From the NCBI GenBank assembly GCA_039621445.1, contig CP154954.1:42091572-42155571 (forward strand): a DNA stretch of 64,000 nt. The letters run 5' to 3'. The stretch comes from Euglena gracilis (lineage: Eukaryota). The position numbers were made by a program, and so were the translations under genes. The notes under the pieces are model-generated. The model saw nothing but the letters and a program-made list of their open reading frames with translations. It did not search any database and was not told the origin of the DNA. Shown in pieces: positions 1-64,000 of this stretch (its first letter is position 1; each line of letters opens with the position of its first letter).

Positions 1-184
1 AGTAATGCCAAATACCATGTGCCGGTCTTCCACCAGGCATTGTGCTGTAAAAGGATAAGAACAGCCATACGAGTTAGGAATGACGTCGATTTCGCGATCT
101 AAATCGTTCTAAACTGTTTAAAACTAGTTTAAAACGTTTTAAACGTATTAAACTCTTCCGGGATGTTTAAATTCCATCCCTGCT

Positions 185-188
<4 letters not shown>

Positions 189-237
<49 letters not shown>
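189..237. repeat. (TA)n microsatellite
   Basis: Uninterrupted AT dinucleotide run. Confidence 0.95.
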
Positions 238-239
<2 letters not shown>

Positions 240-379
240 CCCCCTAATTGACACCCCCCCATAATTGACACCCCCCCCTCCCGACCGAAAATTTTTCAGC
301 CGCTCGGTTTTTTTTTTCTTTTTGTTTTTTTTCTTGTTCGTTTTTTTCGTTTTTTTTTTTCTTTTTTTTTTTCGTTTCT

Positions 380-423
<44 letters not shown>

Positions 424-582
424 TTGTTTTTTTTTTTTTTTCCTGCCATGGGTTTTGTCAGGAGTCCACTTGTATTTGAATTGTCCGTTCGGACCCCCCC
501 CCCCATAATTGACACCCCCCCATAATTGACACTACCTGGGGGGTTTGGAGGGTGTCGGGGGTGTCAATTATGGGGGGGGGTA
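236..582. mobile_element. TA-flanked MITE (Tc2/pogo-like architecture), subterminal motif ATAATTGACACC, poly-T interior
   Basis: Starts TA-CCCCCCC-TAATTGACACC and ends GGTGTCAATTAT-GGGGGGGGG-TA. The motif is repeated near both ends and the last copy is inverted. Confidence 0.6.
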
Positions 583-3500
583 GCATCCCCTGCGTCCGAC
601 CTTCGGGAAATTTCGGGGTTATTTCTCGGGATAGGGTTAGGGTCGCGTCCGGATTCCCGGGGGGCTCTCCTGTTCGGGATTTAGGGAGGATTTCTGCTGC
701 ACGGCGGATTTTGGGTAAATTTGGGTCGATTTTGGGCATTTTGGGGGAAAACGGGCAATTCAAAGAGATTTTGTCATTTGGGGCCCTCAGACAGACCGGC
801 TCAGTTCGGACCGGCCCAGGCCGGGCCGGGCTGCAGGGCTGAGGGCAGGCTGGGCTGGACTGCTGGGCCGCCAGCCAGGCTGGGGCCAGCTGCTGCCATC
901 AGGCCCCGTATCCCCCGGCAGGTTCCAGCCAGTCAGCAGCTCAAATCCAACCAGCAGCCCAAACTCAGGCTGGGAGCTCCCGGGGGAGGGGGTCGAGTGA
1001 AGTAAAGCCAGGTCCAGCCCAGCCAGAGGCCGGGCCAGCCGGCCGCAGGCTGGCCAGCCAACTGGGATGCCCAGCTCACCTGTCCCTGCATTTTTTCTCC
1101 TCATCACAGCTTCCTCCATCATAGCCCCCCAGCCTTGATCTAGCTCCATCCATCAAATTGCCGAGAAGGCAAAAATGTTTAAAAAATTTTTGTATTTCAT
1201 CGACCCAGCCCAGCCCAGCCCCCTCCACCCCGAACCCCCCTCTCCCCCTGTACCCCCAGGGGCCAGCCAGCAGCCCATTTCCAGCCAGCAGCCTTTTTGC
1301 CAGCCGCAGGGGGTCCTAAGGAAAACCCGGGGGGGGGGAGTGCGTGCGTGGGCAGGCACCCGGATCCGACCCCCCCCCAGGGGGCAGGGCACATGGCTAA
1401 AAGTGCCTGGGCAAGCCCATTTTGGGCACGTTTTGGCCCATGACCAGGCAGGCATCGACCCCCAGGGGGGGGGGGTGCCTTCCCAAGCACTTCAGGGCAC
1501 TTTCAAGACTCCCCATCCCCCCGGGGTTGGCTATTTCAGCCTGGCCGCCACACTGCAACCCAGCTCTGGGCTACATTCAAGGGCTTCTGAGAGCGCTGTT
1601 GCTGGTTGGTTTTACCCCCCCCCCAAGGATAGATGGGAAGCCTTTCGGTTTTCAGGTTGGTGGTAGCGGAGGGTGCCAGCCAACCCCCGCCCCCCCCCCC
1701 AGACGTTGGGAGGGGGGTCCGGCCCTCCCACTTCCCCTCTTTGAAAGGTTCCAAAGGCAGCGAAATTTTTTCTTCCAGCGCTGCGCGCCGGAAAAAGAGC
1801 AAAACAACACCCTTCTACCACACTACACTTTACCACACTACCATCTACTACACTTTTGGACATATTGCCCATTTTTTGATGTTTTGGTGTTCTCCACATA
1901 AAAAACGTGGAAATTTTTCAAAAAATGAACATTTTTGGATTTCTTTTCAAAAAAGTTTGGGTATTTTCACCGAATTTTTCTGGCCGGGCGGCACGAGGGG
2001 CCCCTCCTCCTCGGCACCCCTGGTCCTTTGCCCCGCCTCCCCCAGGTTTGATACTGCCGTTGCTGCATGTCACCCTGAACCGCCTGCTCTTCCCTGGGCT
2101 GCTGGCCGCCCACCATGCCCGGGCCTAACACCAGCGGTGCGCCACGAACGAGTTTGCATCGACAAGTTCATGGTGTCCGCGGTTTATTGCGTTGTATGTG
2201 TGTTGTGTGAGCTTTCCAAGCGTCAATGACATCCGCATTTCACTGGAATCTCTGTCCGGAAGTGACCACAGTCGTGTCCAAATTGTTTGAATCTTGCTTG
2301 TACACCACAAGAATGATGGTATGGAGTCCCAGGAGAAGATGCTCAGGCTTGAAACCTCCTGAATGTGCCAGGGAGGACACACAAAGAGGTTTGGTACCCA
2401 GATTTGAATCCACTGCACAACACATGTGGTGGTGTGTTGTGTCTTGCGTACCTGGCGCATTTGTCCCTGAACGCGCTCGCCTGTGCGCGTCCACCGTGCA
2501 TGGCCCGCCGTCGACCAGCCCCCGCCAGGGGTTGTTCCTCCCCAGTCGGTCCATCTCCGGTGAGCTCGCCCGGCGGGGCTCCAAGTCCAGCAGCCTTGCC
2601 AGCACCAACATTTCCCCGTCCCTCCTCTCCAACAGCTTTGTGTGTATCCTGTGCAGGGGCAGGCTTTGGGCTCGGGGTCGTGTGGTCTCTGAAAGACCCG
2701 GCACAAAAAAATGGTGCGGCGCAGACACTCAGCTGAGGATTGCTCTTACTCTCCTTTGGCCCAGTCCTCCATCTTTTAACCACTCCAACCAACAACCTGC
2801 TGGAGAGGGTTTTATTTTGTTTTCCACCTGTTTCATGCGAACGTTCAAGCATCACATCCGTTGCCCCCAAGGAGTTTGATTCCCACTTAACGACCCTCCA
2901 AATTGTCTTTTTGCGACACCTGCAAGTTTGCCCCCCAATTCTTTGGGCGTTTCAACATTTTCACATCACCCAAAATTCATAAAAATACAAATTTGCCCCC
3001 AAACATGCCCAGCCTGACTCCCGCGAGGAGGGTCCATCTGAACCCCAGGGTTGATGTCCTTCATTGCGCAAGCATTGACCTGTTGCCCACAGAGACACAG
3101 CTCCTTTTTTGAGTTTCCGTTTTAAGTTTTCGAGAGGGCGGCTCGCCCGGCCCTGGCCCTGGGCCCGCCCCCCATGCAACGCCCGGTGACTGACCCGCCC
3201 GCCCTCCCGCCCCCTCACGACGAGCAGTTTTTCGAGATCTTCCAAACGTTTGCGACAGACCCAGGGCGGCTGCACTGCCTCCCCTGACCCAGGGGAGGGG
3301 CACCGGCACGATCCTGCTGTTGGACCTCGAAACGTCAGAAGTCAGTGAGTGCAGGGCTGAAGCCCGTGGGACGTGAAGGGGGCGGGGCTTCTCTGGTTGA
3401 AGATGGAGCACCCCCACTCTCAACCTGCTGCCTGACGGCGGCAACGTGGCTGGCTTTGCAATCTCAATACAAACGTGCAGCCTTCAAACCATCCCCAAGG

Positions 3501-4980
3501 TTCAGTTTCCCCCAATTAGGGAGGGACCCTCGACGCCCCCCCACCTCTCTGGCTGGAGGACATCTGGGATCCTGATGGGGACGAAACGGCACCTTAATTA
3601 GGAGTTTGCACCCAACTCAGGAATCAAAAAAATGCCAAAAATGTGTCCTGGATTTCCAATTGGACCTATTTTCAGAAGAAAAGGGTCTCAGCATGGGCAT
3701 ATGCAACATTGGATGTGACGTCACACTTGTCACCTCCTGAAAGCTTTTTCATTCATCTTTTTGCATCTACAAATGTTCTTTGTCTTGCGCTTTTTTGGGT
3801 TTTTTTTTGTGTGTGTCACGTTATTTTTTTTGACCATATTGTGTTCCCCCCAGAAGCAGGAACTGAACGAAGGACATCACAAAGTTCATGGTGGATTTCC
3901 AAAGCCAAAGGGGACCCCACCCCACCCCTTGGAGGGGAGGTCAAGCCTGCCTGCTGTCAGCAGCTTCCACCCCTGCCCCCCTGCCCCCAGCCGTGCCCCC
4001 CCTCCCCGCCCCGCTGGGATGAAGCAGTGGCCCAACTGAGCTCAGAATTCATCCGCGGAAAGCGACTTTTTTTTGCAGAATACACAAAAAAAAAGGTCAA
4101 ATATGGTGTTTTGAGGGCCTTTGACGCTGTCGGTTGAGGTTGAGGGTTTTTTTGTAAGTTTGGGAACGTCCAGCCTGCAGCCAGCACCTTTTTCCAAGGT
4201 CCAGCCAGCACCTTCTTCCAGCCCGCGTGCTGTCCCCCCCCCATCTCTGGCATCGCGTGGCAACTGCCACAATTCCTGAAGCCCCCCCCCCCCCAGGCAA
4301 AGGGGAAAAGGCCAGGCTGGAGGTGTGGGCAGTGCAGGCGGCCTGGGACAGATGGGCTGGTCCATGTGGATCAGATCCCGACCATCCTCACCCTCCGGGA
4401 TGAGAAATACTCCGCCGCCGAGCCCAGGGCTGGAACCTTCGTTTGGGATGCCCTTCGTTGTTTTGAATCCTGGGAAGGCAGTGTTCGAGGCTGAAAGGAG
4501 GCACAATTTTGCCAAACAGGGTTTCCATACTTTCCCATGATAGTCATATAATGGTCATACGGTGGTGATTGTCTCCAAAAGTTTTTGGTGCATTTTTTCT
4601 CCAGTCACAAGGTGCAGAACATGTGTAAATCATTGCTGGAATTGCAGAGATGATGCATGTGTGTGTGCGTGTTGTGTGCATTTGTGTCTCTGTCTGTTTA
4701 CGTGTCTGTGCGTGTGTGGGTGGGTGGGTGGGTGGGTGTGAACAGGTGCGAGCGAGTGTGAACGTGTGTAAGCGCTCTGCGTGTGCACACACATGGTCTC
4801 TCTCTCTCTCTCTCTCTCACTGTCTCCCTCTCTCTCTCTCTTGTGTGTGTGTTTGTTTATGTGCATCTGTTTTCAGATGAGTGAATGAGTGAGTATGTTT
4901 GTGTGTATGTGTGTGCTTGTATGTGCACGTGCATGTGTGTCCCTGTGCAAATGTTGAGCGTCTGTGTATGCGTGTCCCAG

Positions 4981-5252
4981 CCTTGCCCCTGATCGACCGG
5001 GCTGTCCACGCCACGACCCTCTCCGTCGGGGGAGGGGGCTGCCTGCTTCCGTACGACCAGGTGCTGGCGGTGTGGCAAACCCTGAGCGTCCCCGGCAGCG
5101 AGGCCACCACCCCCCGCTGCGACCAGAAGACGCCTGTGCCGCCGAGCTGGTGGCCGGGTTACAGATGCCTCCGCGCCAGACGGCAGCACTCCCTGACGCT
5201 GGGCGTGCGCTCCAAGCCGACCAACTGGCTGCTGTGTGTGACCCTCGTCATG
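4981..5252 (+). CDS. Putative isolated internal exon of an unknown host gene or pseudogene (LPLIDRAVHATTLSVG...WLLCVTLVM)
   Basis: Preceded by (TG)/(CT)-rich intron-like DNA ending in CCCAG. Codons in this frame mostly end in G/C. Ends ATG|GTGAGG. No recognisable domain. Confidence 0.35.
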
Positions 5253-5856
5253 GTGAGGCGCGCCCCAGGCCAATGAAATGCCATTTGCCTCGAAATGGAT
5301 CATCTGCACCGAAAGTTTGTCAGATTGAACTCCCATGGATATGGTTTGGCGCACTGAGTGCATTTATGGCGGACGTTACACATGTGTTCCTTTTAAAAAT
5401 CCCTTTGGGATATTTGCTGCCAGAGCATGGGTTCGGCCCTTCTTTGGACATTTGTTGGGTGTCTGCTAAATCCAAAAATTTTTTCTGCCACTTCCCACTT
5501 TTTGGATTTGGTATCTTTTAATAAACCAGTGCCAGAGTGTCACTGAGTACTCAGCATCCTTGCACGAGTGTACAGTACCCCCGGGAACACTGAAAGTAAT
5601 GAGTGAACTCATGACCAAGAACTGGCTACAGTAAGGGGATTTGGATTTTGGTTTTGGTTTTGGATTTGAAAGGGCTGGATGAATGTGAGGATGCTGAAAG
5701 GATGGAGGGGGCTGGGATCGCAGCAACCCCCCAATCTCTGTTCTCTCTTGCCAGCAGAGTCCGCCTCCCGTTGACCGTTGTGGTGGCAGCGATCATCACC
5801 GGCCTCTCCACTGCCTTTCTGTGGCGGTTCTCACCCATGGCCGGTCCATCCCGGGA

Positions 5857-7170
5857 ATAAATGCAGGCATGGGTGAGCTGGGCAGCCCAGTTTGCTGGCC
5901 GGCCCGGCCTCCGGCCGGGCTGGACCCGACTTTATTTCACTCGACCCCCGGGGGGGGGGGGTGGTTGGTGGGCAAGGTGCACAAGCACAAGGAATTTTTC
6001 CACGAATGAACGTTTGTGCACAGTCTTCCCTGCATTCAGCAACTGAGCATTTTTGAGCAGTAAAATCAGTAACTGAGCATTTTTTTTGGTTTATTTTCAA
6101 CGATAAACCAGCGATTTTCCAACAATTTTGGTGTGTGTGTGTGTGTGCCACCATGTATGTGACCAGCCAAATGACCCCTCACCGGTCCATCCATCCATCC
6201 CCCCATTCTCTCAGGTCGTTCCAAGTGTTCCCGGTGGGAGGTGGGTGTTTGTGGACACCCCTGTCCTTGTCATTGTGTTGCCTGCCACTCACTAGCTTGC
6301 TTGCTGAGGCCTGCCCACCCCCACCCAAGGCAGTACGGGAATCGGCAAAACAGCCAGGGTCGACCCCCCCCCCCAACCCCTGGGTTCCCCACCACCTGTC
6401 TTCCCGGGAGCACCAATTTTCGACCCCCAATTGGGGGAATTTTCCCGGCTGCTATGGCGCCGGGCGGATTTGTTGAAAAAAATCTGTGAGAATGCTGTGG
6501 TGGGTGGGGCCCACCATGCCTTCCCGTACAGCCCTGTCCCAGCATTGCCGCCCGCCAAATTCAAAATTGACTGCAGGAAGGTGGGGGTCAGACTATCCAC
6601 AATTTGCTTTTTGAAAAAGATGATGCGGGCGGAATTAATCAACTTGTCCTTCAAATTATGGGTGACAATTCTATTTTATTCTCAGGTTATTGATTAATTT
6701 TCAACATTCTATGATACAAGAGCGCAACGCAACGCAACGTGTGCGGACTGGCATTTGAAGCAAAATGATCCACAATGTTTTTTTTTGATTTGTGTGCAGA
6801 ATTCCAGAAATCATTTGGCGTTCTCCCTCCAGTCAATCAACCGAATTGATTCACCAAGTGCATCATTTTGTGAATCCATCTCTCACTTTCATTGAACCCA
6901 CAACGCCCCTCAACCAACCGCCACCCACCCACCCCCCACCCAAAATCCAGCCAAAATCGGCTGTTCGCGCTTTTGTGAGATCATCCTCCCAGAAAAACTA
7001 GAGGCAACTTATGGGGGTTGCACTCGGAGGAATTTATTGCGCAAAATAAAATGCGCTGGCGAGGGCGAGAGTAAATCCTCACCCCTTTTCAACATAAACA
7101 GAAATTAACGGATAGAGAAAAAGCCCCACACTCCACTCCACGTTTTTTTTTTTAAAAAAGCCAAGTGCTG
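5857..7170 (+). repeat. Segmental duplicate, copy 1 (continues at 16272-16415 after the DIRS insertion); inverted copy at about 32460-33965
   Basis: Identical translated ORFs on opposite strands, e.g. 6135..6476+ and 33346..33687-, 6792..7001+ and 32761..32970-. Confidence 0.9.
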
Positions 7171-7404
7171 GACACCTCGGGCTCCGCACTTTGCCATTGT
7201 GAGGCCATGCCTTGTTCGCCGGCGGTGTTGTGTGATTGTTCGTTGTGCTGGGTTAGGCGTCTCCCCTTAGTGTCGTACTCCCTCGAGGAAAACCGACAAG
7301 GGAGGAAGGGACACCGAGGGCGAAGCACAAAGACCTTGTGAGGCCATGCCTTGCTCGCCGGCGGTGTTTGGATTGTTTTGGTGCGTTGGGTTAGGAGTCC
7401 CTGC

Positions 7405-10400
7405 TTAGTGCCGCCTCGCCGGAGTTGGCTGACGATGCTGCTCCGACGTGGCGACGTGACTTCTTGCCCCTGGGGGGTGTCCCCCCCTCTGCCCCCCCTG
7501 GCCCCCATTTTCTGACCGAGGGCTTTTGAAGACAAATTTTCTTTTACGGGTGGGGGGGTCGGGCTCACAAGGTCTTTGTGCTTCGCCCTCGGTGTCCCTT
7601 CCTCCCTTGTCGGTTTTCCTCGAGGGAGTACGAGACACCTCGGGCTCCGCACTTTGCCCTTGTGAGGCCAGATTGTGCACTGAAATTAGGGGGGCCAGGG
7701 CATTTTCCAGGCCACCTTGGGCACCCAGTCGCTGATAGTGGGCTGTAAAAGCCTCCACCCCCCTCCACTGGCCAATTTCACAAACTTCTTGGGCAGAAAG
7801 GCCCAATTTTTTGAGTAAACCAACTCCTGCCCCTCTGGTGGAGTGGGCCCCCCACACCTGGGGGGTCACCCCATACTTGGCCAAAAAATCTTTTGTGATA
7901 GAAGCAACAGTGTCAGCACTTATGGCCCTGAAGGGGGGTTTTAATGAAATCAGAAGGGGGCCCCCAGGTCTGACGAATGAACGTGTAGCAGCCACATAAG
8001 ACATCATTAAATGAAAGGGGCTTATTTGTGGACATTGGGGAATGGACACCACCCTTTCCCACTTGTGAAACTTTTGGCCTTTACGCTTAATTTTAATGTA
8101 GGGTGCCCTACCCAACACACTGGTGGTTCGTTTGACTTGTGCCAAGTCAGAGGATCGATATAAACAGAGAATTCGTGAGCAAGAAATCCACTGGGTACGC
8201 AATGTACAAATATCAGTGGGCATAGGCGCCTTTGCCAGCCCCAGGAGGATTGGGAGGGGATCCCAAAATGCCCCATACTTCTCCAGGTTTTGGTTCCAAA
8301 GCCTTTTGTAGGGGGTCAATAGGGTGTGGAATCTCAGCCCACCAAACCCAGGAATCAAAAGCATAGCACTATATGCATTACGGGCTTGGGCCTTGGAGAA
8401 TTGGAATAATTGTATTAAAGCGTCAGCCACTTGGTCAGTGGTGGCTTCAGGGGGGGGTACCCCCATGTGTTCCAAAATTACCCACAGAAGTGCAAAGGCA
8501 CTCTGATAACGCTTTAAACTGGGGTTTCTCCCCAGGAAATCTTCAATGGTTTTAACCTGAATTTGCTTCCCCTCCAAAATTTGCCTGAGCAAATCATGCA
8601 AAGCAGGGGCCACCTGGGGGGTGGCATTTGTTCCCCCCTGCAATTGGTGAACATACCACTGTAGGGGGTGATTTTCAGGCAGGGGGTCCCTGGAACTTTC
8701 ATTTTTATTAATTGGGGCCACCATGTGGCTGAATCCCAGTAAGGGGTGACCATCAAAACTTTGGTCTGGGGAAACATTTTCAACCTGGGCAGAAATTTTT
8801 GGATTATTGACCAGGGGGGGTTTGCATAAAGATCCCCCATGTTGTCCAGTGGACATTGTAATGCATTTACTGCTGTGGCCTCCCAATGGGGCCACCTGGC
8901 CACAAATTTGGGCAGTTTTTTGTTGCCTGGGGAAGCAAACAAATCTGTTTCCAGATTTATGAAATTTTGGAATTGCTGTCTTAACCATTGAAAAAGTTGG
9001 GGGTCTAAAGAATAATCCCCCCTGTCCATTTCCCATCTGCTTATGGGGTCTGCTAGGCATTCCTTGGAAGGCACCCAGTTGACTTGGAGGTTTACTTGGT
9101 GCTCCATGCACCATTTGAAAAATGGTCTTAGCATTTTGTTGAAGGGGTCCTTTCTGCCCCCCCCTTTGGTCAGGTAATAGTAGATTACCTGGTTGTCGAC
9201 AGACAAAGAAACTGTTTCCCCATGTTTGCTCAAGCCTTTCACTGTGTTTATTGCTGCACTGAGCTCCTTTACATTGATGTGCAAAATGGAGTCTTTTCTC
9301 CAAAATTCCTGCACAATTTCTCCTGTGTGGATGTCCAGCCCCCCCCAGGCATGGGTGCTGCTGTCTGAGTGCAACTCTCTGGTTGCATTTTGGGGGAAGG
9401 GTCTGCCCCCCCAGGTGTCCAGCAGAATTTTTATTTCCCTTAATTGGGCCTTGATTTCCTGGGAGATGGGGTGTTTTGAGTCCCAGGGGGCTGTGGACTT
9501 TGCCACCAAAAAATTTGCCAGGGTGTCTGTAAAAGCCCTGAAAAAGGGCAGGGCCATTAGATTGCATCTTATTTGACCCAAAATGGCAGCCAACTGCCTT
9601 TTTGACATGTAATCTTTTTTCACGATTTTTCCCAGCTCCTTTTTTATGGTTTTGACTTTCTGGGGGGGCACCTGTAACTTTCCTTCCTGGAAGTTTAGTT
9701 GAAAACCCAGATGGGTTACCACTTGTGTGGGCTGCAGGGTGGACTTTTTCACATTGATTTTGAACCCAGAATCCAGCAAATCTTTGACAACTCTGTTCAG
9801 GTGACTTTGCAAAATGTTTTGGGTGGGGGCCACCAGCAAAATGTCGTCCAGGTAAATAAAGACCTGGAGGCCCCTTTTTCTCCACAATTTTTCGAATGTT
9901 TTCATGACTGACATGAAAATTTGGGGCATTACATTTAGCCCAAAGCAGCCTGTCTGAAATTCCCAGGTCTGCCCCCCCACCTGATGCCTTAAAAATGGCC
10001 TTAGGCCTGGACTTACTGGAATATGGAAATAGGCATCCTTCAGGTCTATTTTTGCTGCCCAATGGCCCTTTTCCAAAACTGGAAAAATGTGCTGGATGTG
10101 ATCCAGCTTGAAAGGTTTTACTTGAAACTGCTGATTTATTTCTCTGCAGTCGCTGATCATTCTCCATTTGGTTGTTCCCCCATCTGGTTTCGAAATTAGA
10201 AACCATGGGATCAAATGATGGGTTTCTGAATCCCAAACTCGTTTTATTGAGCCAGTTTTTTCGTAATCCAACAGGATTTTTTCTGCCTGTTTCAGGTCCA
10301 GGTTGGCTCTGGGTTTTGGGTGGGTGGACAATTTTGGGGGATTTACCCAGGGGGGCTGAATTCCATTTTTGATCAATTGACATGTTGCTGGGGGGGCATT

Positions 10401-10458
10401 TTTTGACCACCATTTTAGACTTTTCTGAAGTCTCTGGTACAGTGGGGTGTCTCCCCAT
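7405..10458 (-). CDS. Tyrosine recombinase ORF of DIRS copy A; catalytic domain in the C-terminal third, N-terminal part overlaps the RT ORF in another frame
   Basis: Catalytic motifs LYRSSDL (R), KRKGQK (K), HSTR (HxxR), GQW and AHY (Y). True start codon uncertain. Confidence 0.88.
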   Translation of the reverse strand: MGRHPTVPETSEKSKMVVKKCPPSNMSIDQKWNSAPLGKSPKIVHPPKTQSQPGPETGRKNPVGLRKNWLNKTSLGFRNPSFDPMVSNFETRWGNNQMENDQRLQRNKSAVSSKTFQAGSHPAHFSSFGKGPLGSKNRPEGCLFPYSSKSRPKAIFKASGGGADLGISDRLLWAKCNAPNFHVSHENIRKIVEKKGPPGLYLPGRHFAGGPHPKHFAKSPEQSCQRFAGFWVQNQCEKVHPAAHTSGNPSGFSTKLPGRKVTGAPPESQNHKKGAGKNREKRLHVKKAVGCHFGSNKMQSNGPALFQGFYRHPGKFFGGKVHSPLGLKTPHLPGNQGPIKGNKNSAGHLGGQTLPPKCNQRVALRQQHPCLGGAGHPHRRNCAGILEKRLHFAHQCKGAQCSNKHSERLEQTWGNSFFVCRQPGNLLLPDQRGGQKGPLQQNAKTIFQMVHGAPSKPPSQLGAFQGMPSRPHKQMGNGQGGLFFRPPTFSMVKTAIPKFHKSGNRFVCFPRQQKTAQICGQVAPLGGHSSKCITMSTGQHGGSLCKPPLVNNPKISAQVENVSPDQSFDGHPLLGFSHMVAPINKNESSRDPLPENHPLQWYVHQLQGGTNATPQVAPALHDLLRQILEGKQIQVKTIEDFLGRNPSLKRYQSAFALLWVILEHMGVPPPEATTDQVADALIQLFQFSKAQARNAYSAMLLIPGFGGLRFHTLLTPYKRLWNQNLEKYGAFWDPLPILLGLAKAPMPTDICTLRTQWISCSRILCLYRSSDLAQVKRTTSVLGRAPYIKIKRKGQKFHKWERVVSIPQCPQISPFHLMMSYVAATRSFVRPGGPLLISLKPPFRAISADTVASITKDFLAKYGVTPQVWGAHSTRGAGVGLLKKLGLSAQEVCEIGQWRGVEAFTAHYQRLGAQGGLENALAPLISVHNLASQGQSAEPEVSRTPSRKTDKGGRDTEGEAQRPCEPDPPTRKRKFVFKSPRSENGGQGGQRGGHPPGARSHVATSEQHRQPTPARRH
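7564..7670. other. Internal complementary region (ICR) of DIRS copy A
   Basis: Complement of the joined right and left termini (...GGGAGTACGA|GACACCTCGG...), with the junction at 7633/7634. Confidence 0.92.
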
Positions 10459-11522
10459 TTTTTCTCCATGGAATTTATATTCCCAATTAGATTATTTTCT
10501 GGGTGCTGGGTGGGGGGTGTTGGACATTGCACCCCTGGTGCCCTGGGGGTTGAGCATTCTCTAAAGGAGGCTGGGGGGGTGTGCATGCTCTGCTCACAGA
10601 CTCTCTGATCCTCCACTTTGTCATTGGTGTTGTCGATTGACATACCATAGGGGCCCCTTTTTGGGTCTCCCCCTTGATTTGGTTTGCCCCTTCCATGGGC
10701 ATTGACAAGGAATGTTGAGGGGGGGTTGCCCCCTTGTCCTCCACTGCCCCTTTGAGGGCATCCTCCTGGGGCTGCCAATGTACATTGAAACCGCCTGCTG
10801 GGGGACAGCCTTTTAGCTTCTGGGGTTCTGCCCCTTCTGATAATTGATGGCCCCAGTGGCCTTGAAATTGTTGATGCTGTTGATGATAATTCTGGCCCCA
10901 ATGGCCTTCTTGTTGTAGTCCCCATTGACTTCTCTTTGATTCTGGGCGCCATGCCCATTGAAAATCTTGGGGGGCCTCTGGGGGCCAATCCTTTTCCCCT
11001 GACAGGGTTTGTGATGAAGAAATGATTGGGGAGGTGTTGTGGACCTTCCCTGCCCCTGCCACTGGGCATCTGTCTGTGGAATCGGCCACCCTGGCCTTGG
11101 TATTGTTGGCCACCCTGGCCTTTGTTCCATCGGCCACCATGGCCATTGCTGTTGTGGCCGCCATGGCCCAGCTTGCTGTTTTGGCCGCCATGGCCTGTGC
11201 GGTTTTGGCTGCCATAGCCCCGCTTGGATGCATTGTGTGTTGTGTAATGTTGGCCCCAATGGCCCTGGCTCCAATGGCCGTAGTGGCCTGCTGGTTGTTG
11301 CTTCTGCCCCTTTCGGGGCCTTCTGACCACTGTCTGCCAGGGTCCGTGGCCATCACTTTGGGGGGTTTGGGTTCTGGAAATTTCTGTGGGGGAATTTTCT
11401 TTTGGGGAAGGGGCAGCCACGGTCCGCCACAGTTGATCCGCGTCGTCAGGTTGTCCAGCTGCTGCTGCTGCTCCCTCTTGAAGTTCTCCAGCGCTGTGCT
11501 TCTTTGAAGTTGCATCTTTCAT
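8514..11522 (-). CDS. DIRS pol ORF: reverse transcriptase, RNase H, DNA N6-adenine methyltransferase-like domain
   Basis: RT: KWRMISDCR, IDLKDAYFH, FGLNVMP, YLDD. RNase H: SDSSTHAWG, HINVKEL, VDNQ, LADPISR. MT: DLFAS...YANPPW...VTPYW. Confidence 0.93.
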   Translation of the reverse strand: MKDATSKKHSAGELQEGAAAAAGQPDDADQLWRTVAAPSPKENSPTEISRTQTPQSDGHGPWQTVVRRPRKGQKQQPAGHYGHWSQGHWGQHYTTHNASKRGYGSQNRTGHGGQNSKLGHGGHNSNGHGGRWNKGQGGQQYQGQGGRFHRQMPSGRGREGPQHLPNHFFITNPVRGKGLAPRGPPRFSMGMAPRIKEKSMGTTTRRPLGPELSSTASTISRPLGPSIIRRGRTPEAKRLSPSRRFQCTLAAPGGCPQRGSGGQGGNPPSTFLVNAHGRGKPNQGGDPKRGPYGMSIDNTNDKVEDQRVCEQSMHTPPASFRECSTPRAPGVQCPTPPTQHPENNLIGNINSMEKKWGDTPLYQRLQKSLKWWSKNAPPATCQLIKNGIQPPWVNPPKLSTHPKPRANLDLKQAEKILLDYEKTGSIKRVWDSETHHLIPWFLISKPDGGTTKWRMISDCREINQQFQVKPFKLDHIQHIFPVLEKGHWAAKIDLKDAYFHIPVSPGLRPFLRHQVGGQTWEFQTGCFGLNVMPQIFMSVMKTFEKLWRKRGLQVFIYLDDILLVAPTQNILQSHLNRVVKDLLDSGFKINVKKSTLQPTQVVTHLGFQLNFQEGKLQVPPQKVKTIKKELGKIVKKDYMSKRQLAAILGQIRCNLMALPFFRAFTDTLANFLVAKSTAPWDSKHPISQEIKAQLREIKILLDTWGGRPFPQNATRELHSDSSTHAWGGLDIHTGEIVQEFWRKDSILHINVKELSAAINTVKGLSKHGETVSLSVDNQVIYYYLTKGGGRKDPFNKMLRPFFKWCMEHQVNLQVNWVPSKECLADPISRWEMDRGDYSLDPQLFQWLRQQFQNFINLETDLFASPGNKKLPKFVARWPHWEATAVNALQCPLDNMGDLYANPPWSIIQKFLPRLKMFPQTKVLMVTPYWDSATWWPQLIKMKVPGTPCLKITPYSGMFTNCRGEQMPPPRWPLLCMICSGKFWRGSKFRLKPLKISWGETPV
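10487..11515 (-). CDS. Overlapping 5' ORF of copy A (gag-position ORF, function unknown)
   Basis: 342 aa open frame. Its N-terminus (LDNLTTRINCGGPWLPLP...MATDPGRQW) is homologous to the 5' regions of copies B and D. No CCHC knuckle seen. Confidence 0.5.
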   Translation of the reverse strand: MQLQRSTALENFKREQQQQLDNLTTRINCGGPWLPLPQKKIPPQKFPEPKPPKVMATDPGRQWSEGPERGRSNNQQATTAIGARAIGANITQHTMHPSGAMAAKTAQAMAAKTASWAMAATTAMAMVADGTKARVANNTKARVADSTDRCPVAGAGKVHNTSPIISSSQTLSGEKDWPPEAPQDFQWAWRPESKRSQWGLQQEGHWGQNYHQQHQQFQGHWGHQLSEGAEPQKLKGCPPAGGFNVHWQPQEDALKGAVEDKGATPPQHSLSMPMEGANQIKGETQKGAPMVCQSTTPMTKWRIRESVSRACTPPQPPLENAQPPGHQGCNVQHPPPSTQKII

Positions 11523-11980
11523 TGAATTCTTTCGAAAAAGTCAACAACTTTTGATTTGAAGTTCTGCACGAGCGTGACTTTCTGGATAATTTGAATTGAT
11601 TGAATGTCTTCTTCTTTTCTCAATTGCTGCGGTATTTGAAGTTCCTTTCTTCTGGGTGTCGAAGGGCAAATTCGGAATCAGCCAACTCCGGCGAAAAAAG
11701 GCACTAAGCAGGGACTCCTAACCCAACGCACCAAAACAATCCAAACACCGCCGGCGAGCAAGGCATGGCCTCACAAGGGCAAAGTGCGGAGCCCGAGGTG
11801 TCCCTTTCTTCGCCGGAGTTGGCTGATTCCTAATCTTGCCCTTCGACACGGAAGAAGACAGAAACTTTCAAAGAACAGAGTTGGAAGAGATCAAGAAAAT
11901 ACAATATCAATATTCAGAACCTGTAGAACCTGCAGAATATCAAATTCAAGAAATTATTTCAACTTTGACATTGGAAGTCA

Positions 11981-14900
11981 ATGCAGAATGTGGAGAACGA
12001 ATTGGAATTATCAAGTCGACAACCTGGACAAAGTGCAGAACAAGAAGCGCCAGCTGGAGAACTTGGAGATGCGGTTTCAACGTGGCGAACCGTGGCCATC
12101 ACTTCCCCCCCACCACACATCCCAACAGAAAATTTTTTTCAGCAGCAGACAACCACACACAGTGATGGCCATGGACCCTGGCAAACAGTGGGCAAAAAGC
12201 CCAGGCGACAACGGAAGACATTGGGTTCCCAGGGTCAAGACCCATTACATTTCAAATTGGGGTACAAGAAACCTTCAAGATTGGCAGACCCAGCCCAGAG
12301 AGCAAAGGCCCCAGACCAGAGGGCAAATGCCCCCAACCTATCAAGATGGAATAAAGGACAAGGGGGCCAGTACAACATTGGGAAGCCAGCAAATGGCCCA
12401 GTCTGGAGCAGCAGAATGCCCACAGGAAGGGGCAAAAAAGGTCTGTACCGACCAGTTTTTTCACATTCAGCCCACAGCCCCATTCCAGGAGGGAAGGGGG
12501 AGGCCCAGCAACAGGGCTCCCCCAGATTTCAATTGGGCATGGCAAGAAGCCAGAACTTACAGCCCCGGCCATGGCGGCCAGAACAAAGGGGGCTTGGGCC
12601 AAGGTGGCCAATCCAAAGGCTATGGCAGCCATACAAAGGGTGGCCCTCCAGAGGCCCCCCAGAAGCCAAAGGGCAGCCCCCCAGGGGCTTTGTATTTAAC
12701 AAATGCCCAGCCCCAGGAGGAACAGGGGGAAGGGGAAGGACCCCCACCAGTATTTATTCATCAGCCTTCAAATCTCCCAGTGAAATCAAAAGGGGGGGGA
12801 CCCACAGAGGCCCCCCTATGGTATGGCTACCAACGCCATCATCATCAAGGAGGCCTGATAGGCAAAACAGGGGCAGTAAGCCCTATGGTATGCATTCCAA
12901 CAACAAGATCCTCCAAAGAGAGAGTGAGAAGAGAGGAGAGTGCATGCACACCCCCCCAGGAAAACTTTCCTTTTCCAAGGGCTCAAGCCCTAGGGGCCCC
13001 AAGGGTGCAATGTCCAACACCCCCAACCCAGCCCCCCCAAAATCATCTCATTCAAGAAATAAATTCCATGGAGGAGAAATGGGGAGACACCCCCCTGCAT
13101 CAAAGGCTACAAAAAAGCCTAAAATGGTGGAAAAAACATGCCCCCCCAGCAACATGTCGACTCATCAAGGATGGCATTCAGCCCCCCTGGGTTCATCACC
13201 CAAAATTATCCACCCACCCAAAAACCAGAGCAAATTTAGACCTGAAACAGGCAGAAAAAATCCTGCAGGATTACGAAAAGTCTGGATCCGTAAAGAGGGT
13301 GGGGGATTCGAACTCACAACATTTAATCCCCTGGTTTCTAATTTCAAAACCAGAGGGGGAACAGACAAAATGGAGGTTAATAAGCGACTGCAGGGAACTA
13401 AATCAACAGTTCCAGGCAAAACCTTTCAAGCTGGATCACATCCAGCACATTTTTCCAGTTTTGGAAAAAGGCCACTGGCCAGCCAAAATCGACTTGAAGG
13501 ATGCCTATTTTCACATCCCAGCAAGCCAGGCCCTAAGGCCATTTCTAAGGCATCAGGTAGGGGGGCAAACATGGGAGTTTCAAGTAGGATGTTTTGGGCT
13601 AAATGTAATGCCCCAAATTTTCATGTCAGTAATGAAAACATTCGAAAAGCTGTGGAGAAAAAGGGGGATCCAGGTTTTTATTTACCTGGACGACATTTTG
13701 CTGGTGGCCCCAACACAAAACATTTTGCAAAATCACCTGCACACAGTGGTCAGGGATTTAATCAAATCAGGATTCAAAATCAATGTAAAAAAGTCCACCC
13801 TGCAGCCCACCCAAGTGGTAAATCATCTGGGATTTCAACTAAACTTTCAAGAAGGAAAGCTGCAGGTTACCCCCCAGAAGATCAAAACAATAAAAAAGGA
13901 ACTGGGAAAAATTGTGAAAAAAGATTACATGTCAAAAAGGCAATTGGCTGCCATTTTGGGCCAAATAAGGTGCAATCTTATGGCCCTGCCCTTTCTAAGG
14001 GCTTTTACAGATGCCCTGGCAAATTTTTTAGTCACAAACTCTGCAGCCCCCTGGGATTCAAAACATCCAATTTCACAGAAAATCAAGGCCCAATTAAGGG
14101 AAATAAAAATTTTACTGGACACCTGGGGGGGCAGACCCTTCCCCCAAAATGCAACAAGAGAGTTGCACTCAGACAGCAGCACCCATGCCTGGGGGGGGCT
14201 GGACATTCGAACTGGAAAAATTGTCCAGGAATTTTGGAGAGAAAACTCCATTTTACACATCAATGTCAAAGAATTAAGTGCAGCAATAAGCACAGTGAAA
14301 AGTCTCAGCAAGCCAGGAGAAACTGTGTCCCTGTCAGTGGACAATCAAGTCATTTATTATTACTTAACAAAAGGGGGGGGCAAGAAAGATCCATTCAACA
14401 CAATGCTAAGACCATTTTTCAAATGGTGCATGGAGAAAAATGTCAATCTCCAAGTAAACTGGGTCCCCTCAAAAGAATGCCTGGCAGACCCTATAAGCAG
14501 ATGGGAAATGGACAGGGGGGATTACTCACTGGACCCCAAACTTTTTCACTGGCTAAAACAGCAATTCAAAAACTGCATAAATCTGGAAACAGACCTTTTT
14601 GCCTCCCCAGGCAACAGAAAACTGCCACAATTTGTGGCCAGGTGGCCCCACTGGGAGGCCACAGCAGTGGACGCTTTACAATGTCCACTGGACAACATGG
14701 GGGGACTCTATGCAAACCCCCCCTGGTCAGTGATTCAAAAAATTTTCCCCAGATTAAAAAAGTTTCCACAGGCCAAAGTTTTGATGGTCACCCCCTACTG
14801 GGATTCAGCCACATGGTGGCCCCAGTTAATAAAAATGAAAGTGCCAGGGACCCCCTGCCTAAAAATCACCCCCTACAAGGGTATGTTCACCAACTGCAGG

Positions 14901-16138
14901 GTGGAAAAAATGCCACCCCCCAGGTGGCCCCTCCTTTGCATGATTTGCTCAGGCAAATTCTGGAGGGGAAACAAATACAAAATTCAACCATTAAGGATTT
15001 CCTGGGAAGAAACCCCAGTTTGAAAAGGTACCAAAGTGCCTTTACGCTTTTATGGGTGATTCTGGACAAAATGGGGGTGCCCCCCCCTTTAGCCACCACT
15101 GACCAAGTGGCTGACACTTTAATTCAACTTTTTCACTTTTCAAAGGCCCAAGCCCGTAATGCATACAGTGCTATGCTTTTGATCCCTGGCTTTGGTGGCC
15201 TAAGGTTTAATACCTTATTAGCACCTTATAAAAGGCTTTGGAACCAAAATCTGGAGAAGTATGGTGCTTTTTGGGATCCCCTCCCAATCCTCCAGGGGCT
15301 GGCAAGGCAGCCTGTGCCCACTGATATTTGTGCATTGCGCACACAGCTCATTTTCTGTTCACGCATCCTCTGTTTATATCGTTCATCTGATTTGGCACAA
15401 GTCAAAAGAACCACGAGTGTGTTGGGAGGGGCACCTTACATTCTAACCAAACGTAAAGGGCAAAAATTCCACAAGTGGGAAAGAGTGGTCGCAATTCCCC
15501 AATGTCCCCAAATCAGTCCTTTCCATTTAATTATGGCTTACGTGGCCGCGACCCGGTTTAACGTACAGCCTGGGGGTCCCCTTCTGATTTCATTAAAACC
15601 CCCCTATACACCCATAAGTGCTGACACAATTGCTTCTATTACAAGAGAATTTTTGTCCAAACAAGGAGTACCCCCCCAGGTGTGGGGACCCCATTCCACC
15701 AGAGGGGCAGGGGTTGGGTTACTAAAAAAATTGGGCCTTTCAGCCCAAGAAGTTTGTGAAATTGGTCAATGGAAAGGGGTTGAGGCTTTTACAGCCCATT
15801 ATCAAAGACTTGGTGCCCAAGGTGCCTTGGAAAATGCCCTGGCCCCCCTAATTTCAGTGCACAATCTGGCCTCACAATGGCAAAGTGCGGAGCCCGAGGT
15901 GTCTCGTACTCCCTCGAGGCAAACCGACCAGGGAGGAAGGGACACCGAGGGCGAAGCACAAAGACATTGTGAGCCCGACCCCCCCCTCCCATTGAAAAAA
16001 TTTGTCTTCAAACGCCCTCGGTCAGCAAGTGGGGACCAGGGTGGGGAAGAGGGGGGGGGGGACCCCCCCAGGGGAAGAGACAGCTCCATGGTCGCCACGT
16101 CGGAGACAATGCAGCCAACTCCGGCGAGGCGGCACTAA
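11981..16138 (+). CDS. Tyrosine recombinase ORF of DIRS copy B (1385 aa open frame overlapping nearly the whole pol ORF)
   Basis: Motifs LYRSSDL, KRKGQK, HSTR, GQW and AHY. The stop codon lies inside the right ITR. Confidence 0.88.
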   Translation: MQNVENELELSSRQPGQSAEQEAPAGELGDAVSTWRTVAITSPPPHIPTENFFQQQTTTHSDGHGPWQTVGKKPRRQRKTLGSQGQDPLHFKLGYKKPSRLADPAQRAKAPDQRANAPNLSRWNKGQGGQYNIGKPANGPVWSSRMPTGRGKKGLYRPVFSHSAHSPIPGGKGEAQQQGSPRFQLGMARSQNLQPRPWRPEQRGLGPRWPIQRLWQPYKGWPSRGPPEAKGQPPRGFVFNKCPAPGGTGGRGRTPTSIYSSAFKSPSEIKRGGTHRGPPMVWLPTPSSSRRPDRQNRGSKPYGMHSNNKILQRESEKRGECMHTPPGKLSFSKGSSPRGPKGAMSNTPNPAPPKSSHSRNKFHGGEMGRHPPASKATKKPKMVEKTCPPSNMSTHQGWHSAPLGSSPKIIHPPKNQSKFRPETGRKNPAGLRKVWIRKEGGGFELTTFNPLVSNFKTRGGTDKMEVNKRLQGTKSTVPGKTFQAGSHPAHFSSFGKRPLASQNRLEGCLFSHPSKPGPKAISKASGRGANMGVSSRMFWAKCNAPNFHVSNENIRKAVEKKGDPGFYLPGRHFAGGPNTKHFAKSPAHSGQGFNQIRIQNQCKKVHPAAHPSGKSSGISTKLSRRKAAGYPPEDQNNKKGTGKNCEKRLHVKKAIGCHFGPNKVQSYGPALSKGFYRCPGKFFSHKLCSPLGFKTSNFTENQGPIKGNKNFTGHLGGQTLPPKCNKRVALRQQHPCLGGAGHSNWKNCPGILERKLHFTHQCQRIKCSNKHSEKSQQARRNCVPVSGQSSHLLLLNKRGGQERSIQHNAKTIFQMVHGEKCQSPSKLGPLKRMPGRPYKQMGNGQGGLLTGPQTFSLAKTAIQKLHKSGNRPFCLPRQQKTATICGQVAPLGGHSSGRFTMSTGQHGGTLCKPPLVSDSKNFPQIKKVSTGQSFDGHPLLGFSHMVAPVNKNESARDPLPKNHPLQGYVHQLQGGKNATPQVAPPLHDLLRQILEGKQIQNSTIKDFLGRNPSLKRYQSAFTLLWVILDKMGVPPPLATTDQVADTLIQLFHFSKAQARNAYSAMLLIPGFGGLRFNTLLAPYKRLWNQNLEKYGAFWDPLPILQGLARQPVPTDICALRTQLIFCSRILCLYRSSDLAQVKRTTSVLGGAPYILTKRKGQKFHKWERVVAIPQCPQISPFHLIMAYVAATRFNVQPGGPLLISLKPPYTPISADTIASITREFLSKQGVPPQVWGPHSTRGAGVGLLKKLGLSAQEVCEIGQWKGVEAFTAHYQRLGAQGALENALAPLISVHNLASQWQSAEPEVSRTPSRQTDQGGRDTEGEAQRHCEPDPPLPLKKFVFKRPRSASGDQGGEEGGGDPPRGRDSSMVATSETMQPTPARRH
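11986..15023 (+). CDS. DIRS pol ORF of copy B: RT, RNase H, N6-adenine MTase-like domain
   Basis: Motifs IDLKDAYFH, YLDD, SDSSTHAWG, HINVKEL, LADPISR and DLFAS...YANPPW. The track start at 11784 lies inside copy A, so the start given here is approximate. Confidence 0.92.
15867..15973. other. ICR of DIRS copy B
   Basis: Contains the junction GAGGTGTC|TCGTACTCC and B-specific variants matching B's own termini (CACAATGGC, GGCAAACCGACCAGG). Confidence 0.92.
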
Positions 16139-16467
16139 GGGGAGACGCCTAACCCAGCACAACGAACAATCACACAACACCGCCGGCGAACAAGGCATGG
16201 CCTCACAATGTCTTTGTGCTTCGCCCTCGGTGTCCCTTCCTCCCTGGTCGGTTTGCCTCGAGGGAGTACGAGTTTGGTGGCTTCCGGAATACTGAAGCAA
16301 GAAGGTAATTCGGGTGGAGCCCAAAATTGAAAGATAGTTTTTTTTCCAAAAAATATATCCCCGAATTGGAGGAGGAATTTCCCCCCAAGAAACCACAGCC
16401 CGAATATATAAAAATGTGCACAAGCCTTATGGAGGGGGTGAAAAAAAATCTTTTTTTTTGGATGGGG

Positions 16468-17056
16468 AGGTATATCCGTCGGGCCCAGACTTGTGCTTCG
16501 TCGGGCACCCCCATAGCACCCGATCCGGGGGTAGGGTAAGGTTTTAGGGGGTGCCTGGCCGTAGTAGGCACCCCCTCGACCCAGGCGCCGGGGGCGGGGG
16601 GGGGCCGAGGGCCCGGAAAAGGCCATTTTCAATGAAGACTTCTGTAATCCCCATCCCCTTTGGGGATGGACGTGCTAGAAGAAGGCACCCTAGAGCACCC
16701 GCCCCCGGTTTGTAAGCACAAGCATGCTCGGGCCAGCCATCTTACTCCCGCGGGGAAAATAAACCCGAGCAGGGATCGCACTCTCTCGAGGCTGACCGGG
16801 GGCGAAACGCAAAGGCCTTGCTCGACGGCGGCGCTTTTTGGACTGCGACGCGCTGGGGCAGGCCTCGCCCGAGTCGGCCGACGACGCTGCTCCGACGTTG
16901 CGACGTGACTTCTTGCCCCTATGGCCGGGCGGCCATTAAGTGACAGGACAGCTGTTTTTGAAATTTTCTTAAAACCACCCTCCCTTGTTTTGGACCGGAA
17001 GTGTATTTTTGCCCTTCTCGACGCCGGCCGTACCGATTGGTCGGTGGAAAGGGAAA
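16468..17056 (-). repeat. Chimeric repeat containing a diverged DIRS 3'-end relic; inverted copy at 24895-25494
   Basis: Shares blocks with 24895-25494, e.g. GGCCATTTTCAATGAAGACTTCTGTAATCCCCATCCCC. Includes GACGTGACTTCTTGCCCC, also present at about 7453 in copy A. Confidence 0.8.
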
Positions 17057-17210
17057 TTGGACGTCTTGTGGGGGGGTCCGGGAAATCTGCGGGAAGAACA
17101 TCCAATCCGCTGAAGGGGAGGGTGAGGCGTCCCGTGGTGAGTCCGCTCATCCCGCGAACAATGTGAAGAGTGAGGAGAATTTGTCCCGCCCCTCCTGAGG
17201 TTTGGGGGGT

Positions 17211-17250
<40 letters not shown>

Positions 17251-17438
17251 CGAGAAAAGGAGGGGGGGGGGAGGGCGGGCAGGTCCTTGGATGCGGCCTG
17301 CCGAGGCGGAAGAAATGTGCCTCTTGGCATCCCCACGGGGGGGGGGGATTCAAGGTCTTTCTGAGCGCTAAAAAGGGGGGGAGTGTATGTGTGCGAGGAG
17401 TCGCTATGACCGCACATAGCCCCTGTGCATGCCGAAAG

Positions 17439-17946
17439 TCGTACTCCCTCGAGGCAAGCCGAGAGAGAGAGAGAGCCGAAGCACAAAGACATTGTGAGGG
17501 TTTGGGCTGGGAAATTTCTGGGGTGGGGGTCTGGGGGGGGGGGAAACGGCCACGGTTCGCCGCGTGTCGACCGCATCTCCAAGTTCTCCTGCTTCTGCGG
17601 CAACTGCTCCAGGACGTCTGTGACCATGTAATCCCAATTTCTTCTCCACTGCATTGCTCATTGAAGTCAAAATTGAAAATTGATAATTGAATTCTCAATT
17701 GCTATTCGTCTGGATCGTGTCCTACTGGATATTGAATTGATATTGACTTCTTTTCTCGGTTCTTCTTCGGTCGTGAACTCTTTTCCTTTCTTCTGGGTGT
17801 CGAAGGGCAAGTTAGGAATCAGCCAACTCCGGCGAAAAAAGGCACGAAGCGGGACCTCCTAACCCAGCGCAGCGAACAATCACACAACAAACCCCTGGCG
17901 AGCAAGGCATGGCCTCACAATGGCAAAGTGCGGAACCCGAGGTGTC
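17439..17946 (-). mobile_element. Mini (internally deleted) DIRS, copy D, 508 bp
   Basis: Retains both termini (TCGTACTCCCTCGAGG... and ...CCGAGGTGTC), the left ITR and a 5' ORF remnant (QENLEMRSTRGEPWPFPP). Lacks RT, YR and ICR. Confidence 0.85.
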
Positions 17947-19799
17947 GTGAATGACCGTTTGTTTGCAAGCTTGTGCGAGCCAGTGTGTGACCCTGTGGTT
18001 GGTTAAACTGGCCTATGACCTGGAATGATAGGGGAGAAATATCTTTGCACTTTGGATTTTTCTTCTGGGATGAAAGTTGGGTTCTCACATACGGAATAAT
18101 GGCCAGAGTCATTTTCCAGAGTGTAGGACCTGGGGGACAGGGCGCAGGAAGAGAGGAGGGAATGACGCCAAAGGTAGGGAGTGCCTTGGCATAGGCTCCT
18201 ATCCTAATCTGTGGCCATGCCTAATCAGTAACCTTCCAATAACCCAGCCAGCACATGCATAAGTGTGAAAAGGGCAGTGGGCAGTATTGGGAGGTGGGGG
18301 TTGGTATGGCGCATAGTCTCATTGAGTTGCCCGCGTTCTGCACATTTGTTTTTCATGTTCCACTTTCCACAGTGGGTTTCCCAGTTTCCCAAGTTTTCTC
18401 AAAGATGCAAGTTGTCAAGATTCTTGGACTATGAAACGTCATTGAAAGAATTCCAGCAATTCAATCAAAGACATTGTCAGAATTTGAAACCGCGGTAACA
18501 TTCATTGGCTGAACGGTCACTCGTTAACCTCCATCACCTTTGTTTTGTTGGTTGCGAAGCCAGGTTGTTTTGCCTATTTGTCTGGGTTTTGTTTTTCCAA
18601 CACAGGCCTTGGATTTATCCAGAAACAGGCTGGCAATGTTTCATCCGGGAGGAATGGTGTGGGGTTGGGAAGGAGTCCAGATGGCGGGGAGTTCTTTCCC
18701 CCCCCCCTGTACCTGACAATGGGGTTGGGTAGGAATCAGGGACCTGAGCCCACCCTGGTTTTACCCAGAAATGACCCAGGTATGTTTGGGGATACACAAG
18801 GGGGGTATGCATGAAGCCCGAAGGGATTCGAGTCTATGTTCGGCTCCCCTGAAACTGAGGTGGGGAATAAAGATCCTACGCCGCCGGAGGTCGATCCCGG
18901 GTTCCCCCTCGGGGGGGGGGGGCGGACACGGGGTGGGTGTCCCGCGTTAACAGTCTCGGAATATTCTGTCGTCTTTCTTGCAATCCTCGGATTCCCAATT
19001 TTCTTGATATCCCAATTGTCCCAAAGACGTAAACACAAATCAATGTGGAGACATAACACAAGAGGCAGCAGTCTGCGGGGGGGAAAAGTTTAAATTAGGA
19101 ATACAAAAGTCAGTTCGGCAGTTGGTAAGGTAAGTGGTCAGCCAATAATTCGCACACGCCCCCCATGCCGGAGGACGCGGCGCCACAGGCACAGGACGAA
19201 ACGGCATCACACCACAAAACAAAATGGCTTTACCGTTTTTCAAGCACTGATGAATGGTGTTCAACACGAACTGTCCACAAAAAGGTTCAGAACGACAAAT
19301 GCCAACACAAAGGAAGGTAAAAGAGGTTACTTCCGGTGTTCACCGTGGTCCCTTCGCTTCGTGGTTGGCATGCCATTCAAAAGTAACACAAACCTGGGCG
19401 AAACTCCTCGCATCAATGGCAGGTTTGTGACTGAAAGCCTTCAAAGGTTAGACAACAATCCACCCAAGGCGAGGCGGGTTGGTGTCTCCTGACCAGCACA
19501 TTGTCCAACCGTTCTTTCACCTTTTCTTCTGATTCCTTGGGGGGAACACTCTCCAAAGGAAAACTTGGACTTTCAAAAACTTTCTGGGCTGCTGGTGGAT
19601 TGGCAGATTGTTGTGCATGCTGCTGGGTGGGGAACATAAGGAAGATCTGGGAAATCAACTTGAATTTCATCATCCACTGTGGGGTACTTTCTATTCTCAC
19701 CTCTCAGTTCATCCAAACTCCAATTTCTTGAAACGTTCCTAAGCCAATTGATAATTCTGGGGTCCAAAAGCTCAAAATCCACTTTGAATTGCACTGTGT

Positions 19800-20230
19800 C
19801 CACCACACTCACAAAAGTGTTCCACAGGGGGTAGGGCAGCACCTTTTGCACCTGTCACCCACAAACAATGGAACACAACTTGAAATTTTCACACTGGCCA
19901 CCGTTACCCTTTCCAGCAGGGGGGACCATTGCTGGTCCACCCAGTCTGGGTGTACCAGGACCGTTTTTGTTTCTTCAAGGCACAACTTGGTCACCACTTT
20001 GCTTAGTTGGCTGAAGGGGGGCTTGCCCACAGAAACTTGTAAGCACCAATGTCTCACAACAATTTTGCCCATGAATACCTGTAGGCTGAATTCCATTTCG
20101 TCATGTACAAAGACTGTGTGTGGTTCAGGTGGTTTGCAAAAAGATCAATGCAAATCTGACCCTCAGAAAACTTCAATTCTTCCAAAGCTTTTGACTTCAC
20201 TGGCTTGACCAAGGTGTAGCTTTCTGTCTT
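19800..20230 (-). pseudogene. N6-adenine methyltransferase-like domain relic (frameshifted)
   Basis: ICIDLFANHLNH...NSAYRYSW, then TGGGCAAGCCCCCCTTC (degenerate WANPPF), then SQLSKVVTKL...VLVHPDW...WSPLL. Colinear with the DIRS MT domain in this window. Confidence 0.7.
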
Positions 20231-20349
20231 GAAAAGTCTGAAAATTCTTTTGATTGGGTGGTCCCCGTCATGGCTCTGAAGCAAAAACTCCTCACCTTCG
20301 ATGATGATTCTGGGGGTCTGGTCAACAACCCTCCAAAAAACGCACTCTC

Positions 20350-20610
20350 TGTGAAGTCAGTCCCCAAAACTGCCTCAAAGGCGCAGGTATCCACCACAAC
20401 AGCTTTCAATTTCAAAATCTTGGACCCAAACTGCAAACACATCTCACAAGTCCCCTCGGAAAAAATGTGCTCCCCGTTGCCGATCTGCAGGGGTACCGCA
20501 GCACTCAGCTGAATTTCATTCTCAGGAACACATTTCTTAGAAACTGCAAGTAATGGTGGCCCCTGTGTACAAAATGGCTTAAATTTCCTTTCCATAAACC
20601 TTCACTGGCA
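20350..20610 (-). pseudogene. Retropepsin-like aspartic protease relic
   Basis: VKVYGKEI*AILYTGATI (DTGA motif with D>Y), a frameshift, then LQIGNG...AVVVD...AVLGTDF. Confidence 0.75.
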
Positions 20611-20788
20611 AAACGTAAGTTTTACACACCATCTGGAGCAATTGCAAAGCATCAGCCTTTCTCTTTTTGGGGTTCTCACCCTGGGGGGTAACCTGGGTTT
20701 GCACTCCCTTGGGTTGAACCGAAGGGGTCACTTTGCCTGCTCCCTTCTGGGCTGATGCCTTCTTTTTCTCAAACTTTTCTTTTGACCG

Positions 20789-21709
20789 ACATCTGTCTTC
20801 ATAATGCCCTTTTTTGTGACAAAATCGACAGAAAATTGTGGCTCCAAATCTTGGGGCTGGGGTTTCATCAACTTTTCTTTCACCCTTGCCTTTGCCTTTT
20901 CCTTTGCCTTTTCCTTTTCCACCAGATTTTACACCTTTTCCGGATTCTGGGACACTTTCACCAACTTTTTCTGATTGGTCAGGGGGTCTTTCAATCAGGG
21001 GTCTGAGATTTTCTTTTTTTTTAGCAAATTATTCTCCAACCAATCTTCAGAACTTTTTCAAAATTTTTTTCTCAAGTCTGTGAATGTCTCAGAACGATGT
21101 TTGTAAAATCTGTCTGCCCTTATGTCTGCATACATTCTGGGGTGTAATTTCCTCAGCAAAACCAGAAACTTTTCTTGTTCACTCATGGCCTGGGGGCTCA
21201 ACCTAGCCATCAAATTGTCCAACTCAATGAAAAGTTTTTTGCTGTCTTGGGGTTCAGGGTTCTGTGAAAGTGCTGGCAATTTCTCAATGGCAGATCTCAA
21301 AGTCATGTCATTTTCCAGTGTTGGGAACAATTTTACAATTTCCAACAGCACTTTTTCAAAATCATCATTCTCTTCCATCACTTTTTTAACCAGGTTTTTC
21401 CACCTTGGGGGTGCAACATTCCAACAGCCAATCCTTTTTCTGGACATTTCCAAATGCAACAGCACCAGTTAACCTTAACCATCTGCCAAAACATTTCAAA
21501 AACTCTGGCCAAGTTGCACCATCAAACTCTGGCAATTTCACAGGGGGTAATCTTGAACTTTGGGCTGAACTTTGGCTGGGGTTGCTGGAATTTGGCTCCG
21601 CAATTTGCTTCAGAAATGTTTCAACCTGGGTGATGGGGTTCACAGGTGTAAACACAGACTGACTGCTGCTGGCTGATTTGATTTCCAATTCTTGCAACCT
21701 TCTTTCCAA
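20789..21709 (-). pseudogene. Gag relic with CCHC zinc knuckle
   Basis: PVKLPEFDG...W...F.RW, a helical body (21058..21465), and CRFCHKKGHYEDRC (CX2CX4HX4C) at 20789-20830. Several frameshifts. Confidence 0.8.
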
Positions 21710-22444
21710 ATCTTCAATGGAAGACGTTTCTGCAGATCACTTTCAAAAAACTCAACCACTGGCTGTGACAACTGGGAGACACACTGGCCAAGCCAAAAAG
21801 ACAAACAAAACCGAAGAAACCAGAACAGAAAACCAACCACTTGGTTCAGGACCAGGTCAGCAAGATGATGAAGATCTTGTCTCCACCAGGATCTTGTTCT
21901 GGACAGCAGGGAGAACTGCAGCACCAGCAGCTTCAACAACCAAGTAACCAGTACAACAACTGTTGACAAATTCTCCACTGTGAACTTGTTCACCACAGCC
22001 TCAATGTCAACTTCCTGTTGAAGATGTTGTTCTGTACTAGCATTTCGGTTAACCTTGCCTTGAGGAAGACCAACTTCTGGAACTTCAACAAACCAGTGAA
22101 ACAATGATCAATCTACTCGAACACGTCTTTGACGATTGGAACAACAAACCTCTGCGACCAACGTTGGACGTCTCAGAATATTCTTTCGTTTTTCTTGCAA
22201 TACTCGGATTCCCCATTTTCTTGATATCCCAATTGTCCCAAAGACGTAAGCACAAATCAATGTGGAGACATAACACAAGAGCCAGCAGTCTGCGGGGGGG
22301 GGGGAAAGTTTGAATTTGGAATACAAAAGTCAGTTCGGCAGTTTGTAGGGTAAGCGGTCAGCAAATAGTTCGGATAAATCACCCGGGTGGTGAATCCCCG
22401 CGACCACTCGTGAGGGAAAGGACTGGATTTTTGGTAGGGGAGAA

Positions 22445-24049
22445 TGTTAAGACCGGGATTTGACTTGTGCGGAGTCGATCAAGCCACCCCCATGTGAAGG
22501 GTGGTGGTCGCATTTTTAATGGTCGGCAAAGCGTATTTTTTGTTTTTTTTTAAAAAAGGAGCGCAAGGCGGACGCCCCCCCCCCCATGGCAGCAACTGCG
22601 GGTGCTTCTCACTCAATTCCATCCGCTGAAAAATGTGGAGTTGGTCCCGTAAACTCTCCTTTTGGATGGTGTCTTTCATTTTTTATCCCATGTAGCATTC
22701 ATGGACTGTATTTCACCACCCATTTCCTCGGAAAGTTCTCTCCACATTGTTTGGAGTTCCCCCCGCACATCATCGAAAATCTGATGCACCTCCTGATCAA
22801 AATTTTCCATTCCCAACCGGAATGACTCGATGGTTTGCTTTTGAGAAATGACTTCGGTCCCCAAAGACTGGACATTTTGGGCCCCCTCGTTCCCATTGGC
22901 CGAAAGGAGCATGGCCTCTTTTTGGCCCTCCTTTTCACTCGTTCCTCTACAGAGTGGATTCGGAGCTATTGGGCCTGACATTCAGCATTGGTATTCTGCA
23001 CCAACGTCGAAAGGGTTGAAATGTCCCACCCCCTTTTAAATTCTTTCTTCTACCGAATGGATTATTATTATGAATGGATTAGGATTTTTCAGCTTTGAAA
23101 ATAGGCCCCTGCACTGCTCATCCAAGCAACCAACTTCTCGCACGAATTTCGCAAGGACTGGATTTCCTTTATGTGAATTCCTTGGTTTCTGAAAAAAATT
23201 TTATTTTCCCTCCGAAGAACCAAAGTGTTCCCTTGATCTCCGGAACAACTTGTTCAAACTTGTAGGGGAAAACCATTTTTTTCATTTTTCATTTTCCATC
23301 GCCTGAACACTTAAAAATGCTTCATTTGCAACCTCGTTGCCATCAAATCGGCAAAGTTTTGACGACTGGTGGCAGAACGTTCTTTCACAAACTTCTGGCA
23401 CCTCCATTTCAGGCCATTTTGGACTCTGTCTTGGGCTGGTTGCCATATGAAACCATCTTGATTGAGGAGCTGTGGACAGGAGGGGTTCCCAAAGTCACAA
23501 ACCCCGTCACAGCCGAAACCAAGATCATGGGGGAGGGGGATTTTGAAAATCACCTCCCCCATTATGGCAGAAATAATTGCATTGATTCCCGACTTGACCT
23601 TTCCCAAAAAACCTCCCGAAATTCACGAACCAATGTTGGCTTGGTCTCCGTTCTGGAATCCTCTGAAGGATCGGTTTTGCTAATCAACGATTTGAGCAAA
23701 TCTTTGGAGGGATTTTCCACCCTCCCCCCCTGGAAATGCTGAAAGACATTCTCCATGAGGGATCTTGCAGGAAAGTTCGTTGAAAAGGAGAATTCACCAC
23801 TATTCTTTCTATGGGTCAGACCACAGGACGGATTTTCCAGATAGGAACCTCCGCGTACCAGGTTAAGTCCTGAGGCGGAGGAACCTTCGCTGCCTCCATT
23901 TCCTAGGTGTGAACGTTAAGCCCGGGATTTGACTTTTGCGGAGTCGATCAAGCTCCCCCGTGAAGGGTTGTGGTCGCATTTTTAATGGTCGACAAAGCGT
24001 ACTTTTTGGGTTTTTAAAGGGAGCGCAAGGCGGAAGCTTCCCCCTGGCA
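22445..24049. mobile_element. Possible second decayed LTR-like element (direct repeats 22445-22591 and 23914-24049)
   Basis: Diverged direct repeats of about 140 bp starting (T/C)GTTAAG.CCGGGATTTGACTT. The interior has broken minus-strand ORFs with no domain I recognise. Confidence 0.45.
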
Positions 24050-24837
24050 TCAGTTGGGTCCTTTACCCAATGCTTCCCTTAGAGACCCAAAGCGCCGCTC
24101 GGGGCCATGTGCCATTATTAGGAGGCAAGGGACGGTTTTTATATGCTAAAAGCGGTAATGGGTGTGGGGAAGGGCGCAATGCCACGTAACTCTAAATTTT
24201 GGTTTGGAGAAGTGTGAGCGCAAAGGGTTAGGGACCTGGGGGGTTGAAAACACCATGCCTTGGGTAACGTGGTGGTGAGCGCCGGGCTGGGAGCCGGGCA
24301 CGCATACCTGGGATGGTTGTGGGGAAGATGACCCAGAAAAGCGCGCAGTTAGCGCGGTAGGAAAGCGTTATGCTTACTTCCCCCCTTTCTAATCTTTTGG
24401 TCACATTATTTGGATCATCTGATTATCATCAATCGAAAATTTTGATCACCTTATCGTGGACTATTTGTTCTTTGGCTATTTGGCATACGATTGGTATTGT
24501 CAAGTTTTTGGTGTTGACAAGCATAAGTTGCACGTCGCACTTACCCACGCACCTTGAACAAAACCCAAAGTACTTTCCTCGATGCCTTCCATCTTTTGTG
24601 CAATTGTTTTTTTTTATTTTAGGAAATGGATATCCAATTGAAAAAATAGATGTGCAAGTTGTCAAAGGAAATGCGGAAGAAGCGCCGGTGGGAGAAGCGG
24701 CACCTCCTCATGGCGGTGTGTTGGGTTGCATGGAAAAAGGGATCTGGGTTGGGGAGGAGGACTTAGAAATGGGTGGTTGGGCTCAGGCAAAAGGGGATGC
24801 GAGGCCGGATAGGCTACCCATCCTACACAACCAAGGG

Positions 24838-25494
24838 ACCAAAAATCCAGTCCTGTCCCTCACGAGTGGTCGCGGGGATTCACCACCCAGGTTATTTACC
24901 TTTCCACCGACCAATCGGTACGGCCGGCGTCGAGAAGGACAAAAATACACCTCCGGTCCCAACAAGGGGGGGGGGTGGTTTTAAGAAAATTTAAAAACAG
25001 CTTTCCTGTCACAAGGACCGCCCGGCCATAGGGGCAAGAAGTCACGTCGCAGCGTCGGAGCAGCATCGTGGGCCGACTCCGGCGAGGCGGAACTAAGCAG
25101 GGACACCTGCCCCAACGCGTCGCAGTCCAAAAAGCGCCGCCGTCGAGCAAAGTCTTTGCGTTTCACCCCGGTCAGCCTCGAGAGAGCGCGATCCCTGCTC
25201 AGGTCTTCTTTTCCCCGCGGGAGTGAGCGGGCTGGCACGAGCATGCTTGTGCTTACAAACCGGGGGCGGTTGCTTTAGGGTGCCTTCTCCTAGCACGTCC
25301 ATCCCCCAAGGGGATGGGGATTACAGAAGTCTTCATTGAAAATGGCCTTTTCCGGTCCCCCTCTCCCGCCCCCGGCGCCTGGGTCGAGGGGGTGCCTTCT
25401 AGGGGCAGGCACCCCCCAAAACCCTACCCTGCCCCCGGATCGGGTGCTATGGGGTGCCCGACCAAGCACAAGTCTGGGCCCGAGGGAAATACCT
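24838..25494 (+). repeat. Chimeric repeat with DIRS 3'-end relic, contiguous copy
   Basis: 24895-25494 is the inverse of 16468-17056, and 24838-24900 is the inverse of 22373-22435. Confidence 0.8.
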
Positions 25495-25520
25495 GGGAGG
25501 GTCACGGTAGTAGGATGGAC

Positions 25521-25750
25521 CGCAGGAGGTGGGTCTCGAACCTCTTCAAACCTCCTCGAACGACATTCGAGGAGGTTCGAGACCCTCCTCGAACGTCGTT
25601 CGAGGACGTTCGACGAGGTTCGAGACCCTCCTCGAACGTCGCTCGACGTCGTTCGAGGAGGTTCGAGGTCCCTCCTCGAATGTCATTCCAGGTCGTTCGA
25701 GCACGTTCAAGACCCTCCTCGAATATCGTTCGAGGTCGTTCGAGGACTTT
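25521..25750 (+). repeat. TCGA-rich minisatellite-like array, copy 1
   Basis: Reiterated TTCGAGGAGGTTCGAGACCCTCCTCGAACGTCG modules. Confidence 0.85.
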
Positions 25751-25953
25751 GGGATTTTTTTGAATGAAAATACTTTTGAATGACTGCAGTCCTGCGTAAG
25801 AAATTTTTTTTCTAACCTAAACCTGACTCCAACCGTATTCCTTCTAATAACCTTAGAAATTCTCCCGGTATGGGATTATTTTTGAAAAAATAATTATGAA
25901 TCAGTGCTCTCCTGCGTAAGAAAAAATACGTTTCTTTTACAATGCGTGGAAAA

Positions 25954-26117
25954 TTTCCCCCTGCAGGGTACCAGCTACCCCAAAGAGTCGCCCAACTAGG
26001 GTTAATACACATGGGGGGACCCTCGCTCGGCGCCTTCGGCGCCTCGCTCAGGCCCCCCATGTTTTTAACCCTAGTTGGGCGACTCTTTGGGTTCGCTGTG
26101 TACCCTGTAGAGGGAAA
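25954..26117. repeat. Long imperfect palindrome with central GGCGCC-TTCG-GCGCC; second copy at 26675-26837
   Basis: Arms CCCAAAGAGTCGCCCAACTAGGGTTAA and TTAACCCTAGTTGGGCGACTCTTTGGG. Confidence 0.9.
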
Positions 26118-26287
26118 CATAGCAACGGTGAGCGGGATGGTTGCAACCACCGGGTATGAAATATTGACCTAACCCTATTCCTTCTAATAACCTCAAAAAT
26201 TCTCTGGAATGAGTGCATTCCTGTGTAAATCGAAAAATATGTTCATTTTAAAATCTGCCACTGAAAGAAAAAACAGGTGAAACAAAT

Positions 26288-26289
<2 letters not shown>

Positions 26290-26367
<78 letters not shown>
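26290..26367. repeat. (CT)n microsatellite
   Basis: Perfect dinucleotide run. Confidence 0.95.
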
Positions 26368-26370
<3 letters not shown>

Positions 26371-26674
26371 CATGTCTTTGCTTTCTTCCGGATCGTGCCA
26401 CGGAAAGACAAAAAAAAACAAGCCGAATCAAGAACAACGAACCATGGACTTGCAACTTACAAACCAGCTCAACAATATGTTCCTTTTAAATTCTGCCACT
26501 GACGAAGAGTGGGATGGTTGGCAACCATTCTCGATGAAATCTTAACTCTAACCCTGTTCCTTCTAAAAAACTCAGAAATTCTCTCCGTACTGGATTATTG
26601 TGGGGGAAAAAAAGTTGAAGAATCAGTGCGTTCGGCAAAAGAAAAAATATGTTTCTTTTACAGTGCGTGGAAAA

Positions 26675-26837
26675 TTTCCCCCTGCAGGGTACCAGCTACC
26701 CCAAAGAGTCGCCCAACTAGGGTTAATACACATGGGGGGACCCTCGCTCGGCGCCTTCGGCGCCTCGCTCGGGCCCCCATGTTTTTAACCCTAGTTGGGC
26801 GACTCTTTGGGTTCGCTGTGTACCCTGTAGAGGGAAA
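26675..26837. repeat. Long imperfect palindrome, copy 2
   Basis: Near-identical to 25954-26117. Confidence 0.9.
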
Positions 26838-27194
26838 TATAGCAACGGTGAGCGGGATGGTTGCAACCATTGGGGATGAACTCTTGACCCTAACCCTATT
26901 CTTTCTTATAACCTCACAAATTCTCTTGGTATGGGATTTTTTTTGAATACAAATACTTTTGAATGAGTGCATTCCTGCGTAAATCAAAAAATCGAAAAAT
27001 TGCCCGAGTAGGGAGCGACGGGGGGGGGGGAATTTGAGAAGTTCAAATTACCAACCCAATCAAATATCGAGAGGAAATAGGTCTCGCCTGCTTGGGTGGT
27101 CGTTTCTGAAAAAAGGCCCAAAACCAAAAAACCAAAAAAAGATACCCACGCAAATTTTGTCGAGGACGTTTGCGTTGAAAGCTGTATGCATGTA

Positions 27195-27453
27195 CGCAGG
27201 AGGAGGGTCTCGAACCTCCTCGAATGTCGTTCGAGGACGTTCGAGGAGGTTCGAGGTCCGTCCTCGAATGTCGTTCGAGGTCGTTCGAGGAGGTTCGAGA
27301 CCCTCCTCGAATGCTGTTCGAGGACGTTTGAGGAGGTTAGAGACCCTCCTCGAACGTCGTTCGAGTGGGGTCTAGGAGGTTCGAGACCCTCCTCGAACGT
27401 CGTTCGAGGTCGTTCGAGGAGGTTGGAGGTCGTTTGAGGAGGGACCTAGAACG
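27195..27453 (+). repeat. TCGA-rich array, copy 2
   Basis: Starts CGCAGGAGG.GGGTCTCGAACCTC as at 25521, with the same modules. Confidence 0.85.
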
Positions 27454-27773
27454 TTTTTAAGCCCCCCCCCCCCCCCAGTGGGGCCACCTGGCCACAAATT
27501 GTGGCAGTTTTTTTGTTGCCTGGTGAGGCAAAAAGGTCTGTTTTCAGGTTGATGTAATTTTTGAACTGCTGCCTCAGCCATTGAAAAAGTTGGGGGTCCA
27601 GGGAATAATCCCCCCTGTCCATTTCCCACCTGCTTATGGGGTCTGCCAGGCATTCCTGTGAAGGAACCCACTTTACTTGTAGGTTTATGTTGCGTTCCAT
27701 GCACCATTTGAAAAAGGGTCTTAGCATGGAATTGAAGGGGTCTTTTCTGCCCCCCCCCCCTTTTGTTAAGTAA

Positions 27774-28392
27774 TAAACCGACCCCCCGTCTAAACCGACC
27801 TACCCTTCCAAACCAACCCATTGCAGAATTTCAACCAAAAACAGAAATAAACCGACCGATGGCAAGTTGGATGACAAACATGCACAACATATTGGAAGCC
27901 GCCAACAAAAAGAGCGTCCATGCTCTGGTTATTATTGATGACCCAAAATTAGGATTTTACCCCCAAAATTAGGCATTTGCATCCAAATTTTGGTTTGCAC
28001 CTCAAATTGGGCATTTTCCTCCGAAAATTTGGTGTTGGCACCCAAAAATTACAAAATTAGGCATTTTCCACCAAAAATTGAAGTTTGCACCCAAAATTAG
28101 GCAGTTTACCACCCAAAATTGGATATTACACCCAAAAGTCAGCATTTGCCCCCGAAAATTAAGAATTGCTATCCCAAATTAGGCATTTGTCACCCAAAGT
28201 TAGGAATTGGTCTACCAAATTGGGCATTTGCCAATTGAAATTGCTTGCAAACATCAGCCCGCTTCCGTCATGCCGTCGGCCAGCCGTGTGCTCCCCCTGA
28301 AACCGACCCCCCCGTCCAAACCGACCCCTCCAGGATTTCCGCCAACCCAAAAGTCCTAAACCGACGGGTCGGTTTAAATGGGGGGGGGGTTA
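27774..28392. mobile_element. TA-flanked MITE (motif TAAACCGACC) with an internal tandem array of about 20-bp CCCAAAATTAGGCATTT units, inserted in copy C
   Basis: Interrupts the RNase H region at the YYYL codons. Ends GGTCGGTTTAAATGGGGGGGGGGTTA. Left end appears truncated. Confidence 0.65.
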
Positions 28393-28553
28393 GTAAATTA
28401 CTTGACTGTCCACTGACAGCGACACAGTTTCTCCTGGCTGGCTGAGGCTTTGAACTGTGCTTATTGCTGCACTTAATTCCTTTGACATTTATGTGCAAAA
28501 TGGAGTTTTTCCCTCCAAAATTCTTGCACAATTTTTCCTGTTCGAATGTCCAC

Positions 28554-29868
28554 TGTGTGTGGCGGACAGCCTTTTCAAGATCAATCTCCAGAATCTCTGA
28601 ATTAGGCATTGCCAGAAAAAAGGGTTCTGGGAATTCTGTGTTTCATTCTGTATTTCAGTGGCAGCCTATGGCAAACAGTGTATCAGTTTGCTTGGACTTC
28701 ATTGGCATTGGCAAACATCTTCAAGATTTGTTCCCCTGCTGTGCAAAAGATTTTGAAAACTCCAGTGATGCAGTGGGAAAATGCCAGTGGAAAAGCCCAA
28801 GTTGGCAGTAGGAGACTGTCCAGCATTGCACATTACAGGTTGGCCTGGGCCAGAAGTTGGTCACCCCAAGTGTCATTGGACAAGGGCTGTCACAACACAC
28901 TGAGCCGAGGACCCACCCTCACACAAACTGATATGAGCTTTGTCCAGTACAAACGATCCTGTTGGGCCACGAAGGGGATTGGCACTCAGATGGTGATCTG
29001 GTGGACTGTCATTACATTGTCATTGGTGGACCACTGGCTGCAGCTGATGGTACATTGATGATACATTGCTGCAGATGTCATTGAAGATTGCATGTCATTG
29101 TCATTGAACTGGAGATGGTGATGAGCCGTGAGGCACGTACAACAGAATCGAGCACCGGTGGAGCATCGAGATGAGCCGTGAGGCACGTACTGGAGAAGGA
29201 GTTGGTGGTCATTTGTTGCCCTGGGCAGCCCAGTTGTTGGCATTGCCATGGGTTGTGGGTTAACCGATAAAACCCTCTGCCGTGAAGTTTTGGCATTGAT
29301 GTAATGCTGTCTGCTGGAGGTGTTCTGCGGCATTAGATGTCACGGTTTGATCGTTTTCTCCGTCTTCGTCTTCTGCGTGTTTCTGTCTCTTCTCCATGTT
29401 CTGCGAGGGGCTAAGTGGCTCGTCTGTCCGCTGTGCTGCGAATGCCTGGGCAATTGCGCAGCAATTGTTCAGGAAGGGGGGTGTGTGTGGCGGACAGCCT
29501 TTTCAAGAACAATCTCCAGAATCTCTGAATTAGGCATTGCCAGAAAAAAGGGTTCAGACCAAAATCTTAATCTGGGAATTCTGTGTTTCATTCTGTATTT
29601 CAGTGGCAGCCTATGGCAAACAGTGTATCAGTTTGCTTGGACTTCATTGGCATTGGCAAACATCTTCAAGATTTGTTCCCCTGCTGTGCAAAAGATTTTG
29701 AAAACTCCAGTGATGCAGTGGGAAAATGCCAGTGGAAAAGCCCAAGTTGGCAGTAGGAGACTGTCCAGCATTGCACATTACAGGTTGGCCTGGGCCAGAA
29801 GTTGGTCACCCCAAGTGTCATTGGACAAGGGCTGTCACAACACACTGAGCCGAGGACCCACCCTCACG
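28554..29868 (+). mobile_element. TRIM-like non-autonomous LTR element inserted in copy C
   Basis: LTRs at 28554-28923 (TG...CA) and 29482-29868 (TG...CG, with a 17-bp insertion). PPT AGGAAGGGGGG at 29471-29481. 4-bp TSD CCAC. About 560 bp interior with no domain. Confidence 0.85.
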
Positions 29869-32459
29869 CCACCCCCCCCCCCAGGCGTGGGTGCTGCTGT
29901 CTGAGTGCAACTCTCTGGTTGCACTTTGGGGGAAGGGTCTGCCCACCCCATGTGTCCAGCAGAAGTTTTATTTCTCTTAATTGGTCCTTTATTATTTGAG
30001 AAATGGGGTGTTTTGAGTCCAAGGGGGCTGTGGAATTTTCCACCAAAAAATTTGCCAGGGCATCCGTAAAGGCCCTTAGAAAGGGCAAGGCCATTAGATT
30101 GCATCTGATTTGGCCCAAAATGGCAGCCAGTTACCTTTTGACATGTAATCTTTTTTCACTATTTTTCCCAGCTCCTTTTTTACTGTTTTTATTTTCTGGG
30201 GGGGCACCTGTAATTTTCCCTCTTGGAAGTTTAGCTGAAATCCAAGACGATTTACGATTTGGGTGGGCTGCAGGGTGGACTTTTGTACATTGATTTTGAA
30301 TCCTGATTTGATTAAATCCCTGACCACTGTGTTCAGGTGATTTTGTAAGATGATTTGTGTTGGGGCCACCAGCAAAATGTCGTCCAGGTAAATAAATACC
30401 TGGATGCCCTTTTTCCTCCACAGCTTTTCGAATGTCTTCATTACTGACATAAAATTTTGGGGCATTACATTTAGGCCAAAACAGCCTGCCTGGAATTCCC
30501 AGGTCTGCCCCCCCCACCTGATGTCTTAGACAGGGCCTTGGGGCCTGGCTCACTGGGATGTGGAAGTAAGCATCCTTCAGGTCTATTTTTGCTGCCCAGT
30601 GGCCTTTTTCTAACAATGGAAAAATGTGCTGGATGTGATCCAGCTTGAAAGGTTTCACTTGGAATCGTTGATTTATTTCCCTGCAATCGCTTATTAATCT
30701 CCATTTTGTCTGGTCCACTTCTGGTTTCGAAATCAGAAACCAGGGGATTAGGTGCTGGGTGGTTGAATCCCTCGCCCTCTTTACGGATCCAGATTTTTTG
30801 TAATCCAGCAGTATTTTTTCTGCTTGGTGCAGGTTCAAATTTGCCCTGGGTTTTGGGTGGGTGGACAATTTTGGTGGTTTTACCCAAGGGGGTTGAATGC
30901 CATCCCTGATTAGTTGACATGTTGTTGGGGGGGGGGCATTTTTTGTCCACCATTTCAGGCTTTTTTGCAGCCTTTGATGGAGGGGGGTGTCTCCCCATTT
31001 TTCCTCCATGCAATTGATTTCTTGGATCAGATGATTGTGGGGGGGGCTGGGCTGGAGATGTTGGACCTTTTAGGCTTTCTTGCAGCCTTTGATGGAGGGG
31101 GGTGTCTCTCCTTATTTCCTCCACTGAATTTATTTTCTGGATAAGATCATTCTGGGGGGGCTGGGTTGGAGGTGTTGGACATTGCACCCCTAGGTCCCCT
31201 AGGGCTTGGGCCCTTGGAAAAAGAAACTTTTTCTGGGGGATGTGCATGCACTCTCTCCCTCTCTGCTCATGTGTCTGGATGATCTTGTTGTTGGGAGACA
31301 CACCATAGGGCTTAAGTCCCCTGTTTGGCCCATCTGGTCTTCTCCATGTTGATGTGGTTGGTTGACATACCATAGGGGGGCCTCTGTGGGTCCCCCCCTT
31401 GATTGATTGATCGGGAGTTGAGAAAAAAATGTAGGAGGGGTTCCTGCCCCTCCCTCCAAAAGGGCCACTGTGGGTCCCTTTTCCTCCTGAGGCTGGGTCA
31501 TTAAAGGGGCCACTGTGGGTCCCCTTTCCCCCCTTTTTTGGCAGAGGGCCTCTGTGGGTCCCTCGGGGGATTTCTCCAGCAGCTGTCTTAGCTTCTTGGT
31601 GGCCACTGTGGGTCCACCCTGCTGGTTGGGCATGATGCCCCTTAGCTTCTTGGTGGCCACTGTGGGTCCACCCTGCTGGCCTCCAAGGTCTCCATGTGCA
31701 AATTTTTTTCCATAATCCTTCTGTAGGTCTTCCAGGCCTTGATTTGGCCTCCAACCCCACTTGAAATCTGGGGGGGCTGCTGTGGCCCCCCCTTTACCCC
31801 TTGAGAGGGGCTGTTGTGATGGATGAATTGGGGGAGTTGGACAGAACTTTTCTGCCCCTTCCTGAAGGGATTTGCTTGTAAAACTGGCCCCCGTGGCCCC
31901 TGTAGTGTTGTCCTCCTTGGCCTTGATTCCATCTCCCCATCCTTTGGCCAATTGTTGCATAGGCGACTGGGCGCCTTTGGGGGAGATGCCCCACGTGTGT
32001 GGGCTGTGGTTGTTCAATTGTGGAGCATTTTGGGCCCCCCTGGCCCATCCTTTGCCCATCAAGGGCTGGGGCAGACTTTTGCCCTTCTGGCCATAGTGGT
32101 CCAAAGACCGTGGCCGCCACTGGGGGGGGGCTTGGGCTGGGAAATTTCTGGGGTGGGGGTCTGGGGGGGAAAACGGCCGGTCGTGTCCTTCTGGATAGCG
32201 AGTTGATATTGACTTCCTCTTCTCGGTTCTTCGTCGTTCGGGAACTCCTCCCCTTTCTTCTCGGTGTCGAAGGGCAAGCAGCCAATTCCGGCGACAAAGG
32301 CACTAAGCGGGATATCCGAACCCAGCGGAGCGACCAATCACACACCAAACCGCCGGCGAGCAAGGCATGGCCTCACATGGCAAAGTGCTGAGCCCGGGGT
32401 GGGCCCGCCCACCCTACCCCCCCGGGGGTCCAAACTTTAAAAAATCTCTCGCTTCGGCG

Positions 32460-33965
32460 TATTTTTTATATTTTCGTGGTGTTGTTTCTTGGGGGGAAAT
32501 TCCTCCTCCAATTCGGGGATATATTTTTTTGGAAAAAAAACTATCTTTCACTTTTGGGCTCCACCCTAATTACCTTCAGGAAGCCACCCAACCAGCACTT
32601 GGCTTTTTTAAAAAAAAAACGTGGAGTGGAGTGTGGGGCTTTTTCTCTATCCGTTAATTTCTGTTTATGTTGAAAAGGGGTGAGGATTTACTCTCGCCCT
32701 CGCCAGCGCATTTTATTTTGCGCAATAAATTCCTCCGGGTGCAACCCCCATATGTCGCCTCTAGTTTTTCTGGGAGGATGACCTCACAAAAGCGCGAACA
32801 GCCGATTTTGGCTGGATTTTGGGTGGGGGGTGGGTGGGTGGCGGTTGGTTGAGGGGCGTTGTGGGTTCAATGAAAGTGAGAGATGGATTCACAAAATGAT
32901 GCACTTGGTGAATCAATTCGGTTGATTGACTGGAGGGAGAACGCCAAATGATTTCTGGAATTCTGCACACAAATCAAAAAAAAAACATTGTGGATCATTT
33001 TGCTTCAAATGCCAAAAGCGAAGAAAAAACTTGAATTAGAGTTTTGGTTTTCACAGAAACCCGGAACCACCTCCCCCGCCAAATTCAAAATTGACTGCAG
33101 GAAGGTGGGGGTCAGACTATCCACAATTTGCTTTTTGAAAAAGATGATGCGGGCGGAATTAATCAACTTGTCCTTCAAATTATGGGTGACAATTCTATTT
33201 TATTCTCAGGTTATTGATTAATTTTCAACATTCTATGATACAAGAGCGCAACGCAACGCAACGTGTGCGGACGGCAATGCTGGGACAGGGCTGTACGGGA
33301 AGGCATGGTGGGCCCCACCCACCACAGCATTCTCACAGATTTTTTTCAACAAATCCGCCCGGCGCCATAGCAGCCGGGAAAATTCCCCCAATTGGGGGTC
33401 GAAAATTGGTGCTCCCGGGAAGACAGGTGGTGGGGAACCCAGGGGTTGGGGGGGGGGGTCGACCCTGGCTGTTTTGCCGATTCCCGTACTGCCTTGGGTG
33501 GGGGTGGGCAGGCCTCAGCAAGCAAGCTAGTGAGTGGCAGGCAACACAATGACAAGGACAGGGGTGTCCACAAACACCCACCTCCCACCGGGAACACTTG
33601 GAACGACCTGAGAGAATGGGGGGATGGATGGATGGACCGGTGAGGGGTCATTTGGCTGGTCACATACATGGTGGCACACACACACACACACCAAAATTGT
33701 TGGAAAATCGCTGGTTTATCGTTGAAAATAAACCAAAAAAAATGCTCAGTTACTGATTTTACTGCTCAAAAATGCTCAGTTGCTGAATGCAGGGAAGACT
33801 GTGTACAAACGTTCATTCGTGGAAAAATTCCTTGTGCTTGTGCACCTTGCCCACCAACCCCCCCCCCCCCAGGGTCGAGTGAAATAAAGTCGGGTCCAGC
33901 CTCGCCGGAGGCCGGGCCGGCCAGCAAACTGGGCTGCCCAGCTCACCTATGCCTGCATTTATTCC
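32460..33965 (-). repeat. Inverted segmental duplicate, copy 2, containing the empty DIRS-B target site (32592/32593)
   Basis: Reverse complement reads CCAAGTGCTG|GTTGGGTGGCTTCC, i.e. B's left flank joined to its right flank. Confidence 0.9.
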
Positions 33966-34949
33966 CCTCATCACAGCTTCCCAGTCACAGCTCCCCAGCC
34001 TTCACCAAGCTCCATTCATCAAAATGACGAAAATGGCAAAAATGTATCAGAAAACTTTGTTTTTCATCGACCCAGCCCAGCCCATCCCCCTCCAGCCCCG
34101 GACCCCCCCTGTGCCCCCCCCGGGGGGGTCCAGCCAGCAGCTCATTTCCAGCCAGCAGCCTTTTTGCCAGCCGGAGGCTGGACCCCCCGGGTACTTCCTC
34201 TCCACCTATTTCAGGTGGGGAACCAAGCTCCCCCCCGCCCACCAACTGGATTCCCACAATCCCCAACCAGGGGCAGTCACACAGGGGCTCCCAGCCCGAA
34301 TTTGGACTGCTGGCTGGCTGGACCCCCCCCCCAGGGGGCCCTCCGGCTTAAGAAAACCCCTGATTGGGGGGGGGGGGTCGACCGCCCCTCCTCTTACCAC
34401 CCGCCGCGTTTCGGGGATTCTCGTGAAACCGTGTGGGGGGGGGGGTTGGGCCAAAAAAAACAACAAACAATTGTTTGTTTGGCAGACACAATCCCCTGGG
34501 TGCAGGGGGGTCGCCAATATGTTTTTTTGTGTTTTTTTTCGATTTTGGTAAAATTTGTGGTTTTTTTGTGTTTGTTTCCTGTCGATTTTTGGATCCTTGC
34601 TGGGAATTTTTTGGCAATGCAAAACTCCTCGGTTTGCCCCCGATCATCCCCCAATGCCGAAAATTTTGTCAATTTTGCTTTTTTGGGTCAAGAGAATGCT
34701 TATTTTTAAGCCAATCAAATTCTTTTGCCAGCAAAAAATGTAAAATTGCTGGGGGAAAAAAGGCGCAAAAAAGGGCAAATTTTGCCAAACCAAGTGGCCA
34801 AAATGACCGACCCCAGGGGCAGGACCCCCCCACCAGCAGGGGGGAGAGGGGAACGCAATCTGGACCCTCAAAAAATGCGACGCAAAAAAATGTAAAAAAA
34901 TCCCACAAATGAAAGCAAACAAAGAACACAAAAAAAAACGCACACACCC

Positions 34950-36860
34950 AAAAACCCACCCACACGCGCACCTCATCTTCACCGTCGCGTCTGGGCACAT
35001 GCTGCTCCGGCCCACCCACCGCCGCCACTCTGCCGGCGGCTGCGGCGGGGCTGCCTTCTGGCGACCCCCGTGTGGCCCATCCCAGAGTGGAACGCATTGG
35101 TGCCGGTTTTCTCTGCGAACGGCTTCGGACCTCCTTTCAACCCATGCTGCCCCCACCAAATTGGACGGCCAAACCTTTGGTTGGCCGTCTAAAAAAGGCC
35201 CACCCAGACTAAACACACAGCCACCACTGAGAGCTCTTTTCCCACTGGGGACTGGGTTCTGATGGAACGAACTTTTTTTTGTTGTGGAAACGCATTGCCG
35301 CAAAAAAAGATAAAACATATGCGGCGACCGTCAATGCAGCCGACATTGTCTGCCCAGGCCCAATGCCACCCACCACCAAACATCAGGAGACACATCAACA
35401 TTGGTCAGTGGATCAAAAAAAAAAAAAAATCAAATGCATGGCAGGGCGAGGCACTTATCATCCAATGCCTGAACCTAAACCTCATACAGTGGCCTTGTTT
35501 CTGGCACGACCCAAGAAACAAACAGGGTGGCCAAAAGAACAGGCACAAGATGTGAGGAGCAGATAAAGCATCGGTGGAACACCCAAGCTGGTCGAAACAC
35601 ACATTTGGCTGCCTTTGCCGCCAAAGTGCTGAGCAGGGCCCAATGCGGCCAAGGTGGCCGCTGCGGAGCGGAAAGAGGTCCAAAGCAGCCAAAGCTGAAC
35701 CACGGCAAGTGCAAAGCCAAAGTCCTCAAGATAGGTCCAAGGTGGCAAAACTGCTTCAAAGCGGCTGAAGCGCTGCAGAACGACGCAAGACCGTGTCAAA
35801 AGGAGGCGGCCAGAGTGACCAAAAGAAGAAGGGCAGAAAGAGCAAAGCAGCCGGTGGAAAGCAGGCCATGAACACGGCCAGAAGCGGTTAACCAGTGGCC
35901 ACCACTAACCAACCACCTTTCCCCCGTTGTCTGGCTTGGGATTATAAATGTCTCGCCGGGACATCATGTGTCTGGTGGTGGGGCGGCATATGGGCAGGCT
36001 GCAACCCCGCCCATATGGGGAAAAATCAAAGATCTTCTCAAAACTTGACAGAATTGAATGCACCCCCAGTGTTGTGTTTGCAGAAATTTTACAAAAAGTT
36101 GACAACAATATAAACCACACAGCTTCTCCATGAACACTCCACCAAGCCTGAGCCTTTATTTGGGGGCACCTGCCCGGAGGGCATCGGTGGGATGGGACAA
36201 ACTGAGGGATCGGTGTGCCCCCCCCCCCTGCACCTTGGTGACAAATTAACCGCCTGACCCACCGTGGCCCTCACCACACGTCAGCAAAATCAAACCAATC
36301 GTACAATGATGGGGACGCCAGGTGGAAGCAAGCGGGAGGCGCTGTTGCTCCTGCGCTCCCGTTGCTGCTGCCGCCGCTGCCTGCCTTCAGTGCCCCTTGG
36401 CAACATACCCCACTGGGGAAAACCGCCAACCCTGGTGGACTGCATGTGTCATGCGTTGGACGTTGAACCTTCATTGTGCGTGAGTGTGTGTGTGTGTGAG
36501 TGTGCGAGCGTTCTCCGAAGACATGCACATCTGCTTGTCTGTGGATTGTATGGCCACCTGAGGGAGGCAACAACACAAACAATGACCCTTCAGTGACCCC
36601 TGCTCACACCACGCTGGGGTTGAGGTGGGGGTAAAATGTGCTTCCATTCCACCATCATATGCCCCCCACACACGTGTCCATCGCACGCGGTCAGTGCACA
36701 CTCCCGGGGGGGGTGCGTACGGAAACCCAGAAACGGTGAGCTGCCGCGGGGGGGGGGGGGGCAGGGGAGCAGGGGGCACTGAATTGGCGGGTGAGGAACG
36801 GGTCCTCGGTCGGCGATGGCAGCTGCAGCAGCACCATGGCTCCGAGGTGGACTGGAGGTG
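34950..36860 (+). repeat. Diverged duplicate of about 1.9 kb, copy 1 (copy 2 at about 54260-56706)
   Basis: Colinear blocks from CACCTCATCTTCACCGTCGCG to CTCCGAGGTGGACTGGAG. Confidence 0.85.
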
Positions 36861-38635
36861 GTTGCTCGGTGCCAGGCCGGCCTGAATGCACCGAGGGGGA
36901 AAAAACAAAACAAAATTCTTAAAAAAAAAGCTCTCGCCGTGACGCAGGGGAGATGGGCATCCGCAAATCCAAGGCTCCAGCGAGAGCCCAAGTCCGGCCA
37001 TACATGATCCCCCTGGGTCACGAAACTCAAAAAAAACTCTGGGCTGAATTTGACTGTGGGGGGAGGGGGGGGGTGGCCAAATTGCCTCAATGCCAGGAAA
37101 AGGGGGGGGCCAAAAAAAAAAACGCAACCAGCCCCCGGGACCAGGTCAGTGGGTTCCCCACCCCCAAAAACTCCATTTGCACCAGAACAACCACCGCTCA
37201 ACACCCCCGAATAGCAAAATTTGGCAAATTTTAGGTATACCCAACTGACCTGGTCGCACATTTTTTGCCCCCCCCCCCCCGTTTCCTGGCATTGAGGCAA
37301 CCTCGCCCCGAAAATCATGCCCCGCGCCCCGATTTTTACTGATAAAATTGCCAAAATTTCGCCATTCCGAGGTTGTTGAGCAGTTGAGCAGTTGCTATGA
37401 ATCTGCAGAAGGTGCGGAAAGAGCACCACATGCACAGGGGGTGGTTCGGGTCACGGGGGGGGGGGAACACCACATTTTCGGTTGCCCAATTCACCGAACC
37501 CAAGGTGTGGGGAAATGATTTCCATAAATTAGAAATACCCGCTGCTGAAATTCGGTTTTGACACCGAATTAGGAACCGGCTGGGGAAATGGTGCTGCCTG
37601 GAACCCCCCAGGGGGTGGCAGGGATGATCAATTAACTGCCAAAGCGGGGACCAAGCGATTTACTGGGGGTCCCAGATTGATTAACCAAACTTCTCAAGGC
37701 AAACCCACATCATTGCGCCCCAGCCCGCCCCGGTTTGTACCGAAGAGCCATGAAGCCGGGGCCCCTAATACCCTAATACCCTAATACCCAACAACTGGGT
37801 CCTATGCCCTGGTTCAGATAAACCAGGCTCAGGCAGCTCTCAAGGTGCTATTTCGCTATCTGACCCAAACCCTAACCCTACTCCTTCAATGACGACTGAG
37901 AAAAAATTCAGTGTCAGCGGGACAGTGAAACAGAACCCCTCTCGAACGCCCTCGCTTGGAACTTTGCCATTTCGACCCAAGATTTTCCCCATGAGGAAAT
38001 GCCCCGGGACCCCCCCCAAAACCCTATTACTTCCCCAACCACTGGTTGCCCCCCCCCCGAATAACAAAATTTTGGCAATCTTCAAGAATAAACTGGGGGG
38101 GGGGTTTCGGGGCCAGATTGCCTCGATGCCAGGAACTGGGGGGGTGCCAAAAAAGTGGACCCAGCCCCCGGGACCAGGTCAGCGGGGTTCCCCACCCCCG
38201 AAAAACCCCATCAATGCCAGAACAACCACCACTCAATTCGGGGTACCCGAATAGCAAAATTTTGGCATTTTGGGGCATAATTCTGGGTGGGGGGGGGGCG
38301 TGATTTTCGGGCCAGATTGCCCAAATACCAGGAAAAGGGGGTGCCAAAAAAGTTGAGACCAGGTCAGTTGGGTTCCCCAAACCCAAAAACCCCATCAGCA
38401 CCACCCTTGCACCGCTGAAAATTCTGACACCGACTGCAGCCCACATTTTAGCCCACAACCAGGCAGGCAGCAACCTCCCTGGGGGCATAGTGCCTGCTGG
38501 GCCAGGCACTGCAGGGCAAGGGGGTCCAAGGCTAAAACAAAGGCAGCAAACAAACAAAGACAACAATGAGGCTCTGGATAAATAATCCTCCCCCCTCCGG
38601 GGCTGGACTGGATGTTCATAACATTGCCCTCAGCA

Positions 38636-39480
38636 CAGCATTGCCACACCTTCTCGGGGAAGAACCGTCCGTTGGGTGCGGCAGGGATGCATGGGAAGCC
38701 GAGGGGGAGTCCAACCCCCCCCCTCCGAACGCGGGAGGGGGAGGGTCGTACCCCGCCTGCGACTGCGAAATGTAAATGCTCGGAAAATTTTCCATCATAT
38801 GGACTGTCATAGGCTGGGTGACAAACCAAAACTGTTCAAAAACAATGTTTGATTCTTCTTTAAAATAAACAAAAAATGCTCATTTGAAACCGAAACTGTT
38901 CAAAAACAATGTTTGGTTCATCTTTAAACTACACACAAAAAATGCTCATTTGAATCCATTTTTTTTATTCATGCGGAAAACATCAAAGCATTGACAATGT
39001 GCAATATCCTGAAAAATGAGGGGGGGGAAGCAAAATTTTGCATTTTCTGAAATGCAGCGCTGGCAGAAAACTGCCCGATATTTTTGGAACCAGGGGGGTC
39101 TGGACCCAACCACCTCACCCCGCTGGGGGGGGGGGTTGGGACCCCCTGTGTGCGCTGTGGCTGTTTTTTGGTGCCTTTTATCCCTTCTTCTGGCCTGGCG
39201 CTGGGTTGGGACCCCCCCACCCATCCATCCACCATCTACCCCAAAACCGAAGGGCTTCCCATACATCCCACCTCCTTGTTGGCGAACATCCAGAACATCT
39301 GGAAATTCTCAATACGGGACTTGAAAGCCATCCTGCTGCAGCCACCAAGGTCCAGTAACTGCTCCTTGTGGGGCAACGAAAATGCACATTCTGCCCTTCC
39401 TCCATCTGCTTCTTCGCCTGAGAATGGGGAGATGTACGGTGGTGGACACCATAAAAAACACATGCGAACACATGCACAGC
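38636..39480 (-). repeat. Dispersed exon-like repeat, copy 1 of 4 (others 40286-41010, 46644-46850, 50328-51020), carrying an ancestral MITE
   Basis: Conserved block translating HKEQLLDLGGCSRMAFKSRIE.F..FW.FAN.E on the minus strand. Confidence 0.8.
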
Positions 39481-39910
39481 CACACAGCCACCCACCCCCA
39501 CCCCACCCCCACCCCCACCCCCACGAGCCACGGCCATGCTGTCGCTGACCAACACTTTCAATTTTCAAAAGTGAACGATCAACCACTTTTTTTTTTGGAA
39601 AATCATTCTGGCCCTGGGGATCCCCAGCTCAGCTGCAAGGCGGCCCAGCCATCTCTCCTAAAATTGTCTGCCAACCAACAACAAAGACCGGCTGAAAAAT
39701 GACTGCAGACACCGGATCTTTAATTTGGAGACAGCCTTGTGCAAAACCCACCCTCATGAAGACCAATTTCGACCAATGTATCCAACACCTTCAGCACCTG
39801 GCGACGAAAAATATTTTTTCGACAAACCTGGCACACATTAGCTCCCCCCCATACATATGGTCACTTCCTCTCTTCCAAAAACCCTGGGGGGGGGGGAGGG
39901 GGACTGGGCA

Positions 39911-40140
39911 CAGGGGTTTTTTTTTAAGACCAGGGGGGAGGGGTCCTCCACCCCACCCGACACACTGGGACCCACAAACTTTTCCGTGAAAACGGCCAAA
40001 AAAACCACGAAAACTCCTTTTTCAAAAAATTTCAGTGCCTTCGGCACAGAAAAGTATATCCCCTAGCGCGGTGGGGGGGGGGGCTCGGCTGGACCCACCG
40101 ACCTACCCTACCCCCCCCACAGGGGTCCAAGACTAAAAGA
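39911..40140. mobile_element. hAT-like MITE with eroded right TIR
   Basis: Starts CAGGGGTTTT. ACTGGGCA is duplicated at 39903-39910 and 40141-40148. Confidence 0.6.
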
Positions 40141-40331
40141 ACTGGGCAAAACAACAAAGAGGCACTCTGGAAATAAAAAACCAGTCAGTCCTCCGACAGC
40201 AAAAAATGAACCCAGCAATGGGGCTGGCTAACTGGAATTCCCCCCCCCCGCCCTCCTAATGAAATTAGAGCCCTTGACAGCATAACAGCATTGCCACACC
40301 TTCTCGGGGAAGAACCGTCCGTTGGGTGCGG

Positions 40332-40794
40332 CAGGGATGTATGGGAAGCCGAGGGGGAGTCCACCCCCCCCCCCCCGAGGAGGAGGGGGAGGGGAACACA
40401 GGAGGGGGAGGGTCGTACCCCGCCTGCGACTGCGAAATGTAAATAAATGCTCGGAAAATTTTCCATCATATGGACTGTCATAGGCTGGGTGACAAACCAA
40501 AACTGTTCAAAAACAATGTTTGATTCTTCTTTAAAATAAACAAAAATGCTCATTTGAATCCATTTTTTCTTCATGCGGAAAACATCAAAGCATTGACAAT
40601 ATGCAATATCCTGAAAAATGAGGGGGGGAGCAAATTTTTTCATTTTCTGAAATGCAGCGCTGGCAGAAAAATGTACGATATTTTTGGAACCAAGGGGGGT
40701 CTGGACCCAACCACCGTACCCCATTGGGGGGTGGGGTTGGGACCCCCCCACCCACCATCTGCCCCAAAACCCAAAGGCTTCCCATACATCCCTG
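40332..40794. mobile_element. hAT-like MITE
   Basis: TIR CAGGGATGTATGGGAAGCC / GGCTTCCCATACATCCCTG. 8-bp TSD GGGTGCGG. Confidence 0.88.
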
Positions 40795-41901
40795 GGGTGC
40801 GGGTACTGCACCTCCTTGTTGGGGAACACCCAAAGCATCCGGAATATCTCAAAACGGGGCTTGAAAGCCATCCTGCTGCAGCCACCAAGGTCCAGTAACT
40901 GCTCCTTGTGGGGGAACGAAAATGCACATTCTGCCCCTCCTCCATCTGCCGTTTCATCATCTGAGAATGCGGAGGTGAACGGTATGCGACAATCAAAAAG
41001 ACATGCACAGCCACCCATCCACCCACCCCCACCAACACCCACCCCCCCCCCCACCCCCCCGTGCCCCCCCCCCCCCCCCGGGGTCCACGACTAAAAAAAA
41101 CCCCTGAATGCAACCAATGTGTTGTGTTGTGCGGGAACAGGTCAGCTGGGTTCCCCACCGGGCCCAGCTGCCTGCTTTTCGCACATTTAATTGTGTGTGC
41201 CATGTGCCAGATTGCCATGTTTTCAAACGTAGCAACCTGGGTGGGGGCGGAGGAAAAAACAAAATGGGCCCAAAACCCAGAGCTGTACGGGCCTGGGGCA
41301 TACATTTTTTACTGACCCCGGGGGGAGGGGCGTCACTCCACTTTTCAAAAAACCAGTCAGTCACTTTTTTGGGAAGCCAGTCAATCACTACCCCCGGGGG
41401 GGGGGGGTCGGCCACTCTGGAATCCAAAGGAAATTTGGGCCCCAAAGCATGCAAAAAAAGCCAAAAAAATTTCCGGCGCCTTCGGCACTGGGGTCACTTT
41501 TGTGGTTTTTGCCGACCCCCGGGGGGGGGGGTCCGGGCCAAACACCAGGGATGAAAGCCAAAAAAAACAGCCACAGTGCACAGAGGGGGGTGGGTGACTG
41601 GTTTTTTCAGAGTGATTGACTGTCTTCTGGCCTGGCGCTGTTGTCCGCCTCTGGCTCTTTTTGCCTGTGTGCGTGGAGGTGGCCGGAGCCTGGCGGTCAC
41701 CCCCCCCCGGGGGGGGGGTGGGACAGTGACTAGGTGATTGTATGGCCTGGTGTGGGGGGGGGGGACAGGGAGGTCGGGTGGGGCTGTGTTGCGAAATTTT
41801 GTTTGGGTGCAACAGACAAATGCCTCCACCCCAAAGAAAAGTTGGGGGACGAGGGTTGGCAGGATGGGCGAAATGCATCGACACGGGGCAGCGCCACACC
41901 T

Positions 41902-43025
41902 TCAGGTCTTCAGGCAACGCCATGGGCACCGCAGCAGCACGTGGGCTTCTTCGCCCGCTGCGGGCGGCGCTGACTTCGGGCCGATGACATCCCAGTGCAT
42001 GGCGGCCTCGAGCCACGGGGTCGGGGCCACACCATTGCTTAGCGACCCGGGGGGGGGTCACTTTCCACTCTGAAAAAACCAGTCAGTCACTTGACCCCCC
42101 CGGGCAAAGCAGAAAAGGAAAGCCTGGTGTGGGGGTCCACCCCCACCCGGGAGGTGGGGGGGGGGGGAGGGTGGGTCGACCCCCCACCACAGCATTTTCA
42201 CAAATTTCGGGGAAACGGGGATTTTGGAGAGAAAATTTTTTGAAAATTTTTTTTGAAAAATGAACCCAAAACACATCATTTTTTGATGGAAAACCACATT
42301 TTTATCACAAAAAAATTCAAAAATTTCAGGTTTAAAAATTGGTGGTTTTGAGCAGGGGGGTTAAAAAAAGTGGACAAAATTTTGGCACAGTCAAATTTTA
42401 TTGATATTTTTTCTCTTTGAATTTTTTTGGACTTTCAACGGCATTTTTTTGCTTCAAAAACCTCTCAAAATCAACATTTTGAGAAAACGTTGAATTTTTG
42501 GAAGGTGTGAAAAAATGGGGTTTTTTTGGGGTGGTTTTTTGGGGGACCCCCTTATTGGGTCCCAAAATGGTCAAAAAAAAGCCACCCGGCGCCGGAAAAT
42601 TTTTCCGGGTCCAAAAATTGGTGCTCCCGGAAATACGGGAAGAGGTGGGGGGTGGTCGACCCCCCCACTCACCATGCAGGGGGGGGGGGTCGACCCCCCC
42701 CCCACCACCCTGGTTGTTCGGCCGATTCCCGTTCTGCCCTGCCCCCTGGGGGCGATCGGCCACTCTTCAGGAGGCAATGAAAATTTGCCAAAAGGTCTTA
42801 CAAAAATCCAAAAAATTTCCGGCGCCTTCGGCCAGCCACATTTTCATTTTTGGGCCTACCGGGGGGGGGGGGGCCCTGGGCCAAAAAAAACCAGTCAGTC
42901 ACTCTGAAAAAACCAGTCACCCCCCCCCGGGGGGGGGAGGACAGGTGTTAAGCAATGGTATGGTCGGGGGCTTCAGCCGCGCCGGCAGCTGGCAGTGGCA
43001 CTGCTGCCGCCTGGCCACCCCCAAT
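41902..43025 (-). pseudogene. Exon-like GC3-rich frame split by MITE 42028-42962
   Basis: Removing the MITE plus one TSD gives VARRQQCHCQLPARLKPPTPWLEAAMHWDVIGPKSAPPAAGEEAHVLLRCPWRCLKT*, with mostly G/C-ending codons. Confidence 0.4.
42028..42962. mobile_element. hAT-like MITE (AAAACCAGTCAGTCAC family) with a nested element at about 42100-42750
   Basis: TIR CACACCATTGCTTA / TAAGCAATGGTATG. TSD GTCGGGGC / GTCGGGGG (7 of 8 match). Confidence 0.75.
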
Positions 43026-43343
43026 GAAACCCGCACAAAAAGCACAAAAAAATGGAGAAAATGCCGTGCGACAACCCTGCCATCGGAATGGGTTGCTCCA
43101 AAAACAACAAAATCGAAAAATGCACAAACCGCCACACAGCTGGTGGGTGCTGACCCCCCCCACCTAAACCATGTACGCCCTCCTTATATCAAACCCTGGG
43201 GTCGGGTCCGTCACACAATGCAACTGCTGGCCAGGCACTTATAAGGACCAAGGAGGGCATTTGCTTTGGTTTTGTGGCTTGTGGCTGTGCTTTGCCCACC
43301 GGAGGCCATCTCTCAACACCATTTCACTTCGACCGCGCTGGCG

Positions 43344-46135
43344 GCCATTTGCTTGCTTCGGCCGCGCTTTGCAACCATTTGCTTGCTTTGACCCGCTGGC
43401 CATTTGTTTGCTTCGGCCGTGATTGCAGCCGTTTGCTTGCTTCGGCCCGCTGCCGGCTGTTTGCTTGCTTTGACCCGCTGACGGCCATTTGCTTGATTCG
43501 GGCGCGATTGCAACCATTTGCTTTCTTCGGCCACGCCGGCAGCCATTTGCTTGCTTCGGCCGCGATTGCAGCCGTTAGCTTGCATTGGCCACGCTGGTCG
43601 TTTGCTTGCTTTGACCTGCTGGCGGCCTTTTGCTTTGTTTGCTTGCTTCGGTTGCGATTGCAGCCATTGCAAGCAAATGGCTGCCAGCAGGTGAAAGGAA
43701 GCAATTGGCTGCAAAGCCGGCAGCCGTTTGCTTGCTTTGGCCACGCTGGGCAGCCATTTGCTTGCTTCGCACTTTGCAGCCGTTTGCTGGCAACAGCCGC
43801 GCTGGGGGCCGTTTGTTTGCTTCGGCCGCAATTGCAGCCATTTGCTTGCTTCGGCTGCGCTTTGCAGCTGTTTGCTTACACCGGCCGCGATTGCAGCCAT
43901 TTGCTTGCTTCGGCCGCGCTTTGCAACCATTTGCTTGCTTTGACCCGCTGGCCATTTGTTTGCTTCGGCCGTGATTGCAGCCGTTTGCTTGCTTCGGCCC
44001 GCTGCCGGCTGTTTGCTTGCTTTGACCCGCTGACGGCCATTTGCTTGATTCGGGCGCGATTGCAACCATTTGCTTTCTTCGGCCACGCCGGCAGCCATTT
44101 GCTTGCTTCGGCCGCGATTGCAGCCGTTAGCTTGCATTGGCCACGCTGGTCGTTTGCTTGCTTTGACCTGCTGGCGGCCTTTTGCTTTGTTTGCTTGCTT
44201 CGGTTGCGATTGCAGCCATTGCAAGCAAATGGCTGCCAGCAGGTGAAAGGAAGCAATTGGCTGCAAAGCCGGCAGCCGTTTGCTTGCTTTGGCCACGCTG
44301 GGCAGCCATTTGCTTGCTTCGCACTTTGCAGCCGTTTGCTGGCAACAGCCGCGCTGGGGGCCGTTTGTTTGCTTCGGCCGCAATTGCAGCCATTTGCTTG
44401 CTTCGGCTGCGCTTTGCAGCTGTTTGCTTACACCGGCCGCGATTGCAGCCATTTGCTTGCTTTGACCCGCTGGCGGTCATTTACCTTTACTTGCTTCGGC
44501 CCGCTTTGCAGCCATTTGCTTGCTTCGGCCCGTTGGCGGCCATGTGCTTGCTTCGGCCGAGATTGAAGCCATTTGCTGACTGTGGCGACGCCGGAAGCCG
44601 TTTGCTTGCTTCGGCCATGACTGCAGCCATTTTCTTGCTTTGGCCGTGATTGCAGCCATTTGCCTGCTTCGGCCGCGCCGGCCATTTGTTTGCTTCGGCC
44701 ACGACGGCAGCCGTTTGCTTGCTTCAGCTGCACTGGCAGCCATTTGCTTGCTTTGACCCGCTGGCCATTTGCTTGCTTAGGCCCCAATTGCAGCCGTTTG
44801 CTTGCTTCGGCCCCGGTTTGCATCCATTTGCTTGCTTCGGCCGCGATTGCAGCCATTTGCTTTCTTTGGCCACACTTTGCAGCTATTTGCTTGCTTCGGC
44901 CACGCCGACCATTTGCTGTTTTGGCCATGCAGGCCATTTGCTTGCTTCAGCCGTGGATTGCAGCCATTTGCTTGCTTCGGCCGCGATTGCAGCCATTTGC
45001 TTGCTTCGGCCGCGATTGCAGCCATTTGCTTGCTTCGGCCGCGATTGCAGCCATTTGCTTGCTTCGACCACGGTTGCAGCCATTTGCTTGCTTCGGCCGC
45101 GATTGCAGCCATTTGCTTGCTTCGGCCGCGATTGCAGCCATTTGCTTGCTTCGGCCGCGGTTGCAGCCATTTGCTTGCTTCAGCCGTGGATTGCAGCCAT
45201 TTGCTTGCTTCGGCCCCGGTTTGCATCCATTTGCTTGCTTGGGCCGCGATTGCAGCCATTTGCTTGCTTCGGCCGCGGTTGCAGCCGTTTGCTTGCTTCG
45301 GTTGCGATTGCAGCCATTTCTTGCTTCGGCCACGCCGACCATTTGCTGTTTTGGCCACGCTGGCCATTTGCTTGCTTCAGCCGTGATTGCAGCCATTTGC
45401 TTGCTTCGGCCGCGATTGCAGCCATTTGCTTGCTTCGGCCGCGATTGCAGCCATTTGCTTGCTTCGGCCGCGGTTGCAGCCATTTGCTTGCTTCAGCCGT
45501 GATTGCAGCCATTTGCTTGCTTCGGCCGAGATTGCAGCCATTTGCTTTCTTTGGCCACACTTTGCAGCCATTTGCTTGCTTCGGCCGCGATTGCAGCCAT
45601 TTGTTTGCTTCGACCGCGATTGCAGCCATTTGCTTGCTTCGGCTGCGATTGCAGCCATTTGGTTGCTTCGGCCGCGGTTGCAGCCATGTGCTTGCTTCAG
45701 CCATGATTGCAGCCATTTGCTTGCTTCGGCCCCGGTTTGCATCCATTTGCTTGCTTGGGCCGCGATTGCAGCCATTTGCTTGCTTCGGCCGCGATTGCAG
45801 CCATTTGCTTGCTTCGGTTGCGATTGCAGCCATTTGCTTTCTTTGGCCACGCTTTGCAGCTATTTGCTTGCTTCGGCCACGCCGACCATTTGCTGTTTTG
45901 GCCACGCTGGCCATTTGCTTGCTTCAGCCGTGATTGCAGCCATTTGCTTGCTTCGGCCGCGATTGCAGCCATTTGCTTGCTTCGGCCGCAATTGCAGCCA
46001 TTTGCTTGCTTCGGCCGCGATTGCAGCCATTTGCTTGCTTCGACCACGGTTGCAGCCATTTGCTTGCTTCGGCCGCGATTGCAGCCATTTGCTTGCTTCG
46101 GCCGCGGTTGCAGCCATTTGCCTGCTTTGGCCACC
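43344..46135 (+). repeat. 29-bp satellite (GCAGCCATTTGCTTGCTTCGGCCGCGATT) with a 552-bp higher-order duplication
   Basis: Period 29 (e.g. 44961 and 44990). ORF pairs offset by exactly 552 (43324/43876, 43630/44182). Confidence 0.95.
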
Positions 46136-47794
46136 CTGGTCTTTTGCTCGCTTCGGCGGGCCGCCTTTGCAGCTTGCTGGTGTGTTTTGGTCAGCCTCGG
46201 CTTGTCACCCGCCTTGGTCCTACAACTAAGTGTTCCGGCCACCCTGGACCAAATGGGTATAAATGCCTGGCTGGGACATCACACATCTGCTGGTGGCTAA
46301 AAAAAAACCAACAAGCCCGACCGAAACTCCGGGAAATGCTGGAACGTGAATGCCAAACTTTGGGGGAAAACAGACAGTGGCAAAAAAATTCAGAAACCAT
46401 TAGCAAATTGCTACCTTAACCTTTACAAAATGGTTATCTTAACAAAATTGTTACCTTTGCAATATGCACATGGGGTTCATAGGGCACAAAAAAAATGCAG
46501 ATGAAAAAACTTTGGCGGCTTCCTTCAAAAATGTCTAGCCGGGTTTCGTCACACCAATTTCTTCCACTCCACTTTTGGTCATTGCCATTTTTTCCTCCAA
46601 CCCTGACCTCAGAAAATGAACAGGAAAGCTGGGGGCTGCGTTTGGCTTCCCATACATCCCTGGGGTGCGGGTACCGCACCTCCTCGTTGGCGAACACCCA
46701 GAACGTCTGGAATATCTCAATACGGGACTTGAAAGCCATCCTGCTGCAGCCTCCCAGGTCCAATAACTGCTCCTTGTGGGGAAATAAAAATACATCCTGC
46801 CCTTCCTCTGTCTGCCGTTTCATCACCTGAGAATGGGGAGGTGAACAGTGGGGGGCACCACGCTAACCAGCGGTTTTTTTTTGTGACCGGGGGTGTCCCC
46901 CGCCATACAATTTTTTACCGACCTCGGGGGGGGGGGGGGGGGGGCACTCAACTTTTTAAAAACCAGTCAGTCACTCATTTTCAAAAAACCAGCCAGTCAC
47001 TACCCCCCCCCCCCCGGGGGGAGGGTCGGCCACTCAGAAAAACGGCCACTTTCCAGTCACTTTGGGCCACTTTAGGCCCCAAAAAATTTCCGGCGCCTTT
47101 GGCGCCGGGGTCACTCAAGCCACTTTTGCCCACTCCTGGCCGACCCCCCCCGGGGGGGGGGGAGGGGGGTCCGGGCCAGAAACCAGTCAGTCACTCTGAA
47201 AAAACCAGTCACCCACCCCCCACACGGGGGGGGGGGGTCGGTCAGTGCTGAAGCAATTGCCTGACCCCCACCCACCCACCCCCCTGGGGGGGGATAAAGT
47301 GGGTGGGTCTGGCCGAGTGGTCTGGTCTGGTCTACCCCCCGGGGGGATATGCTTTTTTCAAAAAATTTCCGCACCTTCAGCGTCAAAACTTTTTTAAACC
47401 TCCCCATCTTCCCCGGGGGTCCAAGGTGGAAAAAAAAACCCCTGATGCATGCACAGCCACCCACTCACCCCCACACCCACAACCACGTGCCACTTCCATA
47501 AAGCTCACCAAAGACATTTGTCAATCAGAGAAAACCAAATAATTCATCCCTGGGGGGGGGGGCAGGGGTCAGGCCAAAAAAAATAAAGCAGTCGCTCTGG
47601 AAAAATGGTCGGTTTCGAAAAAAAATAACACATTTTCTTCATGCTTTTTTATTTTGCACATTTAGCATAACTGCCCCCCCGAAAGCAAGCCTATTCATTT
47701 CAAGAAAAAAAGAAAAATGGCAAAGATGGAGAATGGAGTGTCAATATCAGGAACTGGGGGGTGCCCCCGGGACCAGGTCAGCTAGTCCCCACCA

Positions 47795-48691
47795 TAAACC
47801 CCCCAAATAAGAAACCCCCCGGTTTATTATTTGGACACCCGAAACAGGGAATTTCTTAAGGACCCCCCGGGGGGGGGGGTCCAGCCTCCGGCTGGCAAAA
47901 AGGCTGCTGGCTGGATTTGAGCTGCTGGCTGGACCCCCCCCCCCCGGGGGGGGTGGGGGGGGGGGGGGGGGTCCGGGGCTGGAGCGGGCTGGGCTGGGCT
48001 GGGTCGCCGAAAAACAAAATTTTCTAACACATTTTTGCCATTTTCGACATTTTGATGGGTGGAGCTAGATCAAGGCTGGGGGGCTGTGATGGAGGGGCTG
48101 TGATAAGGGGGAAAAATGCAGGGATAAATGACCTGGACAGCCCAGTTGGCTGGCCGGCCTGCGGCCGGCTGGGCCGGCTGGCCCGGCCTCCGGCCGGGCT
48201 GGACCCGACTTTATTTCACTCGACCCCCGGGGGGGGGGGGCTCCCATCCCGAATTTGGGCTGCTGGCTGGATTTGAGCTGCTGGCTGGCTGGACCCCCCC
48301 CCCCCGGGGGGTAGGGTACCCTCCGGCTTAAGAAATTCCCTGACCCGAAACTGGGCTCCAGGGGGGGGGGGTGTTATTATTTGGGGGGGTTATTATTTGG
48401 GCAAAAATTTAAAAGTCAAAAATTGACCCGAAAACCCCTCCACAGGCTCCAATGGTCGATTTTTTTGGCAATTTTGGGCTTTTTTGAAAATTGTGTGCTT
48501 TTTTTTGGCATATTTTCTGCACCAATTTGATCCATTTTTGTGTTTTTTTGCAGCATTTCTGCTAATTTTTGACTCTTTTTTCCTTTGCCCTCACACCTGC
48601 CAGAGGGGGGGTTTATTATTTGGGCGGCCGAAGTCGGCCCTCGGGGGGGGGGGTTATTATTTGGGGGGGTTATTATTTGGGGGGGGGGTTA
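47795..48691. mobile_element. TA-flanked MITE (motif GGTTATTATTTGG) interrupted by a hAT-like MITE
   Basis: TAAACCCCCCAAATAA ... TTATTATTTGGGGGGGGGGTTA. Confidence 0.6.
47845..48342. mobile_element. hAT-like MITE (CCAGCCAGCAGC-rich family; fragments also near 790-1330 and 33860-34362)
   Basis: Perfect 16-bp TIR CAGGGAATTTCTTAAG / CTTAAGAAATTCCCTG. 8-bp TSD ACCCGAAA. Confidence 0.92.
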
Positions 48692-50370
48692 TCATTGCTT
48701 AGCGACCCCCAGGGGGGTCACTTTCCACTCTGAAAAAAACCAGTCGATCACTTTTTCCGAAAAAAACCAGTCAGTCACTTTTACCCCCCCCTGGGGGGAT
48801 CGGCCACTAATCATGAAACAATGAAAATTTGCCTAAAAATCTCAAAAGGTCCAAAAATTTTCCGGCGTCTTCGGCGCCAGGCCAGCCACTTTATCATTTT
48901 CGGGCCTACCCCACCCCGGGGGGGGGGGGGGCTCTTTCATCCAAGATTGCCGTCTTTGCATCCCCTAACACAAAGTTGTTCTTTTCCAATTGTCCCCCAC
49001 TGAGTTTTCAAAGACGTTTTAAAAGCTTGTGTCACATTTTACGAAATTTTGGTTGTTGATTGGCAAAAATAAAATGGGGATCAAAAAACCCGTTAAAAGC
49101 AAAATTGGCTGTTGTTTTCGCTTTCCGACAAGCCTCATGACTTCCCTTGCTGAATCAAAAACACTCAACATTGTCCTTTTTGACCTTGTGAGAGACATCA
49201 CCTTCACAGCAATCATCATCCAAATCCTTGTCATCGTCTTCCAAGTATTCAAAATCAGGTTCCATCCAAAGCGTGGTGATTGCTGAACCTCGATAAATCA
49301 TCACTTCTTGCAATGAATCTGCAGAAGGTGCGGAAAGAGCGTCACATGCATAGGGGGTAGTTCGTGTCATGGGGGGGGAGCACCACATTTTCGGTTGCCA
49401 AATTCACCGAACCCAAGCTATGGGAGATTTTTCCATAAACTAGGAAATACCCGCTCCTGAAATTTGGTTTTGACACCAAATTAGGTTTTGACACCAAATT
49501 AGGAACCCGGCTGGGAAAGAGGTGCCTGGACCCCCAAGAGGGGTGACAATTAACCGCCAAACAATTGTAAGAATAAGCGATTAACCGCGACCAACTGGGG
49601 GCAGGGCGGTCCTTAAGCAAATTAAAAAAAAAAAAACTCTGCTGTCCCAGCACACTCAATGCAAAATCCACCGGAAAATGGGAAAAGAAGTTGGGAATTT
49701 TTCGGCAAGAACAGGTCGACATCGGGGGAAAAAATGATTCCTGGTGTCCTTGGACCATCGCCCATCCACCCAAACCATCAAAAGATGTGTGTTTGAACTT
49801 TTTAATTTTGGACCCTGTTTAAGTCCCAGTCTGGTTCTTGGCTGGCCTTTTGGCCGAAAGGGGGGGGGGAGGCAGTGCTTAAGAAAATAAAAAAAAAACT
49901 TTCCTGTCCCTTAAAGACCGCCCTGACTGGTGACTGGGGGTCCCAGATTGATTAACCAGACGTCTCAAAAAAAAAACATCATTGAAGAAAAGCACTACCT
50001 CATCGGAGAACTCTTGGGTCGAAACGGCAAAACGCCGAGGGGGTGTGTTTGAGAGCTGTCTGTGAGGGTACCCTCCCCAACGACCAGGTCAGCTGGGTTC
50101 CCACCCCCAAACCCCATTAACACCGGAACCACTGCTGGTCAACTCTTGACGCCAGTTGTGTGTTGCCCTGCTTATTGGCCAAAGGAGCGGTAGGGCCGTC
50201 CAGGGCTGAGGAGAAAGGCATCTGGCGGCACCGCATCTTGAAAATTGCCAAAATTTCGATATACGGGGGGGGTAGGAAAACGCCTGCCATATACGAGGTC
50301 AGACTTGCACTGCTTGACAGCATAACGGCAGTGCCACACCTTCTCGGGAAGAACTGTCCTCCGGGTGCGG

Positions 50371-50820
50371 CAGGGGTGTATGGGAAGCCCTGAGGGGGAG
50401 GGGGAGTCTGACCCCTCCCAACACGGGAGGGGGAGGGTCGGACCCCGCCTCCAACCTCGAAACATCAAGCGCTCGCAAAATTTTCCATCACTTTCTGCCA
50501 CTGCTGCATCCCAGAAAAGCAAAAAAATTGCCCCCTCATTATGAAGCGTATTGAACATTTTTGATGTTTTGGTGTTTTCCGCATGCAAAAAAAATGGCCA
50601 AAATGAGCATTTTTGGGTTTTTTTTTGACAGAGAAAAAAGCAGTTATTTTTTGAACAACCTTGGCTTGGCATCCAGCCCATTGACTGCCCACAACTCTCC
50701 ACGTTTTCGGAACCAAGGGGGGTGGACCCAACCACCTTACCCCATTGGGGGCGGGGGTTTTGGGACCCCCTCCCACCGCACCATCTACCCCAAACCCAAA
50801 GGGCTTCCCATACATCCCTG
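50371..50820. mobile_element. hAT-like MITE, paralogous insertion to 40332-40794
   Basis: Same TIR family, same TSD GGGTGCGG, same flanks. Confidence 0.85.
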
Positions 50821-51163
50821 GGGTGCGGGTGCCGCACCTCCTCATTGGCGAACACCCAGAACGTCTGGAATATCTCAATACGGGACTTGAAAGCCATCCT
50901 GCTGCAGCCTTCCAGGTCCAATAACTGCTCCTTATGGGGAAATAAAAATACATTCTGCCCCTCCTCCATCTGCCGTTTCATCACCTGAGAACGGGGAGAT
51001 GTGCGGTGGTGGACACCATGAAAGACACACTCAAACACGCACACCCACACACCCACACAGCCACCCTGACCCCACACACACACACATGTGCCAGGACTAT
51101 AATATTGCCTCCCGCTTCCCCCAGTCCCCCGCCACCCCCCCCACAGGGATTGCGTCTCCCAAC

Positions 51164-52032
51164 CATACCATTGCTTAGCGACCCCCGGGGGGGGAGGGGG
51201 GGGAGGGGGGGTCACTTTCCACTCCGAAAAAACCAGTCAGTCACTTTACCCCTCAGGGGGGGGGGTCGGCCACTCAGGAAAACCAGTCACTTTTTGGCCT
51301 TTCAAGGCCATTTTTGGCCAAAATTTTCTCTGGCGCCTTCGGTGCCGGTTGGCCACTCAGCCACTTTTGGGTGATTTCTGACCTACCCCACCCCCAGGGA
51401 TGGATGGGAAGCCTTGAGGGGGGGGGGGGTCGGCCCCCCCCCTCCCGACACGGAGGGGGGGGGGTGGGTCGGACCCCCCCCTCCTACCTCGAAACTGAGG
51501 GGGGGGGGCCGAAATTTTTTTCGATTTCATGGACGGGCAAAGGGCCGGAAATCGGGTTGGAATCGGTCAAAAACCCCTGATTTTTCTTTGAAAATCGATC
51601 CAAAAATGCTCATTTTTTGAATTTTTTGAACATGTTTTTGGGGGAAAAAACCAACACATCAAAAAATGGGCAATATGGCCAAAAGTGAGCAAAAGGGGTG
51701 TTTTTTGCTCATTTTCCGGCGCGCAGCGCCGGAAGAAAATTTTCTGCTATTTTTGGCACCTGTCAAGGAGGGGGGGGTGGGGGGACCGGACCCCCCCTCC
51801 CAACATCTAGGGGGGGGGGGGGGCCGGACCCCCCCCTGCCCACTTACCCCCCCCAGGGGGGGGGGTGGTCGGGACCCCCCCCCCTACCACCTGCCTCAAT
51901 ACCGAAGGGCTTCCCATCCATCCCTGCCCACCCCCCCCGGGGGGGGGGTCACGGCCAAAAAACCAGTCAGTCACTCTGAAAAAAACCAGTCAGCCACAGG
52001 GTGGGGTGGGACAGGTGTTAAGCAATGGTCTG
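51164..52032. mobile_element. hAT-like MITE (AAAACCAGTCAGTCAC family)
   Basis: TIR CATACCATTGCTTA / TAAGCAATGGTCTG. 8-bp TSD CTCCCAAC. Confidence 0.85.
51395..51926. mobile_element. hAT-like MITE nested in 51164-52032 (relatives at 53737-54219, 60968-61360 and about 1625-1950)
   Basis: TIR CAGGGATGGATGGGAAGCC / GGCTTCCCATCCATCCCTG. 8-bp TSD CCCACCCC. Confidence 0.88.
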
Positions 52033-52207
52033 CTCCCAACCAACAACAAGAACCGGCTGAAAATGGCCGGAGGCAATGGTTAATGCTTGGGAGACATGCC
52101 TTGTGCAAAGCCCACCCTCACAAAAACCATTTCTCAATCAGAGTTTTTTCCATATTGTCAATTGAATATTCGATATTCAGAAATCAATATTTCAGGCGCC
52201 TGGCAGC

Positions 52208-52525
52208 GGGGGGTAGATTTGGCCTGGGGGGGGGGGTTGTGGGCAGACCCTAGGGTCGCCAAAGGTCGCCATGGTCGCCAAAGGTCGTGGGCAGGTCGAT
52301 GTCAAAAAATGCGCTCCACGGCAAATTAGCGCAACATACACACAAAAGGTGTTGCACACACAAGGGATTTTTTTTTTTAGGGCCCTGGAACAGTTGCCTA
52401 CGCCGCTACAATGCAAAAAAGACTGAGTAGGAAATACCCATAGCGACCTTTGGCGACCTTTGGCGACCGTGGGCAGACCCTAGGGTCTGCCCACAACCCC
52501 CCCCCCCAGGCCAGATCCGGGAGCC
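52208..52525. mobile_element. Mutator-like palindromic MITE
   Basis: Long inverted arms GGCCTGGGGGG...TTGTGGGCAGACCCTAGGGTC. Flanking direct repeat CCTGGCAGC(G), 9-10 bp. GG...CC ends. Confidence 0.65.
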
Positions 52526-54259
52526 CCTGGCAGCGAAATTTTTTTTCAACCAGACCCAACATATGTTTCCCGCCTCCCCCCACCCATACATATGGTCACT
52601 TCCACTCTTCCAAAAAACCAGCCATTCATCCCTGGGGGGGGGGGCAGAAATAAACAAAGAGTCACGCTGAAAAAAAGTGCGCAACAAAAACTTGCAATTT
52701 GACTTTTTTTGCATTTTGGGGCTTATTGCATCCCACCCCCACCTGAAGATGTCCAAAAATAGTCCAGTTCCTAAAAAAAATTACCCATTCATTCTGATTT
52801 TTTAACATTTTTGCACATTTGGCATACCCCCCCAAAAAGCAAGCCTCTCCCTTCAGCAAAAAGAATAATTGGCAAGGATGGAAAATGCAGGGATGCTAAT
52901 TATGCTAATTATTTCATCACCCAACAAACTCGGAATTTTTGATTAAGGTTGCGGTTTTGGTTGGGCCACAGCTGGCCGAACCCAACCAACGACTGCCCAC
53001 CAAAATGGCTTCCCATTTTAGGATGCGTGAAAATCAGGCATTTGCTTAAGGACCCCGGGGGGGGGGGGGTACTGGCTAGCCAATCGGCTAGACACTGGAA
53101 AAAATGGATTTGCTGGACCCCCCCCCTCCTCACCGGAACTTTTTGGGGTGTTTTTCGTCTAAATCCATTGCTTCTGAGGCATTTTTTCCTTAGTGTCTCC
53201 AGAGTAACTGACTGCCCCAGGTGGGTGGGGGGGGGGTAGAAAATGGGTGATTGGTTTTGAAATGTGGCTGACTGGGTTTTTTTTGAAGTTGAAGGTGACC
53301 TCTTTCAAATGAACGACAGTTTTTTGAAAATCATTCTGGTCCCCGCGAGACCCTACCGATTGTTGGCACCTTACAGCGAAATTTTTTTAAAAAGGCCCTG
53401 CATATATTTTTTACCAGGCAATTGCTTAAGGGATTGCAGTACCCCCCCCAGGGGGGGCTGGACTGTTGCTAGTCCAAATTTGGCAAGTGGGATTTCTAGC
53501 AGACCCCCCCCCCCCGGGGGGGTCTGCTAGCAGGGCTAGCTGGTGGAAAAATTTTTCCCAGTGACCGGCGCGAAGCGCCGAAAATTTTTTGGGGACCCCC
53601 CAAAAATGGCCAAAAATGCCCGTTTTTGGCCATTTTTGAAAAATTTTGGAACAAAATCAGCCAAAAACCTATTGAAAACCTCGTTTTTCCAGTTCGGGGG
53701 ACCCTGGAACCCCCCCCCCCCCAGTGGGGAGGGGGGCAGGGATGGATGGGAAGCCCTTCGGTATTGAGGTAGGTGGTAGGGGGGGGGAGTCCCGACCACC
53801 CCCCCCCCCCCTGGGGGGCAAGGTGGTAGGGGGGGTCCGGACCCCCCACCCCCCCTCCTTGACAGGTGCCAAAAATAGCAGAAAATTTTCTTCCGGCGCT
53901 GTGCGCCGGAAAAAAATGAGCAAAAACACCCTTCTTGCTGACTTTTGGATATATTGCCCTTTTTTGCTGTGTTGGTGTTTTCCCCCCAGAAAAGTGTTCA
54001 AAAAAATTCAAAAAATGAGCATTCTTGGATCGGTTTTCAAAGAAAAATCAGGGGGTTTTGACCGATTTCGACCCGATTTCCGGCCCTTTGCCCGTCCATG
54101 AAATCGAAAAATTTTCGGCCCCCCCTCAGTTTCGAGGTAGGAGGAGGGGGTCCGACCCCCCCCCCGTGTCGGGAGGGTGGTCCGACCCACCCCCCCCTCA
54201 AGGCTTCCCATCCATCCCTCAGTCCAGCACCCCCCGAAAAATTCCTCACACAGAAACCC

Positions 54260-56706
54260 AAACCCCCACCCACACGCGCGCACCTCATCTTCACCGTCGC
54301 GGCTGGGCACATGCTGCTCCGGCCCACCCACCGCCGCCACTCTGCCGGCGGCTGCGGCGGGGCTGCCTTCTGGCGACCCCGGTGTTGCCCATCCCAGAGT
54401 GGAACGCATTGGTACCTGTTTCTCTGTGAACGGCTTCGGACCTCCTTTCAACCCATGCTGCCCCCACCAAATTGGACGGCCAAACCTTTGGTTGGCCGTC
54501 TGAAAAAAGGCCCACCCAGACTAAACACACAGCCACCACTGAGAGCTCTTTTCCCACTGGGGGCTGGGTTCTGGTGGAACCAACTTTTTTTGTTGTGGAA
54601 ACGCATTGCCGCAAAAAACAGATAAAAAAATATGCGGCGACCGTCAATGCAGCCGACATTGTCTGCCCAGGCCCAATGCCACCCACCACCAAACATCAGG
54701 AGACACATCAACATTGGTCAGTGGATCAAATCAAATGCATGGCATGGCGAGGCACTTATCATCCAATGCCTGAACCTAAACCTCATACAGTGGCCTTGTT
54801 TGGGGCACGACCCAAGAAACAAACAGGGTGGCCAAAGAAACAGGCACAAGATGTGACGAGCAGATAGAACACTGGCGGAACACCTTTTGGCTACCTTTGC
54901 AGCCATAATACGGTGAGCAGGGCCCAATGCGTCCAAGGTGGCCGCTGCAAAGCGAGAGGTCCAAAGCAGCCAAAGCTGAACCACAGCAAGTGCAGACCCA
55001 AAGACAGGTCCAAGGTGGCAAAACTGCTTCAAAGCTGCTGAAGCGCTGCAGAACGACGCAAGACTGCGTCAAAAGGAGGCGGCCAGAGTGACCAAAGGAA
55101 GAAGGGCAGAACGAGCAAAGCAGCCGGTGGAAAGCAGGCCATGAACACGGCCAGAAGCAGTTAACCAGTGGCCACCACTAACCACCTTTCCCCCGTTGTC
55201 TGGCTTGGGATCATAAATGCCTCGCCGGGACATCATCTGTCTGGTGGTGGGGAGGCATATGGGCAGGCTGCAACCCCACCCATATGGGAAACAATCAAAA
55301 AAATATTCACAAACCTAAAAAAAAATAAATCAAAAATCAAAAATAAAATCACAAAGCTTCAGAGAATTGAATGCACCCCAAAAAATGTGTGTGAAGAAAT
55401 TTCACAGGAAATTGGCTTCTTTATGAACACACCAAATTCCCCTGCCCCGAGGGCATCGGTGGGATGGAACAAACTGAGGGATCGGTGACGTTTTCAAACG
55501 ACAAAAAAAAAACGTGCCCCCCTCTCCTGCAACTTGGTGATGAATTTCTTTAAAATTAACCGCTGGCCCAACCCACCGAAGCGTTCACCACACCTCTACC
55601 AAATCAAACCAACCCCAAAATGATGGGGACGCCAGGCGGGAGGCGCTGTTCCTGTTGCTGCTCCTCCTGCGCTCCTGTTGATGCTGCACCTGCGCTCTTG
55701 CGGTTGCCGCCTGCCTTCAGTGCCCCTTGGCAACATATCCAACTGGGGGAAAAATGCCAACCCTGGTGGACTGCACGTGTCGCGCGTTGGACGCTGAACC
55801 TTCATTGTGTGTGTGTGCGTGTGTGTGTGTGCGCGTGCGTGTGTGTGTGGGCGTTCGCCAAAAACGTGCCCATCTGCATGCGTGTGAATTGTATGGCCAC
55901 CTGAGGGAGACAACAACATGCACAACCCTTAAGGTAGCACAGGGCACTGGGCTGGCAGGTGGGGGTGGGTGCTGGGTTGGCATGGGCAGCAGACACGTCG
56001 AAATCGAACTTCATGGTGGAGAGGACCTGAATGTACCGGGGGGCAATGACGCAAAATTCTGGGGGAAAACACACCATACTGCGTCCAGTTTCAGAAAAAA
56101 CAAGTCACCACTTGAAAAGAACACTGAGCGGTATGGGCTGCACTCTACAACGAACAATTGCATGGTGAGGATGAAAGGCAAAATATAATGCTTTTGGAAG
56201 CTTCGAATCCATGCGCTCCACCGCCTTCCTTGTTTCCATCCTGCCATTTTTGACTGAAATCAAGCCCGACACCCCCTCTTTGTGCGTATTTCTGCCAATC
56301 CAGCAGTACACACCTGAGCGGTTTGCGGCGAGAGGTGTGCAGAGGTGCTGCCTCGCATATGCCCCCGCGCACGCTCCTGCGCCTGCCCTCGCGCCCCACC
56401 CGTGCCTTCGCTGCCGCCTGCCGGATCCCTTCAGTAACCCCTGCTCATACCACGCCGGGTTCGCCGGGTTGAGGTGGGGGTAAAGCATGCTTCCATTCCA
56501 CTCCACCATCACATACTCCCCTCGCGTGTCCATCGCACGCGTTCGGTGCACACTCCTGGGGGTGCAGTACAAGCGTCCACGGGTTGGAAAAGGGAAACCC
56601 AGCACCGGTGAGCTGCCGGGTGGGAGCAGGGGGCCCTGAGCTGGCGGGTGGGGAACGGGTGCTCGGTTGGCGATGCAGCAGCGCCATGGCTCCGAGGTGG
56701 ACTGGA
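54260..56706 (+). repeat. Diverged duplicate, copy 2, with about 500 bp extra (55925-56427)
   Basis: Colinear with 34950-36860. Confidence 0.85.
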
Positions 56707-59700
56707 GATGGGGCTGAGTGCCAATCCCCTGCTCACCCCCGCAACCAAGGAAAAAAAAAACTGGCAGATGCCTCACCAAAACACCGACCAAAATTGTCCC
56801 CAGACAGAGGAAAATGCAATGAAAAACTTTCCTGTCAGACTTGCATATATTCCATTTTCCCCCCAGAATTTTCCCTGAAAATCAGTTTACGACCATTCAA
56901 AAAAAAAACCCAGTTGACCTGAATTTCTGCTCTTCTGTTTTAATGGTGACCACATGTTCTCATTACCCAGAAAATTTGCACACGTGTGCATGCATTGTCC
57001 CGGACCAGATTGCCGGGGGAGCAGGGTGCAGTGGCCGCCCGCGTGGTGAGAGGTCGACCTGAAAATGCGGGGCAATCACCCACCCCTCAATTATGATGCT
57101 CAGGCTGCAGCCCAAACCCCCCCCCCCCAAAGCAAGGAAGTGGTCCAGACCACTCCCCCGCGCGTTGTTTTGGGGGTGCATTGTTGTACTGGACCCCGTC
57201 GAGCATTCTTCTCAAGGGCGCCGATTTTTTGGTCAAAAATTTCCATCCGTACTGTTGGCGCCAAAACATTCTTTCTTTGCATGGTGCTGTGGTGGGGGGG
57301 CCTACCCCCCCCGTCTTAAAAGAAATCCATGGAGTTCAGGGAGTGGAGTTCCATTCAAACCCTGCAGGTTTTGCTTTGCTGGTGCCGATCTGGGCAGCTT
57401 TTAGTGCAAACCCTCTGAGTGGGCAAACCACGGATTTATAAAAAGAGGTAAAAAGTGATAAAAAGAAACAATAATCCTCATTTCCTGTGGATTCGCTCAA
57501 TCATTTGTTTGCTCCAGGGTTCAACAAAAAGCCTTCGGGGGCGTGGGGGCAAAATCAATTTAATATTTGTGCAGGATTTCATGCACCTTGGGGGGGGGTG
57601 AAGTTTGGGGTGGTTGCATTTGGGGGGGAACAACTGAAAGCAAAGAAAATAAAACAACTAACAACCCGCTAGGTCTTGCATCCAACTCTGTGGGTGGGGC
57701 AAACAGTGGGCAAGCAGCGGAACACCTGGCGGACAGGCCGGCCAATGCTTCGGAGGGCGCTGGGGAGGGGCTGGGGGACTGGGGGCTGCCCGCACCCGCA
57801 CCCGCACCCGCACCCGCCGTTCCGGCCGCGGCCGCCGCCGCCTCCGCCTCCGCCGCCGGCCCCGGCTGCCGCGTCTTCAGTGCCCCCTGGTCGCGCCGCA
57901 AGCCAAAGACATACGGGGGGTGGGGGTGCGGCGCAGGCTGCGTGAGGTGGGGGCGAGGCGCGGGAGAGACAGCAGGGGACGGACTCCACTAACTCCACCA
58001 ACCCATACCAGAAACGTGTTGTGGTGTGCGTGCATGCGCAGAAGCGTGCGAGTCACCCAGAAAAATTTTTGACACAATGGGAAACAAACTGGTATTAAAA
58101 GCACAGAATCGCAAACCACCAAAACTGGTGGGCAGTGCCACGGGGCACTGGATTGGAAGGGGGGTTGTGGTAGGGCCACGTTGTGAGAGGCCGAATTCAA
58201 AATAAAAAGAAAACAATGATGGGATGGAATACAACATGCAAAATGCCAAAGATTTATTTTTTTAAAAAAAAGAGAGACGATAAGAGAGTCCAAACAAAAT
58301 TGCTTCCAGAATACACAGATAAATCAACCTTTCTACAAAATACATTTTCAACAAAAAACAATTGAAACACGGAATATCATCTCTTGATCAAACAAGTGAA
58401 TAGAAAACAATACAAAACAACTATAATAATAATAATAAAATACAATAAATCAACAACTGAGTTTTGATGGTTGGGCAGAAAACAGCAAAAAATTGAACCA
58501 GGCACAAACGACTCCCACCGCCCGCTGCTGAATAAAAAAATTGCAAATTTCAATGTGACTCACAAAAATTTTCAAACCCACAAAACTCTTGGTGCCCACA
58601 ACAACAATAAAAGTTGGTTGTGCACAGACCTTTTCCCAAAAATGAGTCGCAAAAAAATTGGTACTCACGCGTGACCCACAAAAAAGCCACCTTGGACGAA
58701 TGCAGGTTTCATGGTGATGACTTTCTATTTCCCAAACCCATGCTCCCCCCTTTTCATAGAGCACAGCAGCGGATGTCGTTTCATGCCACAATCAGGACAA
58801 ATAGCAAAAAAAAATGATGATGATGTGGTTGCCATTGGCCCATCACCATAGCCCTTTTGTTCCACCATTGCCACCATGTGGTTGGCAGTTGACGGGAGGT
58901 GCCAAGGGCAATGTTTTGGATAACACCCTTAAACAAATACCAAAATGCAATTCAAACCCAAAAAACGCTTTTGGCGTCTTCCCACCAGCCTGCAACTTTC
59001 AGACTCCATTTTTTTTCCACACCAGCAACGTTTCTGGACATCATTCGTTGCAAAAACCTTTAAAAACTCCTCCAGCCACCATTGAAAACTCTGCTCCTCA
59101 GGCGCAACCCACACCGACAAAAAAAACCAACCCAAAGGTAGCCCCCAGGCACGGCAAAAAGAAAAAAAAAGTCGGCGGAGAAGGTGGCGATGTTGTTGTA
59201 ATGAATGAGAGGAGAGGGAGGGTTGGGCGGCGGCTGAGGCGATCCTGGGAGCTGTCAACTTCACCCCCGTGTGCCCAGCCCCCCCCCCCACCCCAACCCT
59301 GTCCCCCCGGGGCCTTACGCTATGTGACAGCCCCCGCTGGGCGGGGCAGTCAGGCGACAGACGAAGGGCCGGTTGGGAATCCCGGCTACGGTGTCCCCCC
59401 TCACCCCCCCCCTACGGCCCCGCTCCCAACCGGCCCTTCTCGCGGCGGAAGGCCAAGGGGGTCCCCCGTTCCCCTTGGCCGCGGTCTGCCCGGTTTGCCA
59501 GGCCCAGGGCCCTGGCCCAGCCGCGCTTAGTGGCGCCGGGGGTGGCTGGGGGGGGGCAGCCTCGGGGGCGGCCTCCTTTCCAGGCGGGAGGGGGATTGGG
59601 CATGGGAGGGAGGGGATGGGGGGTTGGGGGAGGGCTGGTGGGCAGCCCACATTGCTGTGGGCCGCCCGCCAACCCTGCCCCCGGCGTGCGTGCCAACCGC

Positions 59701-60170
59701 TGCGTGTCGTGGCCACCGTCCCCTTTCAAACCGGAGGGGGAGCAGAGAGGGCGCAAAGCAGGGGGGGCTGATGGGGGGCCGGCATCCCTGTGGGCCACCC
59801 ACCAGCCTCCCCCTGGGAGGGAGGGGAGACTGCGCTGGGAGGGAGGGGGCGTAGATCCCAAAAAGAAGGGGATGGGGAGAAAAAGAGGCCTGGCAGATGA
59901 GCTGGGTGGAGCTGAAGGGCTGGGGCTGAAGCCGCGGCCTGCAAGGCGGGAAGGGGCTGTTGGGCTGAACCCCCAGTTTGCTCGGCTTCGATTGGCATTT
60001 TCAAGCATGGCATTGGGGGGCGATGTGGAATTAACCCAAAATATAATCTCACCACAGAAGGAAAACCTTGTCCGTTAACATCAACAGAACCCCCCCTTTT
60101 GAGTTTTGCGCAACCTTCTGGCATCTTTTATGTGTAGGGTAAGTTTTTCCTTCCAAACCACGCCCCCCCA

Positions 60171-60732
60171 TAACCCCCCCCCAAAAATAAGACCCCTCTG
60201 GGCCGATCGAGCAAAAATCCAAAAATAAGACCCCCCTTGACGGCGCGAAGCGCTGGGGACGGTCAGATTTTCCACTGAAAAATTACCAAAACCCCCAATT
60301 TCTTACCCCCCCCCCCCATGTCCGATGACCGGTAACTGTCTGTTCTCTGACCGGGGGGGGGGGGTGGTCGTTGGACATAGGGTAGTGACCAAAAAGGTGT
60401 CCTCTGACCGGGGGGGGGGGGTGGTCGTTGGACATGGGGTCAAAAGAAAGTTGGTGGGTACCCGGGTCCCTACCCACCCAAAAATGCCCAAATTTTCCCT
60501 TCCGGCGCTTTGCGCCGAAAATTTTGGGCAATTTTGACAAATTTTTGTCCAAAAAGTGTCAAAAATGGAAGTTTGGCCAAAAAATTTTAGTGCTCTTGGG
60601 AACCTGAAAAATGGCGTTTTTTCGGGCCCTGGTCGGTCAAGAAAAAAATTAAAAATAAGACCCCCCCCCTGGAGGCTTCCAGCAACGGACCCAAAAACAA
60701 GACTCGGGTCTTAATTTGGGGGGGGGGGGTTA
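60171..60732. mobile_element. TA-flanked Tc2/pogo-like MITE (motif AAAATAAGACCC)
   Basis: TAACCCCCCCCCAAAAATAAGACCC ... GGGTCTTAATTTGGGGGGGGGGGGTTA, with the motif reiterated subterminally. Confidence 0.7.
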
Positions 60733-60919
60733 TGCCCGATTTATACCTGAAAATTGCTGAAATTTTGCTGTTCGGGGGGCATTGGGCAGCAGTGGTTCTG
60801 CTGTTGATGGGGGTTTGGGGGGTGGGGAACCCAGCTGACCTGGTCCCGGGGGCTGATTGCGCATTTTGGCACCCCCCAGTTCCTGGCATTGAGGCAATCT
60901 GGCCCTCCTGTGCCCCGAT

Positions 60920-61581
60920 CAGGGGTTTTTTAGAGACCGGGGGGGGGGGAGGGGGGGTCCCCCCCACCAGGGATGGATGGGAAGCCTTGAGGGGGGGGGG
61001 GTGGGTCGGACCCCCCCCTCCCGACACGGAGGGGGGGGGGGGTGGGTCGGACCCCCCCCTCCTACCTCGAAACTGAGGGGGGGCCGAAAATTTTTCGATT
61101 TCATGGACGGGCAAAGGGCCGGAAATCGGGTCAAAATCGGTCAAAAATCCCTGATTTTTCTTTGAAAATCGATCCAAAAATGCTCGTTTTTTGAAATTTT
61201 TTGAACAATTTTTTGGGGGAAAACACCAACGCATCAAAAAAAGGGCAATATGTGCAAAACTCAGCAAAAAGGGGTGTTTTTGCTCACTTTCCGGCGCGCA
61301 GCGCCGGAAGAAAATTTTCTGCTATTTTTGGCACCTGTCAAGGAGGGGGGGGTGGGGGGGTCCGGGGGGGGGGGGAGGGGGTCCCGGGGGACCCACAAAA
61401 AATGGCCGAAAAATCGCGAAAAGTGCTAAAAATAGAATTTTTTCGGCGCCTGCGGCGCCGAAAAGTATATCCCACCCCCCTCCGGGGGGACCCCCCCCGG
61501 GGGGGGGGAGGGAGTCCGGCGGACCCACCCACCCTACCCCCCCTCCCCCCCCCCAGGGGTCCAAACTTAAAAAAATCCCTG
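60920..61581. mobile_element. hAT-like MITE with a nested truncated MITE
   Basis: CAGGGGTTTTTTAGAG ... CTTAAAAAAATCCCTG. 8-bp TSD GCCCCGAT. Confidence 0.82.
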
Positions 61582-62077
61582 GCCCCGATGTATACCTAAA
61601 AATTGCAAAATTTTGCTGTTTGGGGGTGTTTGGGCAGCAGTGGTTCTGGTACTGATGGGGTTTTTAACCCAGCCCCGGGGGCTGGTTGCGCATTTTGGCA
61701 CCCCCTTTTTCTGGCATTGAGGCAATCTGGCCCATGAAACCACGCCCCCCCCCCCAAATGCCCAGAAATTATACTTGAAAATTACCGATATTTTGTTTTT
61801 TGGGGGTGTTGGGCAGCAGTGGGAACTTTCATCTGACGGCACACACACAAACACACACATACCATATAAAGCCCAGGGGGCTGTTTGCCAGATAAAGCCC
61901 GCGTAAGGGGGCAGTTGATAACCATGGGGAGCTTGAAGAGCCGGGGCCACAGGGACTGGGGACGCTGCAGGTTGGGGCCCAAGGCGGTCAGGGGCTGTGG
62001 GGTTTGAGGCCCAGGGACACCAAGGACGCTGCTGTAGGGGGGGCAGTGGGGTGGCCGGGAGCTGCGCAGGTGGGGGG

Positions 62078-62500
62078 CAGGCATTTGCTTAAGCACCCCG
62101 GGGGGGGGGGGTACTGGCTAGCCAATCGGCTGGACACTGGAAAAAGTGGACTAGCTAGACCCCCCTCCCCCCCCCGGGGGGGGGCTGGGGGGTCTGGGGG
62201 GTCTGGGGGGTCCCCTGACTGGAAAAATGAGGCTTTTAACAGGTTTTTGGCTGATTTTGTTCCAAAAATTCCCAAAAATGGCCAAAACCGGGGATTTTTG
62301 GCCATTTTTGGGGGTCTCAAAAATAAATTTTGGCGCTTCGCGCCGGTCACTGGAAAAATTTTTTCCACTAGCTAGCCCTGCTAGCAGACCCCCCCCCCCC
62401 CGGGGGGGTCTGCTAGAAAACCCACTAGCCAAATTTGGACTAGCTGCAGTCCAGCCCCGCCGGGGAGGGGACGTACTGCAATCCCTTAAGCAAATGCCTG
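62078..62500. mobile_element. hAT-like MITE (relatives near 53036 and 53415-53710)
   Basis: Perfect 16-bp TIR CAGGCATTTGCTTAAG / CTTAAGCAAATGCCTG. 8-bp TSD GTGGGGGG. Confidence 0.92.
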
Positions 62501-64000
62501 GTGGGGGGTGGGGGGGGGGCGGGGGCAGGGTGGCCAGAGCTGCGGAGGTTGAGGCCCAGGGTGGCCAGAGCTGAGGGGGTGGGCCCAGGGTGGCCAGGGG
62601 CTTCGGGGGTTGAGCCAGAGCTGCGGGGGCCGGTGGTTCAGGCGGTGGGGCTCAGGTGGCTGTGCGTAGCACCCCCGTTCCGCGCCGGGAACCCTCGCTC
62701 GGCCAGGGCGAACCGAGGCCAAGCGAGGTCATCCGGACACGGCCCGGGGGACGTTGCAGGGATGTGGAGTGGGGTGGCGACGTGGTGTCGTTGCAGGCAG
62801 CCTCCTTTGCCACCACCAAAAACCAGGATTGCCAGGAGCAGTGCGGTCAGGGTGGAGTTGAGTTGATGATCTGCTCAAAACAAAAGAAATTTTTGGTGTT
62901 GGAGATATCCTCCTTACCCATTTTTCTCTCTCTCATTCACTTGCGGAATTTACTCAATTTCCCCAAAATCCTTTAAGCAGTTGTATTTTGTGTTCATTTG
63001 CACACCTAACCCGCTGGGAAATTGTCTCCAGACAAATGACAACTCCCTAAAAAGACAGGACAGCGGAAACAGACAATTGCTTGCCGACCCACGGGGTGTC
63101 AAAACGGTCCAAAATAGGCCTTGATGGGGGTTCAAGGAGGTCTCCAAAGCCACAGCATCCTTGGGTTTCCAGTTTGCCGTGGTCTAATGGTAAGGAAAAC
63201 ATGTTGGTTGCAAGAACTGACCACATCTAGATGGGTGCATTCAACCATTTCGGTGGACATGGACCAGGTCCAGACAATTCTTTACTGATCCCCCGGGGGG
63301 GAGGGGGGGTCACTCCAACTTTTTTTTTAAACCCAGTCAGTCATTTTCAAAAAACCAGCTAATCACTACCCCCCACCCGGGGGGGGGGGGTTCGGCCACT
63401 CAGAAAGCCAAAAAAAATTTAGGCCAAAAAAATTTTCCGGCTCCTTCGGCGCCGGGGTCACTCAAGCCACTTTTGCCCACTCCTGGGGGGGGGGGGAGGG
63501 GGGTCCGGGCCAAAAACCAGTCACTCTGAAAAAACCAGTCACCCCACAGCTGGGAGGCTGCGGGCGACCTCAGGAGGCTGCATCTGTTGGAGGAGGGTGA
63601 CGTTGGGCGAGGGCGTCGGGGTCGTCGCTGTTGGATCGGCGGCAGCGTTGGTGTGGCGGTGCTGTGGGCTGACTCACAGGCAAGCCAGTTTCCAGTGCAA
63701 GCACACAATTGCCCCCCCCCCCCCCGGGAAACTGTCTCCAGACAAATCAGCGAGCACAGAGGAGGTACCCATGAGGACAGGTCAGCAGGTGGAGAGAAGA
63801 CAGTTTCGGGTCTGGTTCAGAGGAAAAAAGTTTACGGGTGACAAAAAAATACGGGAAGCAATTTTTTCACAAGCCTTGCCACCAGAGCCTGAGGAAAAAA
63901 AGATCGGAATTCTTTGACTCTGGAAATTGCCTCTCTTAAGACAAAAAATTCAATAATTTTGAAAAAAAAATTGAGGAGACAGGTCACTGGATACAAAAGC

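Follow-up and report, generated by a model that had tools for sequence, protein, structure and literature searches.

Do the short inverted-repeat elements of this window, by which we mean the whole 64,000-nucleotide stretch of DNA that was analysed, supply the nonconventional introns of euglenids at the level of DNA? In such introns a CAG at positions +4 to +6 pairs with a CTG at positions -8 to -6, as described in PMC3935182, PMC4770533 and PMC12501133. A MITE-like transposon origin for these introns has been in print since 2014, and its authors remarked at the time that no transposons were then known in euglenids (PMC3935182). On balance we consider it probable that the elements described here are hAT-like MITEs in euglenophyte DNA and that they serve as a DNA-level source of nonconventional introns, a matter that bears both on the origin of these introns and on the machinery that removes them.

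The segment from 38.6 to 62.5 kb holds at least five families of non-autonomous elements, 0.4-0.9 kb each, whose terminal inverted repeats (TIRs) comprise 13-22 matched bases and, in every family except B, have CAG at the start and CTG at the end. Target-site duplications (TSDs) could be checked for seven insertion events and match at 8/8 positions in six of them and at 7/8 in one. We also searched for pairs with CAG...CTG tips, a TIR of at least 12/16 and identical flanks. A flank length of 8 returned 7 pairs, including one cross-pairing of neighbouring copies (38682-40794), and flank lengths of 4, 5, 6, 7, 9, 10, 11 and 12 returned 1, 0, 3, 0, 1, 0, 0 and 0 pairs, respectively; none of 20 dinucleotide-preserving shuffles contained any pair at flank length 8. 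Eight is the sole flank length that stands out between 4 and 12, and the claim of a reading made from the letters alone (the sequence-only reading) that at least five TIR families here carry 8-bp TSDs is confirmed. Intact copies are confined to the 38.6-62.5 kb segment, and outside it there are degenerate termini only (at 1624, 6536 and 33286). (Note that element coordinates are given without a strand.)

Family C is represented by a 498-bp MITE (47845..48342; TIR CAGGGAATTTCTTAAG, 16/16; TSD ACCCGAAA, 8/8), family D by one of 423 bp (62078..62500; TIR CAGGCATTTGCTTAAG, 16/16; TSD GTGGGGGG, 8/8) and family E by one of 662 bp (60920..61581; TIR 13/16; TSD GCCCCGAT, 8/8) in which a truncated A2 copy is nested from 60968. 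A 532-bp family A2 MITE (51395..51926; TSD CCCACCCC, 8/8) lies, with its own TSD, inside a family B element (51164..52032; 869 bp with A2 counted in; tips CAT/CAG; TIR 14/16; TSD CTCCCAAC, 8/8). This nesting, together with the fact that the 8-mer duplicated at the family E element is present once only in paralogous tandem units nearby, argues for insertion as DNA. The other family B element (42028..42962; 935 bp; tips CAC/CAT; TIR 14/16; TSD GTCGGGGC/GTCGGGGG, 7/8) ends at 42962, which corrects the extent that it had been given previously. Only one of the four family B tips has the full CAG, the G being absent from the other three, and in its present form family B is not a CAG...CTG element. 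At 39911..40140 a 230-bp family E-like element has an 8/8 TSD (ACTGGGCA) with a right tip that is not CTG; when CTG is taken as its right end the flanks match at 0/8 positions. A third A2 copy, in reverse orientation (53737..54220), sits inside a reversed family D-like element, with one tip CTC in place of CTG and with flanks that differ. Most copies lie in repeat-rich DNA without a recognisable gene; a 29-bp satellite occurs within 38601-58600, and satellite DNA lies at 43.3-46.2 kb.

The experimentally derived code for nonconventional introns, as given in PMC12501133, is N3-CAG...paired...CTG-N5 followed by a purine. According to the same paper, wholly synthetic 50-nt introns were spliced that had CAG/CTG, 3- and 5-nt spacers, 12 bp of designed complementarity adjoining the motifs and a purine as the opening base of the 3' exon. 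Because this is the code, an element together with its TSDs carries the intron signal, and since the 3-nt and 5-nt spacers add up to 8, the cut would remove the element and, with it, precisely one copy of the TSD. That arithmetic had been proposed by the sequence-only reading and agrees with the spacers published in PMC12501133. In families A, A2, C, D and E, element plus TSD supplies the geometry N3-CDG...CH'G-N5(6) with pairing, and family B breaks the CDG rule at three of its four tips. Moreover, in predicted RNA folds the terminal stem begins exactly at CAG:CTG, extending for 19 bp in the family A copy at 40332 (z-score -4.6) and for 16 bp in family D (z-score -5.7).

Read on the sense strand, the TSD contributes its sixth base as the opening base of the would-be 3' exon. 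Family A has C here whichever strand is read, and every other TSD has a purine on one strand or both. The transcribed strand is known for a set of PsaD-like units only, and on the PsaD sense strand the would-be 3' exon opens with C, where the published code prefers a purine. This pyrimidine is one of the points that speak for a coincidental match, in which hAT-like MITEs of the usual kind, sitting where repeats abound and genes are few, would happen to share the intron geometry and would give rise to few nonconventional introns or none; others are that an 8-bp TSD with a YARNG motif is typical of hAT elements in organisms that lack such introns, and that no copy in the window lies in a demonstrably active gene. 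We nevertheless regard coincidence as unlikely. The signal that element plus TSD provides is the one sufficient for splicing in the synthetic Euglena introns (PMC12501133), and direct repeats of eight nucleotides mark the junctions of an intron recently acquired by one E. agilis strain (PMC4770533). Five validated introns from dataset 9, too, share the CAGG of the tips found here: EaNC-INT1, 3, 8 and 10 and EgNC-INT1 all start with N3 plus CAGG and end with CTG plus N5. In their CAG:CTG pairing, extended terminal stem, junction direct repeats and CAGG tips, the elements resemble euglenid nonconventional introns, whose lengths range from tens of nucleotides to kilobases; they differ in that they are seen as inserts in DNA, their TSDs intact and most of them away from any recognisable gene, and, in family A, in the pyrimidine at the purine position.

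Four PsaD-like units, arrayed on the minus strand, are the sole genic context in the window: U39, U40, U46 and U50 (39269-39487, 40797-41006, 46665-46869 and 50823-51071; span 39269..51071), which we read as pseudogenes. U39, U40 and U50 are frameshifted, and in U46 nothing remains downstream of where the MITE sits; a 2-nt insertion breaks the frame upstream of the MITE in both U39 and U40, and just past the DG/D codon there is a shortfall of 1 nt in U40 and 2 nt in U50. Family A occupies one identical codon position across all four. The copy in U40 (40332..40794) is 463 bp long, with TIR CAGGGATGTATGGGAAGCC (22/25) and TSD GGGTGCGG (8/8), and that at the same site in U50 (50371..50820) is 450 bp long and has TSD GGGTGCGG; between the two, the outer ~100 nt per side are conserved and the middle is not alignable. 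The U39 copy (38682..39271) keeps an undamaged left end and TSD but has lost 17 bp at the right junction, namely the TG of the terminal CTG at the element end, the adjoining TSD copy and 7 exonic nt. U46 retains a right-end remnant (46644..46662; TSD GGGTGCGG), the remainder having been swapped for unrelated sequence. A single ancestral insertion, duplicated along with the PsaD-like unit, accounts for the copies at 38682, 40332, 46662 (right end only) and 50371, which do not count as separate insertions. (Note that a comparison of exon with MITE divergence from unit to unit, meant to reveal past selection, is not clean: similarity is about 85% for MITE ends and exons alike, and the MITE centre has been replaced, not diverged.)

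Family A breaks the PsaD-derived reading frame by exactly the element plus 8 bp. Deletion in silico of the element and one TSD yields ...VQYPHPTDG.. in U40 and ...VRHPHPED.. in U50, and the restored frames are colinear with E. gracilis PsaD (...VQYLHPKDGVFPEKV, the HPKDG stretch). Because the units are frameshifted pseudogenes, the element may have landed in an already dead gene.

The same units point to the host. Their best matches among solved structures, 9vfj_D, 9vjs_D and 9uas_D, are listed as PSI entries of E. gracilis (E values of the top three, 3e-34, 1e-11 and 1.7e-11; next best, 3.7e-6); as the units have decayed, identity reaches no more than about 60%. The euglenid host on which the intron proposal depended is thereby supported, and judging from these matches the window is probably nuclear DNA of a euglenophyte. 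When the 63-aa PsaD-like exon was used as a query for homologous proteins, neither a PsaD relative nor any transcript-derived product came up, with no match at near or longer lengths; the lone match, among protein representatives, is a 6114-aa repeat protein that resembles a bacterial surface-repeat protein and nothing PsaD-like, and we read it as due to chance. The 28-aa exon downstream, too short a query, had no match among solved structures, and Rfam and tRNA scans of the entire window gave none either.

If MITEs are the source of these introns, as we favour, integration by cut-and-paste would create an 8-bp TSD flanking a CAG...CTG element, and a read-through transcript of the insertion would carry a ready-made nonconventional intron. 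Cuts placed 3 nt upstream of CAG and 5 nt downstream of CTG would then take out the element and one TSD, and the mRNA would regain the pre-insertion sequence, for either orientation of the element. Removal at the RNA level would be expected on this analysis, and any copy in the window could be a working intron, present or past. The proposal of the sequence-only reading that such MITEs generate introns thus gains from the geometry, from the 8-nt repeats in print and from the element-plus-8 break in PsaD, and is tempered by a genic context that consists of pseudogenes only.

Tracing the junctions to TSDs gives a simple reason for the 3- and 5-nt spacers, for the eight-nucleotide repeats at the new intron and for the majority of nonconventional introns (69.1%, PMC12501133) that are 'slidable' owing to junction repeats. 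The explicit sum 3+5=8 was not found in the literature searched on Euglena, hAT/MITE, TSD and nonconventional introns. A 2024 review contains neither '8 bp' nor 'hAT', and in the main text of the 2025 PNAS paper '8 bp' occurs once, for where CTG lies (-8 bp), and 'hAT' does not occur. What the window offers is a set of concrete MITE families, mostly non-genic, with intact 8-bp TSDs and CAGG...CTG tips as in validated introns, and because such families are supplied the MITE-origin hypothesis becomes directly testable.

A bolder version, which we hold to be very doubtful, is that removal of the intron is the exact reversal of 8-bp-staggered integration. The spacers would be a fossil of the TSD, the excision machinery would measure from the TIR stem and would have co-evolved with, or derive from, a hAT-like transposition system, and the excised circle would consist of the element plus the rejoined 8-nt target. 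Were this so, transposons could colonise exons almost free of cost, reaching about 70% of a genome's introns.

TSD length and terminal motif, the sole grounds for the assignment, suggest that the elements belong to the hAT superfamily, of which an 8-bp TSD, short TIRs and a YARNG terminal motif are hallmarks (PMC3014272). Families A, A2, C and E open with CAGGG, which fits YARNG, and like hAT MITEs the elements are non-autonomous and nested; family D (CAGGC) and family B (CA(C/T/G)AC) do not fit. Maize Ac/Ds termini begin like those of family A, and a 1994 work by Giroux, cited in PMC3935182, is reported to describe a Ds element that created an intron de novo. The TSDs have no clear target preference (T at position 2 in three of seven, A at position 7 in three of seven) when set beside the hAT target consensus. 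Unlike the case of hAT MITEs with a cognate transposase, the autonomous hAT element whose search had been proposed did not emerge: neither hAT nor other DNA transposases were detected with Pfam in 262 ORF translations from the window (46+119+97 ORFs). (Note that this set omits 11 low-complexity ORFs among the 321 of at least 80 aa reaching beyond 16.5 kb, most satellite ORFs at 43.3-46.2 kb, two more ORFs, many of less than about 100 aa at 16-40 kb and most of those at 1-16 kb.) The family A/A2 tip was found at 11 metagenome loci, 0/11 with an inverted partner at 4 or fewer mismatches; since none is paired, we read these as chance matches. Element tip motifs were not found in the texts of papers or in the supplements of the Merlin paper, where long sequences are abridged.

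The misfit of families B and D to YARNG could mean that another superfamily with 8-bp TSDs, Merlin or P, is involved, which would contest the family assignment only and not the link to introns. Merlin families with an 8-bp TSD are indeed documented in E. gracilis, but their tips are 5'-GG and they encode a DDE_Tnp_IS1595 transposase (PMC8101967). The E. gracilis Merlin sequences that we examined start with GGTACTTG after the TSD, whereas the tips here are CAG, and an IS1595-type DDE domain is absent from the 262 window ORFs; we give a superfamily other than hAT a low probability.

Highly improbable, in our judgement, is a reversed direction or a route without transposase, in which introns spread via RNA or repair (excised circular RNA, double-strand-break repair) with the 8-nt repeats as a by-product: the authors of PMC4770533 took these repeats as a sign of double-strand-break repair, excised introns are reported as circular RNAs in a review and the 262 ORFs include no transposase, but a constant 8-bp duplication over at least five unrelated bodies, nesting and non-genic repeat targets better fit a staggered-cut transposase.

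Transposons as a source of introns, the reading that we prefer, have a counterpart in the introners of Micromonas, dinoflagellates and Fritillaria, where elements with TIRs and TSDs likewise become introns and the TSD helps to set the splice boundaries (PMC11282704). Introners leave by way of the spliceosome, at GY-AG or relaxed sites (PMC11282704), whereas the euglenid route would be a stem-measured cut that reportedly releases circles.

Between 38.6 and 62.5 kb, inverted repeats beginning with CAG and ending with CTG, together with identical flanking 8-mers, bound elements when the sequence is read at the positions cited below. A script requiring CAG...CTG tips, TIRs matching at 12 or more of 16 positions and exactly matching flanks returned seven pairs at a flank length of 8, and 1, 0, 3, 0, 1, 0, 0 and 0 pairs at flank lengths of 4, 5, 6, 7, 9, 10, 11 and 12, respectively. 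(Note that one of the seven, 38682-40794, is a cross-pairing of neighbouring family A copies.) Length-8 pairs occurred in 0 of 20 dinucleotide-preserving shuffles. Sequence reading, flank-length scan and shuffles thus agree that the TIR families with CAG/CTG ends and 8-bp target-site duplications (TSDs) claimed in the sequence-only reading are real.

Family A is represented by copies at 40332-40794 (463 bp; TSD GGGTGCGG, 8/8; TIR 22/25) and 50371-50820 (450 bp; TSD GGGTGCGG, 8/8; TIR 29/36), and family A2 by one at 51395-51926 (532 bp; TSD CCCACCCC, 8/8; TIR 22/25). Families C (47845-48342, 498 bp; TSD ACCCGAAA, 8/8), D (62078-62500, 423 bp; TSD GTGGGGGG, 8/8) and E (60920-61581, 662 bp; TSD GCCCCGAT, 8/8) have TIRs matching at 16/16, 16/16 and 13/16 positions, respectively. 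Family B, at 42028-42962 (935 bp; TSD GTCGGGGC/GTCGGGGG, 7/8; TIR 14/16; tips CAC/CAT) and 51164-52032 (869 bp; TSD CTCCCAAC, 8/8; TIR 14/16; tips CAT/CAG), holds up as an element, its first copy ending at 42962, but not as one with CAG tips, three of its four tips lacking the G. For the element starting at 39911, the flanks match at 8/8 only with a right tip other than CTG. Two motifs, AAACCAGTCAGTCAC and long C-run/G-run palindromes (CCCCCCCGGGGGGG), recur at 41340-41420, 42060-42100, 42885-42920, 46958-47215, 51227-51245 and 51960-51990, in loose fragments as well as within families B, C and D, and may be subterminal binding repeats.

The A2 copy at 51395-51926 carries its own TSD and is nested in the family B copy at 51164-52032; family E harbours another nested A2 copy (from 60968), and a third, 53737-54220, lies within a reversed family D-like element. 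The family E insertion site is a junction of short tandem units, where the word GCCC(C)GAT occurs twice at the filled site and once at the paralogous junctions at ~60735 and ~61770; this empty-site comparison, in which the left flank aligns poorly, lends moderate support to insertion. Among 262 ORF translations, representing part of the ORFs in the window, only PsaD and reverse transcriptase matched Pfam above curated score cut-offs. Because no DNA transposase was found among them, the elements appear to be non-autonomous, and the search for an autonomous hAT transposase suggested earlier returned none from this set.

Families A, A2, C and E (tips CAGGG) fit the hAT terminal motif YARNG (PMC3014272), whereas B and D do not, and we regard the hAT assignment as a lead that could about equally well prove right or wrong. 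That the elements are instead Merlin transposons, which with 8-bp TSDs are known in E. gracilis, is unlikely because passages of the same source give Merlin tips as 5'-GG and its appendix has E. gracilis Merlin sequences starting GGTACTTG after the TSD (PMC8101967).

A CAG...CTG-tipped element with two TSD copies has the same layout as the code of Euglena nonconventional introns, in which a CAG near the 5' end pairs with a CTG near the 3' end. According to PMC12501133, 71.8% of the introns in E. agilis are of this type, and the code reads 5'-N3-CDG ... CH'G-N5-6 | R, with a donor spacer fixed at 3 nt and an acceptor spacer of 5 nt for which 6 is tolerated. Wholly synthetic 50-nt introns designed with CAG/CTG, 3- and 5-nt spacers, 12 complementary bp by the motifs and a 3' exon opening with a purine were spliced like natural ones (PMC12501133). 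Three nt from the end of the left TSD and five from the start of the right one add up to 8, so that one TSD leaves along with the element and the original target sequence re-forms, whichever strand is read, since the flanks are directly repeated. The earlier equation of 3 nt plus 5 nt with one TSD therefore agrees with the published spacers, and a TSD-based account would be a neat candidate explanation of the spacer rule.

RNA folds of families A and D have terminal stems of 19 bp (z -4.6) and 16 bp (z -5.7), respectively, each starting exactly at CAG:CTG. Five validated introns, EaNC-INT1, 3, 8 and 10 and EgNC-INT1, start with N3+CAGG and end with CTG+N5 (PMC12501133, dataset 9), the tip letters of families A, A2, C, D and E. 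Moreover, a new, strain-specific intron of E. agilis is described in PMC4770533 as having eight-nucleotide direct repeats, longer than those of older introns. Layout and stems support the proposal that the MITEs are intron-generating elements. Against it stand the purine rule, from which family A departs in the PsaD-like units (C at the sixth TSD base of the sense strand), and the CDG rule, which family B tips fail. The family C element at 47845-48342, by comparison, has a purine at TSD position 6.

Minus-strand ORFs match Pfam PsaD, and tblastn placed four PsaD-like units on that strand: U39 (39269-39487), U40 (40797-41006), U46 (46665-46869) and U50 (50823-51071). The top solved-structure matches, 9vfj_D (E 3e-34; 698 aa, with three PsaD-like stretches), 9vjs_D and 9uas_D, are E. 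gracilis photosystem I entries by the search listing, the next match having E 3.7e-6. Because the best matches are E. gracilis chains, a euglenophyte host, on which the intron idea depends, is likely. The units form a tandem array (39269-51071) of decayed copies, with frameshifts and ~60% identity to E. gracilis PsaD, perhaps a defunct duplicate of a gene encoding a multi-unit PsaD precursor. A 29-bp satellite (43327-46132; ~97 copies, 75% matches, consensus CTTCGGCCGCGATTGCAGCCATTTGCTTG) separates U40 from U46. Rfam and tRNA scans of the window gave no matches.

Family A occupies the identical site in all four units. The copies at 38682, 40332, 46662 and 50371 are accordingly elements, but not separate insertions: one insertion was copied with its host unit. 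In-silico removal of family A plus one TSD yields ...KEVQYPHPTDG.. in U40 and ...EEVRHPHPED.. in U50, where E. gracilis PsaD chains read ...GEVQYLHPKDGVFPEKV. The restored frame is colinear with that of E. gracilis, and the interruption is therefore exactly the element plus 8 bp and codon-neutral. Just past the DG/D codon, before the FFPEKV/LPEKV stretch, U40 is short by 1 nt and U50 by 2 nt; a 2-nt insertion upstream shifts the frame of U39 and U40, 17 bp are gone from the right junction of U39, and most of the element is gone from U46. Between U40 and U50, exons and element ends are each ~85% alike, and the element centre is not alignable. Family A may have entered a working PsaD gene, in which case splicing would have been required, or a dead one.

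Overall, the intron-source interpretation is partly supported. From sequence, we lean towards the window MITEs being the DNA source of nonconventional introns that would be seamlessly erased from RNA. A MITE origin was proposed in 2014 (PMC3935182), CAG/CTG have been termed TIR and the junction repeats TSD-like (PMC11282704), and the removal machinery has been suggested to mitigate transposon insertions (PMC12501133, from its discussion). The explicit statement that 3 + 5 equals one 8-bp hAT-type TSD was not found in the literature searched, mostly passages, nor was any work linking Euglena nonconventional introns with hAT transposase. In the text available of the 2024 review PMC11282704, '8 bp' and 'hAT' are both absent; in the 2025 main text of PMC12501133, 'hAT' is absent and the sole '8 bp' denotes the location of CTG at -8 bp. 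What is new is concrete MITE families, mostly outside recognisable genes, of the kind the hypothesis predicted.

The window also holds a head-to-head inverted pair of reverse-transcriptase elements (7273-10555 and 12981-16271; 86% identity over 3.3 kb) and a third, partial copy (29875-31408), with Pfam RVT_1 ORFs at 8514-11540(-), 11640-15023(+) and 30097-30525(-), one of which has a weak, below-cut-off Dam-methylase-like match. Within the pair, elements at 7289-7617, 15920-16255 and 16264-17446, with perfect 14-nt inverted ends, are flanked by the palindrome CCTCGAGG, a 'TSD' that perhaps belongs to the repeat. Inverted duplicates (5853-7171 and 32592-33966; 98.6-98.7% identity, ~26 kb apart) each contain one degenerate terminus resembling family A, at 6536 and 33286, respectively, and the flanks of these two termini are mutually reverse-complementary. 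A direct duplicate of ~1.4 kb (34946-36575 and 54256-55918; 77-91% identity), the start of which adjoins the A2 copy ending at 54220, may be another repeat family. Finally, a large hairpin at 52216-52517 (42-nt arms, 98% complementary, 218 nt between), without CAG...CTG tips, is a different kind of element.
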